A stretch of DNA of 64,000 nucleotides from Octopus vulgaris (Eukaryota). The DNA lies in assembly GCA_951406725.2 (NCBI GenBank), contig OX597815.1, positions 38,688,001-38,752,000 on the forward strand. Direction: 5' to 3'. This document shows, in pieces, positions 1 to 64,000 of the stretch (position 1 is the stretch's first letter; every line of letters begins with the position of its first letter). The position numbers and the translations under genes are program-made. Under the pieces are notes generated by a model. That model saw only the letters and a program-made list of their open reading frames with translations. It ran no database searches and was not told the origin of the DNA.

Positions 1-832
1 GAAGAAAGGACAAGAACTCAATGTCATCCCCATTGAAATTTGGTATGTCGGTACATAATGGTTTTAAAATCATGTTAACAAAATTACTTAGACGACATGT
101 AGGGCATGCTGAACCAGCTATAAGAGGTCTAAGTTTTAGATCTTTTCGTTGTAATAATTTTATGTATTCACTATCTTGTTCCTTTATTGGATTTTGAATT
201 TCCCTTGGCTTATGTATTTTCGGTAAGTCATATACGTTGCTGGGCTTAGGTCCAAAATTCGTAAGGTAGTATCTTTCATTGGTGATAAGTGAGTTTAATA
301 GCAGTATTAAAAGCACTTAAGCCAGGATTCCTGTTTATGGCATCAAATGTTTTTCAACATCTGAATATAGACGAATCCCCTGCAGATTACTCTGACTAAA
401 ATGTCTGTGAATAAGCGCTGACAAATATCAACAGTGTTGGTGCTCTCACTGAGCCGTTACGGCTAAGCTACACTCTAAGTGGTTAAAATTTGACTATGCA
501 TAAGACGCTGTCAATGTCAGCTATGTTGGTGCGCTAACCAAACCGTGACATCTGAGCTGCTTGCTAAATGTTAATATACAGTTTATAAGATGCAGCTTGC
601 TGGAGCCTACTGCAAAGTATTTAAAGGACGGATTGAAGCATTTCGTTACAGTTATCAATCGTAGAACATAGCAGTCGGATAATACTGCTACTATATAATT
701 CCGAAGGATGCAAATGGCGCGAAAATGTGTTTTATCATATGTAATATTGTAAAACTTTAAAAGATACAAAAATAAAACGTAAAAAGTAGACTGTGCTGGA
801 TGATAGCAAGCTAGCTAGACAGACAGACAGGT

Positions 833-833
833 T

Positions 834-925
<92 letters not shown>
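833..925. repeat. (GATA)n microsatellite
   Basis: Direct reading. Confidence 0.95.
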
Positions 926-926
<1 letters not shown>

Positions 927-1283
927 GTGGCTATATAAACCTACGGCAAATTTAGATCCTCCGACCAAATGCTCGTCAAATGTATTCTTACATTGTAGTT
1001 ATATGTCTATGTGTATGTGAATGTATGTTTTTGTATGTGTGTGTATATATGCATGTGTGTGTGTGTGTGTGTTTGTGTGTGTGTGTTTGTGTCCCAGTGT
1101 GTTTTTATTTTAAGAGAACAACGTGTAATTAAGGAACTGAGCATAGTGTGAAGGGGTACGCTAAAAGACTATTTACTGCAAATTGATACCAGTTATATAC
1201 GAGATGGTATGTTACGAATAGTTTTGTACAAAAGATTTTTATTATTTCTATTTTTCCATATTGGTATATTTTCTTATTCGCAG

Positions 1284-1561
1284 CTCTACCACTAGAATAT
1301 CAAAACTATCAACAAACCAATTCAACATTATCAACTTCCAATGAAGAGACAGATTACGATGAAGTTATGATTCCACATCGCATTGATTTTAAGAAATATT
1401 TCATTAACCCTGATAGACAGATTCCTCGAAGATCGTCATTTACAGATGTCGAAAACGTGTTGAAAGCCGAAACTTCGACTTTAACTTTACCGAAAAGGGA
1501 AAGGCAATGCATCTCTTTACCGAGAGGTCAGATAGAGGGAACTAGCCTTCTGGAATCGCCA
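1284..1561 (+). CDS. Internal coding exon of the host PDZ-domain gene (upstream exons lie outside the window)
   Basis: Pyrimidine tract + CAG acceptor ending at 1283 and GTAAGT donor at 1562. Open frame LPLEYQNY...SLLESP ends in phase 0, matching the exon at 15456. Confidence 0.75.
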
Positions 1562-1762
1562 GTAAGTAATCTTCATATCATTTCATCAATAATTGTTTTT
1601 GAAAATAGGTAAGTTATTTCTTTTATGAAACGAAAAAAAAATAAATCTAAAATCTCCAATTCAAACAATTTCAAGAATTGCTTTATGCATGCATACACAA
1701 CCGCTCACCCACATCCACCCACACCCACATCCACACGCATACGTATATATATAAATATGTGT

Positions 1763-1804
<42 letters not shown>

Positions 1805-2492
1805 AGATTGATACGGACATACATATATGCATGTATATATACATATATATTGTTATAAATATATATACTGTTTTAAATATATGTACGTTTAAATATATGT
1901 AGGCGTAAGGAATATATTCACGTGGAACAAAACGCACAGAAATAAATACAGTAACCAAGTCTTATCTTGAAGAAATTGCAGCTTAACTTTCGAATTTATC
2001 AGTACACTGCCTGGTAACTATCTATGTTATCCGTATCACTCTCAATTTTGCATTCTTCAACGTAAAGAGATGGGGATATGGAAACCGGGCAAGTTTCTAA
2101 TTAACACTCGGATATAATCCAGAGCTGGCTAACCACATTGAATGCTAGGGAACATACAGAAATGTTTAAGGTAAGCACAGAGTACTTCACTCCATAGGTA
2201 AACCTGAGTTCGCTCCAGTGGGTTTCATACAGTATACAATTAAGACACAAATTAAAATGGAGAATTACACTTCAAAATTTGTTTATTTTAGTATTATTCT
2301 CATTTTTCTGTTTATGATTAGTATTGCAACTCTTCTAATATTTCAAAAAGTATTAAACTTAATTGCTATGGACTGGTCTGAATATCCAAATTAAAAGGAT
2401 TTTAATTTATTTCCTCTTTACTTCCACTTCCTTTCGATTTCTTGTAAATCTATCATTTTATCCACTTTATAAGTGGTCAATGAGGGAAATAC

Positions 2493-2726
2493 AACGTGAT
2501 GCATATATGCCATTTGAATATGGCTAACCCAAAAGGGTGGATGCTACTGTAGTTTGTAGCCCCAGGAAGACACCTCCTCCCGCTGGCTATAGACACACTA
2601 TCTGTGTCCTGTCAGTATTTGTGAAGGGGAGTCATCCTCCCCGTCTTCAACACATGATACACACGTACCCGAGTTTCAAGGTATTTACCTTTCATCAAGG
2701 TGTTTACCTTTCATCAATGAGATTTA
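2493..2726. mobile_element. 234-bp insertion with a 16-bp target-site duplication
   Basis: TCAATGAGGGAAATAC at 2477-2492 and 2727-2742. A related sequence lies on the minus strand at about 7886-7947. Confidence 0.6.
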
Positions 2727-2792
2727 TCAATGAGGGAAATACTTCTTCACCTAATTAGAGTTTTTACTACGACTAATTGTATAAAATAATGT

Positions 2793-2958
2793 AGGCGCAG
2801 GAGTGGCTGTGTGGTAAGTAGCTTGCTTACCAAGCACACGGTTCCGGGTTCAGTCCCACTGCGTTGCACCTTGGGCAAGTGTCTTCTACTATAGCCTCGG
2901 GCCGACCAAAGCCTTGTGAGTGGATTTGGTAGACGGAAACTGAAAGAAGCCCGTCGTG

Positions 2959-2989
<31 letters not shown>

Positions 2990-3213
2990 GTGTGTGTGTT
3001 TGTGTGTCTGTGTTTGTCCTCCCCAACATCGCTTGACAACTGATGCTGGTGTGTTTACGTCCCCGTTACTTAGCGGTTCGGCAAAAGAGCCCAATAGAAT
3101 AAGTACTAGGCTTACAAAGAATAAGTCCTGGGGTCGATTTGCTCGACTAAAAAGGCAGTGCTCCAGCATGGCCGCAGTCAAATGACTGAAACAAGTAGAC
3201 GAGTAAACGAGTA
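2793..3213 (+). mobile_element. tRNA-derived SINE family 1, with internal (TA)/(TG) microsatellite
   Basis: A-box-like TGGCTGTGTGG, B-box-like GGTTCAGTCCC, then GCACCTTGGGCAAGTG core and short-repeat tail. Several copies in the window. Confidence 0.85.
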
Positions 3214-3599
3214 TTCCCTTAAATTCTAAAACCGATGATCTAAGTCTTAATTATACGAGAACTGTACCTATATCGTATTTCAAAGCAATTTCTAATGCCA
3301 TGTAGCCTAAAGATTTGTGATCCGTCATTTAGAATATACTTTAAGAAAAACTATCGAACGCTTGACTCTTCAGTCCGCTTCACACACCCTCATGAATAAA
3401 ACCTTCAGCAAAACTGCAGAGGATTGTCTATCTTGGAGGAATATAAACTGAACCGATATAAATGCTACATCAAAGGACTTATCCAGCAGAAACACGTGTC
3501 GGATTTCAATTTAATATGAATTTAATGAGACTAATACTGTAATAAATAAATTTTGAAGATGAATAATTCTCCACACACACACACACACACATATATATA

Positions 3600-3976
3600 T
3601 ACGAGCAAAATGCCCCCGTCCAATGGACGATGCTGAGTTGTCAAACATTTAAACCAAATTTTCTCAAAACAGCTTGTCCGACCGTCCCATAGGCCTCCCC
3701 TTTGAGAAACTGATTTAACCTAAATTTGAGACACCGAGCATTTTTCTCGCGTACGCGTTGTATCGATCGCAACAGCCGATGTACTTGCGCGTACAAATGC
3801 ACGTTCCCATGGCTTTCTCGATCGCATTCTCACCTGGAATCGATTTTTGTAATTTTTTCAAGACTTATACATGCCAAGATAGCGTCGGTATCTACATATC
3901 GAATTTGAGCGCAATCGGATGGAGGATGCCCAAGATCCTAGAAGACACACACACACACACAGAACGGATTTTATAG
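3600..3976. mobile_element. Short non-autonomous element in an (AC)/(AT) tract, possibly Helitron/Helentron-like
   Basis: GC-richer island starting TACGAGCAAAATGCCCCCG with a small hairpin (CGTCC-AAT-GGACG) and ending (CA)n...TTTTATAG. Family assignment is a guess. Confidence 0.3.
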
Positions 3977-4597
3977 AAAAAAACATATATATATATATAT
4001 ATATATGAATGTATGTTGTTATGTTTCGGGATGGTAGTTCTCTTGCCAAATAAACACTCGCACTATATATTCGTGCATGTATATAGTGCGTGAGTTTATT
4101 TGACAAGAAAAAAATGACCATCACGAACAATAACAATATCGGTTTCAACATACGATTTCACATCGAGAAATTTGCAAAACAAATTCCATAAACGTTTGTC
4201 TATCTGTCTATCTGTCTGTCTGTCTCACGGTATGTATGTATGTATGTATGTATGTATGTATGTATGTATGTATGTATGTATGTATGTATGTATGTATGTA
4301 TGTATGTATGTATGTATGTATGCATGTATGTATGTATGTGTGAATGTATGTATGTGCACACAAGGTGTTCACAAATTATCTTTACAATTTCCCCAATTTA
4401 TTATTTTGTATCGTCTAGATGTGTTGCGTGTAGCCAACAGAACTCACATGAAGTGTTCTGAGGTTTCTAATAAAACTTCTTTACCATTTCCAAATTCTAA
4501 AGATCATTTAAGGACACCCTTTATGTATGTATATATATATATATATATGAAAAAACAAGTCAAGATAGAAAATGCTAAAATAATTTTATAAAGAACA

Positions 4598-4641
4598 TTT
4601 CAGTACCGGTTTCTGCCATTTTGAGACCTTTTCAACTGTAA
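4598..4641 (-). ncRNA. Minimal type I hammerhead ribozyme motif (U3:A8 variant)
   Basis: Minus strand reads ttaCAG-UUGAAAA-G-GUC(UCAAAAU)GGC-A-GAAA-CCGGUA-CUGaaa: stem I, core, stem II, palindromic stem III (ACCGGU) and a GUA site. Confidence 0.55.
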
Positions 4642-5011
4642 CGATTAAATAATTAAATTTAGGAAAATTAAAAGAAAAGTTTTTTTAAAGGAATATTTGT
4701 ATAGTGTTCAAATATAAGTGGCATTCTGCCTTTCTCTGTCTCCCTTGCTTGCACTTGTGTGTTCGAGGTCGTTGTGAATTCTTGGTAGGGTAGAAGAAGA
4801 GGAAGGTTGATGAGGCGAGGGGGTGGAAAAATTTGGGAGTGCCTTGATTGTCGTATTTTGAATGGTCAGTGACGGCTAGCAGTTGCAGTTCAATTCAGGA
4901 GAATATTTCTATTGAAAGGTTTGTTTATGGAATTTGCGTAGGTGTTATACTAGAAAGCATTAGTGATAAAGTTAAGAGGTAGGTGGAGCAGAAGAAGAAG
5001 AAGAAGAAGAA

Positions 5012-7810
<2,799 letters not shown>

Positions 7811-8240
7811 CCGATTCCTAATTTGAAGCCATCTGTTGAAATAGATGTTATATTTCGGGACGATCATTTTTATTTATTATTAAATGTGTCTAAAGCCAGC
7901 TGGAGACGATGATATCCTGGGGCTAAAAAGCTACAGTAACACCCCCCTTTGTGGTTAGCCATATTGAGATGGCTTTTATACTTTACATTTTTATTTATTT
8001 TGTTAAATAAACAAACACACTATATATTCATTCTTCACTCGTTTACTACTGTTCTTATTTCATCTTTGGCAAAAACAAAAATGACCATCCCGAAATATGT
8101 GTGTATACATGTGTGTGTGGCGGGGTGTAATACTTTCTTTTGTAGAAAATCAGATAGCTTTGATTGAAATGAATTTTTTTTTTTTTGGTGTATATGTTGA
8201 CATTATGATATAGTTTACACGACACAACTGAAAATACGGA

Positions 8241-8460
8241 TACAGCAATCCCTCGTCATATAGCAATTCACATATCGCTGTTTATTATTGAAGCTTACGT
8301 CGACTCCTCCGTGGTTTTGTTTTGCATTTATAATTAGATAAACATATACAAATTATAAAAATAATAATAAAATATACAGTACTGTTACTACTTCGCAGAT
8401 TTTCCCCTATCGCGGGAGGTTTTGGAATGTAATAACCGCGTTAGTCGAGGGATTACTGTA
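8241..8460. mobile_element. Tc1/mariner-pogo-type MITE
   Basis: TIRs TA-CAGCAATCCCTCG and CGAGGGATTACTG-TA with TA flanks. Confidence 0.7.
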
Positions 8461-9140
8461 CTACGAAATATTTTTAGATATACACGATGTTATTTTGCTC
8501 TAGCGTTACCTACCATGAAATATTACCTTTATATTCTTCCATACAAAAATACTATACCTTTATCCTGCAGACGAAAATTAGTTTCCAATATCAGTTAAAT
8601 ATCTTTTTTTTATATTCTTATATACACAAAGATATTTTACATTTCAGGCAAGTATATTTGCAGAAACAAATATTTATATTAATACTGTAGATTCCTTGTC
8701 AACATCCTAGTGTTGTTAGTTATCCAACTATTTGCAATGAGTTGTTTTTTCTCCTCGTTTCCAGCTGTGTTGCGAACAAACTTGTGAACCAAGGTGTGAA
8801 GGATACCATAGCAACATTAATAGAACACAAACACATAAAGTTTCATTTGCTAAAATAAAGTTATTTCTTGATACGGTAGCATTATATTAGTTAACGAGGG
8901 TTTTCTTTACTTAATACTCTGCATATTAACAGCATCTGTAATATCTAGATATAAAACATTTAATTCAAGATTTCAGGTAAGCAAATACATATGGAGCCGG
9001 CGAAATACCTGGAAGTAGGATAAAACAGATTGAAATGTTCATCTATTACTACTACAGCTGCTAAAGCCACTCCCTTACAACTACAACTATTATTAATACT
9101 ACTACTACTACTACTAATAATAATAATAATAATAATAATA

Positions 9141-9509
9141 TGGAAGTGTTATCATGTACATTGTTTTGATTTTCGTATAAAATATGGGCTACAGCAAATA
9201 TTTTGCTCAATACCACAAATTTGCTTGTCAGTTGTTTGACCTTAACCAGTTGAGCATGTCCCTTAGTGGTTGACAATATGTGCATCTCTGATCACGAGCA
9301 GAGGTGGCTGGGGAGCATCATAGCCATGTGTTGAGGGGTATTCTTTGCGGTTTGAATAATTCACCTCTGGAAACATGGGCGTTTCGTTCAACATCCTTAA
9401 ACATACCTTATTCAGGGACTTTTTGAGCGGGATGGGTTACTCGACCAGAAGAAAATTCTAATTGGGCCCTACCTGCAAGGTCATGTGCTGTTTATCTTGA
9501 TATGAGATC
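9141..9509 (+). mobile_element. Non-coding ~570-bp TAA-associated element, partial copy
   Basis: Matches 10998-11569 and follows (AAT)n. Confidence 0.8.
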
Positions 9510-9512
9510 CTA

Positions 9513-9860
9513 CCTGGTATCTCAGATACCAGGAAATCCTAATACGGAAGAAATTTTTTAAAATAGTGCTCGTGTCGTGGTACTGTTTATATCCTAAAAC
9601 AATATTGTCTATATAATCCCAAAACATCTCTTACTTAGGATCAAACTGTCGTCTTATAATCAAATTACTTACAATCAAATTACTTTTAAAACAAACTTCT
9701 AAGTTTTGTATGACATACATTCTCTAGAATAATAATCTGTGCAAAACCAAAGTATAGCACCCTAGTCATATACCAACTTGAACTTCTGGCCTCTTGTCTC
9801 TAAGGTGTCCGGGTGAGACTTGGAGTCAACTTTTACAAATACAAAGCAAAAGCCGAGCAT
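9513..9860 (+). mobile_element. 3' end of an R4/Dong-type element, diverged relative of family B
   Basis: Decayed QIPGNP..KIVL..GT..IL...LSI* followed by a 3' UTR similar to 47340-47428. Confidence 0.7.
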
Positions 9861-10603
<743 letters not shown>

Positions 10604-10907
10604 TAGGAATGATCAAGAAGGGAACCGAAAATTATATGAGAATGATCCCTGGCTTACCATCCCTGCAAGAAGTGCAAAAGATTGTCTTAACTGGTACATC
10701 ACACGTATTGAGAAGAGCATTGTCGATGTGAGAACTGTTGCTGCTCATGCATTTTAATTTAACTTTAAAAAAAAAAAAAAAAATTATGAACGAACTACTG
10801 AGTTTGGTTTAATGGCCTACCAATATACACTATGAGTTTCTTTGCCCTAGGAGTCGGGAAGACACTCGGCAAGAAATGGAAGAAAATTTGAAAGAAGAAA
10901 AAAAAAG
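10604..10907 (+). mobile_element. 5'-truncated R4/Dong-type element, family C
   Basis: GMIKKGTENYMRMIPGLPSLQEVQKIVLTGTSHVLRRALSM* plus 3' UTR, nearly identical to 41885-42190. Confidence 0.85.
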
Positions 10908-10933
10908 TAATAATAATGATAATAATAATAATA

Positions 10934-10968
<35 letters not shown>

Positions 10969-10997
10969 AATAATAGTAATAATAATAATAATGATAA

Positions 10998-11569
10998 ATA
11001 CCCTAATGCAGTACCTTGCTCTAATGTAGTACTAGGCAGTGGCACACATGGCTTTTCACCTTAAACTGATTGAAAGTGCTATCATGTGCATTGTTTTGTT
11101 TTCGTATAAAAGATGGGATACAGGAAAGATTCTACTCCATACCTCAGATTTGCTTGTTAGTTGTTTGACCGTAACCAGTTGAGCATGTCCCTCAGTGGCT
11201 GACGATATGTTCATCTCTGATCACGAACAGAAGTAGTGGGGGAGAACCATAGCTATGTGTTGAGAGAAATTCAAGGGGTTTGAATAATTCACCTCTGGAA
11301 ACATGGGCGTTTCCTTCAACATCCTTAAACAACCCTTATTCAGGGAATTTTTGAGCGGGATGGGCTGCTCGAACTGAAGAAAATTCTAACTGGGCCCCAT
11401 CTGCAAGGTCATGTGCTGTTAATCTTGATATGAGATCACCATGTCGCGCACATATGGTTGTGATGCATGTGACTGGTGTACCCTTATCAGATGGATAGTT
11501 ATGATGGGTATACTCGAATTCGTATATTTTACCCGTGTCACTTTGATGGCATGCACTGCTCTCTCACTC
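10998..11569 (+). mobile_element. Non-coding ~570-bp TAA-associated element, full-length copy
   Basis: Flanked by (AAT) tracts, ends CTCTCTCACTC-AATAAT; six copies in the window. Confidence 0.85.
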
Positions 11570-11591
11570 AATAATAATAATAATGTTAATA

Positions 11592-11897
11592 GGATCTGAA
11601 AATAGAAATAACTCGAATGTGGAGCCTATAAACAGAAACAATTCCTATTAGAGTAGACACATTAAGTATGATGAAAAACCAATAAGATAAATACTTAACC
11701 AAAACACCAGGTCTTACAAGTGTATATATATATATACAGAAAATAGCACTACTAGGCACCGCACACATCCTACATAAAACACTTTCAATACAGTGAAAAT
11801 AAGAGCACCACAACAAACCACAGCACATACCCAAAGCATACAGAGCTGCGCTCGGTAGTGCAGTGAAAGCCCGTGATGAAAATAAGACTACAGTTTG
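11592..11897 (+). mobile_element. Older, diverged family A 3' fragment
   Basis: Decayed DLKIEITRMWSL..ETIPI..GTAHIL with an A-type 3' UTR. Confidence 0.8.
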
Positions 11898-11940
<43 letters not shown>

Positions 11941-11942
<2 letters not shown>

Positions 11943-12195
11943 TAAAAGATGGGCTACAGCAAATATTCTGCTCAATACCACAGATATACTTATCAGTTGT
12001 TTGACCATAAGCAGTAGAAAATATCCCTTACTGACGATATGTGCATCTCTGATCGCGAGAAGGAGTAGTGGGGTGCATCATGGCCATGCGTTTAGAGGAT
12101 TTCTTTGGGATTTGAATAATAACCTCTAGAAACATGGGTGTTTCGTTCACTGTCCTTAAACAAACCTTATTCAGGGACCTTTTGAGCAGGACAGG
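11941..12195 (+). mobile_element. Non-coding TAA-associated element, partial copy
   Basis: Matches about 11106-11365. Confidence 0.75.
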
Positions 12196-12269
12196 CGTTT
12201 CCTCCGTCTTTACCTTCTGACGTCAAATTCTGCTGATGTCTTCTTTGCCTTTTATTGTTTCGAGGTCGA

Positions 12270-14330
12270 TGCGAGTCGTCCTATCCACATTGGCACATGC
12301 AAGAAATCCAATCGGTAATTCTCGGACAGTTAAAAATTTCTGATTAGGTTTGCGAGACTTTTGTACCCCTTCTCTTCTAACACTGGCCCTACACAATTTA
12401 AACATGAGTCCATGATGGTGTTCCAGTTACCCATTAGCACTAAAGGTCGAAACGTTCCCAGTATAACCTCCAGACGTCTGATGAAATCTAGCTGTTTTGC
12501 TCTTGTTAGAGCATAAACAGTCACCTGTCTGAAAGCATCTCCGTCGTTACTGTTCCCATCGAGGACCACCAACTTAGCTTCTGGGTCATGACGATAGACC
12601 TTATCTTGAGATCCGGACCTTTCCGGAACAACACCATATTTCCAGCCCATTTCTGGTTGACAGGGAGATAAATAAATCTCATATCTACTAAAATGGGGAT
12701 GAAACCTTGTAGATTGGAAAATCTAGTCTCACGGATAGCTAAAACTATACTTAGTTACCTGAGGTCGTTGCGTATGTGATCTTCTTTCCAAGGTGACTCC
12801 AGACCACGTGCATCTACACTACGTATTCTGAGCAAGGCCTTGTTTGTGAGAGAGAAGGAGATTGAAGAGAATCGCTTACCATATTTCTGTGGAGAGACAT
12901 ATGTTCTGTCCTTCTGGCTATCCTTTTGCATCCATAAACATTCTTTTGTTTATGTTCTCTCTCGAAGAGCTCCCATTCCATTCGAATACTCTGGTGTTGT
13001 AAGTTGCTTTTTTATAATTTTTAAGTGAATTGGGGTACTATGCTAGGGTGAGATATGTGTATTTAATGTCCGTGTATTTTTTAATATGCTTATATTCTTG
13101 TTTATGTCTATGGCCGTGTAATTGATGATAACTTGGGTATACTGTTCATACTGATTTCGATTGCAATTTTTTTCGTTTGTTGAAGTGTTTGTAATATTAG
13201 TGGTGTTTGCTGTGTTGAAGATGTTTGTAATTGCCTTGGTGTAGTGTGTGTAGGTTTGTGATGGGTTGTTGCTTTGTGTGTACGGTGTTTTTCATTTTGT
13301 AATTTTTTTTCCATTACCCCTTCACTAGGATCCATCCTCGTGGTTTTCTCAAACTGATTTCCTCTCTAGACGAGTTTTCACAGACGGAAAAAATTAGTGG
13401 TAATGGAGAGAAATATATCTGCATACATGCACATTTCTAAGCTGGGGTTCTGGTCGACTGGCATTGGAGAAGCTTCTTTCGGTTATGAAAGTTCAGGTGT
13501 TGTTATTGTCTTCCTCCGATGTGGTACCAGCTCTTGTTGCTGATGTTGTTGGATGAATCCCTCCTACGTCCCCTTCTGTTGATGCTGTTCCTGTTTTGGA
13601 TGCTGCTGCTCTTGGTACTGTTGTTGTTGGTGTTGGTACAGTTGGTGGCGATGGTGGTGATGCTACTATTCATTTTGGTGCCGTTGTTGTGTTACAGATG
13701 TCCATAGCAGTAGGGGGTTTCATTTTCCATGCATGGGGGAGAAAGCCGTTAAGTGAATTGTCTCGCCAACATACGGCATCTCGTCTTTCTGCCCTCGACT
13801 GGTACGAATAGCTGTGTAGTATTATGGAAGTCGATCAGATCAGGTATGTCTTTGCTTCTGATCGGATCGGCGTGTTTCCATAATTCTATTCCTGTGCTAG
13901 ATCAATTTTCCTTTCCCATTCAGTGCACTTGGAGAATAGTAGTTTATTTTTACCTATGCCGCATAAAACGGTTGCCACCAGCAAAGCGATGTCCACTTGG
14001 GCTGGTACCTCTGTTACTTTTATTTTAAACACCCTCCAACCGAGGTATGTCGGAATTAGCAATACTTTCTCACTTTTGAAGTGTTATCTTGAACTTTCTT
14101 TGCCTTTTCTTCAGTTGGAAATTTCACCTCAACTGTGCCAAAGCATCTCTCACTGGCGACATGTTTTTATCCACCAGACTGCTCATAGGTATTTTTCGAT
14201 CTAGGCCTGAGTCACTCACTCCAGTCTCCTGTTTTTTGTTGAAATACAATTGTATTTAATAGTATTTAATGTCTTCCTGTATTTCCTCTTGCGTGTTTAG
14301 AAATATTATTCTGCCATATTTTTAAGTGCG
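12270..14330 (-). mobile_element. Decayed L1/Tx1-like LINE 5' part (ORF1 relic + APE endonuclease)
   Basis: ORF 12330..12650 (DPEAKLVVLD...VYA...LVLMGNWN) resembles an APE endonuclease; P/T/Q-rich ORF1-like sequence lies upstream. Confidence 0.6.
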
Positions 14331-14749
14331 CGTTGGCGTTACAGAGCGTTTTTTTTTTCTGACACGTCTCTATACAATGACACTTGTGAAAGCCGTTCCC
14401 TTTTGTTTAGAAATAAGAACAAGTGATGTTTCTGTTGTATTAATGTTTGTTTTGGAGGGGGCCGAAGAGGTAGTCGTGGTTATGTTATTACTAATTTTAT
14501 TCTACTCATGCTGCACATTTGGCTACTGTTGTTGTTATCTGCAATTAGTGGTGGGAAGATAGTATCATATTAGCTGTTCCAAGAGCTATCATTTGGCTCG
14601 ATTTGGGAAGCTATATTGTTATTCTTTGTATTTAACTAATAAATTTCAAATTTTTAATCTCAAAATTCGCCCTTGAAAGGAGAATCTGCCGCCAAGCCAT
14701 TAACGCAACACATTTTAAAGCACGAACAAGAGTCCTCTCTTTCTAAACA

Positions 14750-14820
<71 letters not shown>

Positions 14821-14850
14821 TGGTGATGATGATGATGATGATAATAACAA

Positions 14851-15184
14851 GATTGGAACTGTTATCATGTAAATTGTTTTGTCTTGGTATAAAAGATGGG
14901 CTACAACAAATATTTTGCTCAATACCACAAATTTGCTTGTCAGTTGTTTGACCTTAACCAGTTTTGAGCGGGATGGGTTACTCGACCAGAGGAACGTTCT
15001 AACCGGGCCACACCTGCAAGGTCATGTACTGTTTATCTTGATATAAGATCACCATGTCGCGCACATATGGTTGTGATGCATGTGCCTAGTGTACTCTTAT
15101 CAGATGGGTGGTCATGATGGGAATACTGGGCTTCATATATTATACCCCGGTGTCACTTTGATTGCATGCACTGCTCTCTCACTC

Positions 15185-15185
<1 letters not shown>
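14851..15185 (+). mobile_element. Non-coding TAA-associated element with internal deletion
   Basis: Matches the 5' and 3' parts of 10998-11569 and is flanked by (AAT)n on both sides. Confidence 0.8.
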
Positions 15186-15239
<54 letters not shown>

Positions 15240-15455
15240 TTAAACGATGATATATTAAATGACAGCAACAAAGCCACCACATAAAAGCACTGCTAAGATA
15301 TAGGTTCAGAGGTGTCAAGCTTATTTGAAATCAAACTTCCAACATAACGAGCAAGTTACAGAGGTGAGTCATGTGCAATTATACATAAATAAAAATATTA
15401 GATCAATAATACTGTGTACAATATTTAAGGTCCATTTTTCTTTTCTTTTGTTCAG

Positions 15456-17938
15456 AGTTCAAATGTAAACACAATCAGCAATTCATCACCCTCAAGCTCG
15501 AATGACAGTCCAGAAAGCTCCAGTTTGGCATCAAGTCAAGAAATGTGTGTAACAACTGCAAGCAGTGTGACATCTGATGCTAGTGTTAGCACAAGTCCTA
15601 TTACAGTGGAAAATAGATTACTTGAAACTGATCGACGAGATCCGAATTTGAGTAACCAAAGATCTGAAATGACAAAGCAAGAAAGACTAATCAAAGGTAA
15701 CACACCAGAGAAGAATAAAGTCGAAGAGGTTAGTAAAACAGACAATGTGAAAAGTGATAGCAGTCCTCATACTAACAGCTGGAATGAAAGAAAATTAAGA
15801 TATACTAGAATCCAAGAAAAAGGAGAACCCACAATTGGACATAAGGAAAATATGAATACATACGAGAAATATCCTATATCTGCAACATCGATTGCATCCA
15901 GTCTTCCAAATAGCAATGAAGACATCATAAAACCATTTCTTCCAATCCCGTTATATCGCAGATCAAACCAAGATCCAAGAAGCTCACCAAAATCAATGCT
16001 GAAAGCAACCGATAGTCCTTTGATACAAGCAAAGTACAATAATAAAGTGCTTCAGCAATGTACGTATGAAGAGGAAGAATTTTATTCGGCTAACATGCAT
16101 GAGAAATTTTCCAGTTCAGATACAATTCCAGTCGAGGAAAATGAATTTAATATAAATAGCAATCAAAGCCAAGTCAACTCTCCATGCATTAGGAAAAAAG
16201 AACAAGTGGTAAAACTTAGGCCGAAACCTCAAACTAGAACTTCCGTAGACAAGCTAGCAAAAAATGCAATTATTCAAAGTAATGAAAACTCTCTAAAAGT
16301 TAATAGGCCTGCCACACACTCTGAAAACAGCTTTGTTTCAGATCTATCAAGTAAAGCAGGGAACTTTACGCTGCCAACTCCAGTGAAGCAAACAATTTTG
16401 AAAGGTAAATTAGAAAACAGTCCGGGGTTATTTTCTGAAGATTTTCCGAAAACGAGATCACCTCATCATTCACCTTATGATAAGCAACATTTAACTGTAA
16501 GCCCGAATAGGCATTTTAGTTCTGATTCAACTAGTTCAATACCATTCCGAAATATAAAAGACTCCAGAACATCTAGAGCAATTGTAACAAAACCTATACA
16601 AGAGCCAACAATATTATGTAACAAACAACTAGTAAAAAGATTGCCTTATCCAGAAGCTGCTCCACTTAAAAATACTAGGATGTCGACAAGTGTACCAATT
16701 AGTCCTGTTCAAACACCAAAACGAGTAAGTCAAACAAGTGGACTTCAATCAGAAGGAAGTAAGTCACCAATAAATAAACCAGAAGTACCTGGTAAGCCAA
16801 GCAATGTAATAAGCACAAAGGGAAGCCGAATACCCATCAGTAAGTCAACACGCTCTGTTGCCTCACCACCAAAACCTAATCGGCTTGTTATGAACAGATT
16901 AACTAATCCCTATGGTGGCCTTAGGCTTTCCTCTGATAACACTTCAGCTCCTAGAAAGAATCTGCCACCATCAAATATCGAGAATGACATGCACCACCTA
17001 TATCCAGAAAATTTAAGTTTAGTAACTGAACCTCCTTTTCAATCGCCCCCGATTTCGGAAGTTACTCATAAGGAGAGTATCATGTTTAAAAAGAAACAAA
17101 GCGGCAATGAATACTTTGAATCAAGTGCCAGTGACCAATCCCCAGCAATGACGGCAAATGAAACTACGACGCTGAATAGGAGGATACACATGGATGAAGA
17201 GGAAACATACAGTAACTGCAGTATAAAACAAACAAATTTGGATGAAACTGAATCCTCAAAAATGTCAAGTCGGGAAAAAATTCCCAAATCTCGTAAACAT
17301 GACAGTTTCATACGATCTTCCAGCTGTGAAGTACAAGTCGGGTCTCCTACGAGGGGATCGCCAACAACTAACTTCGCGGTAGAAATACCAATAGATGCAT
17401 CAACGGAGACATCACATACGAGATCAAGACCAAAAATGACGATGGTAGAGACCTCAATGCTAAATCAAGAGAATTATAACGATACTGACAAGAATTATCA
17501 CGATAACGCTACATTGCCTACTGGGTTCCACATGGTGACAGAAGAAGAAAGAGGAAAACATAAGTCATTTAAGCAAGATGCTGCTGCTCAGACATCACAG
17601 CTGGATCTTTATGAAGAAAATTACAACAAATATTTTCAGGGTGGAAAAGAAATGTTTCAATACAGACAACATGATGCTGCAGCTCAAACATATTTAGAGA
17701 CGGAGGTAATCGAAAGATCACCGGAAGAGAATGGTGCCGATGCACTAATGTATGAATTTGCATCAACTACGTCTTTAACGGCCTCCCTTCCATCGAGTGC
17801 TAGACAAGCCCATCATCACATCAAAATGGGAGGAGCTTCTTTGAAGACTCGACCTTCGTCAGAAGTGGTGGAAATGAAACAAAAGAAGTTCTATAAAGCC
17901 AACCATTTATACCAGAATCCCTTAGAACCTTCACGATC
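15456..17938 (+). CDS. Large 2.48-kb coding exon of the host gene; S/P/T/K-rich, probably disordered region
   Basis: ttttcttttgttcag acceptor; the 805-aa ORF 15525..17942 is open in the same frame from 15456; GTAAGT donor at 17939 (phase 2). Confidence 0.9.
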
Positions 17939-19780
17939 GTAAGTTTTTTAAAATATTTTTATTTTAAAGGATAAAATGAAAATACTTTTTCTCATTTTTA
18001 AATTACTGCTCCTCGTTATAGTTGTTTGCATATTACGGTTTTAATTAACTTTATTTTCCTGTCAGTTATTTTTTGTCTCCTCCAGTTTCCTCTCCTCTTA
18101 CTATTATTACTATTAGTTATTATTATGATCATGTTATTGTTGTTGTGTCATTGTTGTTATTTGTGGTGGTGGTGGCGGTGGTGTTACGTGATACTGTATT
18201 TTTTATTACGGTTGTTTCCCTTGAATGGCCACATTTCACAAACTCAACTTGGAAGAACATTCCGTCTAAGAATACTTGATAAATTAGAACTTTTAACCAA
18301 CAAAAGACTTCGTAGTATTCAATGATTGGACTGGAAATGTAGAATCGTCTTAACCTTTATTTTTGAACTAAAAATTATTTTTTGTACTAAAATCGACGAG
18401 CTGGCAACGAGCTGGCAGAATCGTGAGCGCTTCAAACAAAATGCTTCCTGGAATTTCTTCCGGGTCTTTTAAGTTCTGAGCTCAAATCCTTCCGTGATAA
18501 ATTTTGTCTTTTATCTTTTCAGAGTCGATAAAGTTAAGTAGAAAATGAGCACTTAAGATGATGTAATCAAATAACCCGCTAACCCTGAAAGAAATACTGG
18601 CCGTATGTCAAAATTTTGGAACATTACTTGAAATGCTAGACGTAATGGTAGTAGGAATGAAAACATTACTGTTCCCAGTGTTTTAAAATACAACAGCAGG
18701 TTTGAAAAAATGATAACGTAAAGAAACAGACATACTATATACAGTTAAATTTTAAGAATCACAAAAAAACTCAAATTATTTTACCATTTAGTAAGGATCG
18801 GAGCCTTTTATTTACTAGGACCTTCAAAGTCAGTGATAAGAAGGACGGGCGTTACTTTCAAGCCACAAACATGGCCTGAATGCCTACAACATAGTGAACT
18901 CTGCTAAAAGTATCCAAGAGTCTTGTAGTGTTTTTAACGGATTAAATTTATCATTTCAGACTGCACGGAGCCAGAGAAAATACTGCACATCTGGTACTAA
19001 AATACGTTTTTGATAAGAAGGGGTTGTAAAATGAGCTAATTCTAGTGGTAAAGTCTACATAAATAAAAGTTGCTGAATATAAAAGAGGCAATACAGAGGC
19101 CGGCCCGACTTCATATCCAAATGATGAGCAGTATACTCAGGTTATTGTCAGATTATAGTTTGATGGGCTAGTCAGCTCACTGATTAGGTGCACTGGATGG
19201 TATATCAGCAGTCTTTAATTTAAGCCACTTACCCTAGTTATTACCCACCCCTTAACCATAAACATTTCCCTAAATATTCGAATAGGTTTCTCTCTTAATA
19301 TTTAATTCTATAATATCTACTCAGTTTTTAATGTAGTATATACTGTCCTAAGCATTTTAGGGCCCCTTACAATATACACCATTTTGCCATTCATTTATTT
19401 GTATATCTTACCCCGTATAAGGATCTCAATAGCTGGTCTTCTGTTTTTTAATTTCAACTAACCAATTATATCGCACGTTGAACCTTGGCCTATCACACTT
19501 CGGACAACAGGTGGAAGGGCTTAACCTGCTTCTAGTAAATAAATAATAACTTACTTTTAATCGATTAGCACTTTATTATGATAAATACTATTAATTAGTA
19601 CTATAAACATAATTATTAAAAATTATTATGATTACATTAAAATCTTATTGTATCTTCACTCCTCCTTTTGGCTAATCCTACTATTATTTTTTAACTTTTA
19701 TTATTTAGCTATCCCATCCCCCCCCCATACAAAGGATTAATCCACCAAATACTATTTTAAGTTTAGTCATTTACTTAACG

Positions 19781-19817
<37 letters not shown>

Positions 19818-19889
19818 CAAAATGGTATGATTACAACCATATTCAACTTTTTCTTTTTCTTCTATAGGCTCTTCTTTTTTTATTTATTC

Positions 19890-20006
19890 TTCACTCTGAT
19901 GAAGCTCCATGCTTCAGATCGGTTTTATTACCAAATATGATAAATATTCTTAGTATATCAATGGCAATACCATACAACATTGGAAGCAGAAACAGCTGTT
20001 AGATGG
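19890..20006 (+). ncRNA. Type I hammerhead ribozyme motif with a long stem II loop
   Basis: CUGAUGA (19896), A-GCUCCAUG...CAUUGGAAGC-A, GAAA-CAGCUGUU (19989-20000, palindromic stem III), imperfect stem I; AATAAA about 30 nt downstream. Confidence 0.55.
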
Positions 20007-20362
20007 GATGCAATCTATTTGTATTGAATTAATAAATAATCGTTGATATAAATCAATTATTGTTCATCAGTATCTCCATTTTCGGTTTTCTTTAAATTTT
20101 GATTCTTGAAAAGCTCATGTTTATCCTTGTCTTTACCTATAATTTATGAGCATGATATGCTTGCATATATATGCCCATGGTTAAACATAGATAATATACC
20201 GGTAGTATAATGGATATTTCTATCCCTTAGACAGCTATTTGAACCTCTAACTCAGCTAACCCCTTACATATATGCGTATGTGTGTTTGCGTGTGTTTGTG
20301 CGTGCGTGTGTGTGTGTGCGTGCACATGCATACATACATAGGTACATACGAACATGCATACA

Positions 20363-21382
20363 TACAGGGTGCGGTAAACATAATGTCGTCTGAATTATGC
20401 AAATATCGCGAATGCTATACGAACACAAAGTATATGTCGATAGCCAACTGGAAAATATGTTTTTCTGGAATTATAACAACAGTAACATCGTCCTTTATAG
20501 AACTGCCACTTGCTATATAATCATTACTATTTCGTACTGTTACTGTATATCTGTCACTCAGAGATTTAAAACAAGTTGTTTTTCTCTATAGAAAATGACA
20601 TTGACATCGCATTTTAACAGGTATATTTACTAAAACTACATTTAAAACATCTTGAAATGCTAAACTGTAGATTTATTCAATAAAATCGCCATTAGCTTCA
20701 ATCAAGGCCTCCAAACGACTTCCGAATCTCTTGTAACTCTTCTGGGCGGTCACCTTGTTTAAGTTGGTGAATGCTGCCATGATCCTTGCCTTCAGTTAAT
20801 CAAGGGGGTTGCAGTCTTGAGAGTCAGATGGTCAGATATTAATGGTGATGTGGTCGCAGAAATTGTCTGACAGCTATGACTAGGTTCTCCTGCTTGTGTG
20901 GCATGGTGCAGATTCCTGTTGCCAGACATAGTGTCTTCCAGCAGTCACCTTCTTGACCCAGGGCAGCACTACCTCCTCCAGGCACTTGATATAGGCCTCC
21001 GTGTTGAGTCTGGGGTTCTGTGAGAAGATGAATGGAGACATAACGTCGCCATCACTAGCGGTCACTCCGAACACACCATGATGTTGATAAGATGTTTGAT
21101 TTTTATCACTCTCGATACATGTTTTGGGGACACGGCAAGCCAAATGTTATTTTGTGTGTTCACCATCCATTTGTATTGGAGCTTGCGACACGAATGCCAA
21201 ATAGTACAGCATGTCATTTCCAAATTTCTGACTGAGTAAATTGCATCATAGTGTTGTTTTTCTCAGAGACAGTGCCCAATTGACCCTACTTTACTGTGTA
21301 GTCGACAAATTCAAAAAGAAATAATGTACATGTGTGAAGTTAAAAATATAAAATGCTGACAATTTAACCATCGCACCCTGTA
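20363..21382 (-). mobile_element. Tc1/mariner-superfamily transposon relic
   Basis: TA-CAGGGTGCG...CGCACCCTG-TA ends; transposase fragment VFGVTASDGDVM...YVWQQESAPCHTS (20880..21143) followed by a decayed SPDxNPLD motif. Confidence 0.8.
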
Positions 21383-22684
21383 TGTGTGTTGTGTATTCAT
21401 CTATGACCTATTCTCGCTAAACATTCTCCAGTTACGTTTATAAAACCTTTTTATCCACTAATATATAATTCTGTCAAAACGCCTTCAAATCGCGCGATAC
21501 AATATCTAGAAAAGAAGGACCATTCAGAAAGAAATCTTTATGGGTGGATCACCGTCGGACAAAGAACTTCTAAACCAGGGCTGACTAGTACTAAACAACA
21601 GGTCTGTGATATATTTATTAGCTAATGTACGATGGAATATGTCTGTCGAGTGCCCAGTAGAAACTGAACAGCTGCATAGATGTCACTTGCTCGCACACAC
21701 GGCAGTTAAATCGTTAGCTTAGATTTTTTTTCAATTCATGTACAGTTTATGCTTAAATGTTTATCTAGCAGAGATGTTTCTAGAATTTTTCACGCTGCAC
21801 AATGATATATATGGAAAGATCATGAAGATATACGTGGAGAGAGCTTCCTCGTAGTTCCTCTACTTTGTAGTAAAACAGCCCAAAATATTTTAATCAAACA
21901 ACATAATCTTCAAACTGGAAATTCACATAGGATTATATGGTTCGAAATACACTACATTAAAAAACAGATTCGTGTGTGAAGTTGAGAAGCTGTGAAGCTT
22001 TTCTTTTCTTTTTTTTTTTTTTTTTTGTCAATGATCTCTATAGTGCAATTTTTCGATATTAAATCTAAACTCCTCTGGATTTCTGGCTTTTGTAGTATCC
22101 CTAATGTGTCAATGAAAGTCGCTGTTTAAGTGCTGGAAATAGTTCTGAAGTCATTATACATCCAGTAATGCAACGCGCGAGTACTGTGTTTGGTTCTGAC
22201 AATAAACCCAGTACTCGATAACTGCATATTCTATTCGTTAAACTTACATAATTCCAAAGCATTTTTTTTTTGCCTAAAGACATTTCCCCATTTCTCACTG
22301 TTTCCATTTGCCTTTAAAAATGTTTGTCACATACCTTTCGGATCATAAGCAGTCCTTAGTTCATTGTCCTGATTATCAAACAAGTATAGTTTCAAAACGC
22401 CTATATCCCACCTGCAGAAATGCCTCCCTATTATAATAATTTTATTTATTTCAAAATATGCTGTCATATATTGCTAGCTGAAATGAATAAATGATATAAA
22501 AGTTGTTTTATTTTATCATAAGATACAGCAAAAGAGTTTGATTAAAGATGAGAAACATTAGACTCATTGAAAGTTATCTTGTCAAGGAGTCTGATCTACA
22601 TGCAATCTTACACAAGTTGCTCTTGCACTGTGTGCGACATTGACCATGAAATATGCGGCAAAGAAAGAAGTGCTTATTATCATT

Positions 22685-23760
22685 ACTATACGATAGCTCA
22701 CAGCTTATTTCACTGGGTATGAGGAAAAGTTTCAGCTGTCCACAATCATCAAACTAAGGTGACACTAGTTTACTGATCAAGCTTCAAGAACCCTGAGAAG
22801 AATTCTTGCAGTTCCAAGCAATGCTGAGTTTTGTAGGTGTTCTACCTTCACACTTGTACCGATCAGTTTCAGCCATGTTGGTAGTTGAGTGCTAGCACTT
22901 CCAAGTGCACCAATAACTACTGATATCACGTCTACTCTCTTCATTGACCACAACCTTCATATTTCCCACTTTAAATCGTCATAGTTGTTTATTGCTTCTT
23001 CATCTTTCACATTGATCCTGTTGTCACCGAAGCATTATCATACATGTTCTTTCTTTTTTATTCACCAAAACAATGTCCGGTATCCCATGTCTGGTCAGGT
23101 GATCGCACTGGATCATTGCGTCCCACAAGATTTTTGTAATTCTCATTTTCGTTGACTCCTTCTGAAGTTTCCTCATACCACGACTTTGCTCTTTGTAGGC
23201 CGTGATTTCCACAGAGCTCCCAATTGCTCATTCTTGCCACATTGTCGCTATTGGTAGTGTTGTCTTTTCTGTACTTCATATAGTTGGTCCTTAACGCCTG
23301 TACCTCAGCTGCACATATGAATGCTTCTGTTCTATCTTCAGGTCACTCCTCCTCATCCATAGCCATCGGTCCTCTGTATCTGTCTTGGCATTCATATCTC
23401 TTGCAAACTGACCGTACATTTTCTCTTCCTTCCATGTTTTTTTTCTTTTATTTTTGTTCATTTCTTGTTTAAAATTTTCTTTAGTTACACAATTTTCTGT
23501 TATGATGACGCCGGCCTTCTTCGTGTTTCAACAGTTGCTCCACGGCATTTTTATATGGTAACCCAGGCAACTGATCAAACCTCTCCCACCATTTCTTCTG
23601 GAGAAGTACAGCCTATCGGTGTTACTCTTAGAGTGGAAGGCTCCGTGTACTGTCAACATTTTATTTGGTCTTGGTATCTATTGTCTTCATTTCTCTCTTT
23701 TGCCATTTTATAATTCCTGCTCCATACCGAAGTGATGCTATCATCCACGTATTAACTGAT
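22685..23760 (-). mobile_element. Decayed R4/Dong-type RLE element, family F
   Basis: Fragments ELCGNHGLQRAKSWYE, KILWD...IPDIVLVNKKERTC, EHLQNSALLGTARIL; TAA tracts on the minus strand at both ends. Confidence 0.75.
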
Positions 23761-23789
23761 TGGTTATAATAATAATAATAATAATAATA

Positions 23790-23857
<68 letters not shown>

Positions 23858-23889
23858 CATCATCATCATTATTATTAGTACCATTATTA

Positions 23890-24050
23890 CGGCGGCGATG
23901 TCCAGTTCTGAGTTGAAATTCTGCCGAGGTCGACTTTGTCTTTTATTCTTTCGGGGTCGATAAATTAAGTACTAGTGAAACACTGCAGTCGATGTCATCG
24001 ACTAGGCCCCCTCGCCAAAATGCCAGGCTTTGTGCCTTTAGTAGAAAGTA
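23890..24050 (+). mobile_element. SINE family 2 (CORE/MIR-like), internally deleted
   Basis: GTTCTGAGTTGAAATTCTGCCGAGGTCGACTTTG...TTCGGGGTCGATAAATTAAGTAC. Confidence 0.7.
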
Positions 24051-25523
24051 TTATTATTGTTGTTGTTGTTGTTGTTGTTACTTGAATTTCATCCCATATT
24101 ACAATGATACCTACTTGCGTCATTATGCTTTACGAGACGTATGCATCATTTCAGCTTGGGCTATTTAGAAATTATGTTGTAAGAAATACGATGACAACAG
24201 ATTATATTGAAATAGAATGTATTCATTCTAGTATCTTTTATATACACCATACTGCTACAAATATGTTTCTCATTGTGGTCGTCGTCGACGTTGTTGTAGT
24301 TTGCTTTGATCCAGCAGATATATTAATAAAAGGCACTCCAGCAATGACCACTCCCTCTTTTGGGGGTATGTGTAGGGAACCCAAGATTATATTATGCAAC
24401 GTACCCATTTTAAAGAGAGTAACGTATAATCAGTGAGAGATTTGGTTACTATTTCTAGGAGTCTGAGTGACCACATAGAGGTTTCCTCACTGGCATGTTG
24501 TTGTTGTTATTTATTCTACTAATGGTAGCTCAGTTCCCTTTTATCCTTATTTCTGATGTTATTATTATTGTCAATGCATACGATAACAAAATCGATAAAA
24601 AGAATTTGGTTGTTTTTAAAATACTGCATTTAGTTACGTCTTTTTATCTTCTGACTTCAAATCCCGCCAGATTTGACTTCGCCTTTTATCCTTCCATGTT
24701 CCATAAAAAGAAACGACAATAAATTAATGATGGTAAATTTAATTGACTGACTAGAACCCCTCCCTTGAAATGTGTAATCACGAGCCAGTTCTAAAAACCA
24801 TTATTACAGCTATTGTAATTATGGATATTACGGCTCTTGAGAATGGTGTGTGCATGTGTGCATGTGTGTTTGTGCGTGTGTATTTTTAATTGCTAATGTT
24901 TCTGAGCTACTTCTCCTACTATCGGTAAAATGCAGGCGTTACTATCGTTACTATTACAGTTTCTTCAGCTACATCACCTGCTGCCTTTATTGGTGGTAGC
25001 AGTATCTCGGTATTTATAGCATTTGTAGGTAATGAAACAATCAGACTAGCTTGTTTATATTGCTATCAATGTTGCTGTTGATATTTCACTTTTGTGTAAA
25101 ATGACCAGCTAGCATCTTACTCCTATACTTATTTCTTCATGTCTACAGAGTCATTCAGCCTGAAATCAAACGCTACCGCCTTAGAAAAAATAAGAAGGCG
25201 TTGAATAATATATCCTATATATAACTCATCAAAATTAAACACGGAATATTCTCAATTGAGGTGGTTTTATTTATAGTTCTGCTAGATCATAGCTACTCGA
25301 AGGTTACAAAGCATAAACTAAATCAAGCGTGAACATTTGGTATCAACAATTGTATTTTATCCTGAGCTGTCAAAAACACTAAATTTTACCTAGTAAAATT
25401 AAAATTTGCCCTGAATGGTTATTTTGTTACTTTCGTTTGTGGAAAAACCCTGAATCCCAAAATAAAAATTTCAACCGGGTATTAATGATAATAATTTGTC
25501 ACTTGGATAGGCAACACATCAAA

Positions 25524-25743
25524 GGACTGATGGTATTCTAAGGGGAAACATATTGGCAATTTGATCTCTTCGTTTTTCTTTAACCTTATTCTCTCTTTCC
25601 ACTTACATATATGGAACCTATTAATTTGCACAAAACTCCATTCTATATAATAAAAACATAATAAACACTTTTGTATACTTAATATTAGTATTCATATTAT
25701 ATCTTTATGTACCACCGTTACCATAATATTACTCCCTGGTACT
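25524..25743. repeat. 220-bp direct repeat, copy 1
   Basis: Nearly identical to 26956-27175. Confidence 0.9.
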
Positions 25744-26955
25744 TGTGAATTTGCCCATTATGTGTACACTGTATATTTTCACCACTACCCCTCCCCATGG
25801 GACTGACATCCTCAATCTGCTCCGGCAAGATTAAAATTCATGACGAAGAGACAGAAAACTAAAAGGTATTTGGTTGAGAGTTTTACCATTTCTACTGTTA
25901 CAAGTCATCATAATGCCTCTATAGATGCTCAACATTAATCAATCACCATAATTACAATTATTTCTAATACATGCATGGACAGATCAAAAGACTGCAGTAG
26001 TTAACTGACAGGTATTTTAATGATGTATGGGGAAGGTAAGATAAAATCGATCCCCCGCTGAACTGATAATTGCATTGCTTTTGTCTCGAACTTTGCATAC
26101 ACAACTACTTCCCGTAATATGTTAGTGGATTTGTTGGAACCAGGGTTCACTAGATGCTCAGGAGTTTTGAAGTAATTGCGAATGGGAGAAAAGATGTCAC
26201 CAGAAAATTTGCTGAAACGCTAAGAAAACAAACCATAGCATCTGGCCCAAGAGAGCGGGGTAATGGAGCTGCAAGAACGAACGCTGAGAATGTTAGAAAC
26301 ATATGGACCAGAGTTGCAACTCAACAAAGTTCGAGATTCTGTGCGAGTTTTGCCACCTACATCGGTAGGTGGCCCCAGGCATCTTTGGTGTGATGATAGA
26401 AAGGACCAAGACACCTACAGAGTTGCTTCATCACCTGAGGAAATATCGGCTCCATCATTTAGAGACGGTGTACAGCAGCACCCTCAGAACATAAGTGTTT
26501 GCCCTAATTGGAAAAATAAGCACGAACTTACATACTTTGTAGAAAATATAGACTATAAAGCTCTTCTTAGCACGAAAGCGGTACTAATTTCATAGATTCG
26601 GGATTAACGATCATCGACTTGTTCAAAGTCATACCTAACAAGCATAAAAGTCCAGGCAAATTTTCAGCAAGCACAGCAATATATCATCGACCAGAGGTCA
26701 AAGGAAGCTCTTGTCGAGATGATGGCCTTCTTGCACCCAGCAAATTTCATCGACAATTTACCGAGAAAAGGCTTCACATCATCAGTATCTTAAATTCTGT
26801 GTGTTCTGCACCCTCTGTATAAGAACTGCGTTTTATTTTGGCTAAGTGATGATTTCGGCAATGTTTACCGTCAAACTACTTTCGTTGTCAATAAAATTAT
26901 GGTAATCTGTTATGTTTAACGTTTTACGAGAGATCTTCTATGGTTAGATATATCG

Positions 26956-27175
26956 GGACTGATGGTATTCTAAGGGGGAACATATTGGCAATTTGATCTC
27001 TTCGTTTTTCTTTAACCTTATTCTCTCTTTCCACTTACATATATTGAACCTATTAAGTTGCACAAAACTCCATTCTATATAATAGAAACATAATAAACAC
27101 TTTTGTATACTTAATATTAGTATTCATATTGTATCTTTATGTACCATCGTTACCATAATATTACTCTCTGGTACT
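26956..27175. repeat. 220-bp direct repeat, copy 2
   Basis: Nearly identical to 25524-25743. Confidence 0.9.
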
Positions 27176-27262
27176 AAGAATAGATAATATACAACGATGT
27201 CAGTACATTTACATAGGGGCAATACATAAAATCAAATATGTGCGAATGTCGTTTGCGTACAC

Positions 27263-27295
<33 letters not shown>

Positions 27296-27692
27296 TGTAT
27301 GTATGTATGTATGTATGTTTGTATGTGTGTGTATGTATGAATGAATGAATGTATGTGTGTGTATGACATAGAATTAGTGCTTAAGCACTATAAAACTATA
27401 TCCAGTGAATGTAAGAGCTCAATTATTAACATGTTAATATCCGTATATTACTACTTCAATGCAATAATCGTAAAGTGAATGTGTTTCCAAGTATATGAAT
27501 ATATATATGCAGCCTATGTGCACAGGAACATAACTACAACAGTGATCATAGATTTCACACAGATACTCCATGCTTTTATACGGAAATTATGAAATATCTG
27601 TGAAACCTTTTCCATTCTCTCTCTCCCTCACTCTCTCTCTCTTTCTCTTGCGCCCTCTCTTCCTCTCTCTATCTCTATCTCTCTCTCTCTCT

Positions 27693-27732
<40 letters not shown>

Positions 27733-27744
27733 CCGTGTATTACC

Positions 27745-27788
<44 letters not shown>

Positions 27789-27879
27789 TGAGAGATAGAA
27801 AGATGTATATGTATGTATGTATGTATGTATGTGTATGTATGTATGTATGTATGTGTGTGTGTATTTGTGCTTTCTTTTT

Positions 27880-29330
27880 TTCATTTAGAATAAATTTTGA
27901 CCCACCACTTACTTGGTAGCAAGGTTGTGAAAGAAAGCATCTTGTTTTATTCAATAATCCTTTAAATCTTAAGAATGTCTGGCAGATGTTTTTAGTCCCA
28001 GATATCATGATATTTTGAAGTTTATGAATTAAGGACTTGCGTTTTCTGTCCAGAACCCAAGTTCAACAATATTTCATTGCAGACGGGTTATTATGTATCT
28101 TGTTACTACAATGCTAATAGGTATGAAGCCGAAAGCGCATCTTGGCTACTGAACATAAACTTCTTATCTGTGGTTCATAGATGTGCTTTTTTTTTCTAAT
28201 TGCATTGTTGCCTAGAACGCAATCGGTTTTCAAGGCAGAACATACCTTTTCCTTGTGGTACCACACAACAATATCCAGTCAGTTTTAATTTTTAAGTTCC
28301 ACCAATATTCTTCTAATCCATCGGTCTGCAGCTGTTTTCCTTTTTATCATCCTGCCCCAGACTGTCCTGGCCACTGTATCATGCCTCATGGGAAGATAAC
28401 ATATGAAAGACATTCTCTCATAGTGGACAATAATATGATTGAGATCTTCAGTCTTGTTCTTGCATAGCCTACACTTGTCAGTCAATGTTTTCTGCCTTTT
28501 ATGCTGTAAGCACTTGGTGGGGATCTCTTATTCTTGAATTGTATGGAGGTAAACTTCAAAGTGGTAATGGTATAAAGTTGTCGGTACTCCATGCTAAGCT
28601 TCTAGCATGATGGATTCCTCCTATGGTTGATGTTATTCGCGTCAAGTACCCGTGTATTACCCTCTCAGTTAACTAGTCCATTTATTTCGTTTTTATTTTG
28701 TTCTTCTGACTAGATTTTAACGATGCTCCTTGGGGAGATATCTGCATCAGCGCTTATTTTATACCTACGGTCAAGTTTCTTCATGGTCAAGTTGCTTCAT
28801 GGTCACAAACTTGGATAAGATAGTTACTGGTCCCTTTCTTCTGCTGCAGATGTTGTTTCAGGGTCACAATCTGTACATCATATGACATCAGTACAGATTT
28901 GAACCACGATCACCACCCTCGTGTGGGAAGTATATCCTGACTACATCTCCATTAATGTTGACGTATCTTGTAATACTATTTTCTACTCTAGGCACACGGC
29001 TCGAAATTTTGGGGGAGGGGGCCAGTCGATTAGATTGACCCCAGTACGCAAATGGTACTTAATTTATCGATCCCGAAAGGATGAAAGCCAAAGTCGACCT
29101 CGGCGGAATTTGAACTCAGAACGTAGCGGCAGACGAAATACGGCTAAGCATTTCGCCCGGTGTTCTAATGTTTCTGTCAGCTCGCCGCCTTCGTATCTTG
29201 TAATACTGAGCAGCTTTCGGGTTCGAATATTTATCTCACTTTGTTCTTGTAGTGACCAGTTCAGGATAAACTTCGCTGTGAGGACAGGCACTGCAAAGGT
29301 GTTGTGAGCAATATAATTGCTGTAGGCTAA
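27880..29330 (-). mobile_element. Old RLE-type non-LTR relic interrupted by a SINE
   Basis: ORF 28285..28485 has TDKCRLCKNKTEDLNHI...RHD (zinc knuckle + RHD motif). Confidence 0.6.
28978..29191 (-). mobile_element. SINE family 2, full length, with 16-bp TSD
   Basis: Head GGCGGCGAGCTGACAGAAAC...GAGTTCAAATTCC; TSD CGTATCTTGTAATACT at 28962-28977 and 29192-29207. Confidence 0.9.
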
Positions 29331-29807
29331 GAGTTTTTATGACTATACTCCCTTTACGTTCTTGAGGTATTAAATCTTATATATGTATATATGTGTGTAT
29401 GTATGTCATTATTCAGTTTAATTTCAATATTTCTTGCCAATAAAGGAGCTGGTTTCTAACCTAGATTCAAGGCTCCTTCGTTGAAATTTCCACAACATCA
29501 ACAGGGGTTTTTTGTATGTATGTATGTACGTATATGTGCAGATTTATATGTTTTGTTTCATGTATGTATTCTCAGGTATATATGTATGTATTCTCAGGCA
29601 TGTCTGAACATGCTCATTATACTTAAATGATAAACGCCTGGAAAGTTTCACAGATTTTATAGTTCCAGTGATGGCTTGGAACTGTAGTCTTCGAATCAGC
29701 TTTCTCATTTCTGGTTTTGAGAAGCCTGATTGCTCAAGATTGGTATTTAGGCAGTATATTACATTTCCCAGTGCCCCAATGATTATAGGTATAAACGTGG
29801 GCTTGAA

Positions 29808-29840
<33 letters not shown>

Positions 29841-30173
29841 AATATTTTTATGTGTGTAATATTATAGAAAATATATTCAGACGATATTTTAGTCCGTAAC
29901 GTTGAAGAACGCAAAATATATTTCTTGCTGTTACCACCATTGCTTAAAATGTATTCACGGATTAGCATTTAGGAATACTTCTTGTTTCACAGCAAACCTA
30001 AGCTGATTATTATTTTTTTTTTTGTATTTGTATTTTGTATCTATGCGTATGCTTTTTGAAGTGTTTGAGGAATGAAAATATCTTTATGGGTAAAGTCACT
30101 AAGTATTACATCTATGCTATTGTCAATTACATACAGTGTGATAAACATAATGGTTTTTGTTTTCAATTTACAG

Positions 30174-30599
30174 ATATGACCAGATACAACAGATCGTATT
30201 TATGGAAGAAGGCCAAGCACGTTTATATGATTTAAAGCCAGTCTCTTGTCAAAATGTTCATATTATATCACCTAATAATAAATCGTACGTAAGCAATTAT
30301 TGCAGTACCAATTCACAGGAATTTCCCCTTTCTACTGAACAAAATGTAATGAAACCGTCTTATATTGATCAGAGTCAGACAGTCTTTCCTCGATCTGAGC
30401 TCAAAAAAAAACTGTCCAACAGTTTAGCTTCTGGTTTGAATGAAAGCTTATATAGTAGCAGTGACAGTTATATTTTCCACAGCAACAATTCTCTTTCAGA
30501 GACGACATATTCAGAATTTGAGCCAAGAAGACGCAGGACTGCATCGTTATCAAATATTGAATATGAAAGGAGAATGGATTGTCGTAAAAATCAAAAAAG
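30174..30599 (+). CDS. Coding exon of the host gene
   Basis: tttacag acceptor and AG|GTAAAT donor, phase 2 in and out. ORF 30157..30603 (YDQIQQIVF...RRRTASL...NQK). Confidence 0.85.
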
Positions 30600-31574
30600 G
30601 TAAATATAAAAAGACATAACATAAGTATATTGAAATTATTTTAGAGTGAAATTTACATATTTTCATGAAAAAAAAATAATTACGCCGATTTCTGCATACT
30701 CATATGTAGTGTTTACAAGAGTTACTAGTAAGGATGGTAGTTCAAATCTAAGCTTCCAGCTAACCATAGTCATGTGAGGACTAATGATTTTATTTATATG
30801 TATCATCATGACAAATTACAAATAAGACTCACACCAACTTCTGCAATCTTAACTCAAATGTAGTGTCTATAAATGTTACTAGTTCGGGATGTAAGCTTCC
30901 AGCAAACTGGACATGATATTATTTCGGTCAGCAGTTGAAGTTATTTAACTTCCCTTAAGTTTTTATTTTCAATTAATGTCCAGTTCATATTTTTGCCTCT
31001 TAAAATATTTCTTCTATATGACTTGTCAATCAGAATGAGGAAAACTAACTTAGCCCTGATAATATTGAATTAAGGATATAGAGAAGTTACTCGGCTGCTT
31101 TACCATTTATACCACGAGTGCCCAATTATAGTATATCAGTTTTACGGAATTATTCCTGGCAAGCAGAAATAGTTAATATAAGTTAAGTCGTTCTGCTTTT
31201 CTTACATTTTCTCGATGAAAAACATTACCATTTTACATACGTTTTAAGACTTTGTAACTCTTTCTGGAAAATCAAAATGCTCCAATCTCATATTTGTCTC
31301 TTCGGTAAAACTATCGTTCCTTATGTCAAGTGAAATGCTTCTCAGCAGCTGAAATGTTGATTATTTATTCAGGCAGTAGATCTTTAGGAAAGGAAAAAAA
31401 TATATTAGGGTATTTTTAATACTTTATGAATGGAATGCGAAACAAATGCATAAAAATGGCTACAGATTCAATAGAGACCTGGATGGGAATCTTTTCTGAA
31501 GTAGTTAGAAAAATGGAAATATAATGGTCAAACGTTCGTACTTTTTTGGAAGTTGGTAGTGACCTATCTTTTAT

Positions 31575-31775
31575 CTTTTACTTGCTTCAGTCGTTAGACT
31601 GCAGCCATGCTGAAGCACCACCTTGGAGGGTTTTAGTCGAACAAATCAACCCCAGGACTTTTATTTAAACACCGGTTGTCAAGCGGTGGTGGTGGACAAA
31701 CACAGACATAAATACATGCGCACGCGCGACGGGTTTCTATGCAGCGGGGCTGAACCCAGAACTATGTGATTGGGA
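31575..31775 (-). mobile_element. Partial SINE family 1 copy
   Basis: Reverse-complement match to the SINE tail and part of the head. Confidence 0.6.
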
Positions 31776-34700
31776 AATTAAATTAATTTCGACAGGGAAT
31801 AAAACAGGGCGGTGATTTGTATCTAAATCAATCTAACGCATGCTCTTCGGCGTTCAATATTTGCTAAACTATTAAACATCACGATCTGCTGGGAATTGAT
31901 TTGAAGGCGTGAACAACCTGAAATATAGTTTTAAATACACTCAGTTGAAACATTCTCAATATGAAAAGTGTGATATCAACCTTAATGTGATCCTGTAATT
32001 TTATTTAATAGCGTGAAATATCTTGAAATCTTGCCGCTATAATTTCACTGTAAGTTATGAAATTACAATTAATGGAAACGGTTAATAGCATTAAAGGATG
32101 AATATTACTTTTAAATCTGGTAATAATTTATTGAAATTATCGTATCATAAATAAAAATATTTTAAAGTGTGTTTCTATACTATATGCAATATTTTTACTC
32201 TCGTTATTAAATGTCTGTACTTTATTAAATATTATGTTTGTATGATGAATTATATTATGATTTATGCTGATGAATATTATACATCTAGTTGTTGATAACC
32301 GGACGCATGCAAGCATGTGTAGCTAAGAACTTCCATCCAAAACCGCATGATAATTTATTCAAATGATAAAATATAAAATATGTTTTTATAACATGCAATA
32401 TTTTTTTAGCCATTATTAGAGTTTGTACTTTATTAAATATTCTTTCGAGAGAGGAATAATATTATGATTTACGCCGATGAATATTAAATTTCTTTTCCTG
32501 GCTAGCATGTAGCTAAGAATTTCTTTTCTAAACCACATGACCAACGTAAGCCAATCTACAAAATAGGTACTTAAGCAATACATGAGATTCTTTGATGCAC
32601 CAGCAAATTAGTTTGGGATTTAAAAGACGTGATCTTTTAGGCCAATAAGAGAGGTGATGATGGTTAGGAAAGAGCAAACGTCAACACAACCTGTCTTCAA
32701 TAACACAACGCTTAAATTACCTTACATGATTACCACACTAACACAACACACACATACACACACACGCACGCACACACATCTATCAGTGACTTAAGTCCTC
32801 ATGCAAAAATCAATTATTTACATACACATACATACGCACACGTCTGCCTATTTCACACAAAATATATGTACACACTCCTGAAAACATATATAACAGATTA
32901 TACCTTCATACAATTTACATTAACTTCTTTTGTGAACTCCTGATACTGAACTCAACTGTCTCATAAAATTTTAGACTTCTTATAAGTGCATGTGGATTAA
33001 CGGGTCTCTTTTTTCATCTTTTATTCCCCCACCCAACTCCTTCTTTCCGATGAAGAGAAGATAAGTCCAAAAGTCAAAAATTTTTTCTATCACAAATTCG
33101 ACATCAAACCAATAGAATATTTTATCTGATATGCTGTGTTGTTCTTATGCTTTGATTAGGTGTGTATTTCATGGACACGTCTTACGCTGCTGTAGATTAG
33201 CGAAAAATGAGACAAAATAAAAATTGAACTTTGTACTACAGGTTCAGCCTGGAATGTACAGATATTCCCTTGTCACTCTTGCCAATGCAAATACAGTGAA
33301 TTAGTGATTCGCCAGCAGGAAAACAGGAAGTCAGTGATGCTCCTCACGGTAGATTACGATATAAAATTAATAATGATACATAGTGATATAACTATATACA
33401 GTGCTTAATTAATTATTGGTGACATTTACCTTTATTTTAAAAAATATGAATCAGTATTTCAGAAATCTTAAGAATTTCATGAAATATTAAACTTTTCTGT
33501 GCTTTCGAAATGCATGGCTTACTTTAAAATTCAAAATTTTTCAAATATACAAGGCTTCCATTTCAGATGAAATATTTTAGTATCTTACAGAATTTTTTAA
33601 CTAGTTACTTAACAAATTTAAGCAAATGATAAAAATCTGCAGAAAATTCACAGGTCCCTATATAAAGCATCTATATGTTTTTTCTTAGGTAAGCTTCATT
33701 GGTCTGAATTACAGTCAGGTTTTTCAGCTAAGATAAAACCCAAGAATGATTCCAAAAATCCTTATTTCTATTTCTGAGAACTAAAAGAACTGATGCATGT
33801 ACATTTACGTGCAGCAAAGCACAGCAATGAAACACTGTTAAATGAATTGATTGTGCTACCATGTTTAATTTCTAGGTTATATCGTTTCTAATAAATAAAA
33901 CAAAATAAATATCGGTTGTTGGAATTGCTCGAAAAATCTGGAATATACGAAGAATGGTGAGAAAATTAAATATTCGGTAATTTGTTCCACAAATTTTAAA
34001 GAATTTAAATAAATATAAAAGATGTGAAACATTATGAGCAATACAAATAAAATTTCTCATTATATGGTATCTAGGAGATATTTGTTAAGAACAGAAGCAA
34101 TGACAACAATTTCTAAATTATATTAATGAAAATGGAGGAAAACATATCTTAGTTGTGTCTTGAAAGTAAAATATTTTTTTCCGTCATAGATCGCAGTTAA
34201 ACTCAAATTCAATACTTTCATCAGTAACGTTATTAAATATATTCCTGAAAGCGTGTGTGTGTGTTTTTTTTTTCAAGGTTTTACAACACATTCTGAATAA
34301 TTAAAATTTGTCTAATTTCTGATAAAGGACATTAGAACAATGCAAATGGTTGGAAATAATGGATACTGATTGCAAAGAAAATATAACGAGTCTTAAATAA
34401 ATTCTAGCTACAGATTTGTTGGACAGAAAAAGCTTAGCCACCGACAATATATCATGATAAATTTGTGTGAGGATGAAATCAGTTGCTTTCAGGTTAAAAG
34501 CAGGGGAAATTGTATTAATGAGAATCAGAATTTAGGAAGCTATGATTAACAAACCAAACACAGTGAAAGGGATTATTCTCATACTAATTTATTGAATCGT
34601 GATATGTAAGGTATTAGTACCGAAAATAATGCTAAAGTGTTTACTAAGAGCAGAAAACAAATAGATTCCAACAATTTACAGTTACTCCGGTAACAATCAC

Positions 34701-35717
34701 ATGAACTGCGAATTATTCTAAATAGCATTTGGCTTTTGCTAACAAGCGAAACATGTGTTCATGACTTCATAATTTGATTCATATCACAACTTCGAATTTC
34801 TGTTTGTATATTTCAATGTAATGATAGAGTTGAATATATCTTAGTTTTTCTTTCCATTCCCTTATCTAAATACCAGAAAGTTTATTCTGTGTTGTTCTTG
34901 GAAGCTGCTATACAATTATTATATCGAAGTAAGCATCATCTACGGCATATTCTTCTAAAATAGAAATGAAATATCCATAAACATGTTATATAGTGGTCGA
35001 TGCATATTGTTTAGTCTAAAATATTCAAGAGAGATGGATTTCTTATGTTTCCATGGAGAATATATTAAACTGTATAGCGATCTATTACTAGATTTACTGT
35101 TATAGTCAGCGTTTTATGCTATTATCAAATTCTGCAATGCATTTATACTATCGCAACTATGGCGATACGGCTACAGAAATATTTTTCTGATGCCTTCTCT
35201 GCCATATGGCTAAAATCTGTTTCATCAGATTTAACCAATATAGGGACAAAATTTATATGCCCCTTTATTTTCTTCAGAGCGGAGCATTGAGATAAACTAT
35301 AAATATTTCAAGAGGAAATTTCATTCAATTTATTTTTGTCGTATCGGTAGCGATTAAATACTTAAGAGTATCTGAAAGCCACAATGTCTCAATAAAATGG
35401 CTAGGAACAATAAGGATTCGCAATGGTGACGTCATCCACTATTTTAGTCCTTCCTTTTAAGAAGAAATGTATCAGTAATTTTAGAACGTTTCAGAAAGTA
35501 CAAAAAAAATGCATTGGACAATATTTCCAACTTTTCAAACCGTTGACATTGTTTTTCGAAATATTAGCAGATTTGTATTTACTCCTGAACTAGTAGATAC
35601 AAGAAATGATAAGGTGGATAAATACTGTAAACTACGATCGTTTTTCCATTTTAAATCGCTTTTGTTGCAAAAGGTGCAAAAATATGAACACTCGAAGATA
35701 CATACTTATGTATATAG

Positions 35718-35756
<39 letters not shown>

Positions 35757-35989
35757 CACGCACACACAAACAAACACACACAAACATACATATATAGAAC
35801 CACATAGCGATAGAATCCAGCACCAAAGGGCAAAAGAAGCAAATATTAAACAAAGCTTCCAAATGATCAATATATCCATATTATCATGTTAATGTTATTA
35901 CATAAATTGAAACTTAGAGCATTCAGTTACAGAAATATATTTTGTTATAGTCAACATATTTCAATGAGATCTTTTTTTATTATTTCCAG

Positions 35990-36198
35990 ATCAAGAATAT
36001 CAGTATTCTTTGACAAATTGCAACGAAAAAAGAAGCCATCAATACTTGCGAATGATGTAGATGTACCAACTCACTTCAGAGTAATTGGACGCATATTAGA
36101 GATGTGCTTAGATGGTACGCGCATCATTGAGTTGACGCAGCCACCTCATGGCCTTTGCGGTATTTACATGACGCGTGTTAAACACAATCTTGGCTATA
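35990..36198 (+). CDS. Coding exon of the host gene, start of the PDZ domain
   Basis: tttccag acceptor and GTAAGT donor at 36199, phase 2 in and phase 1 out. Encodes IGRILEMCLDGTRIIELTQPPHGLCGIYM. Confidence 0.88.
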
Positions 36199-38011
36199 GT
36201 AAGTTATAAATTGTATTATTGTTAATTTTATGTAATTCTGATTCAATCACAAATGGCAAAAGAGAAAGCATTGTTCTCGTAAATTTAATTAGCATTCGGA
36301 AATATTGAAGAATGTTTAAGCTATTACTGAGATTAGCTACTTCGAAATAGGTCTAATTAAAGCGATTATTTTACATCCTAAATATAGTTGGATGTTAATA
36401 TTTCTAATAAAGAAAAGCAAGGTAAGTATCTACAACTGATGTATCGTCAGAATAAGAACCTAAAGAAAAGAACTTATAATTGAGATTGAGGGTAAAACCA
36501 CAATATTAAAAACAAAAAAATATCAATAGATCAGAGTGAAGCTGATGATAAAGTTTGAAGTATTACTGGCGCAGAAATGTTTTGGAAGTCTTTCGGCAAA
36601 GGGAAGTTTTCGATCAAATTTTTATTCTGGATTTAAATCAGATTTTCAGTTGATGGAACAGTACTTTGTGTGTGGTAGGCATTATGGAGTTATAAGGATT
36701 TGGGTGTGAAATTGAAGATATGATAGGGAATATTCGGAATCTAAAATCATTTACAATTTGCTGATCAATAGAAGTATTCATAAAGAAAATGAATTTGAGA
36801 GATGCACGCATTGTAAAACGAATGCTGAACTCACAACTTACGTAATTGAAGGCCGTGGAACCTATATCAGAAATTCTACTTAAAATATATGTGCAAGTGG
36901 TCACTATGCTTGCATTAGAAATCTTGATCCTAGAATAACGGGAAATGTTTACATATGTATGTAATATCCTCCATTATTGAAGAAAGAAGATTGAGAATAA
37001 GACGGGTAATTACTACATAATTAGAAAGAGGTTTGTGTCAGGCGAAAAATTATAGTCTTTCTATATATAATTTGAGGAAGATGCAAAGGCATTTAAGAGA
37101 TACGTTCATGAAATTATTGTATAGAAATACAGAGCAAGTAAATGCAAAATGTGTTGGGTATCTACTGTCTGGAGGATACAAGATATCCAATAGTTCTCTG
37201 ATGAGACATTATCACAAATAATCAGTAACAATACATGTTTTCACAAAAGAACTGTGTACCCAACCATAACAAAATGTGACTTGTCTTTATTGAACAACAC
37301 AGTAAAAGAGTAAATTTCGACTAAGATATTCTGCAGAACGTTCTAGAAAACAGCTAGCAAAAATATTTCTGGATTCCATTGTTTAAACGAACAAACGCAT
37401 TAATATCCATTTTATCAATGCAAAACAAGCAGTAAGCTATCAATTTATTATACACGAGATTAGATTAGATCAAAGCCCTCAAGTAAACGGAAGACGTGTG
37501 AGACTAGTAATATTTGATCATGAGGATGAATGACTAAAAACCTTCTATTCTACGGCCAACACAATACTCAAATATTTCTTACGAAAATGGTTAATATCCT
37601 AAATTGCCACTGACATACGTTTTCAAACCTGGTGACGAAAATAATTTTCTCGGCTTTCTGGAGTCAGCTTTTACATTGCGATTGTTTAAACTACGTATTA
37701 TATTGGCATGGCATGAATGTGAATATAAAGAATGATTAGGATTTTAAGTCTTTGTTACCATAGAGATAAAAAACAAAATGATTAGAAATACTGTATTCAG
37801 CAAAACTGAAAGCGTAATCCAACAGAATACATACACTATCTACATAAAAACAGAATGGAAATAGTTTGCATTTTAGTATCTAGAGTAAGATATACGAGTA
37901 TTCGCAACGTTCAAAATTTTGAAAACACTTTTTCGATAATGTTTGTGTTAAATATAAAATCTTTGCCAGGGTATCTTTGTCATCTTTTAATTTTATACTT
38001 TTGTCTTCCAG

Positions 38012-38211
38012 GTATATATGTATCACGATTTAGTGATGGTTATCCTGCTAAAATGTTTGCAGGTCTTTTAAGCATCGGTGATGAAATACTTGAAATCAAT
38101 GGCATAACCACAGGTTGCATGACTGTAGAAGATGCACATGATATGGTTGCATCATGTGATAAACTCATACTTCGAGTCTTACCAAATAGAAATGCATACA
38201 GAACGACTTAA
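38012..38211 (+). CDS. Terminal coding exon, second half of the PDZ domain; protein resembles the KIAA1614-type C-terminal PDZ family
   Basis: cttccag acceptor, phase 1. IYVSRFSDGYPAKMFAGLLSIGDEILEING...LILRVLP is a PDZ signature; TAA stop at 38209-38211. The KIAA1614 similarity is from recall, not a search. Confidence 0.88.
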
Positions 38212-38660
38212 TGTGAAATTGTTTCCACAGAACTGATATTGTAAATACATTGACTTAGTCATGGACACAGAGTATTGGCGAGAGAGAAGAAAAGTGACAA
38301 CCAACGAGAATGAGCGAAAACGAAAGTCATTGTCAAGAATAATGTATATTTGTTTTTCCTACAATTGCTCTAGGGACACATTTTTGTATATGTAGCAGAA
38401 ATATATTCATTGACTAATGTCATTGTAAATATTCAGCATCATATTTCTCAGGCTGCAACCCAGGAGAATATAAATAAATTTTATTGTGTACATATACTTT
38501 ATATTTTATTTTTTCGTTTTACAAAATTCACTCAGATGATATAAATCCTGCACATAATTAGAGATAATTTTCAATATTGGACATCCAATATTATGACATT
38601 TAACGTTCTTCTTGCTCGACATTGATGGTGCTATAATATTCAGTAATAAATATTATAAAG
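38212..38660 (+). promoter_or_regulatory. Probable 3' UTR with candidate poly(A) signals
   Basis: AATAAA near 38474 and 38645, with U-rich sequence downstream. Confidence 0.4.
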
Positions 38661-39226
38661 CTTTAGCGACTAAATCATTCTCTCTTCCTCTTCCTTTTCT
38701 TTCTTTCTCCTAAAATACCCAATATGTAATTATTATGAGGCTTCCAGAAGCAAAAAAAGGTAGAGAACTCTGAATCCCAGATTCACTAATCTGATCGTAT
38801 TAACCAACCTCAGACCATTGGATGTAAAATTCATGAGAGGCTAAAAAGATCTACATACGATATGCTTCTAAATGTGATCCGTATCTTTCTGCACCTGTCC
38901 TTTTCACACCGTGAAGCATCGATGACAAAGGGGGTGATGATTAACATTGGCAATTCAAAATACTCTAATGCAGGACCAACAGCATAAAACCATGAAAAAT
39001 AGTTAAAGAAACTTCATATGAGTATGTTAGCGGTAGACTGGCAGAGCCTTAAGTGCTGGATAGATTACGACGTGGTATTTGTTCCAGCATTTCGCGTGAA
39101 GTGTTTAAATCCCACAAAGATCAACTTTTGTTTTCATCCTTTCCTTGTGGTATTTGTTCCGGTTGTGTGCATTCTGCGTTCACCTCTCGCCATGGTTGAT
39201 ATGGGTAATACGTTTATTCTGTCACT

Positions 39227-40727
39227 TACGAGGGGTGTTGAAAAGTTCCTGGCTTTGAGTAATAGAAAATACAGGAGGATCAATTAATCATGATTTTCTT
39301 CTCAGATTCACGCACTTACGAGGGGCGTTCAATAAGTAATGCCCCTGACCCACTTCCCATAGCAGTAGAGCAACGAAACTTGGCACAGTTATTAGTCTTT
39401 TTCTACATAGAAACCACCCAGAGTTACGCATTTCTCCCATCATTTGATGCAGCTCTGGAGACCGTTTTTGTAGAAGACCCCAGCTTGGTCCTCCAACCAC
39501 GACCTAACTTCAGAAATCAAGGCTGCATCATCTGGGAAACGCTTTCCTTTCAAAAACAACTTCATTGCTGGGAAGAGGTGAAAATCCGAGGGTGCAAGGT
39601 CAAAAGAGTAGGGGCATGGGGGAGGAGTTCATAGCTGCACGCCTGTGCTTCTGATCTGGAGACCATCAAGTTGTGGACCGGAGCGTTGTCCTGCAGGAGG
39701 AGGATGCCTTTGCTGATCTTGCCCCGCCTCTTGATTTTGATAGCTTCTCTTAATTTCCTCAAAAGAGAAGCATAATAGGCTCCTGTAATTGTGGTACCCT
39801 TTGTCAGGAAATCTGTCATCACTACTCCGTCCTGGTCCCAGAAGACTATGAGCATGACCTTGCTAGTGGAGGGCTGCACCCTTGCCTTCTTTGGAGGAGG
39901 TGAGTCATGGTGCTTCCACTGCATTGACTGGGCTTTTGTCTCTGGATCATAGTGATGGACCCAGGTTTCATCCTGTGTAATCAGTCTTTTGAAAAATGTT
40001 GACTCATCTTCTTGGCACATCTCCAAATTCATCCTCAAGCACTCGACGCGTTCTTGCTTCCGGAAAGGTGTGAGCAACCTGGGAATCCATCTGGAAGACA
40101 CTTTTTGCATATGCAAATGGTCATGAATGATTGGTTTCCATAGACCCGGTACTAATCTTAACCTCATGGGCTATTTGGCGAATAGTTATGCATCGATCTT
40201 CCAAAATGGCAGCCTCAACTTGATGGACAGATGCCTCATCAATAGCAGTAGGGAGGCGACCAGATCTGGGAGCTGTTTCCACAGAGTTCCGAACAAGTTT
40301 GAATTCACAATGCCAGCGTTTTACAAGGTCATATGATGGGGCATCATCACCATAAGTTACTTTATTTCATCAAAAGTCTCCCGTGGTGTGCGTCCTTCCA
40401 AATATAAAAAGCGGATCACTGCCCGACACTCAACAGGCTCCATTTCACACTTGACTCAGTTCAAACACCTGTAAATCAGAAACCGCAATTAATTCAGAGC
40501 TGTAATTTGCTACTTATTCTATAGAGATATAAATAATTGCACATGCAAAATTTCAGCTAGATCAAACAATTGCAAGTGGGTCAGAGGCATTACTTATTGA
40601 ACGCCCCTCGTATTACAGAGGTCCTCCAATGTTTTCTAAGCCATGTAAAAGAACTCAGAAATGTGGGCCTCCAGTCAGACCTTTCCCGATACTCTTAAAG
40701 GCAGGAACTTTTCAGCACCCCTTCGTA
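39227..40727. mobile_element. Outer mariner-derived MITE, split by the nested mariner
   Basis: TIRs TA-CGAGGGGTGTTGAAAAGTTCCTGGCTTT and AAAGGCAGGAACTTTTCAGCACCCCTTCG-TA. Confidence 0.75.
39317..40612 (-). mobile_element. Mariner transposon, ~1.3 kb, frameshifted transposase
   Basis: TIRs CGAGGGGCGTTCAATAAGTAATGCC.CTGACCCACTT with TA flanks; ORF 39562..40167 with WIPRLL, ITQDETWVHHYDPE and LLQDNAPVH. Confidence 0.92.
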
Positions 40728-41146
40728 CTTTCACGCCACCACCTCAAACCTTAAGTGCTTTTAGTAGATGTAATTTTATTACAAGCATTTGGACCAGATC
40801 TCCGGGTTGAGAATACCATTGCTCTTCCGTACCCACTGCCTCAAAGGCCCTGTGACAGGTCATGAACACTCCTTACTAAATTATGAAAAATAAAAGATTA
40901 AAAATATATATAATTCATACAAAGGTAATTCCTAATATATCAAATAAAACATGACTGATTTTGAAAGAATAAGACACTGGAGCAGATGTTTTACTTTATA
41001 TTTCTACATTCTTCTACATCAAAGTTAAATTTGTCTTTCATTCATCTTATTCGTACGAATAAAATACTACTAACACACCTATCCACGTACAAATAAAGTC
41101 CTTCTTGCTTTCTGAAACAAATAAAAGCAAAAACAGACACAACTCA

Positions 41147-41450
41147 GACATGGCTCCATGGTTAAGAATCTCTCTGCAACCAGACGGTTTGTGGTTCAGT
41201 CTCAAGGTATGGCACCTTCGGCAATTGTCTTCTACTATAGCCTCTGTCTCAGCAATGTCTTGTGGGTTAACTATGTGGAAAGAAATTGTGTGGAAATCCA
41301 TTGTATATGAGCGTATGTGTGTCTATGTATTGTGGATGTGTGTCTTTGCGTTTTTGTTTTGTTTCCTTCTACGGTTTCACAATCGTTGTTGGTTTCTTTA
41401 AACCCCCTCAAGCTACTGGTTTGGCCAAAGTGATCGATAAAATAAGGTAA
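41147..41450 (+). mobile_element. Degenerate SINE family 1 copy
   Basis: GGTTCAGTCTC...GCACCTTCGGCAATTGTCTTCTACTATAGCCTC. Confidence 0.6.
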
Positions 41451-41665
41451 CCTTCAATGCAGTGCCCAAATAAGGTCGTCGTCTTCTTCTTCTTCTTCTT
41501 CTTCTTCTTCTTCTTCTTCTTCTTCTTCTTCTTCTTCTTCTTCTTCTTCTTCTTCTTCTTCTTCTTCTTCTCCTTCTTCTTCTTAATTGGTGCCTTAACT
41601 TTCTTGAATTGTCACAATTTAGTTTCAAACTGCGCCAGAAGCTATCTCATGCATTTGGTAGTTTC

Positions 41666-41730
<65 letters not shown>

Positions 41731-41764
41731 GATGACGATGATGATAATAATAATAATAATAATA

Positions 41765-42190
41765 ATAATTTTTCGGTTCCCTTCTTGATCATTCCTAGTG
41801 CTCCTACGATCACTGGTATTGTAACCGCCTTGAGATGCCACATTTTCTCAATGCGGTTACAATACCAGTGATCGTAGGAGCACTAGGAATGATCAAGAAG
41901 GGAACCGAAAATTATATGAGAATGATCCCTGGCTTACCATCCCTGCAAGAAGTGCAAAAGATTGTCTTAACTGGTACATCACACGTATTGAGAAGAGCAT
42001 TGTCGATGTGAGAACTGTTGCTGCTCATGTATTTTAATTTAACATTAAAAAAAAAAATTTTTTTTAAATGAACGAACTACTGAGTTTGGTTTAATGGCCT
42101 ACCAATGTATACTATGAGTTTCTTTGCCCTAGGAGTCGGTAAGACACTCGGCAAGAAATGGAAGCAAATTTGAAAGAAGAAAAAAAAAAG
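41765..42190 (+). mobile_element. 5'-truncated family C element with inverted 5' segment
   Basis: 41765-41828 is the reverse complement of 41853-41915; then AVTIPVIVGALG...LSM* plus 3' UTR. Confidence 0.9.
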
Positions 42191-42212
42191 TAATAATAAT
42201 AATAATAATAAT

Positions 42213-44665
42213 AAAGTATCAAAATAACAAACTCGGCATCTGAACAACTTTGGACCCACATAACAACTGAAGAGGTCACCCAGGCACTGCAAAACTAAGC
42301 AACTGGAAGGCACCTGGGCATCACAAGATCCCCAACTTCTGGTTGAAATATCTAACAGGAATGCACAAAAAGCTGGCTGAAAACTTTAACAGCATACTAG
42401 CAGAGCCAGAGACAATGCCTGAATGGCTCACGAAGGGGAAAACCATCTTAATTCCCAAATCAAATGAAACAACAAAACCAGAAAACTACAGACCAATAAC
42501 CTGCCTCCCTACTATGTTCAAGGCATTTACTGCAGTGATATCGCAAAAGCTGAACAAGCACCTGGACGAAAACAAACTGTTCCCAGAAGAACAGAAAGGA
42601 TGCCGCAAAGGCTCATATGGCTGTAAAGATCAACTAATGATTAATAAAGCCGTAACTGAAGACAGCCACAGAAAGAAGAAAGGCCTCAGTATGGCCTGGA
42701 TTGACTACAAAAAGGCGTTTGATAGCATCCCCCACACATGGATCCTCGAAACACTAGCCATTAACAAAGTAGCACCAACAATCATAAAATTCATAGAGCA
42801 CTCTATGAATAAATGGCAAACAGTCCTACACCTCCAAACAAAAGAGGGACTCATGAAAACCAAAGACATCCCCATTAGAAGAGGAATATTCCAGGGAGAC
42901 ACGCTCTCTCCACTCCTTATCTGCTTGGCACTGTCACCTCTATCTGATATGCTAAATAGAACTGGATGCGGATATAAATGTTACGGCAAAACGATCAGCC
43001 ACCTTTTATATATGGATGACCTAAAACTATACGCTGCAAATGACAAACAGCTGGAAACACTATTAAAGACAGTTCATGGATTTACCAAAGAAATAGATAT
43101 GAAATTTGGATTAGAAAAATGCGCCAAAGTAACCATGAAAAGAGGAAAACTAGTTAAGAGTAACAACATCACACTAGATAAAACCAATGAAATAAAAGAA
43201 TTAGACCAAAGCCAAACTTACAAATACTTAGGAATCCATGAACTAGATAAGACACAACACTCACAAATGAAAGAGAAAATAAAAAAAAGAATATTATAGA
43301 CGAGTTAGATCAAGACTAAAAACAGAGCTCAATGCTAAAAACAAGATAATAGGTATCAACACTTTAGCTGTCCCAGTTATAAGTTACAGCTACAATATCC
43401 TTAACTGGACACGAAATGAACTGTCCAAAATAGATAGGAAAACAAGAAAAATACTGACAGGATCTAGGATGCATCACCCAAAATCTGACATAGAAAGACT
43501 ATATATACAACGTATAGAAGGTGGTAGAGGCCTTATACAGCTGGAAAACTACTATAAAATAACCACCATAGGACTGCAAAAATACCTACTTCAGAAGGAA
43601 GGAAAACTGATCCAGATAGCAGCAAAACACGAGCAAAACAAAAAACTGTTCTCAGTATTTAAGGAAGCTGACAAATACAAACAAGAAATCAAACCACCTA
43701 ATAAACATGAAGAAGAAGAAGATGATGAAGAAACAACAAAAGCTATAAAACAAATGAAATCCAAACTAAAAATAGAACAGCAACGAGCCATGATAAAACG
43801 ATGGCAAGAAAAGCCCCTTCATGGTAAATACTGACTAAACTAAATGCAAAAGAAATAGACAAAGAAAAATCCCAGCAATGGTTGAGAAGCTCAGGACTCA
43901 AAGCAGAAACAGAGGGATTTTTAATTGCAGCACAAGACCAAAGCCTCCCCACCAGAAATTACCAAAAACATGTAATGAAAAGAAATATTACAAGTAACTG
44001 CAGAATATGCGGAGATGAACAAGAAACAATAAATCATATTATCTCTAGCTGCCCAGTCCTGGCTAAGAAGGAATATATTCACAGACATGACAAAGTTGGA
44101 ACCTACATACATTGGAAGCTATGCCAACATTATGGAATAACAACAGAAAAAAGATGGTATAGGCACACACCAGAAAAGGTCACAGAAAACGAGAAAGCAA
44201 CCATACTCTGGGATATGCCGATACACACAGATAGAGAAATTAAGGCCAACAGACCAGATATAGTTGTCAGAGATCATGAAGAGAAAAAATGCTTTCTAAT
44301 TGATGTATCAATACCGGCAGATGACAACGTGTCTCTAAAAGAAATGGAGAAACTCTCAAAATACAAAGACCTGGAAATAGAGGTAACTAGAATGTGGAAC
44401 CTGAAAACAGAAACAATTCCTATCATAGTAGGTGCATTAGGCATGATAAAAAAATATTCAGACAAATACATAACAAAAACACCAAGACTTACAAACACAT
44501 ATAACATACAGAAAATTGCACTACTAGGCACTGCACACATCCTACGCAGAACACTTTCCATACAATAACCATCAGAGCATCACAACAAATCACAGCACAT
44601 ACCCAAGGCACACGGAGCTGCGCTCGGTAGTGAAGTGAAAGCACGCTATAAAAATAAAACTACTG
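42213..44665 (+). mobile_element. 5'-truncated R4/Dong-type element, family A (RT + CCHC + RLE; frameshifts and a stop)
   Basis: ORFs 42343..43299 (GIFQGDTLSP, YMDDLK), 43469..43834 and 43882..44568 (CRIC..H..C, RHD, RPD, D, K..KY); (AAT)n on both sides. Confidence 0.95.
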
Positions 44666-44714
44666 AATAATAATAATAATAATATCATCAGTATTATTAT
44701 CATTATTATTATTT

Positions 44715-45290
44715 ATTGTTTTTGCACAGCTTCTAACTCTGGAGGTGTGCTACGGAGCCAGATGTTCACTACAAGTGAACTAAGGTAACACCTCTTATTT
44801 TTCGAGCACCTTCCGGAGTATTCGAGCGGTTCCAAGCAGTGCTGTTTTCTGCAAGTGCTCCACTCTTATTGCAGCCCATATTTGTTTCATGTACTTCTTA
44901 ACATTTTTACTCACTGTTCCCAGGGCTCTGACATTTATCGGTACTACTACCATCTTTTTGCTTGACCACACCTGCTTAACCTCCCAAACTAATCTATCAT
45001 ATCTATCGTCTTTTATTTCTTCTTTATCGCATACCTTGTTGTCAGCTGTGTATGTTATATCTATGATCCAGCATCGTCTGCGTTCTTTCTCAATTAACAT
45101 ATGTCTGGTTTCCTATTCTTTATCTCATAGTCGCACTGAATCATAAAATCCCATAGGATCTTTGCATTATCATTTTCGATGTTGCCTTCGGGTTTATGTT
45201 CGTACCACTTTTTTGCTCTGTCAAGTCTATACTTGTTGCAAAGTGTCCAATGGACAATCCTTGTTATATTGTCATGACATCTTTGATATT
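44715..45290 (-). mobile_element. 3' fragment of R4/Dong-type element, family E
   Basis: ORF 44795..45100 (IIDI...RYDRL...LQKTALLGTARILRKVLE); tail is TAA-rich on the minus strand. Confidence 0.8.
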
Positions 45291-45299
45291 CTTTCTGGT

Positions 45300-45930
45300 G
45301 TACATCTGATATGGTGTAACAATCACCACTAGATCAAAATCAGAATGTAATATAGGCTGTTATCAGCATTTCGCAACATTCCCTCCCCTTTGTCGAGAGT
45401 CGTGGCATGCCGTCGAAGTGGGCGCTAAAGTCCATCCTGCGTTCCAGATTTCCATTTGTCCCAAACAGTTGAGGGAAGTGCTGCTCAAATGCCACATCCG
45501 CTCGGGCTCCAGTACCCTGCGCCGAAGACCGTATAGTGACATTGTTACCACGTTGCGCCTCTGCCACTTGGATCCATCAAGCATACCCAGTAACTGGGAA
45601 GGCCTTCTAAGCCTATCTAGGTTGACCATACAGATCACAAATTTGTGGTGTGTGTAGCCGATCAGTTTGAAAAGTGGACAACTTACACTATCTTTATCTA
45701 CCAGCCTACAGAATACCTTGACGGACCGAGCGAGCGATGCTAAACGATTCCGACAAATCACCGTTTGCTTTGATCACTGAACAGATGCCGCTATACGTTG
45801 CAGCGATCCAGCCTCTGAAAACGGCACCGAAGCCAGACGCTGGCAGGACTGCCCCCAAATATTGATGGTCGACCCTGTCAAAACCTTTTGATTGATCCAA
45901 GCCCCACCCATTCCAGGTTCCTTCCCAATC
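45300..45930 (-). mobile_element. L1/Tx1-like RT fragment
   Basis: DQSKGFDRVDHQYL...GFG...WI...SVRQG. Confidence 0.65.
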
Positions 45931-46025
45931 CTCTCTGCTTTCAAAGGACGTGAAGGTGGACGAAATGCTGCTAAGTATTTTGCCCGACGTGCTAACGGTT
46001 CTGCCAGCTCGCTACCTTAATAATC

Positions 46026-46072
<47 letters not shown>

Positions 46073-46092
46073 TATAAGTATAATGATAATAA

Positions 46093-47428
46093 TAGGGTGG
46101 TGCATAGAATGCACCACCCTAAGGCAGATACAGAACGACTCTATCTGCCAAGAAAAGAGGGAGGCCGTGGTCTTTTGCAACTGGCAATAACAATGAAGAT
46201 TGCTACAATTGGCCTAGACACCTACCTGAAAAACTCTGAGGACTGGATGCTAAAACTTGTCTCAAAACATGAAAACAAGAAAGCATCATACTCAGTCACA
46301 AAACAGGCAAAGGAATATCTAAGTGAATTCCGAATACAACCAATTTCGGAATTAGAGATAGATATACAAGAAACAAGCACAGAAAAAGCTAGGCGCATGA
46401 AAACCCGTGCCAAAACTGCGGCCTTAGATATTCTGAATAATAAATGGCAAGAAAAACCTCTCTATGGCAAATACCCAAAGAGAGCGAATAATGCAGATAT
46501 CGACAAAGCCCTGACCCATCAATGGCTAATGGCCTCTGGCTTAAAATCTGAAACAGAGGGGTTTATCATAGCAGCTCAAGATCAATGCCTACCAACAAGA
46601 AACTACCAGGCCAACATATTAAAGATCAGAAGCAGTCCAACGTGTCGTGTATGCAAGCAACAAAATGAAACCATTGACCATGTGGTCTCCAAGTGCAGTC
46701 TTCTAGCGCCTACTGAGTATCTCAACAGGCACGATAGAGCTGCACAATATATTCACTGGGTAATCTGTAAAAACCTGGATTTGCCCCATGAAAAAAACTG
46801 GTGGAAACACAAACCACCCCCAGTGCTTGAAAATGACCACATCTCACTCCTCTGGAACTTCACCATTCAAACTGACAGGAAGATAGATGCAAATAGGCCA
46901 GACATCATATTGAAAAACTTCAAACAAAGAACATGCCTCCTCATTGATATGACTGTCCCAATCGATATAAACGTATCTGTCAAGACCTACCAAAAACTGA
47001 GCAAATATAAAGATCTTGAAATAGAAATCAGCAAAATGTGGAAGCTGAAGACTAAAACAATACCTGTTGTCATAGGTGCCCTGGGAATGATAGCAAAAGG
47101 GGCTGATAGCTACCTAACTCAGATACCAGGAAACCCAAAAATGGCAGAAGTTCAAAAGATAGTGCTCATGGGAACTGCTCATATCCTACGCAAAATACTC
47201 TCTATGTAATCTCAAGGTTTAAAACAGACATAATTTACGGTTTAAAAAAAAAAAAAAAAAAAAAAAACTTTTTTTTTTAGACATTCATTAGTACAACATC
47301 CCCACCCCCCAAATATATGGCACACTAGGCATAACAACAACATGAACTTCCAACCCTGTTGTCTCTTGAGGTCTCTGGGTGAGACTTGGAGCCAACTTGT
47401 ACAAATATAAAGCAAAAGTCAAACATAG
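46093..47428 (+). mobile_element. 5'-truncated family B element with snap-back 5' end and TSD
   Basis: Open frame HRMHHPKAD...CRVC..H..C...RHD...RPD...ILSM*; nearly identical to 61520-62835. Confidence 0.95.
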
Positions 47429-47456
47429 AATAATAATAATAATAATAATTATAAGT

Positions 47457-47517
<61 letters not shown>

Positions 47518-47519
<2 letters not shown>

Positions 47520-48043
47520 GACCTGATCTAATACCACGCAGTGGCTCTCATAGCTTCTGATCTTAATTGATTGGAAGTGCTATCATGTAAATTGTTTTGT
47601 CTTGGTATAAAAGATGGGCTACAGCAATACCACAGATTTGCTTGTCAGTTGTTTGACCTTAACCGTTGAGCATGTCCCTTAGTGGCTGACGATATGTGCA
47701 TCTCTGATCACGAGCAGAAGTAGTGGGGGAGCATCATAGCCATGTATTGAGAAGGATTCTTTGGGGTTTGAATAATTCACCTCTGAAAAGATGGTCGTTT
47801 CCTTCAATATCCTTAAACAACCCTTATGCAGGAACCTTTTGAGCGGGATGGGCTACTCGACCAGAAGAAAATACTAACCGGGCCACACCTGTTTATCTTG
47901 ATATGAGATCACCATGTCATGCATATATGGTTGTGATGCATGTGCCTAGTGTACCCTTATCAGACGGGTAGTCATGATAGGTATACTGGGCTTCGTATAT
48001 TTACCCCAGTGTCACTTTGATGGCATGCACTGCTCTCTCACTC
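47518..48043 (+). mobile_element. Non-coding TAA-associated element, near full-length copy
   Basis: Matches 10998-11569 and is flanked by (AAT)n. Confidence 0.85.
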
Positions 48044-48050
48044 AATAATG

Positions 48051-48123
<73 letters not shown>

Positions 48124-48125
48124 TA

Positions 48126-48182
<57 letters not shown>

Positions 48183-48299
48183 GTGATGATGTAGACTGTA
48201 TTTACATTCAACAGTATTTACATAGACTGTAGACTGTATTTACATAGGGCAGTATTTACATTGGAAAATATGTAGACAATACAAAATCAGCACTCCTGC

Positions 48300-48848
48300 T
48301 TAATGGTATGAACATCATCTTAAGTCATCGTTGAAGGTAAAAATGTCAGTATCCTCTGGGATTTTCCATTCAACAGCGACAAAACGATCCAGGCTAATTG
48401 ACCAGACATAGGCATTAAAGAGAGGGAAGAAAACACTTGTAGATTAATTGATGTTAACGTTACCACTGATAAAAAAAATATCTGTAAAGGAATTTCTCAA
48501 ATGAAGTAAATATAAGGACTTGGAAATTGAAATGCAAAAGATGTGGCATCTGAAAGCAAGAACTGTTCCTGTTATTGTAGGTTCCCTAGGTATGATAAGA
48601 AAGGGATGTTAAAAACATCTAGATAATATCCCAGGAGAACCATGTCTCTGAGAAATCCCAAAGATTTTGCTGTAGGTACTGCCCATAACCTTAGAAAAAT
48701 CTTGTACTATATGTTGATATTTCGCTAATACCCCTGCCACTTCTCCTCCCCAAGCTTTTAGTTATACTGTAACATTTCATTCTTTACTCGCCCTAAGATA
48801 CTGGGTATGTCTCAGTAAGTGATTGTAACAAACATGCAGATTAAAAGT
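48300..48848 (+). mobile_element. Decayed 3' fragment of R4/Dong-type element, family D
   Basis: ILWDF.I..DK.IQAN.PDI...LIDVNVTTD...KYKDLEIEMQKMWHLKARTVPVIVG; ends in TAAATAAT. Confidence 0.8.
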
Positions 48849-48865
48849 AAATAATATTAATAATT

Positions 48866-49063
48866 TTTTCTACTAAAGGCACGAGGAGTGGGCGATTAAG
48901 CGATTACAGTGTTCCCAGTGTTTCACTAGTACTTAATTTATCGACCCCGAAAGGATGAATGGCAAAGTCGACCTCGGCGGAATTTCAACTCAGAACGTAA
49001 AAACGGGCGAAATACCGCTAAGCATTTCGTCTGGCGCGCTAACGATTCTGCCAATGCACCGCC
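48866..49063 (-). mobile_element. SINE family 2 copy
   Basis: Matches 28978-29191. Confidence 0.85.
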
Positions 49064-49100
49064 TTAATAATGATGATGATGATAATAATAATAATAATAA

Positions 49101-49233
49101 TATGCTCTGATGCAGTACCAGGCAGTGGCTCTCATGGCTTCTGATCTTAACAGATTGGAAATGTTATCATGTACATTGCTTTGTCGTAGTCTAACAGATG
49201 GGCTACAGCATATATTCCACCCAATACCACAGA
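49101..49233 (+). mobile_element. 5' part of the non-coding TAA-associated element
   Basis: GCTCTGATGCAGTACCAGGCAGTGGCTCTCATGG..., between (AAT) tracts. Confidence 0.75.
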
Positions 49234-49258
49234 TTATAATAATAATAACAACAACAAC

Positions 49259-49352
<94 letters not shown>

Positions 49353-50260
49353 TGTGTACATGGAACAAATCTCAAGAAAATCTATTATAATGATGAGTAA
49401 ACAAATATAATATTGAAAGCAAATAAGAAGGAAAGTACTAAAGAAAATTTCATTGCCTGGGATATTCGCAAATATATGGTAAATATCATGCGTCTGAAAT
49501 TTTCGAAATGTTTTAGTTTTTTTTCTCGCATTGAATCTCAGCTGTATATAAATATGCATAATGCTGAGAATGAAAAACAAAATAACAAAATCCAACCAGC
49601 CAGAAATAACTTTCAGCGTCGTAATAAAGTATAACGTCTCTGTATTTTAAAAACATATTGTCATCTACAGTATCCTATTTTTTAAAAAAAATATGCAAAC
49701 GAACCAGAGTCAAGAAAAGTTTGATCTCCTTCACTGCTGGTCTATATTTATTTCATTCCCTGATGAGGCATATAAACATTTTCTACAAGTTAATGTAACT
49801 TCAGTAGCTATTCCTTTGTTATATAAAATCTTGAAAAAAGTTTTCTGTTAAACGAAAATAAGAAAATGAATTTGATAAGTAATATATAATAAAATACAAC
49901 GAAATACAAATTGTCAAAGGAAAGAAAATGTATCCAAATATTTTAACAATTCATTATGATATTTATTTTTGTATTGGTTCCAGGATATTTTCATTTCCAT
50001 TTGCTTCTCGTAGATGCTTTTTTAATTTGTTCAGGTTGTGATTTTTACGTTACTCAAATATGACACGTGTTGGTTAATAAAATGTGTATGAAACTGTACT
50101 TAATAGATAAATAAACGAACATGTGAAGTAGCTTCTCAATCGATGAACTCTGACTGTGTATATTACATATAACTAGATGTGTATGTTGGTTTGTTTACGC
50201 GTGACATTCATAAATATATCTGTGAGTGTTTGTATCTATACGTATGCTTATATATTTATG

Positions 50261-50322
<62 letters not shown>

Positions 50323-50383
50323 TGTGTGTGTCTGTTTCTCTGTGTGTGTGCATATTTTATGTTTATAAATATATATTTGTATG

Positions 50384-50416
<33 letters not shown>

Positions 50417-50520
50417 ATAACGGGAAGGTTTACGAAAATAAACAAAAGACGAAGGCAGGTGGTGTAGAAACAAACAAATGTATAAGTAATAATAAGTATA
50501 AGGAATAGAAATAGAACAAG

Positions 50521-50557
50521 TCTTTTACGTTTCGAGCCTACGCTCTTCGACATAAAG

Positions 50558-50558
<1 letters not shown>
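50521..50558 (-). ncRNA. Degenerate minimal type I hammerhead motif in a short repeat (about 50416-50560)
   Basis: UCUUU-AUGUCGA-A-GAGC(GUAG)GCUC-GAAACGUA-AAAGA: stems intact, core positions 3 and 6 altered. Confidence 0.5.
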
Positions 50559-50597
<39 letters not shown>

Positions 50598-50611
50598 TTG
50601 TATTATGTATG

Positions 50612-50850
50612 TCATCATCATCATCATCATCATCTAACGTCCGTTGTCCATGCTGGCATGGGTTGAACAGTTTGACCAGGCTGGTACGCTGGAAGGCTGC
50701 ACCAGACTCCAGTCTGATTTGACATGGCTTTCTACGGCTGGAAGCCCTTCCTAACGCCAACCACACTGAGAGTGTATTGGGTGCTTTTACGTACCACCAG
50801 AACGGCTGCCATTTACGTGAGACCGGGATGCTTTTACGTGCCATCGGCAG
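50612..50850 (-). mobile_element. RTE-related 3' end fragment
   Basis: (CAT)n followed by TAACGTCCG...CCATGCTGGCATGGGTT, as at 5115-5280. Confidence 0.7.
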
Positions 50851-51643
50851 CACATATATAGCCTTTTGGAGCTCACAAGACGGAAGTACAGCCGGAAGTC
50901 GATAGCCAATAGAAAAGGTAGATAATTCCCAATTGTTACATTTGAGTTATAAGGCATTCTCCCTCCTTGTTTTTAAGAGGTCGTGGGCCAACTGGTTTTT
51001 GGGATCTGACGATATGCCATTAAGCTAAACGCTTTATAGATGGAAACCTATGGCGTAGTTGGCGTTAGGAAGAGCATCCAGGCGTAGAAAGCCATGCCAA
51101 ATCAGGGTGTGATGGGTAAATTGTTAACCTTTGATATTTTTTAATGTCATACTGCGCATTGTTTTTTTTTTTTTTGTCGACAACACAGTATAGTAGAGTC
51201 AGTTGGGCACCATCTATGAGTAACACAGTACCAATATGAATATTTCATAGTGTTTGGGTGTCATCCTGGGGACAGTGCAAAGGATTCGAAAAGAGTTGAA
51301 TGAGTCTAATGGTGATGACGGAGGTCAGAAAACTCACTTTGATCGTTCTGTTAAGAACTCCCGAATTTGTTGGTGAGATTCAGGCCATTATTGACAACGA
51401 CCCCTCCAATTCGAGAAAGCAGTGAGACACGGAATTTGCGAGTGGTCAGCTAAGCGACCGATGTGAAAAGTGGAGAGAAAGAAAGGATAGCTGGCCACAC
51501 ATTTTTTCCTTTGCTCTCACGCACTCACTCACTTCTATTTCTAACCTTTCCACTTTCTCTTTTTTCTCTCTCTCATCCTCTTGTATGCCTTGCCTTTCAC
51601 CTTTCTCCTTTTCATCCTTCATTCTTCCCCTGTTTTCTCTCAG

Positions 51644-51682
<39 letters not shown>

Positions 51683-52019
51683 TGCTCTCTCTCTTGCCCT
51701 CTTTTTCCTCTGCCTGCTACTGTAACGTAACCTGCCATCATTTGGTCATCTGACATGTGTCACACGGTGCACCTGTGCAGGTAATGTCGATTTCATGGAG
51801 GGGGTGGGCTTATGCATACACAAACATTTGATCCCTATAAATAAATCATGAGTGGTAATTCGGTAAAAATTTCTGAACCCTCATATATTGTCTAACGACG
51901 GGAGAGTTCATAATCTATACTATAGATTATGAATATATATAATTTGAATGGAGGCAATGCGAACGGAAAACTAGAGAAACATGATCTATTATCCAATAGA
52001 ATATTCAGTATATATTCTT

Positions 52020-52422
52020 TTCTTTTATTCTTTTACTTGTTTCAGTCATTTGACTGCGGCCATGCTGAAGCACCGCCTTTAGTCGAGCAAATCGACCCCG
52101 AGACTTATTCTTTGTAAGCCCAGCACTTATTCTTTCGGTTTCTTTTGCCGAACCGCTAAGTGACGGGGACTTAAACACACCAGCATCGGTTGTCAAGCAA
52201 TGCTAGGGGGACAAACACAGACATACACACACACACACATATATATATATATACATATATACGACAGGCTTCTTTCAGTTTCCGTCTACCAAATCCATTC
52301 ACAAAGCATTGGTCGGCCTGGGCTATAGCAGAAGACACTTGCCCAAGATGCCACGCAGTGGGACTGAACCCGGAACCATGTGGTTGGTTAGCAAGCTACT
52401 TACCACACAGTCACTCCTGCAC
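52020..52422 (-). mobile_element. SINE family 1 copy
   Basis: Reverse-complement match to 2793-3213. Confidence 0.85.
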
Positions 52423-53222
52423 CTATTTGTGTAATTTCTTCGACATTAATAATTCACTATGTCTTATATTGATGTTTTCTATTTTGCCTGCGTATTAATT
52501 TATATTCATGAGTATTTTTAAATATTTTTAGATACCTACCAATTTTTAAACATCTTATATGATGGTGTTGTAACTTGTAAATTATTATTCCTTTATAGTG
52601 TGAATTTATAATTCACTATATCGTATATCATATCGACGTATTTCTATATCTATTTATGTATCTATTTATGTGTTTATATATTTTTAAATATTTGCGTGTT
52701 TTTAAATATTAAATATTTATACGCTTATATGCTTGTATGTTTTAATACTAATATTATTTCGAACTTTATATTGATTTATTAATGACGAAGAAAGTACACA
52801 CATGTATATTGAATATTCTCTTGGATAATTGGTCATGTTCCTCTAGTTTTCCGTTCGTATTGCCTCCAATCACATTATAAATTGGAACTTAGCTCAATTT
52901 GAGCACTTCGATTCTAGCCTATTTCTGTTTATTGTTAATGTTAACAATCTCTATATAATATAGTATAATTTATATATATATACGTTTAAATATAAAATAC
53001 AAAATGGCTGACGGTTAGTAAGGAGAGACACAAATAAGTATATATATGCTTGCGTGCATGTATGTGCATGTGTGTGTGTGCATGTGTTTGAGAAGATGCG
53101 TCCGTATTTGTTCCCCTCCACTGCTTGACAACCGATGTTGGTGTCTTTACGTCTCCGTAACAAAGCAGCTCGATAAAAATGATAAAAACGATCGAATAAG
53201 TAGCAGGATTTATAAACGACAT

Positions 53223-54179
53223 AACGTATACTGAGTATATAACCGAACGGGAGACTGATGACACAGAAGGTCCCTAATACTTCATCAGTTATCGAGCAAA
53301 TGGTATTACTCAGTTACGCACCATTAAGGATAAGACTGAGAACTTCCCATGCTGGCAGTGCCAGCGAAAGTTGCGAAGAATATAGGGACGGGAGCCAAAA
53401 TAAAAAGACAAAACATAACAATGCAGAGCGGACATACGAAAATGAATAAATGTGATTTAAGACGATGGACAAAGACGAAATAAGTAAGAACCGTGCAAAA
53501 TATAGCCTCAAGTCAAAAAAGACAAGAATGGTGTGTAACACTTAGAAGACATCCTAAGGAACAGAAAATAATAAGACACAGAGTATTTGCGACCGGTCGG
53601 CTACGCAATCGATGTGAAAAGGGTGAGAAAGAAAGGAAAGCTGGTCGCGTAACAGCAGCAGCAGGCAGAGGAGAAAGAGAGGAAGAGAGAAAACAGGGGA
53701 AGGAATAAAGGGTGAAAAGAAGAAAAGTGAAAGGCTAGGAATGAAAGAGGGTGAGAGAGACAGAAAAAAGAGAAAGGGGAAAGGTTAGAAATAGAAGTAA
53801 GGAACGCGTGAGAGCAAAGGAAAAAAAATGGGGCCAGCTTTCCATTTTTCACACCTGTCGCGTAGCTGACCACTCGCAAATTTTCTGTGTCTCTCTCACC
53901 CTTAAGATGTCTTCTAAGCAGTACACACCATTCTTGTCTGAGGCTATATTTTGCTCGTTTCTTATTTATTTCGTTTTCGTCTATCGTCTTAAATCAAATT
54001 TATTCACCTCCGTATATCCACTCTGTATTGTTTTCTTGTGCTTGTTCTCGTCCCTATATTCCCCGCAACTTTCGCGGACACCGTCAGCTTGAAAATTTCT
54101 GTCTTATTAATGGGGCGAAACTGAATATCATTTGGTTTGATAACTGATGAAGAATTAAGGAGCTTCTCAGTATGCGTTA
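53223..54179. repeat. Long diverged inverted repeat (arms about 53223-53645 and 53833-54179) around a purine-rich spacer
   Basis: Collinear reverse-complement blocks, e.g. GACAAGAATGGTGTGTA/TACACACCATTCTTGTC and TTCATCAGTTATC/GATAACTGATGAA. Partial copy at about 51420-51730. Confidence 0.85.
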
Positions 54180-54338
54180 ATCCGTTTGTTTTTTTTCTTT
54201 TGTATACCATACATTTTTTTCATTTATTAAGTAACGGGACGCAACGCACCCCGACGTGAATTAACATTAAGTTATATGTTTGTGTGTGTGTGTACACAAA
54301 CATTTACGATATACATACGTACATACATACATACATAC

Positions 54339-54413
<75 letters not shown>

Positions 54414-54531
54414 TATATAGTTAATCCAAACATGAAAACACCAAGCGAAAACACAACAACGCGAGGACGTGGAACAAATATAGTATTATTGGATGCTCAG
54501 GAAGGAAGGGAAGAAAGAGGGTTTTATATAT

Positions 54532-54572
<41 letters not shown>

Positions 54573-54718
54573 TATATTATATTATATATTATATATTATA
54601 TATAAACCATTAAGAAATGAGACCGCACAGCTTGTAATGGCTTTTTGCTTTACCAAAATCCAATTATCTATACATACTCGCAGATATTGAGTTTCGCAGA
54701 CTCACGCACGCACATAGA

Positions 54719-54783
<65 letters not shown>

Positions 54784-55926
54784 ATACCTAATTTTCCCCC
54801 TATATTGGCAGATCTATATATGTACACCACATAAACCTAAAGAAATACTTGATGCATTATGCATCTCGGTCGCTGGCTACTGCAAGTACCAACCTTGCCG
54901 AGACAGTTGTGAAATAGCAGTCATCGATTTTAGTATGCCATTTAAGGATGATATTTCGTTCGGTATGTTTATGATAGTGGTTGTGTTAAATTTAGTTTAT
55001 GTGGAGCTCATCCATTTCATTATCCTAAAAATGACTGAACACCATCCTGTCGCGAGTTCTCCCACAAATTCAGAAAGGTAATATTTGTACATTAGATTTT
55101 ATTTTTGCCATCCATTATATATAATAACTTTTTTCTGATTCTCAGTCTCAATTTTATAGTTTTATCTAATCGAATGTTTTTTTTTCCGCAAATAGCAATT
55201 GCAATTGCATATAAATCTGTGTAAAAATATTACTATACTTCGTCCATAATATATATGTATACACACTCACACACACGTATATATACATATGTATGTAAGC
55301 ATATATCTATGTGTATCATATCTTTATTTGTGTGTCTCTGTTTGTATAAATATATACAGAGACACAGCAGACAAACAGACTGACAGAAAGAAAGAAAGAA
55401 ACAAACAAACAAACAAAGGAAGGTAGAAAGAAAGGAAGAAAGAAAGGAAGAAAGCGAAATCAAATTCCATACGATATAACGTCTTGCCTTATTTAAATTA
55501 TCTCCATCTCTAGAGGACGTCATAATTAGCAAATAGCTGTTAAGCTCAGCTCCACATGATAGAGAATGACAAGCTCAAGTATCAAGTATTCTCTAAAGTT
55601 AAAACAGTACTAATGAGAAGGACAGGCTTATTGTCTGGAGATAAGAGAACAGTCGCTACTATCTCAAAAGGCACGACAGCCGTCCAACCTTATCTCAAGC
55701 AGCAAAGGACTAAGACTAGGTAACTTGCATAGTTTACTAAAGTATGAGCTAAGTGAAATAGCTAAGAGGGGCCAGTGGCATGCATTTCGCCAACTTAGAC
55801 ACATACAGGAGTATCCAATATCATATGATAACATTAATTCTTAATTTATTAATATTTTATTCGACGCTAGAGGATGTGTCATAATTATCATAGGGCAATT
55901 AAAACCAGCTACGAGATCTACATATA

Positions 55927-56089
55927 GACGCAGGTGTGGGTGTGTGGTAAGAAACTTGCTTTCTAACACCATGGTTTCGGGTTCAGTCCCACTGCGTGGC
56001 ACCTTGGGTATGTGTCTTCTACTATAGCCTCGGGCCGACCAAAGCATTGTAGGTGGATTTGGTAGACCGAAACTAAAAGAAGCCCGTCG

Positions 56090-56165
<76 letters not shown>

Positions 56166-56295
56166 GAGACCTATAGAATAAGTACTAGGCTTACAAACAA
56201 TAAGTTCTGGGACGATTTCTTCGACTTTAGCGGTGCTCCAGTATAGCCACAGTCAAATAACTGAAACGTGTAAAACAGTAATAGAGTAAAAGAGC
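55927..56295 (+). mobile_element. SINE family 1 copy with internal deletion
   Basis: Matches the head and tail of 2793-3213. Confidence 0.8.
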
Positions 56296-56338
56296 TAGCT
56301 AGCTTGACAGACAGACAGACAGACAGACAGGCAGACAT

Positions 56339-56401
<63 letters not shown>

Positions 56402-56926
56402 TTATACATATATATTATAATTGCGGGAATAGGTAACACGCAGGCGTTCACCTAAGCAAATTTCATGCAGGAACCGAGGTAAGACAGTGTTGGAAAACTG
56501 ATATAAAAGTTACAACTTGTAATTAACCAAAGAGTAATTGGTTATACTTCGGTCAATTATTAAAGAGCACTTCGTCAATCCAAGAAATTTTATATCAAAT
56601 AAGTATGTTATAATCCTCACGGAGTCAATAACAATAACTTTAATTGATGAAAAGAGATCTCAAATCAATATGTACGTTTCGATAAACGAACGCCATTTGT
56701 TTCGTATCATTAATAAAGTTATGCACTTGTTATGCATAATTTATGAGTTGATTGTGAATCAAAGTATGTCTAGGAAAGTCGATGAACTCTAATTTGATCG
56801 CATAAAATTGCATAATTTGTGCGTAATATGAAATAAATGGCTTTCGATTACCGAAACGTACGTAGCATCGGTTTGAATTCTGTTAAAATTATTGTGTGTG
56901 TGAGCAATAATTATATAATACAAATA

Positions 56927-56984
<58 letters not shown>

Positions 56985-57019
56985 CAACAGCAATATTAAC
57001 AGCAACAAGAACAAAAAGA

Positions 57020-57580
57020 TGAAGCCTGTCCAAGTAGTAGAAAACGAAGATATCACCATTTTCTGAGATTTTAGTATTTATACTGATCAGATAGGGTGGC
57101 ATAAAATAACATTAACAAAACAAGCTTGCTCATAGATATGTAGATCCCAGAAGACTGCAACACATCTGTAAAAGAACACTTGGGATGTTAGGTAAATGCA
57201 AGAATCTTGGTATAAAGGCCTCAAAAGTGTGTTATTTATGAACAAGAACTGTACCTGTAATCATGGGAGTTTTGGGAGATAATACTAAATGACGTTCTTA
57301 AACGCTATTGCCAAATACCATGGAACCCAAAAGCATCATAACTATACAAAATTGTTCTTTTGGGGACTCCACACATCCGAAAAAATAAAACAATATTAAC
57401 TTGAAAATACTTGATTCACTTAGAACATTTCAGTTTACTAATTTAACAATGTCTTAGACCCCAGATACTAGTTTCCATTTCCTTCAAACTATCATTGCAG
57501 ATCATAGGTGCATAAAAACCTTCAGTGTAATACTAGTAGCGCTTTCTGAGACTAACAGCAACTCGCATAAAACAAAGCAA
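57020..57580 (+). mobile_element. Strongly decayed R4/Dong-type 3' fragment, family G
   Basis: VVENEDITIF*DFSIYTD...LLIDM...RTVPVIMG.LG...LLPNT...IQNCSFG; lies between (GAT)n and (AAC)/(AAT)n tracts. Confidence 0.65.
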
Positions 57581-57690
57581 TAACAACGACATAATCAACA
57601 ACAACAACAGCAAGAGCAACAATAATAATAATAACAATAATAATAATAATAATAATAATAATTATAATAATATTAATAATACTGATGATA

Positions 57691-57722
<32 letters not shown>

Positions 57723-57880
57723 AATAATAATAATAATAATAATTATAATAATAATTATTATAATAATAATAATAATAATTATAATTATAATAATAATAAT
57801 AATTATTATTATAATAATAATAATAATTATAATAACAATAATAATAATAACAATGATGATAATAATAATAATAATAATAA

Positions 57881-57933
<53 letters not shown>
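57580..57933. repeat. Long compound (AAT)n-type microsatellite
   Basis: Direct reading. Confidence 0.95.
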
Positions 57934-57934
<1 letters not shown>

Positions 57935-60900
57935 GTTTTTTACGATGCTCTGAACTGGCAACAGCGAACCCAGCAGGTCAACTGTAGAAAACTGGAAGAT
58001 CTACTGTTTACTGTAAGTAATTTGAATTACCCTCAAAATAAGTAAAAAAAAAACTTACATATCTACAGCTCATACAAACGTACACCTAACAAGAAAAATT
58101 AGAAACATAAATATCTCCAATTCTGTGTGAACATTTACATTTAGTCGTCTCTCATGACTATAAGAATGTGTAAAATTGCCTTTTAAATTACCTTTTATTG
58201 TAACAACACAATTATATGCACGATAAAAAGTTATGAAATTAAGCACCTACTACTATATACATACAACTGAATTCAGAAATTTAAAAATATATACATAACA
58301 TTGAACTCAGAAAGTTATTTAAAAAAAGAAAAAAAAATCTTCGACGAAAACATCAGATAATATGTGTGAGTGAATATACATATATATACATATACATATG
58401 CATGTGGTGAAGAAGAAAAGAAAGAAAGGAAAAAAAAAAAATAAATAAATAAATAAATAAACGTAAAAAGGTTTGACCTTTTACTGACCATTAACGTCCT
58501 TTGTCTCCACCATCTACCGTGGCTATTTATAGACCCAAAGAACATGAATTCTTTAACCACCCATTCTCCAACACAATGGAGTGTTGATGGTGGCTGTGGC
58601 TACACATAAAACAATGTCATTGAAGATGATGATGGTGATGGTGATGTTGCTGATGATGGTGATGGTGGTGAAGATGATAGTAATAACAATAATAACTGAC
58701 AGATCCCGTCTTTTTCCCTTTCTTTTCGTTTCCTTCTCCGTATTTTATTCTCATTATTTCGAACTAATACAGACACAGTAAGCCTTGAAGAAAGGAAGAG
58801 GAGGAAAGGAAAAAAAAAAAAAAAAAAATGTCCGGAGATAAAACTATCAACAAAAAAAATACAGACGAATATAGATCTGCTAGTCTTAAGAAGCGGCGCT
58901 ATGAGCAATGCTTACATGTAGTGAACCCTAAACTGACAGATCCATCTCCTAATATAAGAATGGATGCTCGTCATGCTTCAAGGTCAACAAATCAAACAAT
59001 AAACCGCATTGGTCATTGCGCGGATTACAAAAGACCACGTACCCGAAAATTGAACCAAATCCTGATTGAAAAATCAGTTACTGGATCAAATCTTCCCAAC
59101 ACACAGGAGCTGGACGAACCCCACAACCGGAATATTCCAACAGATGGCCATCCATGCTCATCACCAAATAATCAAAAGAAAAAGAAGGAAAAATGGTCTA
59201 GGGAAGATAATAAAGAAGTTCTTGAGGCCTTCTACCATGCCATATATTTCCCCACAGATAAGTCTAGCACTGTACAAGCATACTTAAACTGGAGACAGAA
59301 ACACCCTGAAGTAAGACCCTACATAGACAGTAACAAGCTTGCCAATGTTAGAAGAAACATTATAAAAAAGAAATTACTGACTGAAGTAGAGATTGATCAG
59401 GTTAGACAAGCAATATCGGATAAAATGAACGAAGCTGCAGCTAGAGAAGATAATACAGAGGAAATGATTATAGACCAGCCCAGGGCGGATAAAAACGAAG
59501 AGAGGATTGAAAGAGTTAGTATAAGTGATAGGCAAAGTGAAATACGCCCTGAATCAATCATAAACACTAAGACAGATGAGCATCAAATAGATAAAGAAAG
59601 TCATACAAATATTGACCCAACAGAACTACATGAGCTAAAAAATCAAATCATGATTGAATGGCTGAAAATTAAAGAAACCAGCATGGATGAGCGTGATACA
59701 CTTCCTAAAATCCGCAACTCTAACCAAAACATGAAAATAATTGGTAAAATCCGGCTTGCACTTAAGGATATAATTTCAGTTAATGATGTTGATATCACAA
59801 ACCTCAACCACCTATACTATGCATCCGCGAAAATCTCAACGATCCTATGTGGTGTAAAGATTAGAAAACGGCAACAGTCCCACAAAAAGCCTTCTTGGCA
59901 AGAGCGTCTGCAACAACAAATTAAAATATTTAGATCTGACATTGAATATTTGAAAAACCTTAAGGCTCACAAGATTACCAAACCTACAAAAACCCAAAAA
60001 TTACTGAAAAAATACAATATGAAAACTATACTTGATATTGATGCCACCATAGAAACCATCAAACAAAAGGTATCTGCCAAAGCTGCCCGCATAGCGAGGT
60101 ATGAAAAGCGTGTTAGATTTTTCAAGGACAACAACATGTTCAAAAATAACACCAAGAATTTTTACAGGAAGATAGGAAAAACAGCGTTTACTGTAGGGTC
60201 TGTACCATCAAAAGAAGAAGTGCAGAGATTTTGGAATAAAATCTGGGCAGAAGAAAAAACACACAACGAAAAGGCCCCCTGGATTGACAGAATATCTACA
60301 GAACTGGACCCCTTAGAAGAGCAAAAGTGGGAGGGTGTCAAGGTAGAAGATATAAGATCTGCTCTCAGGAGGTCAAGCAAATGGAAGTCTCCAGGAAAGG
60401 ATAAAATTCCTAACTTCTGGCTGAATGCCTTCCCAGAGAGCCATGAACTGCTAACAGAACTGTACAATGATGTTTTGCAACACCCTAGTAGGATGCCTCC
60501 TTGGCTAGTTAATGGGTTAACATTCCTGCTTCCAAAAAGTGAAGAAACAAATGAACCAAAAAACTATAGACCCATAACCTGCTTAACAACTATGTACAAA
60601 ACACTAACATCTGTCCTGACGGAATATACCTATAGTTTTTTAACAGACAGCAGCATATTCCCTAATGAACAGAAAGGATGTAAACGTGGATCCTACGGCT
60701 GTAAAGACCAACTACTCATCAATAAGATGATCTTAGAAGATTGTCACAAACGACACAAAAACTTATCAATAGCCTGGATAGACTATAAAAAGGCTTTTGA
60801 TAGCCTACCACATAGCTGGATTAGGAAATGTCTTGAAATGTATAAGATAGCACCAACTCTGCGAAACTTCTTGACTGTAAGTATGAGATCATGGAGAACC

Positions 60901-62835
60901 ACACTAACTCTGAACAGTGACAGTGAATCCCTAAATGCTGGTGATGTAAAAATTTCGTGTGGCATTTTCCAGGGTGACTCACTGTCACCACTCCTCTTTT
61001 GTTTATCCTTAATACCTCTCTCAAAGCTGCTCAATGACGCGCAGTACGGGTATAAAATGTTTGATAAAAATATAAATCATCTCGTTTACATGGATGATTT
61101 AAAGCTTTTTGCAAAAAATGATCAACAACTCAAGGGCTTACTAGCGATAGTCAAACAATTCAGTGACGACATCAGAATGCAATTCGGCCTCGATAAATGT
61201 GCAAAGGCTACCTTTATCAAAGGAAAAATGACAGAAACATCTAACGTTAACCTTGACCAACGTTAACCTTGACCAGAGCTACAAGTACCTAGGGATAATT
61301 GAAGGGAACGGAATAAGGCATTCAGAGATGAAGGAAAGGATCAGGAGAGAATGCTATCGAAGAGTGAGAGCAATACTCAAGACAGAGCTGAATGCAAGAA
61401 ACAGGATCGAAGCAATCAATGCATTAGCTATACCAGTCGTGACTTACAGTTTCAATATTGTTAACTGGTCAATTACTGAAATATGTCAGCTCGACAGAAA
61501 AATAAGGAAACTGTTGACAATGCATAGAAGGCAGATACAGAACGACTCTATCTGCCAAGAAAAGAGGGAGGCCGTGGTCTTTTGCAACTGGCAATAACAA
61601 TGAAGATTGCTACAATTGGCCTAGACACCTACCTGAAAAACTCTGAGGACTGGATGCTAAAACTTGTCTCAAAACATGAAAACAAGAAAGCATCATACTC
61701 AGTCACAAAACAGGCAAAGGAATATCTAAGTGAATTCCGAATACAACCAATTTCGGAATTAGAGATAGATATACAAGAAACAAGCACAGAAAAAGCTAGG
61801 CGCATGAAAACCCGTGCCAAAACTGCGGCCTTAGATATTCTGAATAATAAATGGCAAGAAAAACCTCTCTATGGCAAATACCCAAAGAGAGCGAATAATG
61901 CAGATATCGACAAAGCCCTGACCCATCAATGGCTAATGGCCTCTGGCTTAAAATCTGAAACAGAGGGGTTTATCATAGCAGCTCAAGATCAATGCCTACC
62001 AACAAGAAACTACCAGGCCAACATATTAAAGATCAGAAGCAGTCCAACGTGTCGTGTATGCAAGCAACAAAATGAAACCATTGACCATGTGGTCTCCAAG
62101 TGCAGTCTTCTAGCGCCTACAGAGTATCTCAACAGGCACGATAGAGCTGCACAATATATTCACTGGGTAATCTGTAAAAACCTGGATTTGCCCCATGAAA
62201 AAAACTGGTGGGAACACAAACCACCCCCAGTGCTTGAAAATGACCACATCTCACTCCTCTGGAACTTCACCATTCAAACTGACAGGAAGATAGATGCAAA
62301 TAGGCCAGACATCATATTGAAAAACTTCAAACAAAGAACATGCCTCCTCATTGATATGACTGTCCCAATCGATATAAACGTATCTGTTAAGACCTACCAA
62401 AAACTGAGCAAATATAAAGATCTTGAAATAGAAATCAGCAAAATGTGGAAGCTGAAGACTAAAACAATACCTGTTGTCATAGGTGCCCTGGGAATGATAG
62501 CAAAAGGGGCTGATAGCTACCTAACTCAGATACCAGGAAACCCAAAAATGGCAGAAGTTCAAAAGATAGTGCTCATGGGAACTGCTCATATCCTACGCAA
62601 AATACTCTCTATGTAATCTCAAGGTTTAAAACAAACATAATTTTCGGTTTAAAAAAAAAAAAAAAAAAAAAACCTTTTTTTTTTTAGACATTCATTAGTA
62701 CAACATCCCCACCCCCCAAATATATGGCACACTAGGCATAACAACAACATGAACTTCCAACCCTGTTGTCTCTTGAGGTCTCTGGGTGAGACTTGGAGCC
62801 AACTTGTACAAATATAAAGCAAAAGTCAAACATAG
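57934..62835 (+). mobile_element. Near-full-length (~4.9 kb) R4/Dong-clade RLE non-LTR retrotransposon, family B, inserted in (TAA)n
   Basis: ~0.9-kb 5' region, single-ORF architecture (N-terminal domain, RT, CCHC, PD-(D/E)xK), 3' UTR; (AAT)n on both sides. Confidence 0.93.
58828..62616 (+). pseudogene. Family B retrotransposon protein (Myb-like N-terminus, RT, zinc knuckle, restriction-like endonuclease), broken by two indels
   Basis: ORFs 58828..61266 (KWSREDNKEVLEAFY; KWKSPGKD; NYRPITCL; GIFQGDSLSP; YMDDLK), 61253..61597 and 61582..62616 (CRVC-H-C, RHD, RPD, KLSKY). Confidence 0.9.
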
Positions 62836-62854
62836 AATAATAATAATAATAATA

Positions 62855-62914
<60 letters not shown>

Positions 62915-62925
62915 ATAATAATAAT

Positions 62926-63011
<86 letters not shown>

Positions 63012-63016
<5 letters not shown>

Positions 63017-63820
63017 GACAAAGAAAAATCCCAGCAATGGTTGAGAAGCTCAGGACTCAAAGCAGAAACAGGGATTTTTAATTGCAGCACAAGACCAAAG
63101 CCTCCACACCAGAAATTACCAAAAACATGTAATGAAAAGAAATATTACAAGTAACTGCAGAATATGTGGAGATGGACAAGAAACAATAAATCATATTATC
63201 TCTAGCTGCCCAGTCCTGGCTAAGAAGGAATATATTCCCAGACATGACAAAGTTGGAACCTACATACATTGGAAGCTATGCCAACATTATGGAATAACAA
63301 CAGAAAAAAGATGGTATAGGCACACACCAGAAAAGGTCACAGAAAACGAGAAAGCAACCATACTCTGGGATATGCCGATACACACAGATAGAGAAATTAA
63401 GGCCAACAGACCAGATATAGTTGTCAGAGATCATGAAGAGAAAAAATGCTTTCTAATTGATGTATCAATACCGGCAGATGACAACGTGTCTCTAAAAGAA
63501 ATGGAGAAACTCTCAAAATACAAAAACCTGGAAATAGAGGTAACTAGAATGTGGAATCTGAAAACAGAAACAATTCCTATCATAGTAGGTGCATTAGGCA
63601 TGATAAAAAAATATTCAGACAAATACATAACAAAAACACCAAGACTTACAAACACATATAACATACAGAAAATTGCACTACTAGGCACTGCACACATCCT
63701 ACGCAGAACACTTTCCATACAATAACCATCAGAGCATCACAACAAATCACAGCACATACCCAAGGCACACAGAGCTGCGCTCGGTAGTGAAGTGAAAGCA
63801 CGCTATAAAAATAAAACTAC

Positions 63821-63821
<1 letters not shown>
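63012..63821 (+). mobile_element. 5'-truncated family A element
   Basis: Nearly identical to 43854-44665; ORF 63132..63725. Confidence 0.93.
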
Positions 63822-63908
<87 letters not shown>

Positions 63909-63931
63909 TGGTAATGATGATAATAATAATC

Positions 63932-63972
<41 letters not shown>

Positions 63973-64000
63973 GATGATGATGATGATGATGATAATGATG
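63822..64000. repeat. (AAT)n/(GAT)n microsatellite
   Basis: Direct reading. Confidence 0.95.

Follow-up and report, generated by a model that had tools for sequence, protein, structure and literature searches.

A short non-coding repeat in TAA arrays of octopus genomes, a candidate passenger of R4/Dong retrotransposons

Octopus genomes contain an abundant family of short non-coding repeats, and its six copies in the stretch of Octopus vulgaris DNA that we analyzed (64 kb; hereafter the window) all start at arrays of the trinucleotide TAA. The most plausible reading, to which we assign a probability of roughly 0.6, is that the repeat is a non-autonomous retroposon mobilized by a TAA-targeting R4/Dong protein. 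We prefer it because the copies are targeted on both sides, have one orientation, fixed ends and left-biased truncation, and keep the company of RLE elements. An earlier note on this DNA had already proposed that a TAA-specific RLE protein mobilizes the repeat in trans. That proposal agrees with the flanks, the orientation, the phase of the junctions and a 3:1 ratio of left to right truncation, but a shared tail and covariation were not found, and one copy truncated at its 3' end is a point against it.

Results

Six copies of a 556-bp unit

Searches of the window by blastn and nhmmer with positions 10998-11569 as query found six copies, all on the + strand, with E-values from 1e-179 to 1e-16; the next match has E >= 0.36. 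These are exactly the six loci named in the earlier note, and the only ones matched. The copies diverge by 5.4-11.1% from a 556-bp consensus. The length of about 570 bp first claimed needs a small correction: 556 bp is the size of the unit, and 572 bp is peculiar to copy 10998 because that copy carries an 18-nt duplication at its 5' end. The common ends were described correctly, with three copies sharing the 5' start and three the 3' end, which reads CTCTCTCACTC followed directly by AATAAT. The copies are:

10998..11569, +: full-length copy, consensus 1-556 plus the 18-nt 5' duplication (10998-11015), 7.4% from consensus
47518..48043, +: full-length copy, consensus 1-556, internal deletions of 13 and 15 nt, 6.1% from consensus
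14849..15184, +: 5'-truncated copy (consensus ~50-556), internal deletion of ~170 nt, 3' end intact
9141..9509, +: 5'-truncated copy, consensus 55-422, right end fused to an RLE 3' fragment
11943..12195, +: 5'-truncated copy, consensus 91-349, broken by an unrelated insertion
49101..49235, +: copy that keeps its 5' start but stops at consensus 134 through 3' truncation, flanked by TAA left and right

Three copies are therefore truncated on the left (at consensus ~50, 55 and 91) and one on the right (at 134), and two have lost their right part to other insertions (at 9510 and 12196). The ~2.5-kb insertion in copy 11943 (12196-14740, − strand) looks by eye like a putative decayed L1/Tx1-like 5' part.

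Association with TAA arrays

The left flanks of five of the six copies pass a strict test for TAA, which 2.3% of window positions pass as background, and the sixth copy adjoins a TAA/GAT array. Right ends adjoin TAA in four of the six. As controls we used 14 other repeat copies in the window, which have TAA at none of their left ends and at one right end. All three left-truncated copies still adjoin an array. The flanking arrays are:

9115..9140, +: TAA array, upstream of copy 9141
10908..10997, +: TAA/GAT array, upstream of copy 10998
11570..11583, +: (AAT)n, downstream of copy 10998
11898..11942, +: TAA array, upstream of copy 11943
14750..14848, +: TAA then GAT array, upstream of copy 14849
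15185..15243, +: (AAT)n, downstream of copy 14849
47429..47517, +: TAA array, upstream of copy 47518
48044..48127, +: (AAT)n, downstream of copy 47518
49066..49100, +: TAA/GAT array, upstream of copy 49101
49236..49351, +: TAA array, downstream of copy 49101

The statement that the repeat occurs only in TAA arrays thus holds for the six copies of this 64-kb window, and co-orientation holds without exception, all six lying on the TAA strand. Arrays of (TAA)4 or longer in the window number 35 on the + strand and 2 on the − strand. Insertion into TAA arrays in a single orientation, which is expected of Dong/R4 elements, is seen in 6/6 copies. The array on the 3' side begins in the AAT phase at all three complete ends of the repeat and at 11 of 20 RLE ends, the other RLE ends being compatible with it; this agreement lends weak support, because a match by chance has odds of about 1 in 3.

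Some further features of the arrays can be recorded. The strand that carries 35 of the 37 arrays and most of the RLE fragments is also the strand of a host exon (15459-17939). Proteins of Octopus sinensis and O. bimaculoides match the exon at 99% and 86% identity, and the O. bimaculoides relative is named as a PDZ domain-containing protein. Copy 49101 sits within the TAA tail of a short repeat (48860-49065), and the RLE fragment at 46095 likewise used the tail of another (45896-46018), so that the TAA tails of short repeats seed targets for later insertions. Inverted (TTA)n blocks stand beside (TAA)n blocks inside the arrays at 62856-62912 and 23791-23856.

Absence of coding capacity and of known RNA or transposon signatures

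Like EhSINE1, the repeat is a short defined unit without coding capacity. Each of the six consensus frames holds 4-8 stops, which bears out the initial impression that there is no ORF; a Dong/R4 ORF (RT, zinc finger, restriction-like endonuclease) was not found in it, and a comparison with RLE proteins gave no coding remnant (best tblastn E-value 0.09). ARAGORN has no match on the repeat, in agreement with the reported lack of a tRNA head. The Rfam search that had been recommended returned no family at the gathering score, and at E <= 10 nothing but chance matches on three copies, so that neither program finds homology to a Pol III head (tRNA, 7SL, 5S or snRNA). Neither strand has an A-box or B-box pattern; there is one GTTCAA at consensus 299, and runs of T4-T5 occur inside the repeat.

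Ribozyme searches were also negative. No HDV-like descriptor match has G1 at the 5' end or a canonical L3, and Rfam reports none; one loose internal descriptor match is equalled by 42 of 100 shuffled sequences. For the hammerhead, two CTGANGA cores on the + strand have no GAAA within 60 nt, the − strand has no core, and Rfam again reports none. The polyadenylation signals AATAAA and ATTAAA are absent from the repeat. We rejected a MITE (PIF/Harbinger, TAA target), since none of 13 uninterrupted helices of at least 10 bp pairs the two termini.

Abundance and discreteness

The 64-kb stretch, or part of it, is present in 20 of the 24 public runs listed. In four runs (run X20, share 0.06, is not among them), 64,146, 63,355, 42,884 and 6,397 contigs align to the repeat at 80% identity (copy 47518 was the reference for these alignments), and public runs of three organisms have it in 43,000-64,000 contigs each. 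In the best bins the summed depth reaches 5-10 million, compared to about 24-61 for the long contigs listed; summed depth is not itself a copy number, but it suggests roughly 10^5 copies. Six copies per 64 kb is of the same order, though the window is TAA-rich. Organisms A/B and C have different allele frequencies, as at positions 47755 and 47863. We set aside a greater depth over the 3' two-thirds of the repeat, which is confounded by the deletions in the reference copy.

In the four runs, the share of aligned contigs that continue into unlike sequence comes to 0, 0, 0.01 and 0, and all 24 loose ends listed, from a set with 2,274 further ones, continue into the consensus of the repeat or into its TAA flank. 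The 5' loose end listed for run X15, putatively an RNA run, reads (TAA)n-ATGCCCTGATGCAG. The O. bimaculoides gene model P0011 goes through the 5' part of the repeat in antisense and passes directly into poly-Ile, the same 5' junction of the repeat on a TAA array. Because there is no sign of contig extension and the 5' TAA junction recurs in the O. bimaculoides model, we conclude that the repeat is a discrete, abundant family common to octopus species.

Exact 18-20-mers of the repeat have no match in metagenome contigs or in genome contigs, and one match, by chance, in viral contigs. A profile of the repeat finds nothing among 31 RLE-related loci (best E-value 0.37). A literature search that covered papers, with octopus repeat libraries outside it, gave no description of the repeat, and six of its 17-22-mers occur in no paper. 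It is probably already in the octopus libraries as an unclassified SINE or unknown repeat, and possibly belongs to the SINE fraction of O. bimaculoides, which we take to be the one named 'Twitch'. SINEs make up 4% of that assembly (PMC12988792), and 1,279 unclassified SINE families and 1,102 unknown families are given for O. vulgaris (PMC13282606), whose library also counts 1,317 SINE and 190 Penelope-like families; further context is in PMC9115989 and PMC8967140.

Dong/R4 elements in the same arrays

The known target of Dong is TAA arrays (PMC3812793, PMC1635306), and Dong-R4 elements account for 92.7 Mb of O. vulgaris in 51 families (PMC13282606). In the arrays of the window we found 16 tblastn matches to the RLE endonuclease region at 14 places, and RT and zf-RVT domains among the RLE elements. 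The two main elements are:

58694..62835, +: frameshifted, nearly full-length Dong/R4-like RLE element of family B with RT and zf-RVT; its 3' stem-loop lies at 62771
42215..44666, +: Dong/R4-like element of family A, truncated at its 5' end; its 3' stem-loop lies at 44602

Metagenome contigs (33 of 64 parts scanned) gave 30 related RLE loci, and many of those with their 3' end present also run into TAA arrays. The same protein scans of viral contigs and genome contigs gave no relatives.

The main Dong/R4 lineage has a 3' stem-loop of the form CCYWRGG-N4-loop-N4-CTYRG, which lies 32-58 nt ahead of the array; we found it at 10 window sites and in 11 of the loci:

9799, 10398, 10845, 11830, 42127, 44602, 47364, 48791, 62771, 63759: stem-loop sites in the window
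L002, L004, L006, L007, L009, L013-L016, L025, L026; also L003:2100-2136: stem-loop loci

In an alignment of 15 examples, from which the mis-cut L003 row was left out, 87% of cells pair and 5 of the 10 pairs change on both sides. No more than 0 of 500 shuffles reach this covariation score, and slid controls pair in 16-46%. A covariance model recovers the 10 window sites and the L003 UTR on which it was not trained (E = 0.016). We regard the covarying stem-loop as a candidate signal for protein binding. The GG in its loop can pair with an upstream CC, giving a small pseudoknot.

The repeat does not have this stem-loop: it is absent by regular expression, and the best covariance-model E-values are 0.58-0.77. 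Local alignments to 17 RLE 3' UTRs and three 5' ends stay at the level of chance (lowest p 0.035 in 54 tests), as the earlier note had judged by eye; the lowest value belongs to a match of 11 nt with the tRNA-like start of L009, which, as one of 54 tests, we took as chance. Nor do the RLE elements of the window and the metagenome have homology to both ends of the repeat. Because stem-loop model and UTR alignments are both negative, we conclude that the main Dong lineage does not have the repeat as a common-tail SINE.

We also noted some features of RLE 5' ends. The apparently full-length R4 element L009 directly follows a TAA array and starts with a segment that resembles a tRNA (L009:24-101; 19.4 bits for Rfam tRNA, under the gathering score), a possible Pol III head or template jump. 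The 5' end of family B (58694-58830) has a pyrimidine tract and then a purine tract, with no HDV-like match; either it is unlike Bombyx Dong or it is not the true 5' end. Truncated RLE fragments have inverted segments at their 5' junctions, at 9510-9540 (with a short palindrome at 9513-9533) and 41765-41915 (a self-complementary match), which look as though they came from snap-back or twin priming.

A second R4 lineage and the predicted fold of the repeat

Two RLE fragments in the window differ from the main lineage:

44718..45309, −: E, RLE 3' fragment of a second R4 lineage, two-hairpin 3' UTR; candidate partner lineage
22685..23330, −: H, RLE 3' fragment of the second R4 lineage, 3' UTR homologous to that of E

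In a tree that left out rows shorter than 70 residues (L026 among them), E and H group with L009 apart from 15 other rows (support 100/99). E and H share a UTR that is unlike that of the main lineage (0/500 shuffles), and the Dong stem-loop model misses both. This lineage, too, ends at TAA-type repeats. Comparing the repeat with the E and H sequences gave no likeness (p = 0.046-0.87 in 18 tests).

E, L009 and L026 share a layout in which a hairpin with a 5-nt loop, able to pair just upstream, precedes a second hairpin with a loop of 15-24 nt. The last 110 nt of the repeat are predicted to be able to adopt a layout like that of E, through TACCC/GGGTA and ACTGGG/CCCAGT. Our earlier pseudoknot descriptor matched nearly everything, and a loose two-hairpin descriptor is matched by 136 of 400 shuffles, which is not significant. 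With a scored descriptor, whose ranges were set post hoc after the repeat had been seen, shuffles do as well in 1/300 cases for E, 8/300 for L009 and 0/300 for L026, and in 0/300 for the consensus, 0/300 for copy 47518 and 7/300 for copy 14849; copy 10998 is not significant (60/300) and H has no match. The predicted likeness to the second R4 lineage is a lead, not a result.

As a whole, the + strand of the repeat folds modestly better than shuffled sequences (z from -1.3 to -1.95) and better than the − strand (z = -1.88 vs +0.39). The 5' hairpin that had been pointed out is indeed predicted, with a pair probability of 0.98, but it is no more stable than in shuffles (z from -0.4 to -0.85). The TACCC/GGGTA and ACTGGG/CCCAGT hairpins proposed for the 3' end are absent from the minimum-energy fold, where a 13-bp hairpin uses their bases and excludes the two-hairpin form; they survive as a possible alternative predicted fold. 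The 13-bp hairpin window, consensus 441-520, is the sole outlier among 24 windows (z = -4.09). In copy 47518 the two predicted forms are:

47944..47991, +: predicted hairpin of 13 bp plus 7 bp in the 3' domain, as in the minimum-energy fold, z = -4.09, pair probability 0.98
47952..48010, +: alternative predicted R4-like fold, CCC paired with the 5-nt loop GGGTA of the hairpin at 47959-47979, then the ACTGGG/CCCAGT hairpin

As to covariation, no compensatory, two-sided change was seen among the variable sites listed, the count taking in 36 of the 37 places listed, at one allele each, while at least 28 more exist. Minor alleles at predicted paired bases (n = 15) keep the pair in 7 cases and break it in 8. 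Inside the 13-bp hairpin 3/3 keep pairing; a C>A allele at 47986 (22% in run X4), which is outside that count, would break it. RNAalifold on the six copies, in an alignment with terminal gaps, gives three pairs. Since no two-sided change was seen, what speaks for calling the repeat structured is its folding energy. A predicted 17-bp long-range helix (consensus 228-244 with 435-451) is equalled by 9 of 300 shuffles and is suggestive only.

Alternative origins

The earlier note had allowed that the repeat might be one end of an autonomous family. This has been weakened by the fixed ends on TAA, the O. bimaculoides junction and a contig run-on of at most 1%, with about 8 of the 51 Dong-R4 families compared. 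In its specific form, as the UTR of a Dong-R4 family that the window does not contain, or as a SIDE-like remnant left by deletion from such a family, we consider it improbable. The many families in O. vulgaris (PMC13282606) leave room for such a source, SIDEs are known to arise from R2 as deletion remnants (PMC3414825), and in copy 9141 the repeat is joined to the 3' fragment of an RLE element; on the other side, both ends of the repeat are fixed and TAA-flanked, the loose ends listed stay in the repeat or its flank, and it contains neither an ORF remnant nor a ribozyme. We give about the same low weight to a SINE-like passenger of an APE-type LINE (RTE, CR1 or L2) that would bring along a (TAA)n tail and insert into A/T-rich repeats, older tails among them. 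Octopus genomes are rich in RTE and CR1 (PMC13282606), and other short repeats in the window do end in TAA tails (49066, 46018). A tail of its own, though, leaves unexplained the arrays on the 5' side of 6/6 copies, which have four different breakpoints (controls 0/14), and such a passenger would be without the tRNA head and Pol III boxes.

Slightly less improbable than these two, yet still unlikely, is a non-autonomous Penelope-like element or solo pseudo-LTR put into microsatellites by a GIY-YIG endonuclease. Penelope-like elements make up 191 Mb of O. vulgaris (PMC13282606), Naiads occur in Octopus, favor microsatellites and are without canonical hammerheads, non-autonomous Chlamys elements exist (PMC8557442), and the length of the repeat suits a pLTR. 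The Octopus Naiad rows listed (two of four 'octopus' matches) favor (TA)n rather than TAA, however, and five 14-mers of the repeat are absent from the text of the Naiad supplement, in which sequences may be line-wrapped (PMC8557442); moreover, none of the six copies in the window is tandem or inverted, and there is no hammerhead core. The lowest probability, only a few percent, goes to a solo LTR or TRIM, derived from an LTR retrotransposon with a preference for TAA repeats. A TG...CA reading of the ends is possible and TATAAAAG lies near consensus position 88, but the flanks of the two full copies have no matching 4-6 bp duplication around TG...CA, a polyadenylation signal is lacking, variable 5' truncation and single orientation are unlike integrase products, and no loose end listed continues into internal sequence.

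Discussion

Proposed mechanism

In mobilization by an R4/Dong protein, the reading we prefer, we infer the expression of the repeat, its binding by a protein and its partner. A full-length RNA would be made, and because the repeat has no Pol III boxes and no 5' ribozyme, this would need either read-through giving a TAA-containing 5' end or an unrecognized promoter. An R4 protein may then bind the folded 3' ~110 nt of this RNA; this is the weakest step, and its most plausible partner would be the protein of the second lineage (E/H), with its similar two-hairpin 3' UTR. By analogy with known Dong targeting, the endonuclease would nick the TTA strand and the cDNA would start at the 3' end of the RNA (target-primed reverse transcription), giving a fixed CACTC/AATAAT junction and one orientation. 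Early termination would account for the pattern that we observed of 5'-truncated copies still adjoining an array. At 5-11% divergence, most copies would stem from an old burst.

A more daring version, which we hold to be doubtful, is that the repeat, which would rank among the most abundant of octopus, hijacks the R4/Dong protein purely by mimicry of a 3' RNA fold, with no Pol III head, ribozyme or partner sequence. Its RNA would perhaps switch between the long hairpin and a pseudoknot plus hairpin, and repeat and Dong together would build nested piles of elements in octopus TAA microsatellites.

Relation to known systems

EhLINE1 of Entamoeba histolytica is placed in the R4 clade. Its passenger EhSINE1 resembles the octopus repeat in being 500-600 bp long, with no ORF and no identified small-RNA precursor, and in having a partner with an REL endonuclease (PMC2996970, PMC1635306). 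EhSINE1 differs in having ~70 bp at its 3' end in common with its LINE and in not being sequence-targeted, whereas the octopus repeat has no detectable tail in common with any RLE element compared, is found in TAA arrays and has roughly 10^5 copies. The SIDEs of R2 and R2/R1 in Drosophila are likewise non-autonomous and insert site-specifically, as passengers of a non-LTR element that is itself site-specific (PMC3414825), but they have a 5' HDV-like ribozyme and the 3' UTR of their partner, and are rare and in rDNA; in the octopus repeat we found neither ribozyme nor partner UTR. The repeat would work like both, but because the SIDE ribozyme test failed and no tail shared with the RLE elements compared was found, we file it under neither type.

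Dong of Bombyx, Anopheles and Biomphalaria and octopus Dong-R4 have the TAA target in common with the repeat (PMC3812793), and the Dong-R4 elements of the window also agree with it in arrays, strand and junction phase. Dong is autonomous, however; its main lineage has the 3' stem-loop that the repeat is without, and Bombyx Dong has a 5' HDV-like ribozyme (PMC3774820) that we did not find in the repeat. The octopus SINEs OK, OR2 and tRNA-Deu and the unclassified O. vulgaris SINEs are similarly abundant short repeats, and the divergence of the repeat overlaps reported expansions at JC 0.065 and 0.09 (PMC13282606); OK and OR2 are listed as tRNA-CORE SINEs, whereas the repeat has no tRNA head.

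What is likely new here is the targeting and the partner, the sequence itself probably being in automatic repeat libraries. If confirmed, the repeat would be a rare example of a non-autonomous retroposon with microsatellite specificity and, at its rough copy number, a far larger family than the known RLE passengers (EhSINEs and R2 SIDEs). The covarying 3' stem-loop, which Dong-like elements across animals have, is a testable candidate for the R4/Dong recognition signal, and the repeat would in turn offer a natural minimal template for what an R4/Dong protein recognizes in RNA. Some of the many unclassified repeats of octopus genomes would then have a named mechanism.

Follow-up and report, generated by a model that had tools for sequence, protein, structure and literature searches.

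Retrotransposons with a restriction-like endonuclease (RLE) follow one another in chains, separated by TAA-type tracts, within the window, i.e. the whole 64-kb stretch of Octopus vulgaris DNA analysed here. This raises the question whether (TAA)n is the site into which such elements insert or chiefly a tail that they make themselves, and how far directional insertion accounts for the layout of the chains.

RLE units and their clustering

A profile of 57 full-length relatives recovered 13 RLE units, the one at 57.2 kb (I1) by a weak match, and D1 was added as the fourteenth through the likeness of its DNA to the end of family B; the 14 units come from 7-9 families (Table 1). The family letters are those of this study, aligned where possible with those of a previous sequence-only reading, which had placed about seven families in three clusters. 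Twelve of the 14 units lie inside these clusters, but F, at 22.7-23.8 kb, and H, at 28.3-29.4 kb, stand outside them. Comparison between families bore out that each has a distinct 3' UTR. Similarly, the near-identity ascribed to copies of A, B and C was confirmed, pairs being 0.6-2% apart (B1/B2, 8 substitutions in 1308 nt; A3/A4, 7 in 808 nt; A1/A3, 8 in 384 nt; A1/A4, 7 in 384 nt; C1/C2, 6 in 286 nt), and D1, F1 and G1 were all graded as decayed, as had been read before. Nine of the 13 neighbouring RLE pairs lay within 800 nt of each other, a threshold picked post hoc with the layout already known, against a null mean of 2.7, and none of 20,000 random placements reached this number. H1 is split by a SINE-like element, and the 5' end of C2 (41769-41852) is an inverted duplication of approximately 70 nt from C2 itself. 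The clusters also contain material that had been overlooked, namely a non-coding element, S, present six times, SINE-like pieces of opposite polarity, and part of an RT that belongs to another clade.

Table 1. RLE units, S copies, tracts and associated features of the window
Feature	Positions	Strand	Evidence
D1, decayed 3' fragment of an older B relative	9510..9860	+	73-80% DNA identity to B end
A1, young 5'-truncated family A copy, TAA tract each side	10072..10463	+	profile match, pairwise identity
C1, young 5'-truncated family C copy, TAA tract each side	10602..10907	+	profile match, pairwise identity
A2old, older A-like fragment, TAA tract each side	11584..11898	+	UTR 87-88% to A
F1, decayed solo copy, 3' boundary approximate	22660..23766	-	profile match
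H1, very decayed solo copy, boundaries approximate	28300..29372	-	profile match
TAA/TGA tract, start of cluster 2	41667..41768	+	
C2, young family C copy	41769..42190	+	profile match, pairwise identity
A3, young 5'-truncated family A copy; RT, CCHC, RLE over three frames	42215..44667	+	
E1, distant-lineage copy, tail-to-tail with A3	44712..45320	-	profile match
RT fragment of another LINE clade with SINE-like head, not RLE	45321..46017	-	six-frame reading; weak RVT_1, E 0.012
B1 target duplication, 5' copy, 37 nt: (TAA)6 + marker TTATAAGTATAATGATAAT	46054..46090	+	
B1, young 5'-truncated family B copy	46095..47430	+	profile match
B1 target duplication, 3' copy, 37 nt	47431..47467	+	
S5, near-complete S copy, TAA each side	47518..48045	+	
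G1, decayed RLE fragment downstream of (GAT)n tract	48193..48845	+	profile match
S6 (5' piece of S) and TAA tract ending cluster 2	49101..49350	+	
I1, very decayed RLE fragment downstream of (GAT)18, boundaries approximate	57020..57560	+	profile, E 0.002
Long imperfect TAA tract interrupted by TTA/TGA/CAA	57617..57934	+	
B2, near full-length family B copy	58697..62837	+	profile match, domain search
Polarity-flip tract: (TAA)6 (TTA)19 (TAA)4 TTA (TAA)29	62838..63014	+	
A4, young 5'-truncated family A copy, TAA tract each side	63015..63821	+	profile match, pairwise identity

Protein and clade of family B

The assignment of family B to the Dong/R4 type, in line with the sequence-only reading, is supported by its RT and R2-like CCHC/RLE C-terminus and by the absence of an N-terminal zinc finger. 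In the first 825 amino acids, Pfam recognised RVT_1 alone (E 4.6e-26); family B has a single long ORF in which the RT is central and an AP endonuclease is lacking. All five matches to solved structures in a sequence search were R2 proteins. The same kind of search with the C-terminus gave no match. Its model (pLDDT 90.7) had seven Foldseek matches with E ≤ 0.001, all to R2 (TMq 0.63-0.69), viral endonuclease domains coming next. This region carries a CCHC finger, an RHD motif and a PD..D..K restriction-like endonuclease with the fold of the R2 C-terminus, and residues C175, C178, H187, C192, R203, P260 and D261 are invariant across 36 sequences. A whole-model fold search, with the N-terminus outside the comparison, placed R2Tg (Z 31.1, rmsd 5.2, 371 aligned) level with L1 (Z 30.3). 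An N-terminal zinc finger pattern was absent in B and in all 57 full-length relatives. The N-terminus of B contains a confidently modelled four-helix unit (residues 138-220), for which the best Atlas match, Myb_Rap1 (score 0.86), is a lead only; Pfam returned no match for this Myb-like region. Over 177 amino acids, family B shares 83% identity with O. bimaculoides protein P0263, and hosts of homologues include Exaiptasia, Acropora and Spodoptera.

A tree of the C-terminal region, covering nine of the 14 window units (D1 was too short, and A1, C1, H1 and I1 were also left out) together with unnamed relatives, among which there was no named Dong, R4 or Rex6 reference, separated E and F, which are 34-42% identical to A/B, as a distant lineage with a support of 99. 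Deep nodes had a support of 22-60, too low for claims about transfer or the order in which the lineages diverged.

B2 spans positions 5-1203 of the 1203 profile positions in three frames, with breaks near 61,250 and 61,528. Family B had been considered reconstructable, but this cannot be done from the window alone, because the approximately 33 nt lost at the first break occur nowhere else in it. Two candidate 5' ends exist, at about 58,697 or 57,935. The stretch 57,935-58,690 was not accepted as a B 5' UTR, as the distance from tract to profile start would be 1055 nt, versus 224-424 nt in nine relatives. The accessible text of PMC3774820 describes a 5' HDV-like ribozyme in Bombyx Dong. Rfam gave 50 matches on the window, all below the gathering score, mostly hairpins and with the C2 fold-back on top; none was a ribozyme, and none of the HDV-like type was found in B, whose 5' boundary is approximate. 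An own HDV descriptor, which had no positive control, found none in the 5' ends of 14 relatives and six window stretches. RNA folding of eight end segments revealed nothing that stood out, the best z being -1.7 for the 3' end of S, with a control (L022) taken from mistaken coordinates. Words of B2 were present at a fraction of 0.62-0.85 in 19 of 24 sequencing-run rows (seven studies, four organism labels, some very small contig sets), a content that fits a multi-copy family and is silent on array order.

TAA at junctions and array polarity

Same-strand TAA flanks each of the seven young copies, from families A, B and C, at either end, conditionally so on the 5' side of B2, and insertion of these three families into (TAA)n in the same direction is supported by the copies in this window. 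Same-strand TAA occurs at the 5' junction of one of the seven decayed units, and at none of the six of families D, E, F, G, H and I, in which decay and a different target are indistinguishable. D1 has no tract at its 5' end, which adjoins S1, and its 3' tract is (CTA)n; G1 and I1 are both preceded by (GAT)n-type tracts, and junction inspection found no tract at the 5' ends of E and H. Hence, the earlier statement on plus-strand copies sitting in TAA is true of A2old and the young copies but not of D, G and I, and the proposed TAA-specific guild contracts to A, B and C. As for the minus-strand TAA tails attributed to E and F, that of E is indeed TAA-type, whereas that of F is a degenerate remnant; the long minus-strand TAA tract of F1 (22 units) lies on its 5' side, behind eight units of opposite polarity.

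A far-reaching form of the proposal, in which all seven families are TAA-specific, strictly polarised, self-renewing and the source of the microsatellite, is unlikely. It draws on the position of all 20 composite TAA/TTA tracts of at least four units, none of which is more than 31 nt away from the nearest end, as placed by eye, of an RLE unit or S copy, on the excess of TAA tract on the plus strand of the window (1221 nt versus 123 nt on the minus strand), and on the strand concordance of 12 of the 14 neighbouring pairs in clusters (p 0.006, hand count). This concordance upholds a strand-polarised tendency; however, E runs against its cluster, tail-to-tail with A, F adjoins a flipped tract, and at three places the polarity of a tract changes from TAA to TTA. 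Moreover, the distant lineage of E and F and the six families without a same-strand 5' tract argue against it, and a single window is too narrow a base for tracing the source of the genome's TAA tracts.

Target duplication

B1 is flanked by a 37-nt target duplication with a unique 19-nt marker (TTATAAGTATAATGATAAT), which occurs exactly twice in the window, once per side of B1. This one copy shows that a single insertion can copy approximately 40 bases of its landing site, and because the duplication bears a unique marker, TAA is a target and not a tail alone. It also allows the geometry of the cuts to be estimated for the first time at a target where duplications normally stay invisible. Marker-bearing duplications were found in two of 15 units scanned (B1 and S5), that of S5 hanging on a TGA unit, with TGA making up 76 of the 623 tract units. 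The 5' TGA marker of A1 has no repeat on its 3' side, and visual inspection of 12 related loci for which both flanks were available brought out no marker duplication. It had been proposed that insertion leaves TAA on both sides and so maintains shared landing pads; re-use of old tracts and the target duplication speak for this, but net spread of the microsatellite is carried by one good duplication.

Relatives on other contigs

In a sample of 80 loci, taken from short-read contigs with a misjoining risk of their own, same-strand TAA came first after 28 of 39 3' ends (opposite-strand, 2; none, 9). It preceded 16 of 31 truncated and nine of 18 full-length 5' ends, against a background of 3/533 windows of 100 nt. 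The 24 of 49 5' ends without a same-strand tract include contig ends or profile starts that are not true junctions. Among the 25 TAA-flanked 5' junctions, six (five without one duplicate locus) follow another Dong 3' end and 19 have no recognisable Dong 3' end upstream. Because these relatives share the polarity and the multi-family chains, chaining is general and not special to this genome.

These data bear on the possibility that TAA is chiefly an element-made tail, with passive pile-up in a repeat-tolerant stretch and a 5' TAA that is merely the tail of the neighbour. Several 5' tracts in the clusters are indeed the 3' tract of the preceding unit, unrelated SINE-like and RT pieces lie there too, and old copies lack 5' TAA. 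The B1 duplication, however, has target-specific interruptions on both sides, and 19 of the 25 TAA-flanked junctions in relatives have no recognisable upstream Dong 3' end, at a low background, which makes this explanation improbable, slightly more so than the far-reaching form above. Least probable are assembly artefacts joining repeat copies through TAA tracts, for although low-complexity DNA occupies every junction and the unit order is that of the assembly, copies 0.6-2% apart have different truncation points and different neighbours, the B1 duplication requires correct joining of both flanks, and chains also occur in unrelated assemblies.

Proposed mechanism and element S

The window is probably best explained by several old, separate Dong/R4-type lineages, in which a (TAA)n-targeting enzyme, a staggered cut and re-use of tracts build chains of mixed age. 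One protein would combine a Myb-like region, RT, CCHC finger and RLE, recognise (TAA)n and nick the TTA strand, from which the RNA would be reverse-transcribed by TPRT, by analogy with R2, so that the element reads in the TAA direction. A staggered second cut would duplicate part of the tract (37 nt in one case); TAA would therefore persist on both sides, open to further insertion, and young families would land beside older elements. Tracts may subsequently drift through mutation and slippage to TGA, CAA, TAC or TTA runs, eroding old junctions, and a TTA run would be a target on the other strand.

Element S (starts 9139, 10992, 11941, 14848, 47518 and 49101; copies 79-88% alike) is a short, repeated, non-coding sequence of approximately 530 nt that is TAA-flanked, has no RLE profile match and has a longest open frame of 75 amino acids. 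Its 3' end matched no Dong 3' end in the window or the 80 loci, and its copies had no Rfam match when a polymerase III RNA head was sought. S uses these TAA tracts in the direction of the Dong/R4-type elements and may be carried along by their enzyme as a passenger, with its partner perhaps elsewhere in the genome. A combined reading is speculative and rather doubtful, namely that Dong enzymes cut (TAA)n at a stagger of approximately 40-55 nt and also mobilise S despite its lack of a Dong-like 3' end, that both are the main genomic source of long TAA tracts, and that TAA-to-TTA flips, by mutation or 5' junction formation, reverse array growth.

Comparison with known systems

The window shows nothing new in kind but the expected behaviour of a known group, of which both the target and the octopus families are already in print. 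According to the accessible parts of these sources, Dong targets (TAA)n in most of the insects, molluscs and cnidarians, and its N-terminus holds a divergent Myb/SANT-like domain (PMC7998251); PMC3812793 lists DongBg, from the snail Biomphalaria; in O. vulgaris, five Dong-R4 families have been active recently and account for 1129 insertions (PMC13282606); O. bimaculoides has a full-length Dong consensus (PMC9115989); and Dong-R4 is an old expanded coleoid family (PMC8967140). The octopus papers, as far as their accessible text goes, describe no target site or array structure, and the present results tie these abundant, recently active LINEs to a defined target, families A, B and C being matched at clade level only. 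Microsatellite targeting leads to mixed-age nests, a point that matters when cephalopod repeats are annotated, genomes assembled or microsatellite markers used. A search that covered mainly freely accessible papers yielded none on arrays of several Dong families or on the length of Dong duplications. Likewise, chains of several families, a target duplication of 37 nt and a non-coding passenger are all absent from the accessible Dong descriptions.

R2 (R2Bm, R2Tg) is the closest solved RT and C-terminal fold to B and the model for TPRT; its N-terminal zinc fingers and 28S rDNA target do not hold for the window elements. Reptile Utopia, with 20-bp duplications and, in some cases, tandem insertion (PMC4640811), and rotifer R9, with a very long duplication (a title cited within PMC3774820), share target duplications or tandem insertion but belong to other clades with other targets (U2 genes, rDNA). 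The closest likeness is with R4-clade Dong elements (Bombyx Dong, DongAg, DongBg, Darwinula Dong1/2), which, in the published parts available, shares with B an RT with a C-terminal RLE, the (TAA)n target, the absence of an N-terminal zinc finger and homologue hosts of the same kinds.

Retrotransposon units and their clustering

A search of the window with a profile built on 57 full-length relatives of family B retrieved 13 units of RLE retrotransposons (lettered by family and numbered by copy). A fourteenth unit, D, was recognised by comparison with the end of B, to which its DNA is 73-80% identical. Seven units were young (A1, A3, A4, B1, B2, C1 and C2) and seven were decayed (D1, A2old, E1, F1, G1, H1 and I1). 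In line with the sequence-only reading, which had proposed about seven families in three clusters, the families numbered seven to nine (D and A2old may be assigned to B and A, respectively, as older relatives, or treated as families of their own), and 12 of the 14 units were located in three clusters (9.1-12.2, 41.7-49.35 and 56.9-64 kb); F (22.7-23.8 kb) and H (28.3-29.4 kb) were solitary, both on the minus strand. The clustering exceeded chance: nine of the 13 neighbouring pairs were at most 800 nt apart, a threshold picked after the layout had been seen, versus a null mean of 2.7, and none of 20,000 random placements scored as high. The near-identity of copies of A, B and C was borne out too, young copies being 0.6-2% apart (B1/B2, 8/1308 differences; A3/A4, 7/808; A1/A3, 8/384; C1/C2, 6/286). 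Misassembly of the arrays is unlikely, as truncation points are distinct between copies, copies differ slightly from each other, and the duplication flanking B1 is intact.

Family B, in contrast to what had been suggested, cannot be reconstructed from the window alone. At the frame break of B2 near 61,250, the spacing was 94 nt, including a 16-nt duplication, versus 111 nt in A; in 48 of 51 relatives it amounts to 37 codons. About 33 nt have thus been lost from B2, and this stretch is not represented in any other copy in the window. Near a further break at 61,528, B2 is without 13 nt that B1 has.

TAA tracts as insertion targets of the young families

Same-strand TAA flanked all seven young copies on both sides, the 5' side of B2 being conditional on where B2 starts. 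The strongest evidence came from B1, which was flanked on each side by 37 nt, consisting of (TAA)6 followed by TTATAAGTATAATGATAAT, and the 19-nt marker in these flanks occurred within the window only at 46,072 and 47,449. Its presence on both sides indicates that the TAA tract predates the insertion and was duplicated. This target duplication, a single event, measures at least 19 nt and probably about 37-41 nt. Element S5 (47518..48045), a copy of the non-coding, TAA-flanked element S, displayed a possible 54-nt duplication, its marker being a TGA unit, which makes up 76 of the 623 tract units. No marker-bearing duplication was found in the other 13 of the 15 units scanned, most flanks being pure TAA and hence uninformative, and a TGA on the 5' side of A1 had no counterpart on its 3' side. 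Furthermore, young copies occurred in tracts adjoining older elements (A1 by D, A3 by E and B1 by S5), which supports re-use of the tracts.

By eye, about six bases at the B1 5' junction (46095-46100) match neither the tract nor B2, possibly an untemplated addition. At its 5' end (41769-41916), C2 folds back on itself through an inverted duplication about 70 nt long, which a short shared AT-rich motif links to the TAA tract.

The sequence-only reading was too broad in this respect: location in same-strand TAA held for the young copies, but among decayed units the 5' junction had such a tract in only one of seven (A2old). The 3' end of D runs into (CTA)n, G and I are preceded by (GAT)n, E and H are without a 5' tract, and F adjoins eight units of opposite polarity, with a long tract beyond them. 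Strand polarity of the arrays was likewise only a tendency (of 14 neighbouring pairs, 12 were concordant, p 0.006; TAA tract length 1221 nt on the plus and 123 nt on the minus strand), since E and A3 meet tail-to-tail and some tracts switch from TAA to TTA. Because TTA is one substitution away from TAA, like the common TGA runs, we infer that mutation plus slippage suffices for these flips; those directly at 5' junctions of truncated copies (F1, and L074 on another contig) could reflect inversion during integration.

Other elements in the chains

Six copies of S were present in the chains, each running in the direction of the tracts and having TAA at its 5' junction or close by. They showed variable 5' truncation and, in three copies, an identical 3' end; S4 (14.85-15.19 kb), with an internal deletion, lengthens cluster 1. 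S matched neither the RLE profile nor any Dong 3' end of the window or of the 80 related loci described below, and is a candidate passenger. The chains also held SINE-like pieces of opposite polarity, which we take to be tRNA-like, and an RT fragment from another clade.

SINE heads at 46,018 and 49,066 adjoin TAA tracts, with polarity opposite to Dong. A decayed LINE (12200-14750, minus strand) adjoins the S4 tract with its far end and contains, by eye, an AP-endonuclease-like frame (12333-12722) without Pfam match. Cluster 1 is set among probable exons of a host gene.

Features in and around the chains (window positions, except L074)
Feature	Position	Strand	Remark
S copies	9139, 10992, 11941, 14848, 47518, 49101	+	~530 nt, 79-88% alike
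tRNA-like SINE copies	12198-12270, 18413-18540, 23905-23985, 29027-29191, 45939-46017, 48871-49066		by eye
TAA-to-TTA flip	23767-23856		5' junction of truncated F1
TAA-to-TTA flip	57788-57825
TAA-to-TTA flip	62838-62923
TAA-to-TTA flip	L074 4546-4603		5' junction of truncated L074 copy
Probable host-gene exons	15429-17942, 30151-30603, 37810-38211	+	one with PDZ domain
RT fragment	6495-7052	-	another LINE clade
Mariner-type transposase fragment	39562-40170	-

Relatives on other contigs

Relatives on metagenome contigs showed the same pattern. Among the best 80 of at least 239 confirmed loci, these 80 being in part not independent of each other, the first tract after the 3' end was same-strand TAA in 28 of 39 cases (opposite strand, two; none, nine). 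Upstream of the 5' end, same-strand TAA lay within 100 nt in 16 of 31 truncated copies and within 700 nt in 9 of 18 full-length ones, the TAA background being 3/533 windows of 100 nt; an opposite-strand tract occurred at 2 of 49 5' ends, both having a same-strand tract too. Another Dong 3' end lay upstream at 6 of 25 TAA-flanked 5' junctions, or five distinct ones, as L010 and L061 are one locus. Different families were joined at L010, L080 and L035, and the same family at L005, which argues that multi-family chaining is a general outcome of TAA targeting.

By eye, the 5' regions of L005 (1-200) and L025 (90-250) are tRNA-like, which may reflect an adjacent SINE or a head of polymerase III type. 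L010, L013, L022, L061 and L080 share a 5' sequence (first 120 nt past the 5' tract) that looks HDV-ribozyme-like by eye and was missed by our own descriptor.

Element architecture and comparison with known systems

B2 covers profile positions 5-1203, spread over three frames, and carries an RVT_1 domain. The C-terminal CCHC, RHD and PD..D..K region of B was conserved in 36 sequences; all five sequence matches among solved structures were R2 proteins, as were all seven significant fold matches of a C-terminal model predicted with very high confidence. The presumed TPRT mechanism is modelled on well-established work with R2. An N-terminal zinc finger was absent from B and from all 57 full-length relatives; a helical unit (residues 138-220) with a high Myb-likeness score is a lead only. 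In a tree built on the C-terminal region of 54 sequences, nine of them window units and none a named Dong, R4 or Rex6, the window families were scattered rather than forming one group, deep nodes being without resolution. B paired with an O. bimaculoides protein (support 100; 83% identity over 177 aa), C with a relative (support 100), and E with F as a distant pair (support 99). The O. bimaculoides match points to an octopus as the host. The RTs of A and B were 52.9% identical, a value exceeded by 95 of the 141 long alignments with B, indicating old, separate lineages.

Our literature search, with key subscription papers outside its scope, returned no paper on multi-family Dong arrays or on Dong duplication length. 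According to the sources cited here, (TAA)n is the Dong target in most insects, molluscs and cnidarians, and the R4/Dong architecture is the one seen in B (PMC7998251); Dong, DongAg and snail DongBg all target TAA (PMC3812793), and in Bombyx, Dong carries an HDV-like ribozyme at its 5' end, beside TAA repeats (PMC3774820). Also described are 1129 insertions and five recently active Dong-R4 families in O. vulgaris (PMC13282606), a full-length consensus of the O. bimaculoides Dong, without evidence of recent activity in the test applied there (PMC9115989), Dong-R4 as an old expansion in coleoids (PMC8967140), and RLE clades with their duplication lengths (PMC4640811). The phenomenon is real, and known Dong/R4 biology accounts well for families A, B and C; the details that merit attention are the polarity flips, the candidate passenger S and the long target duplication.
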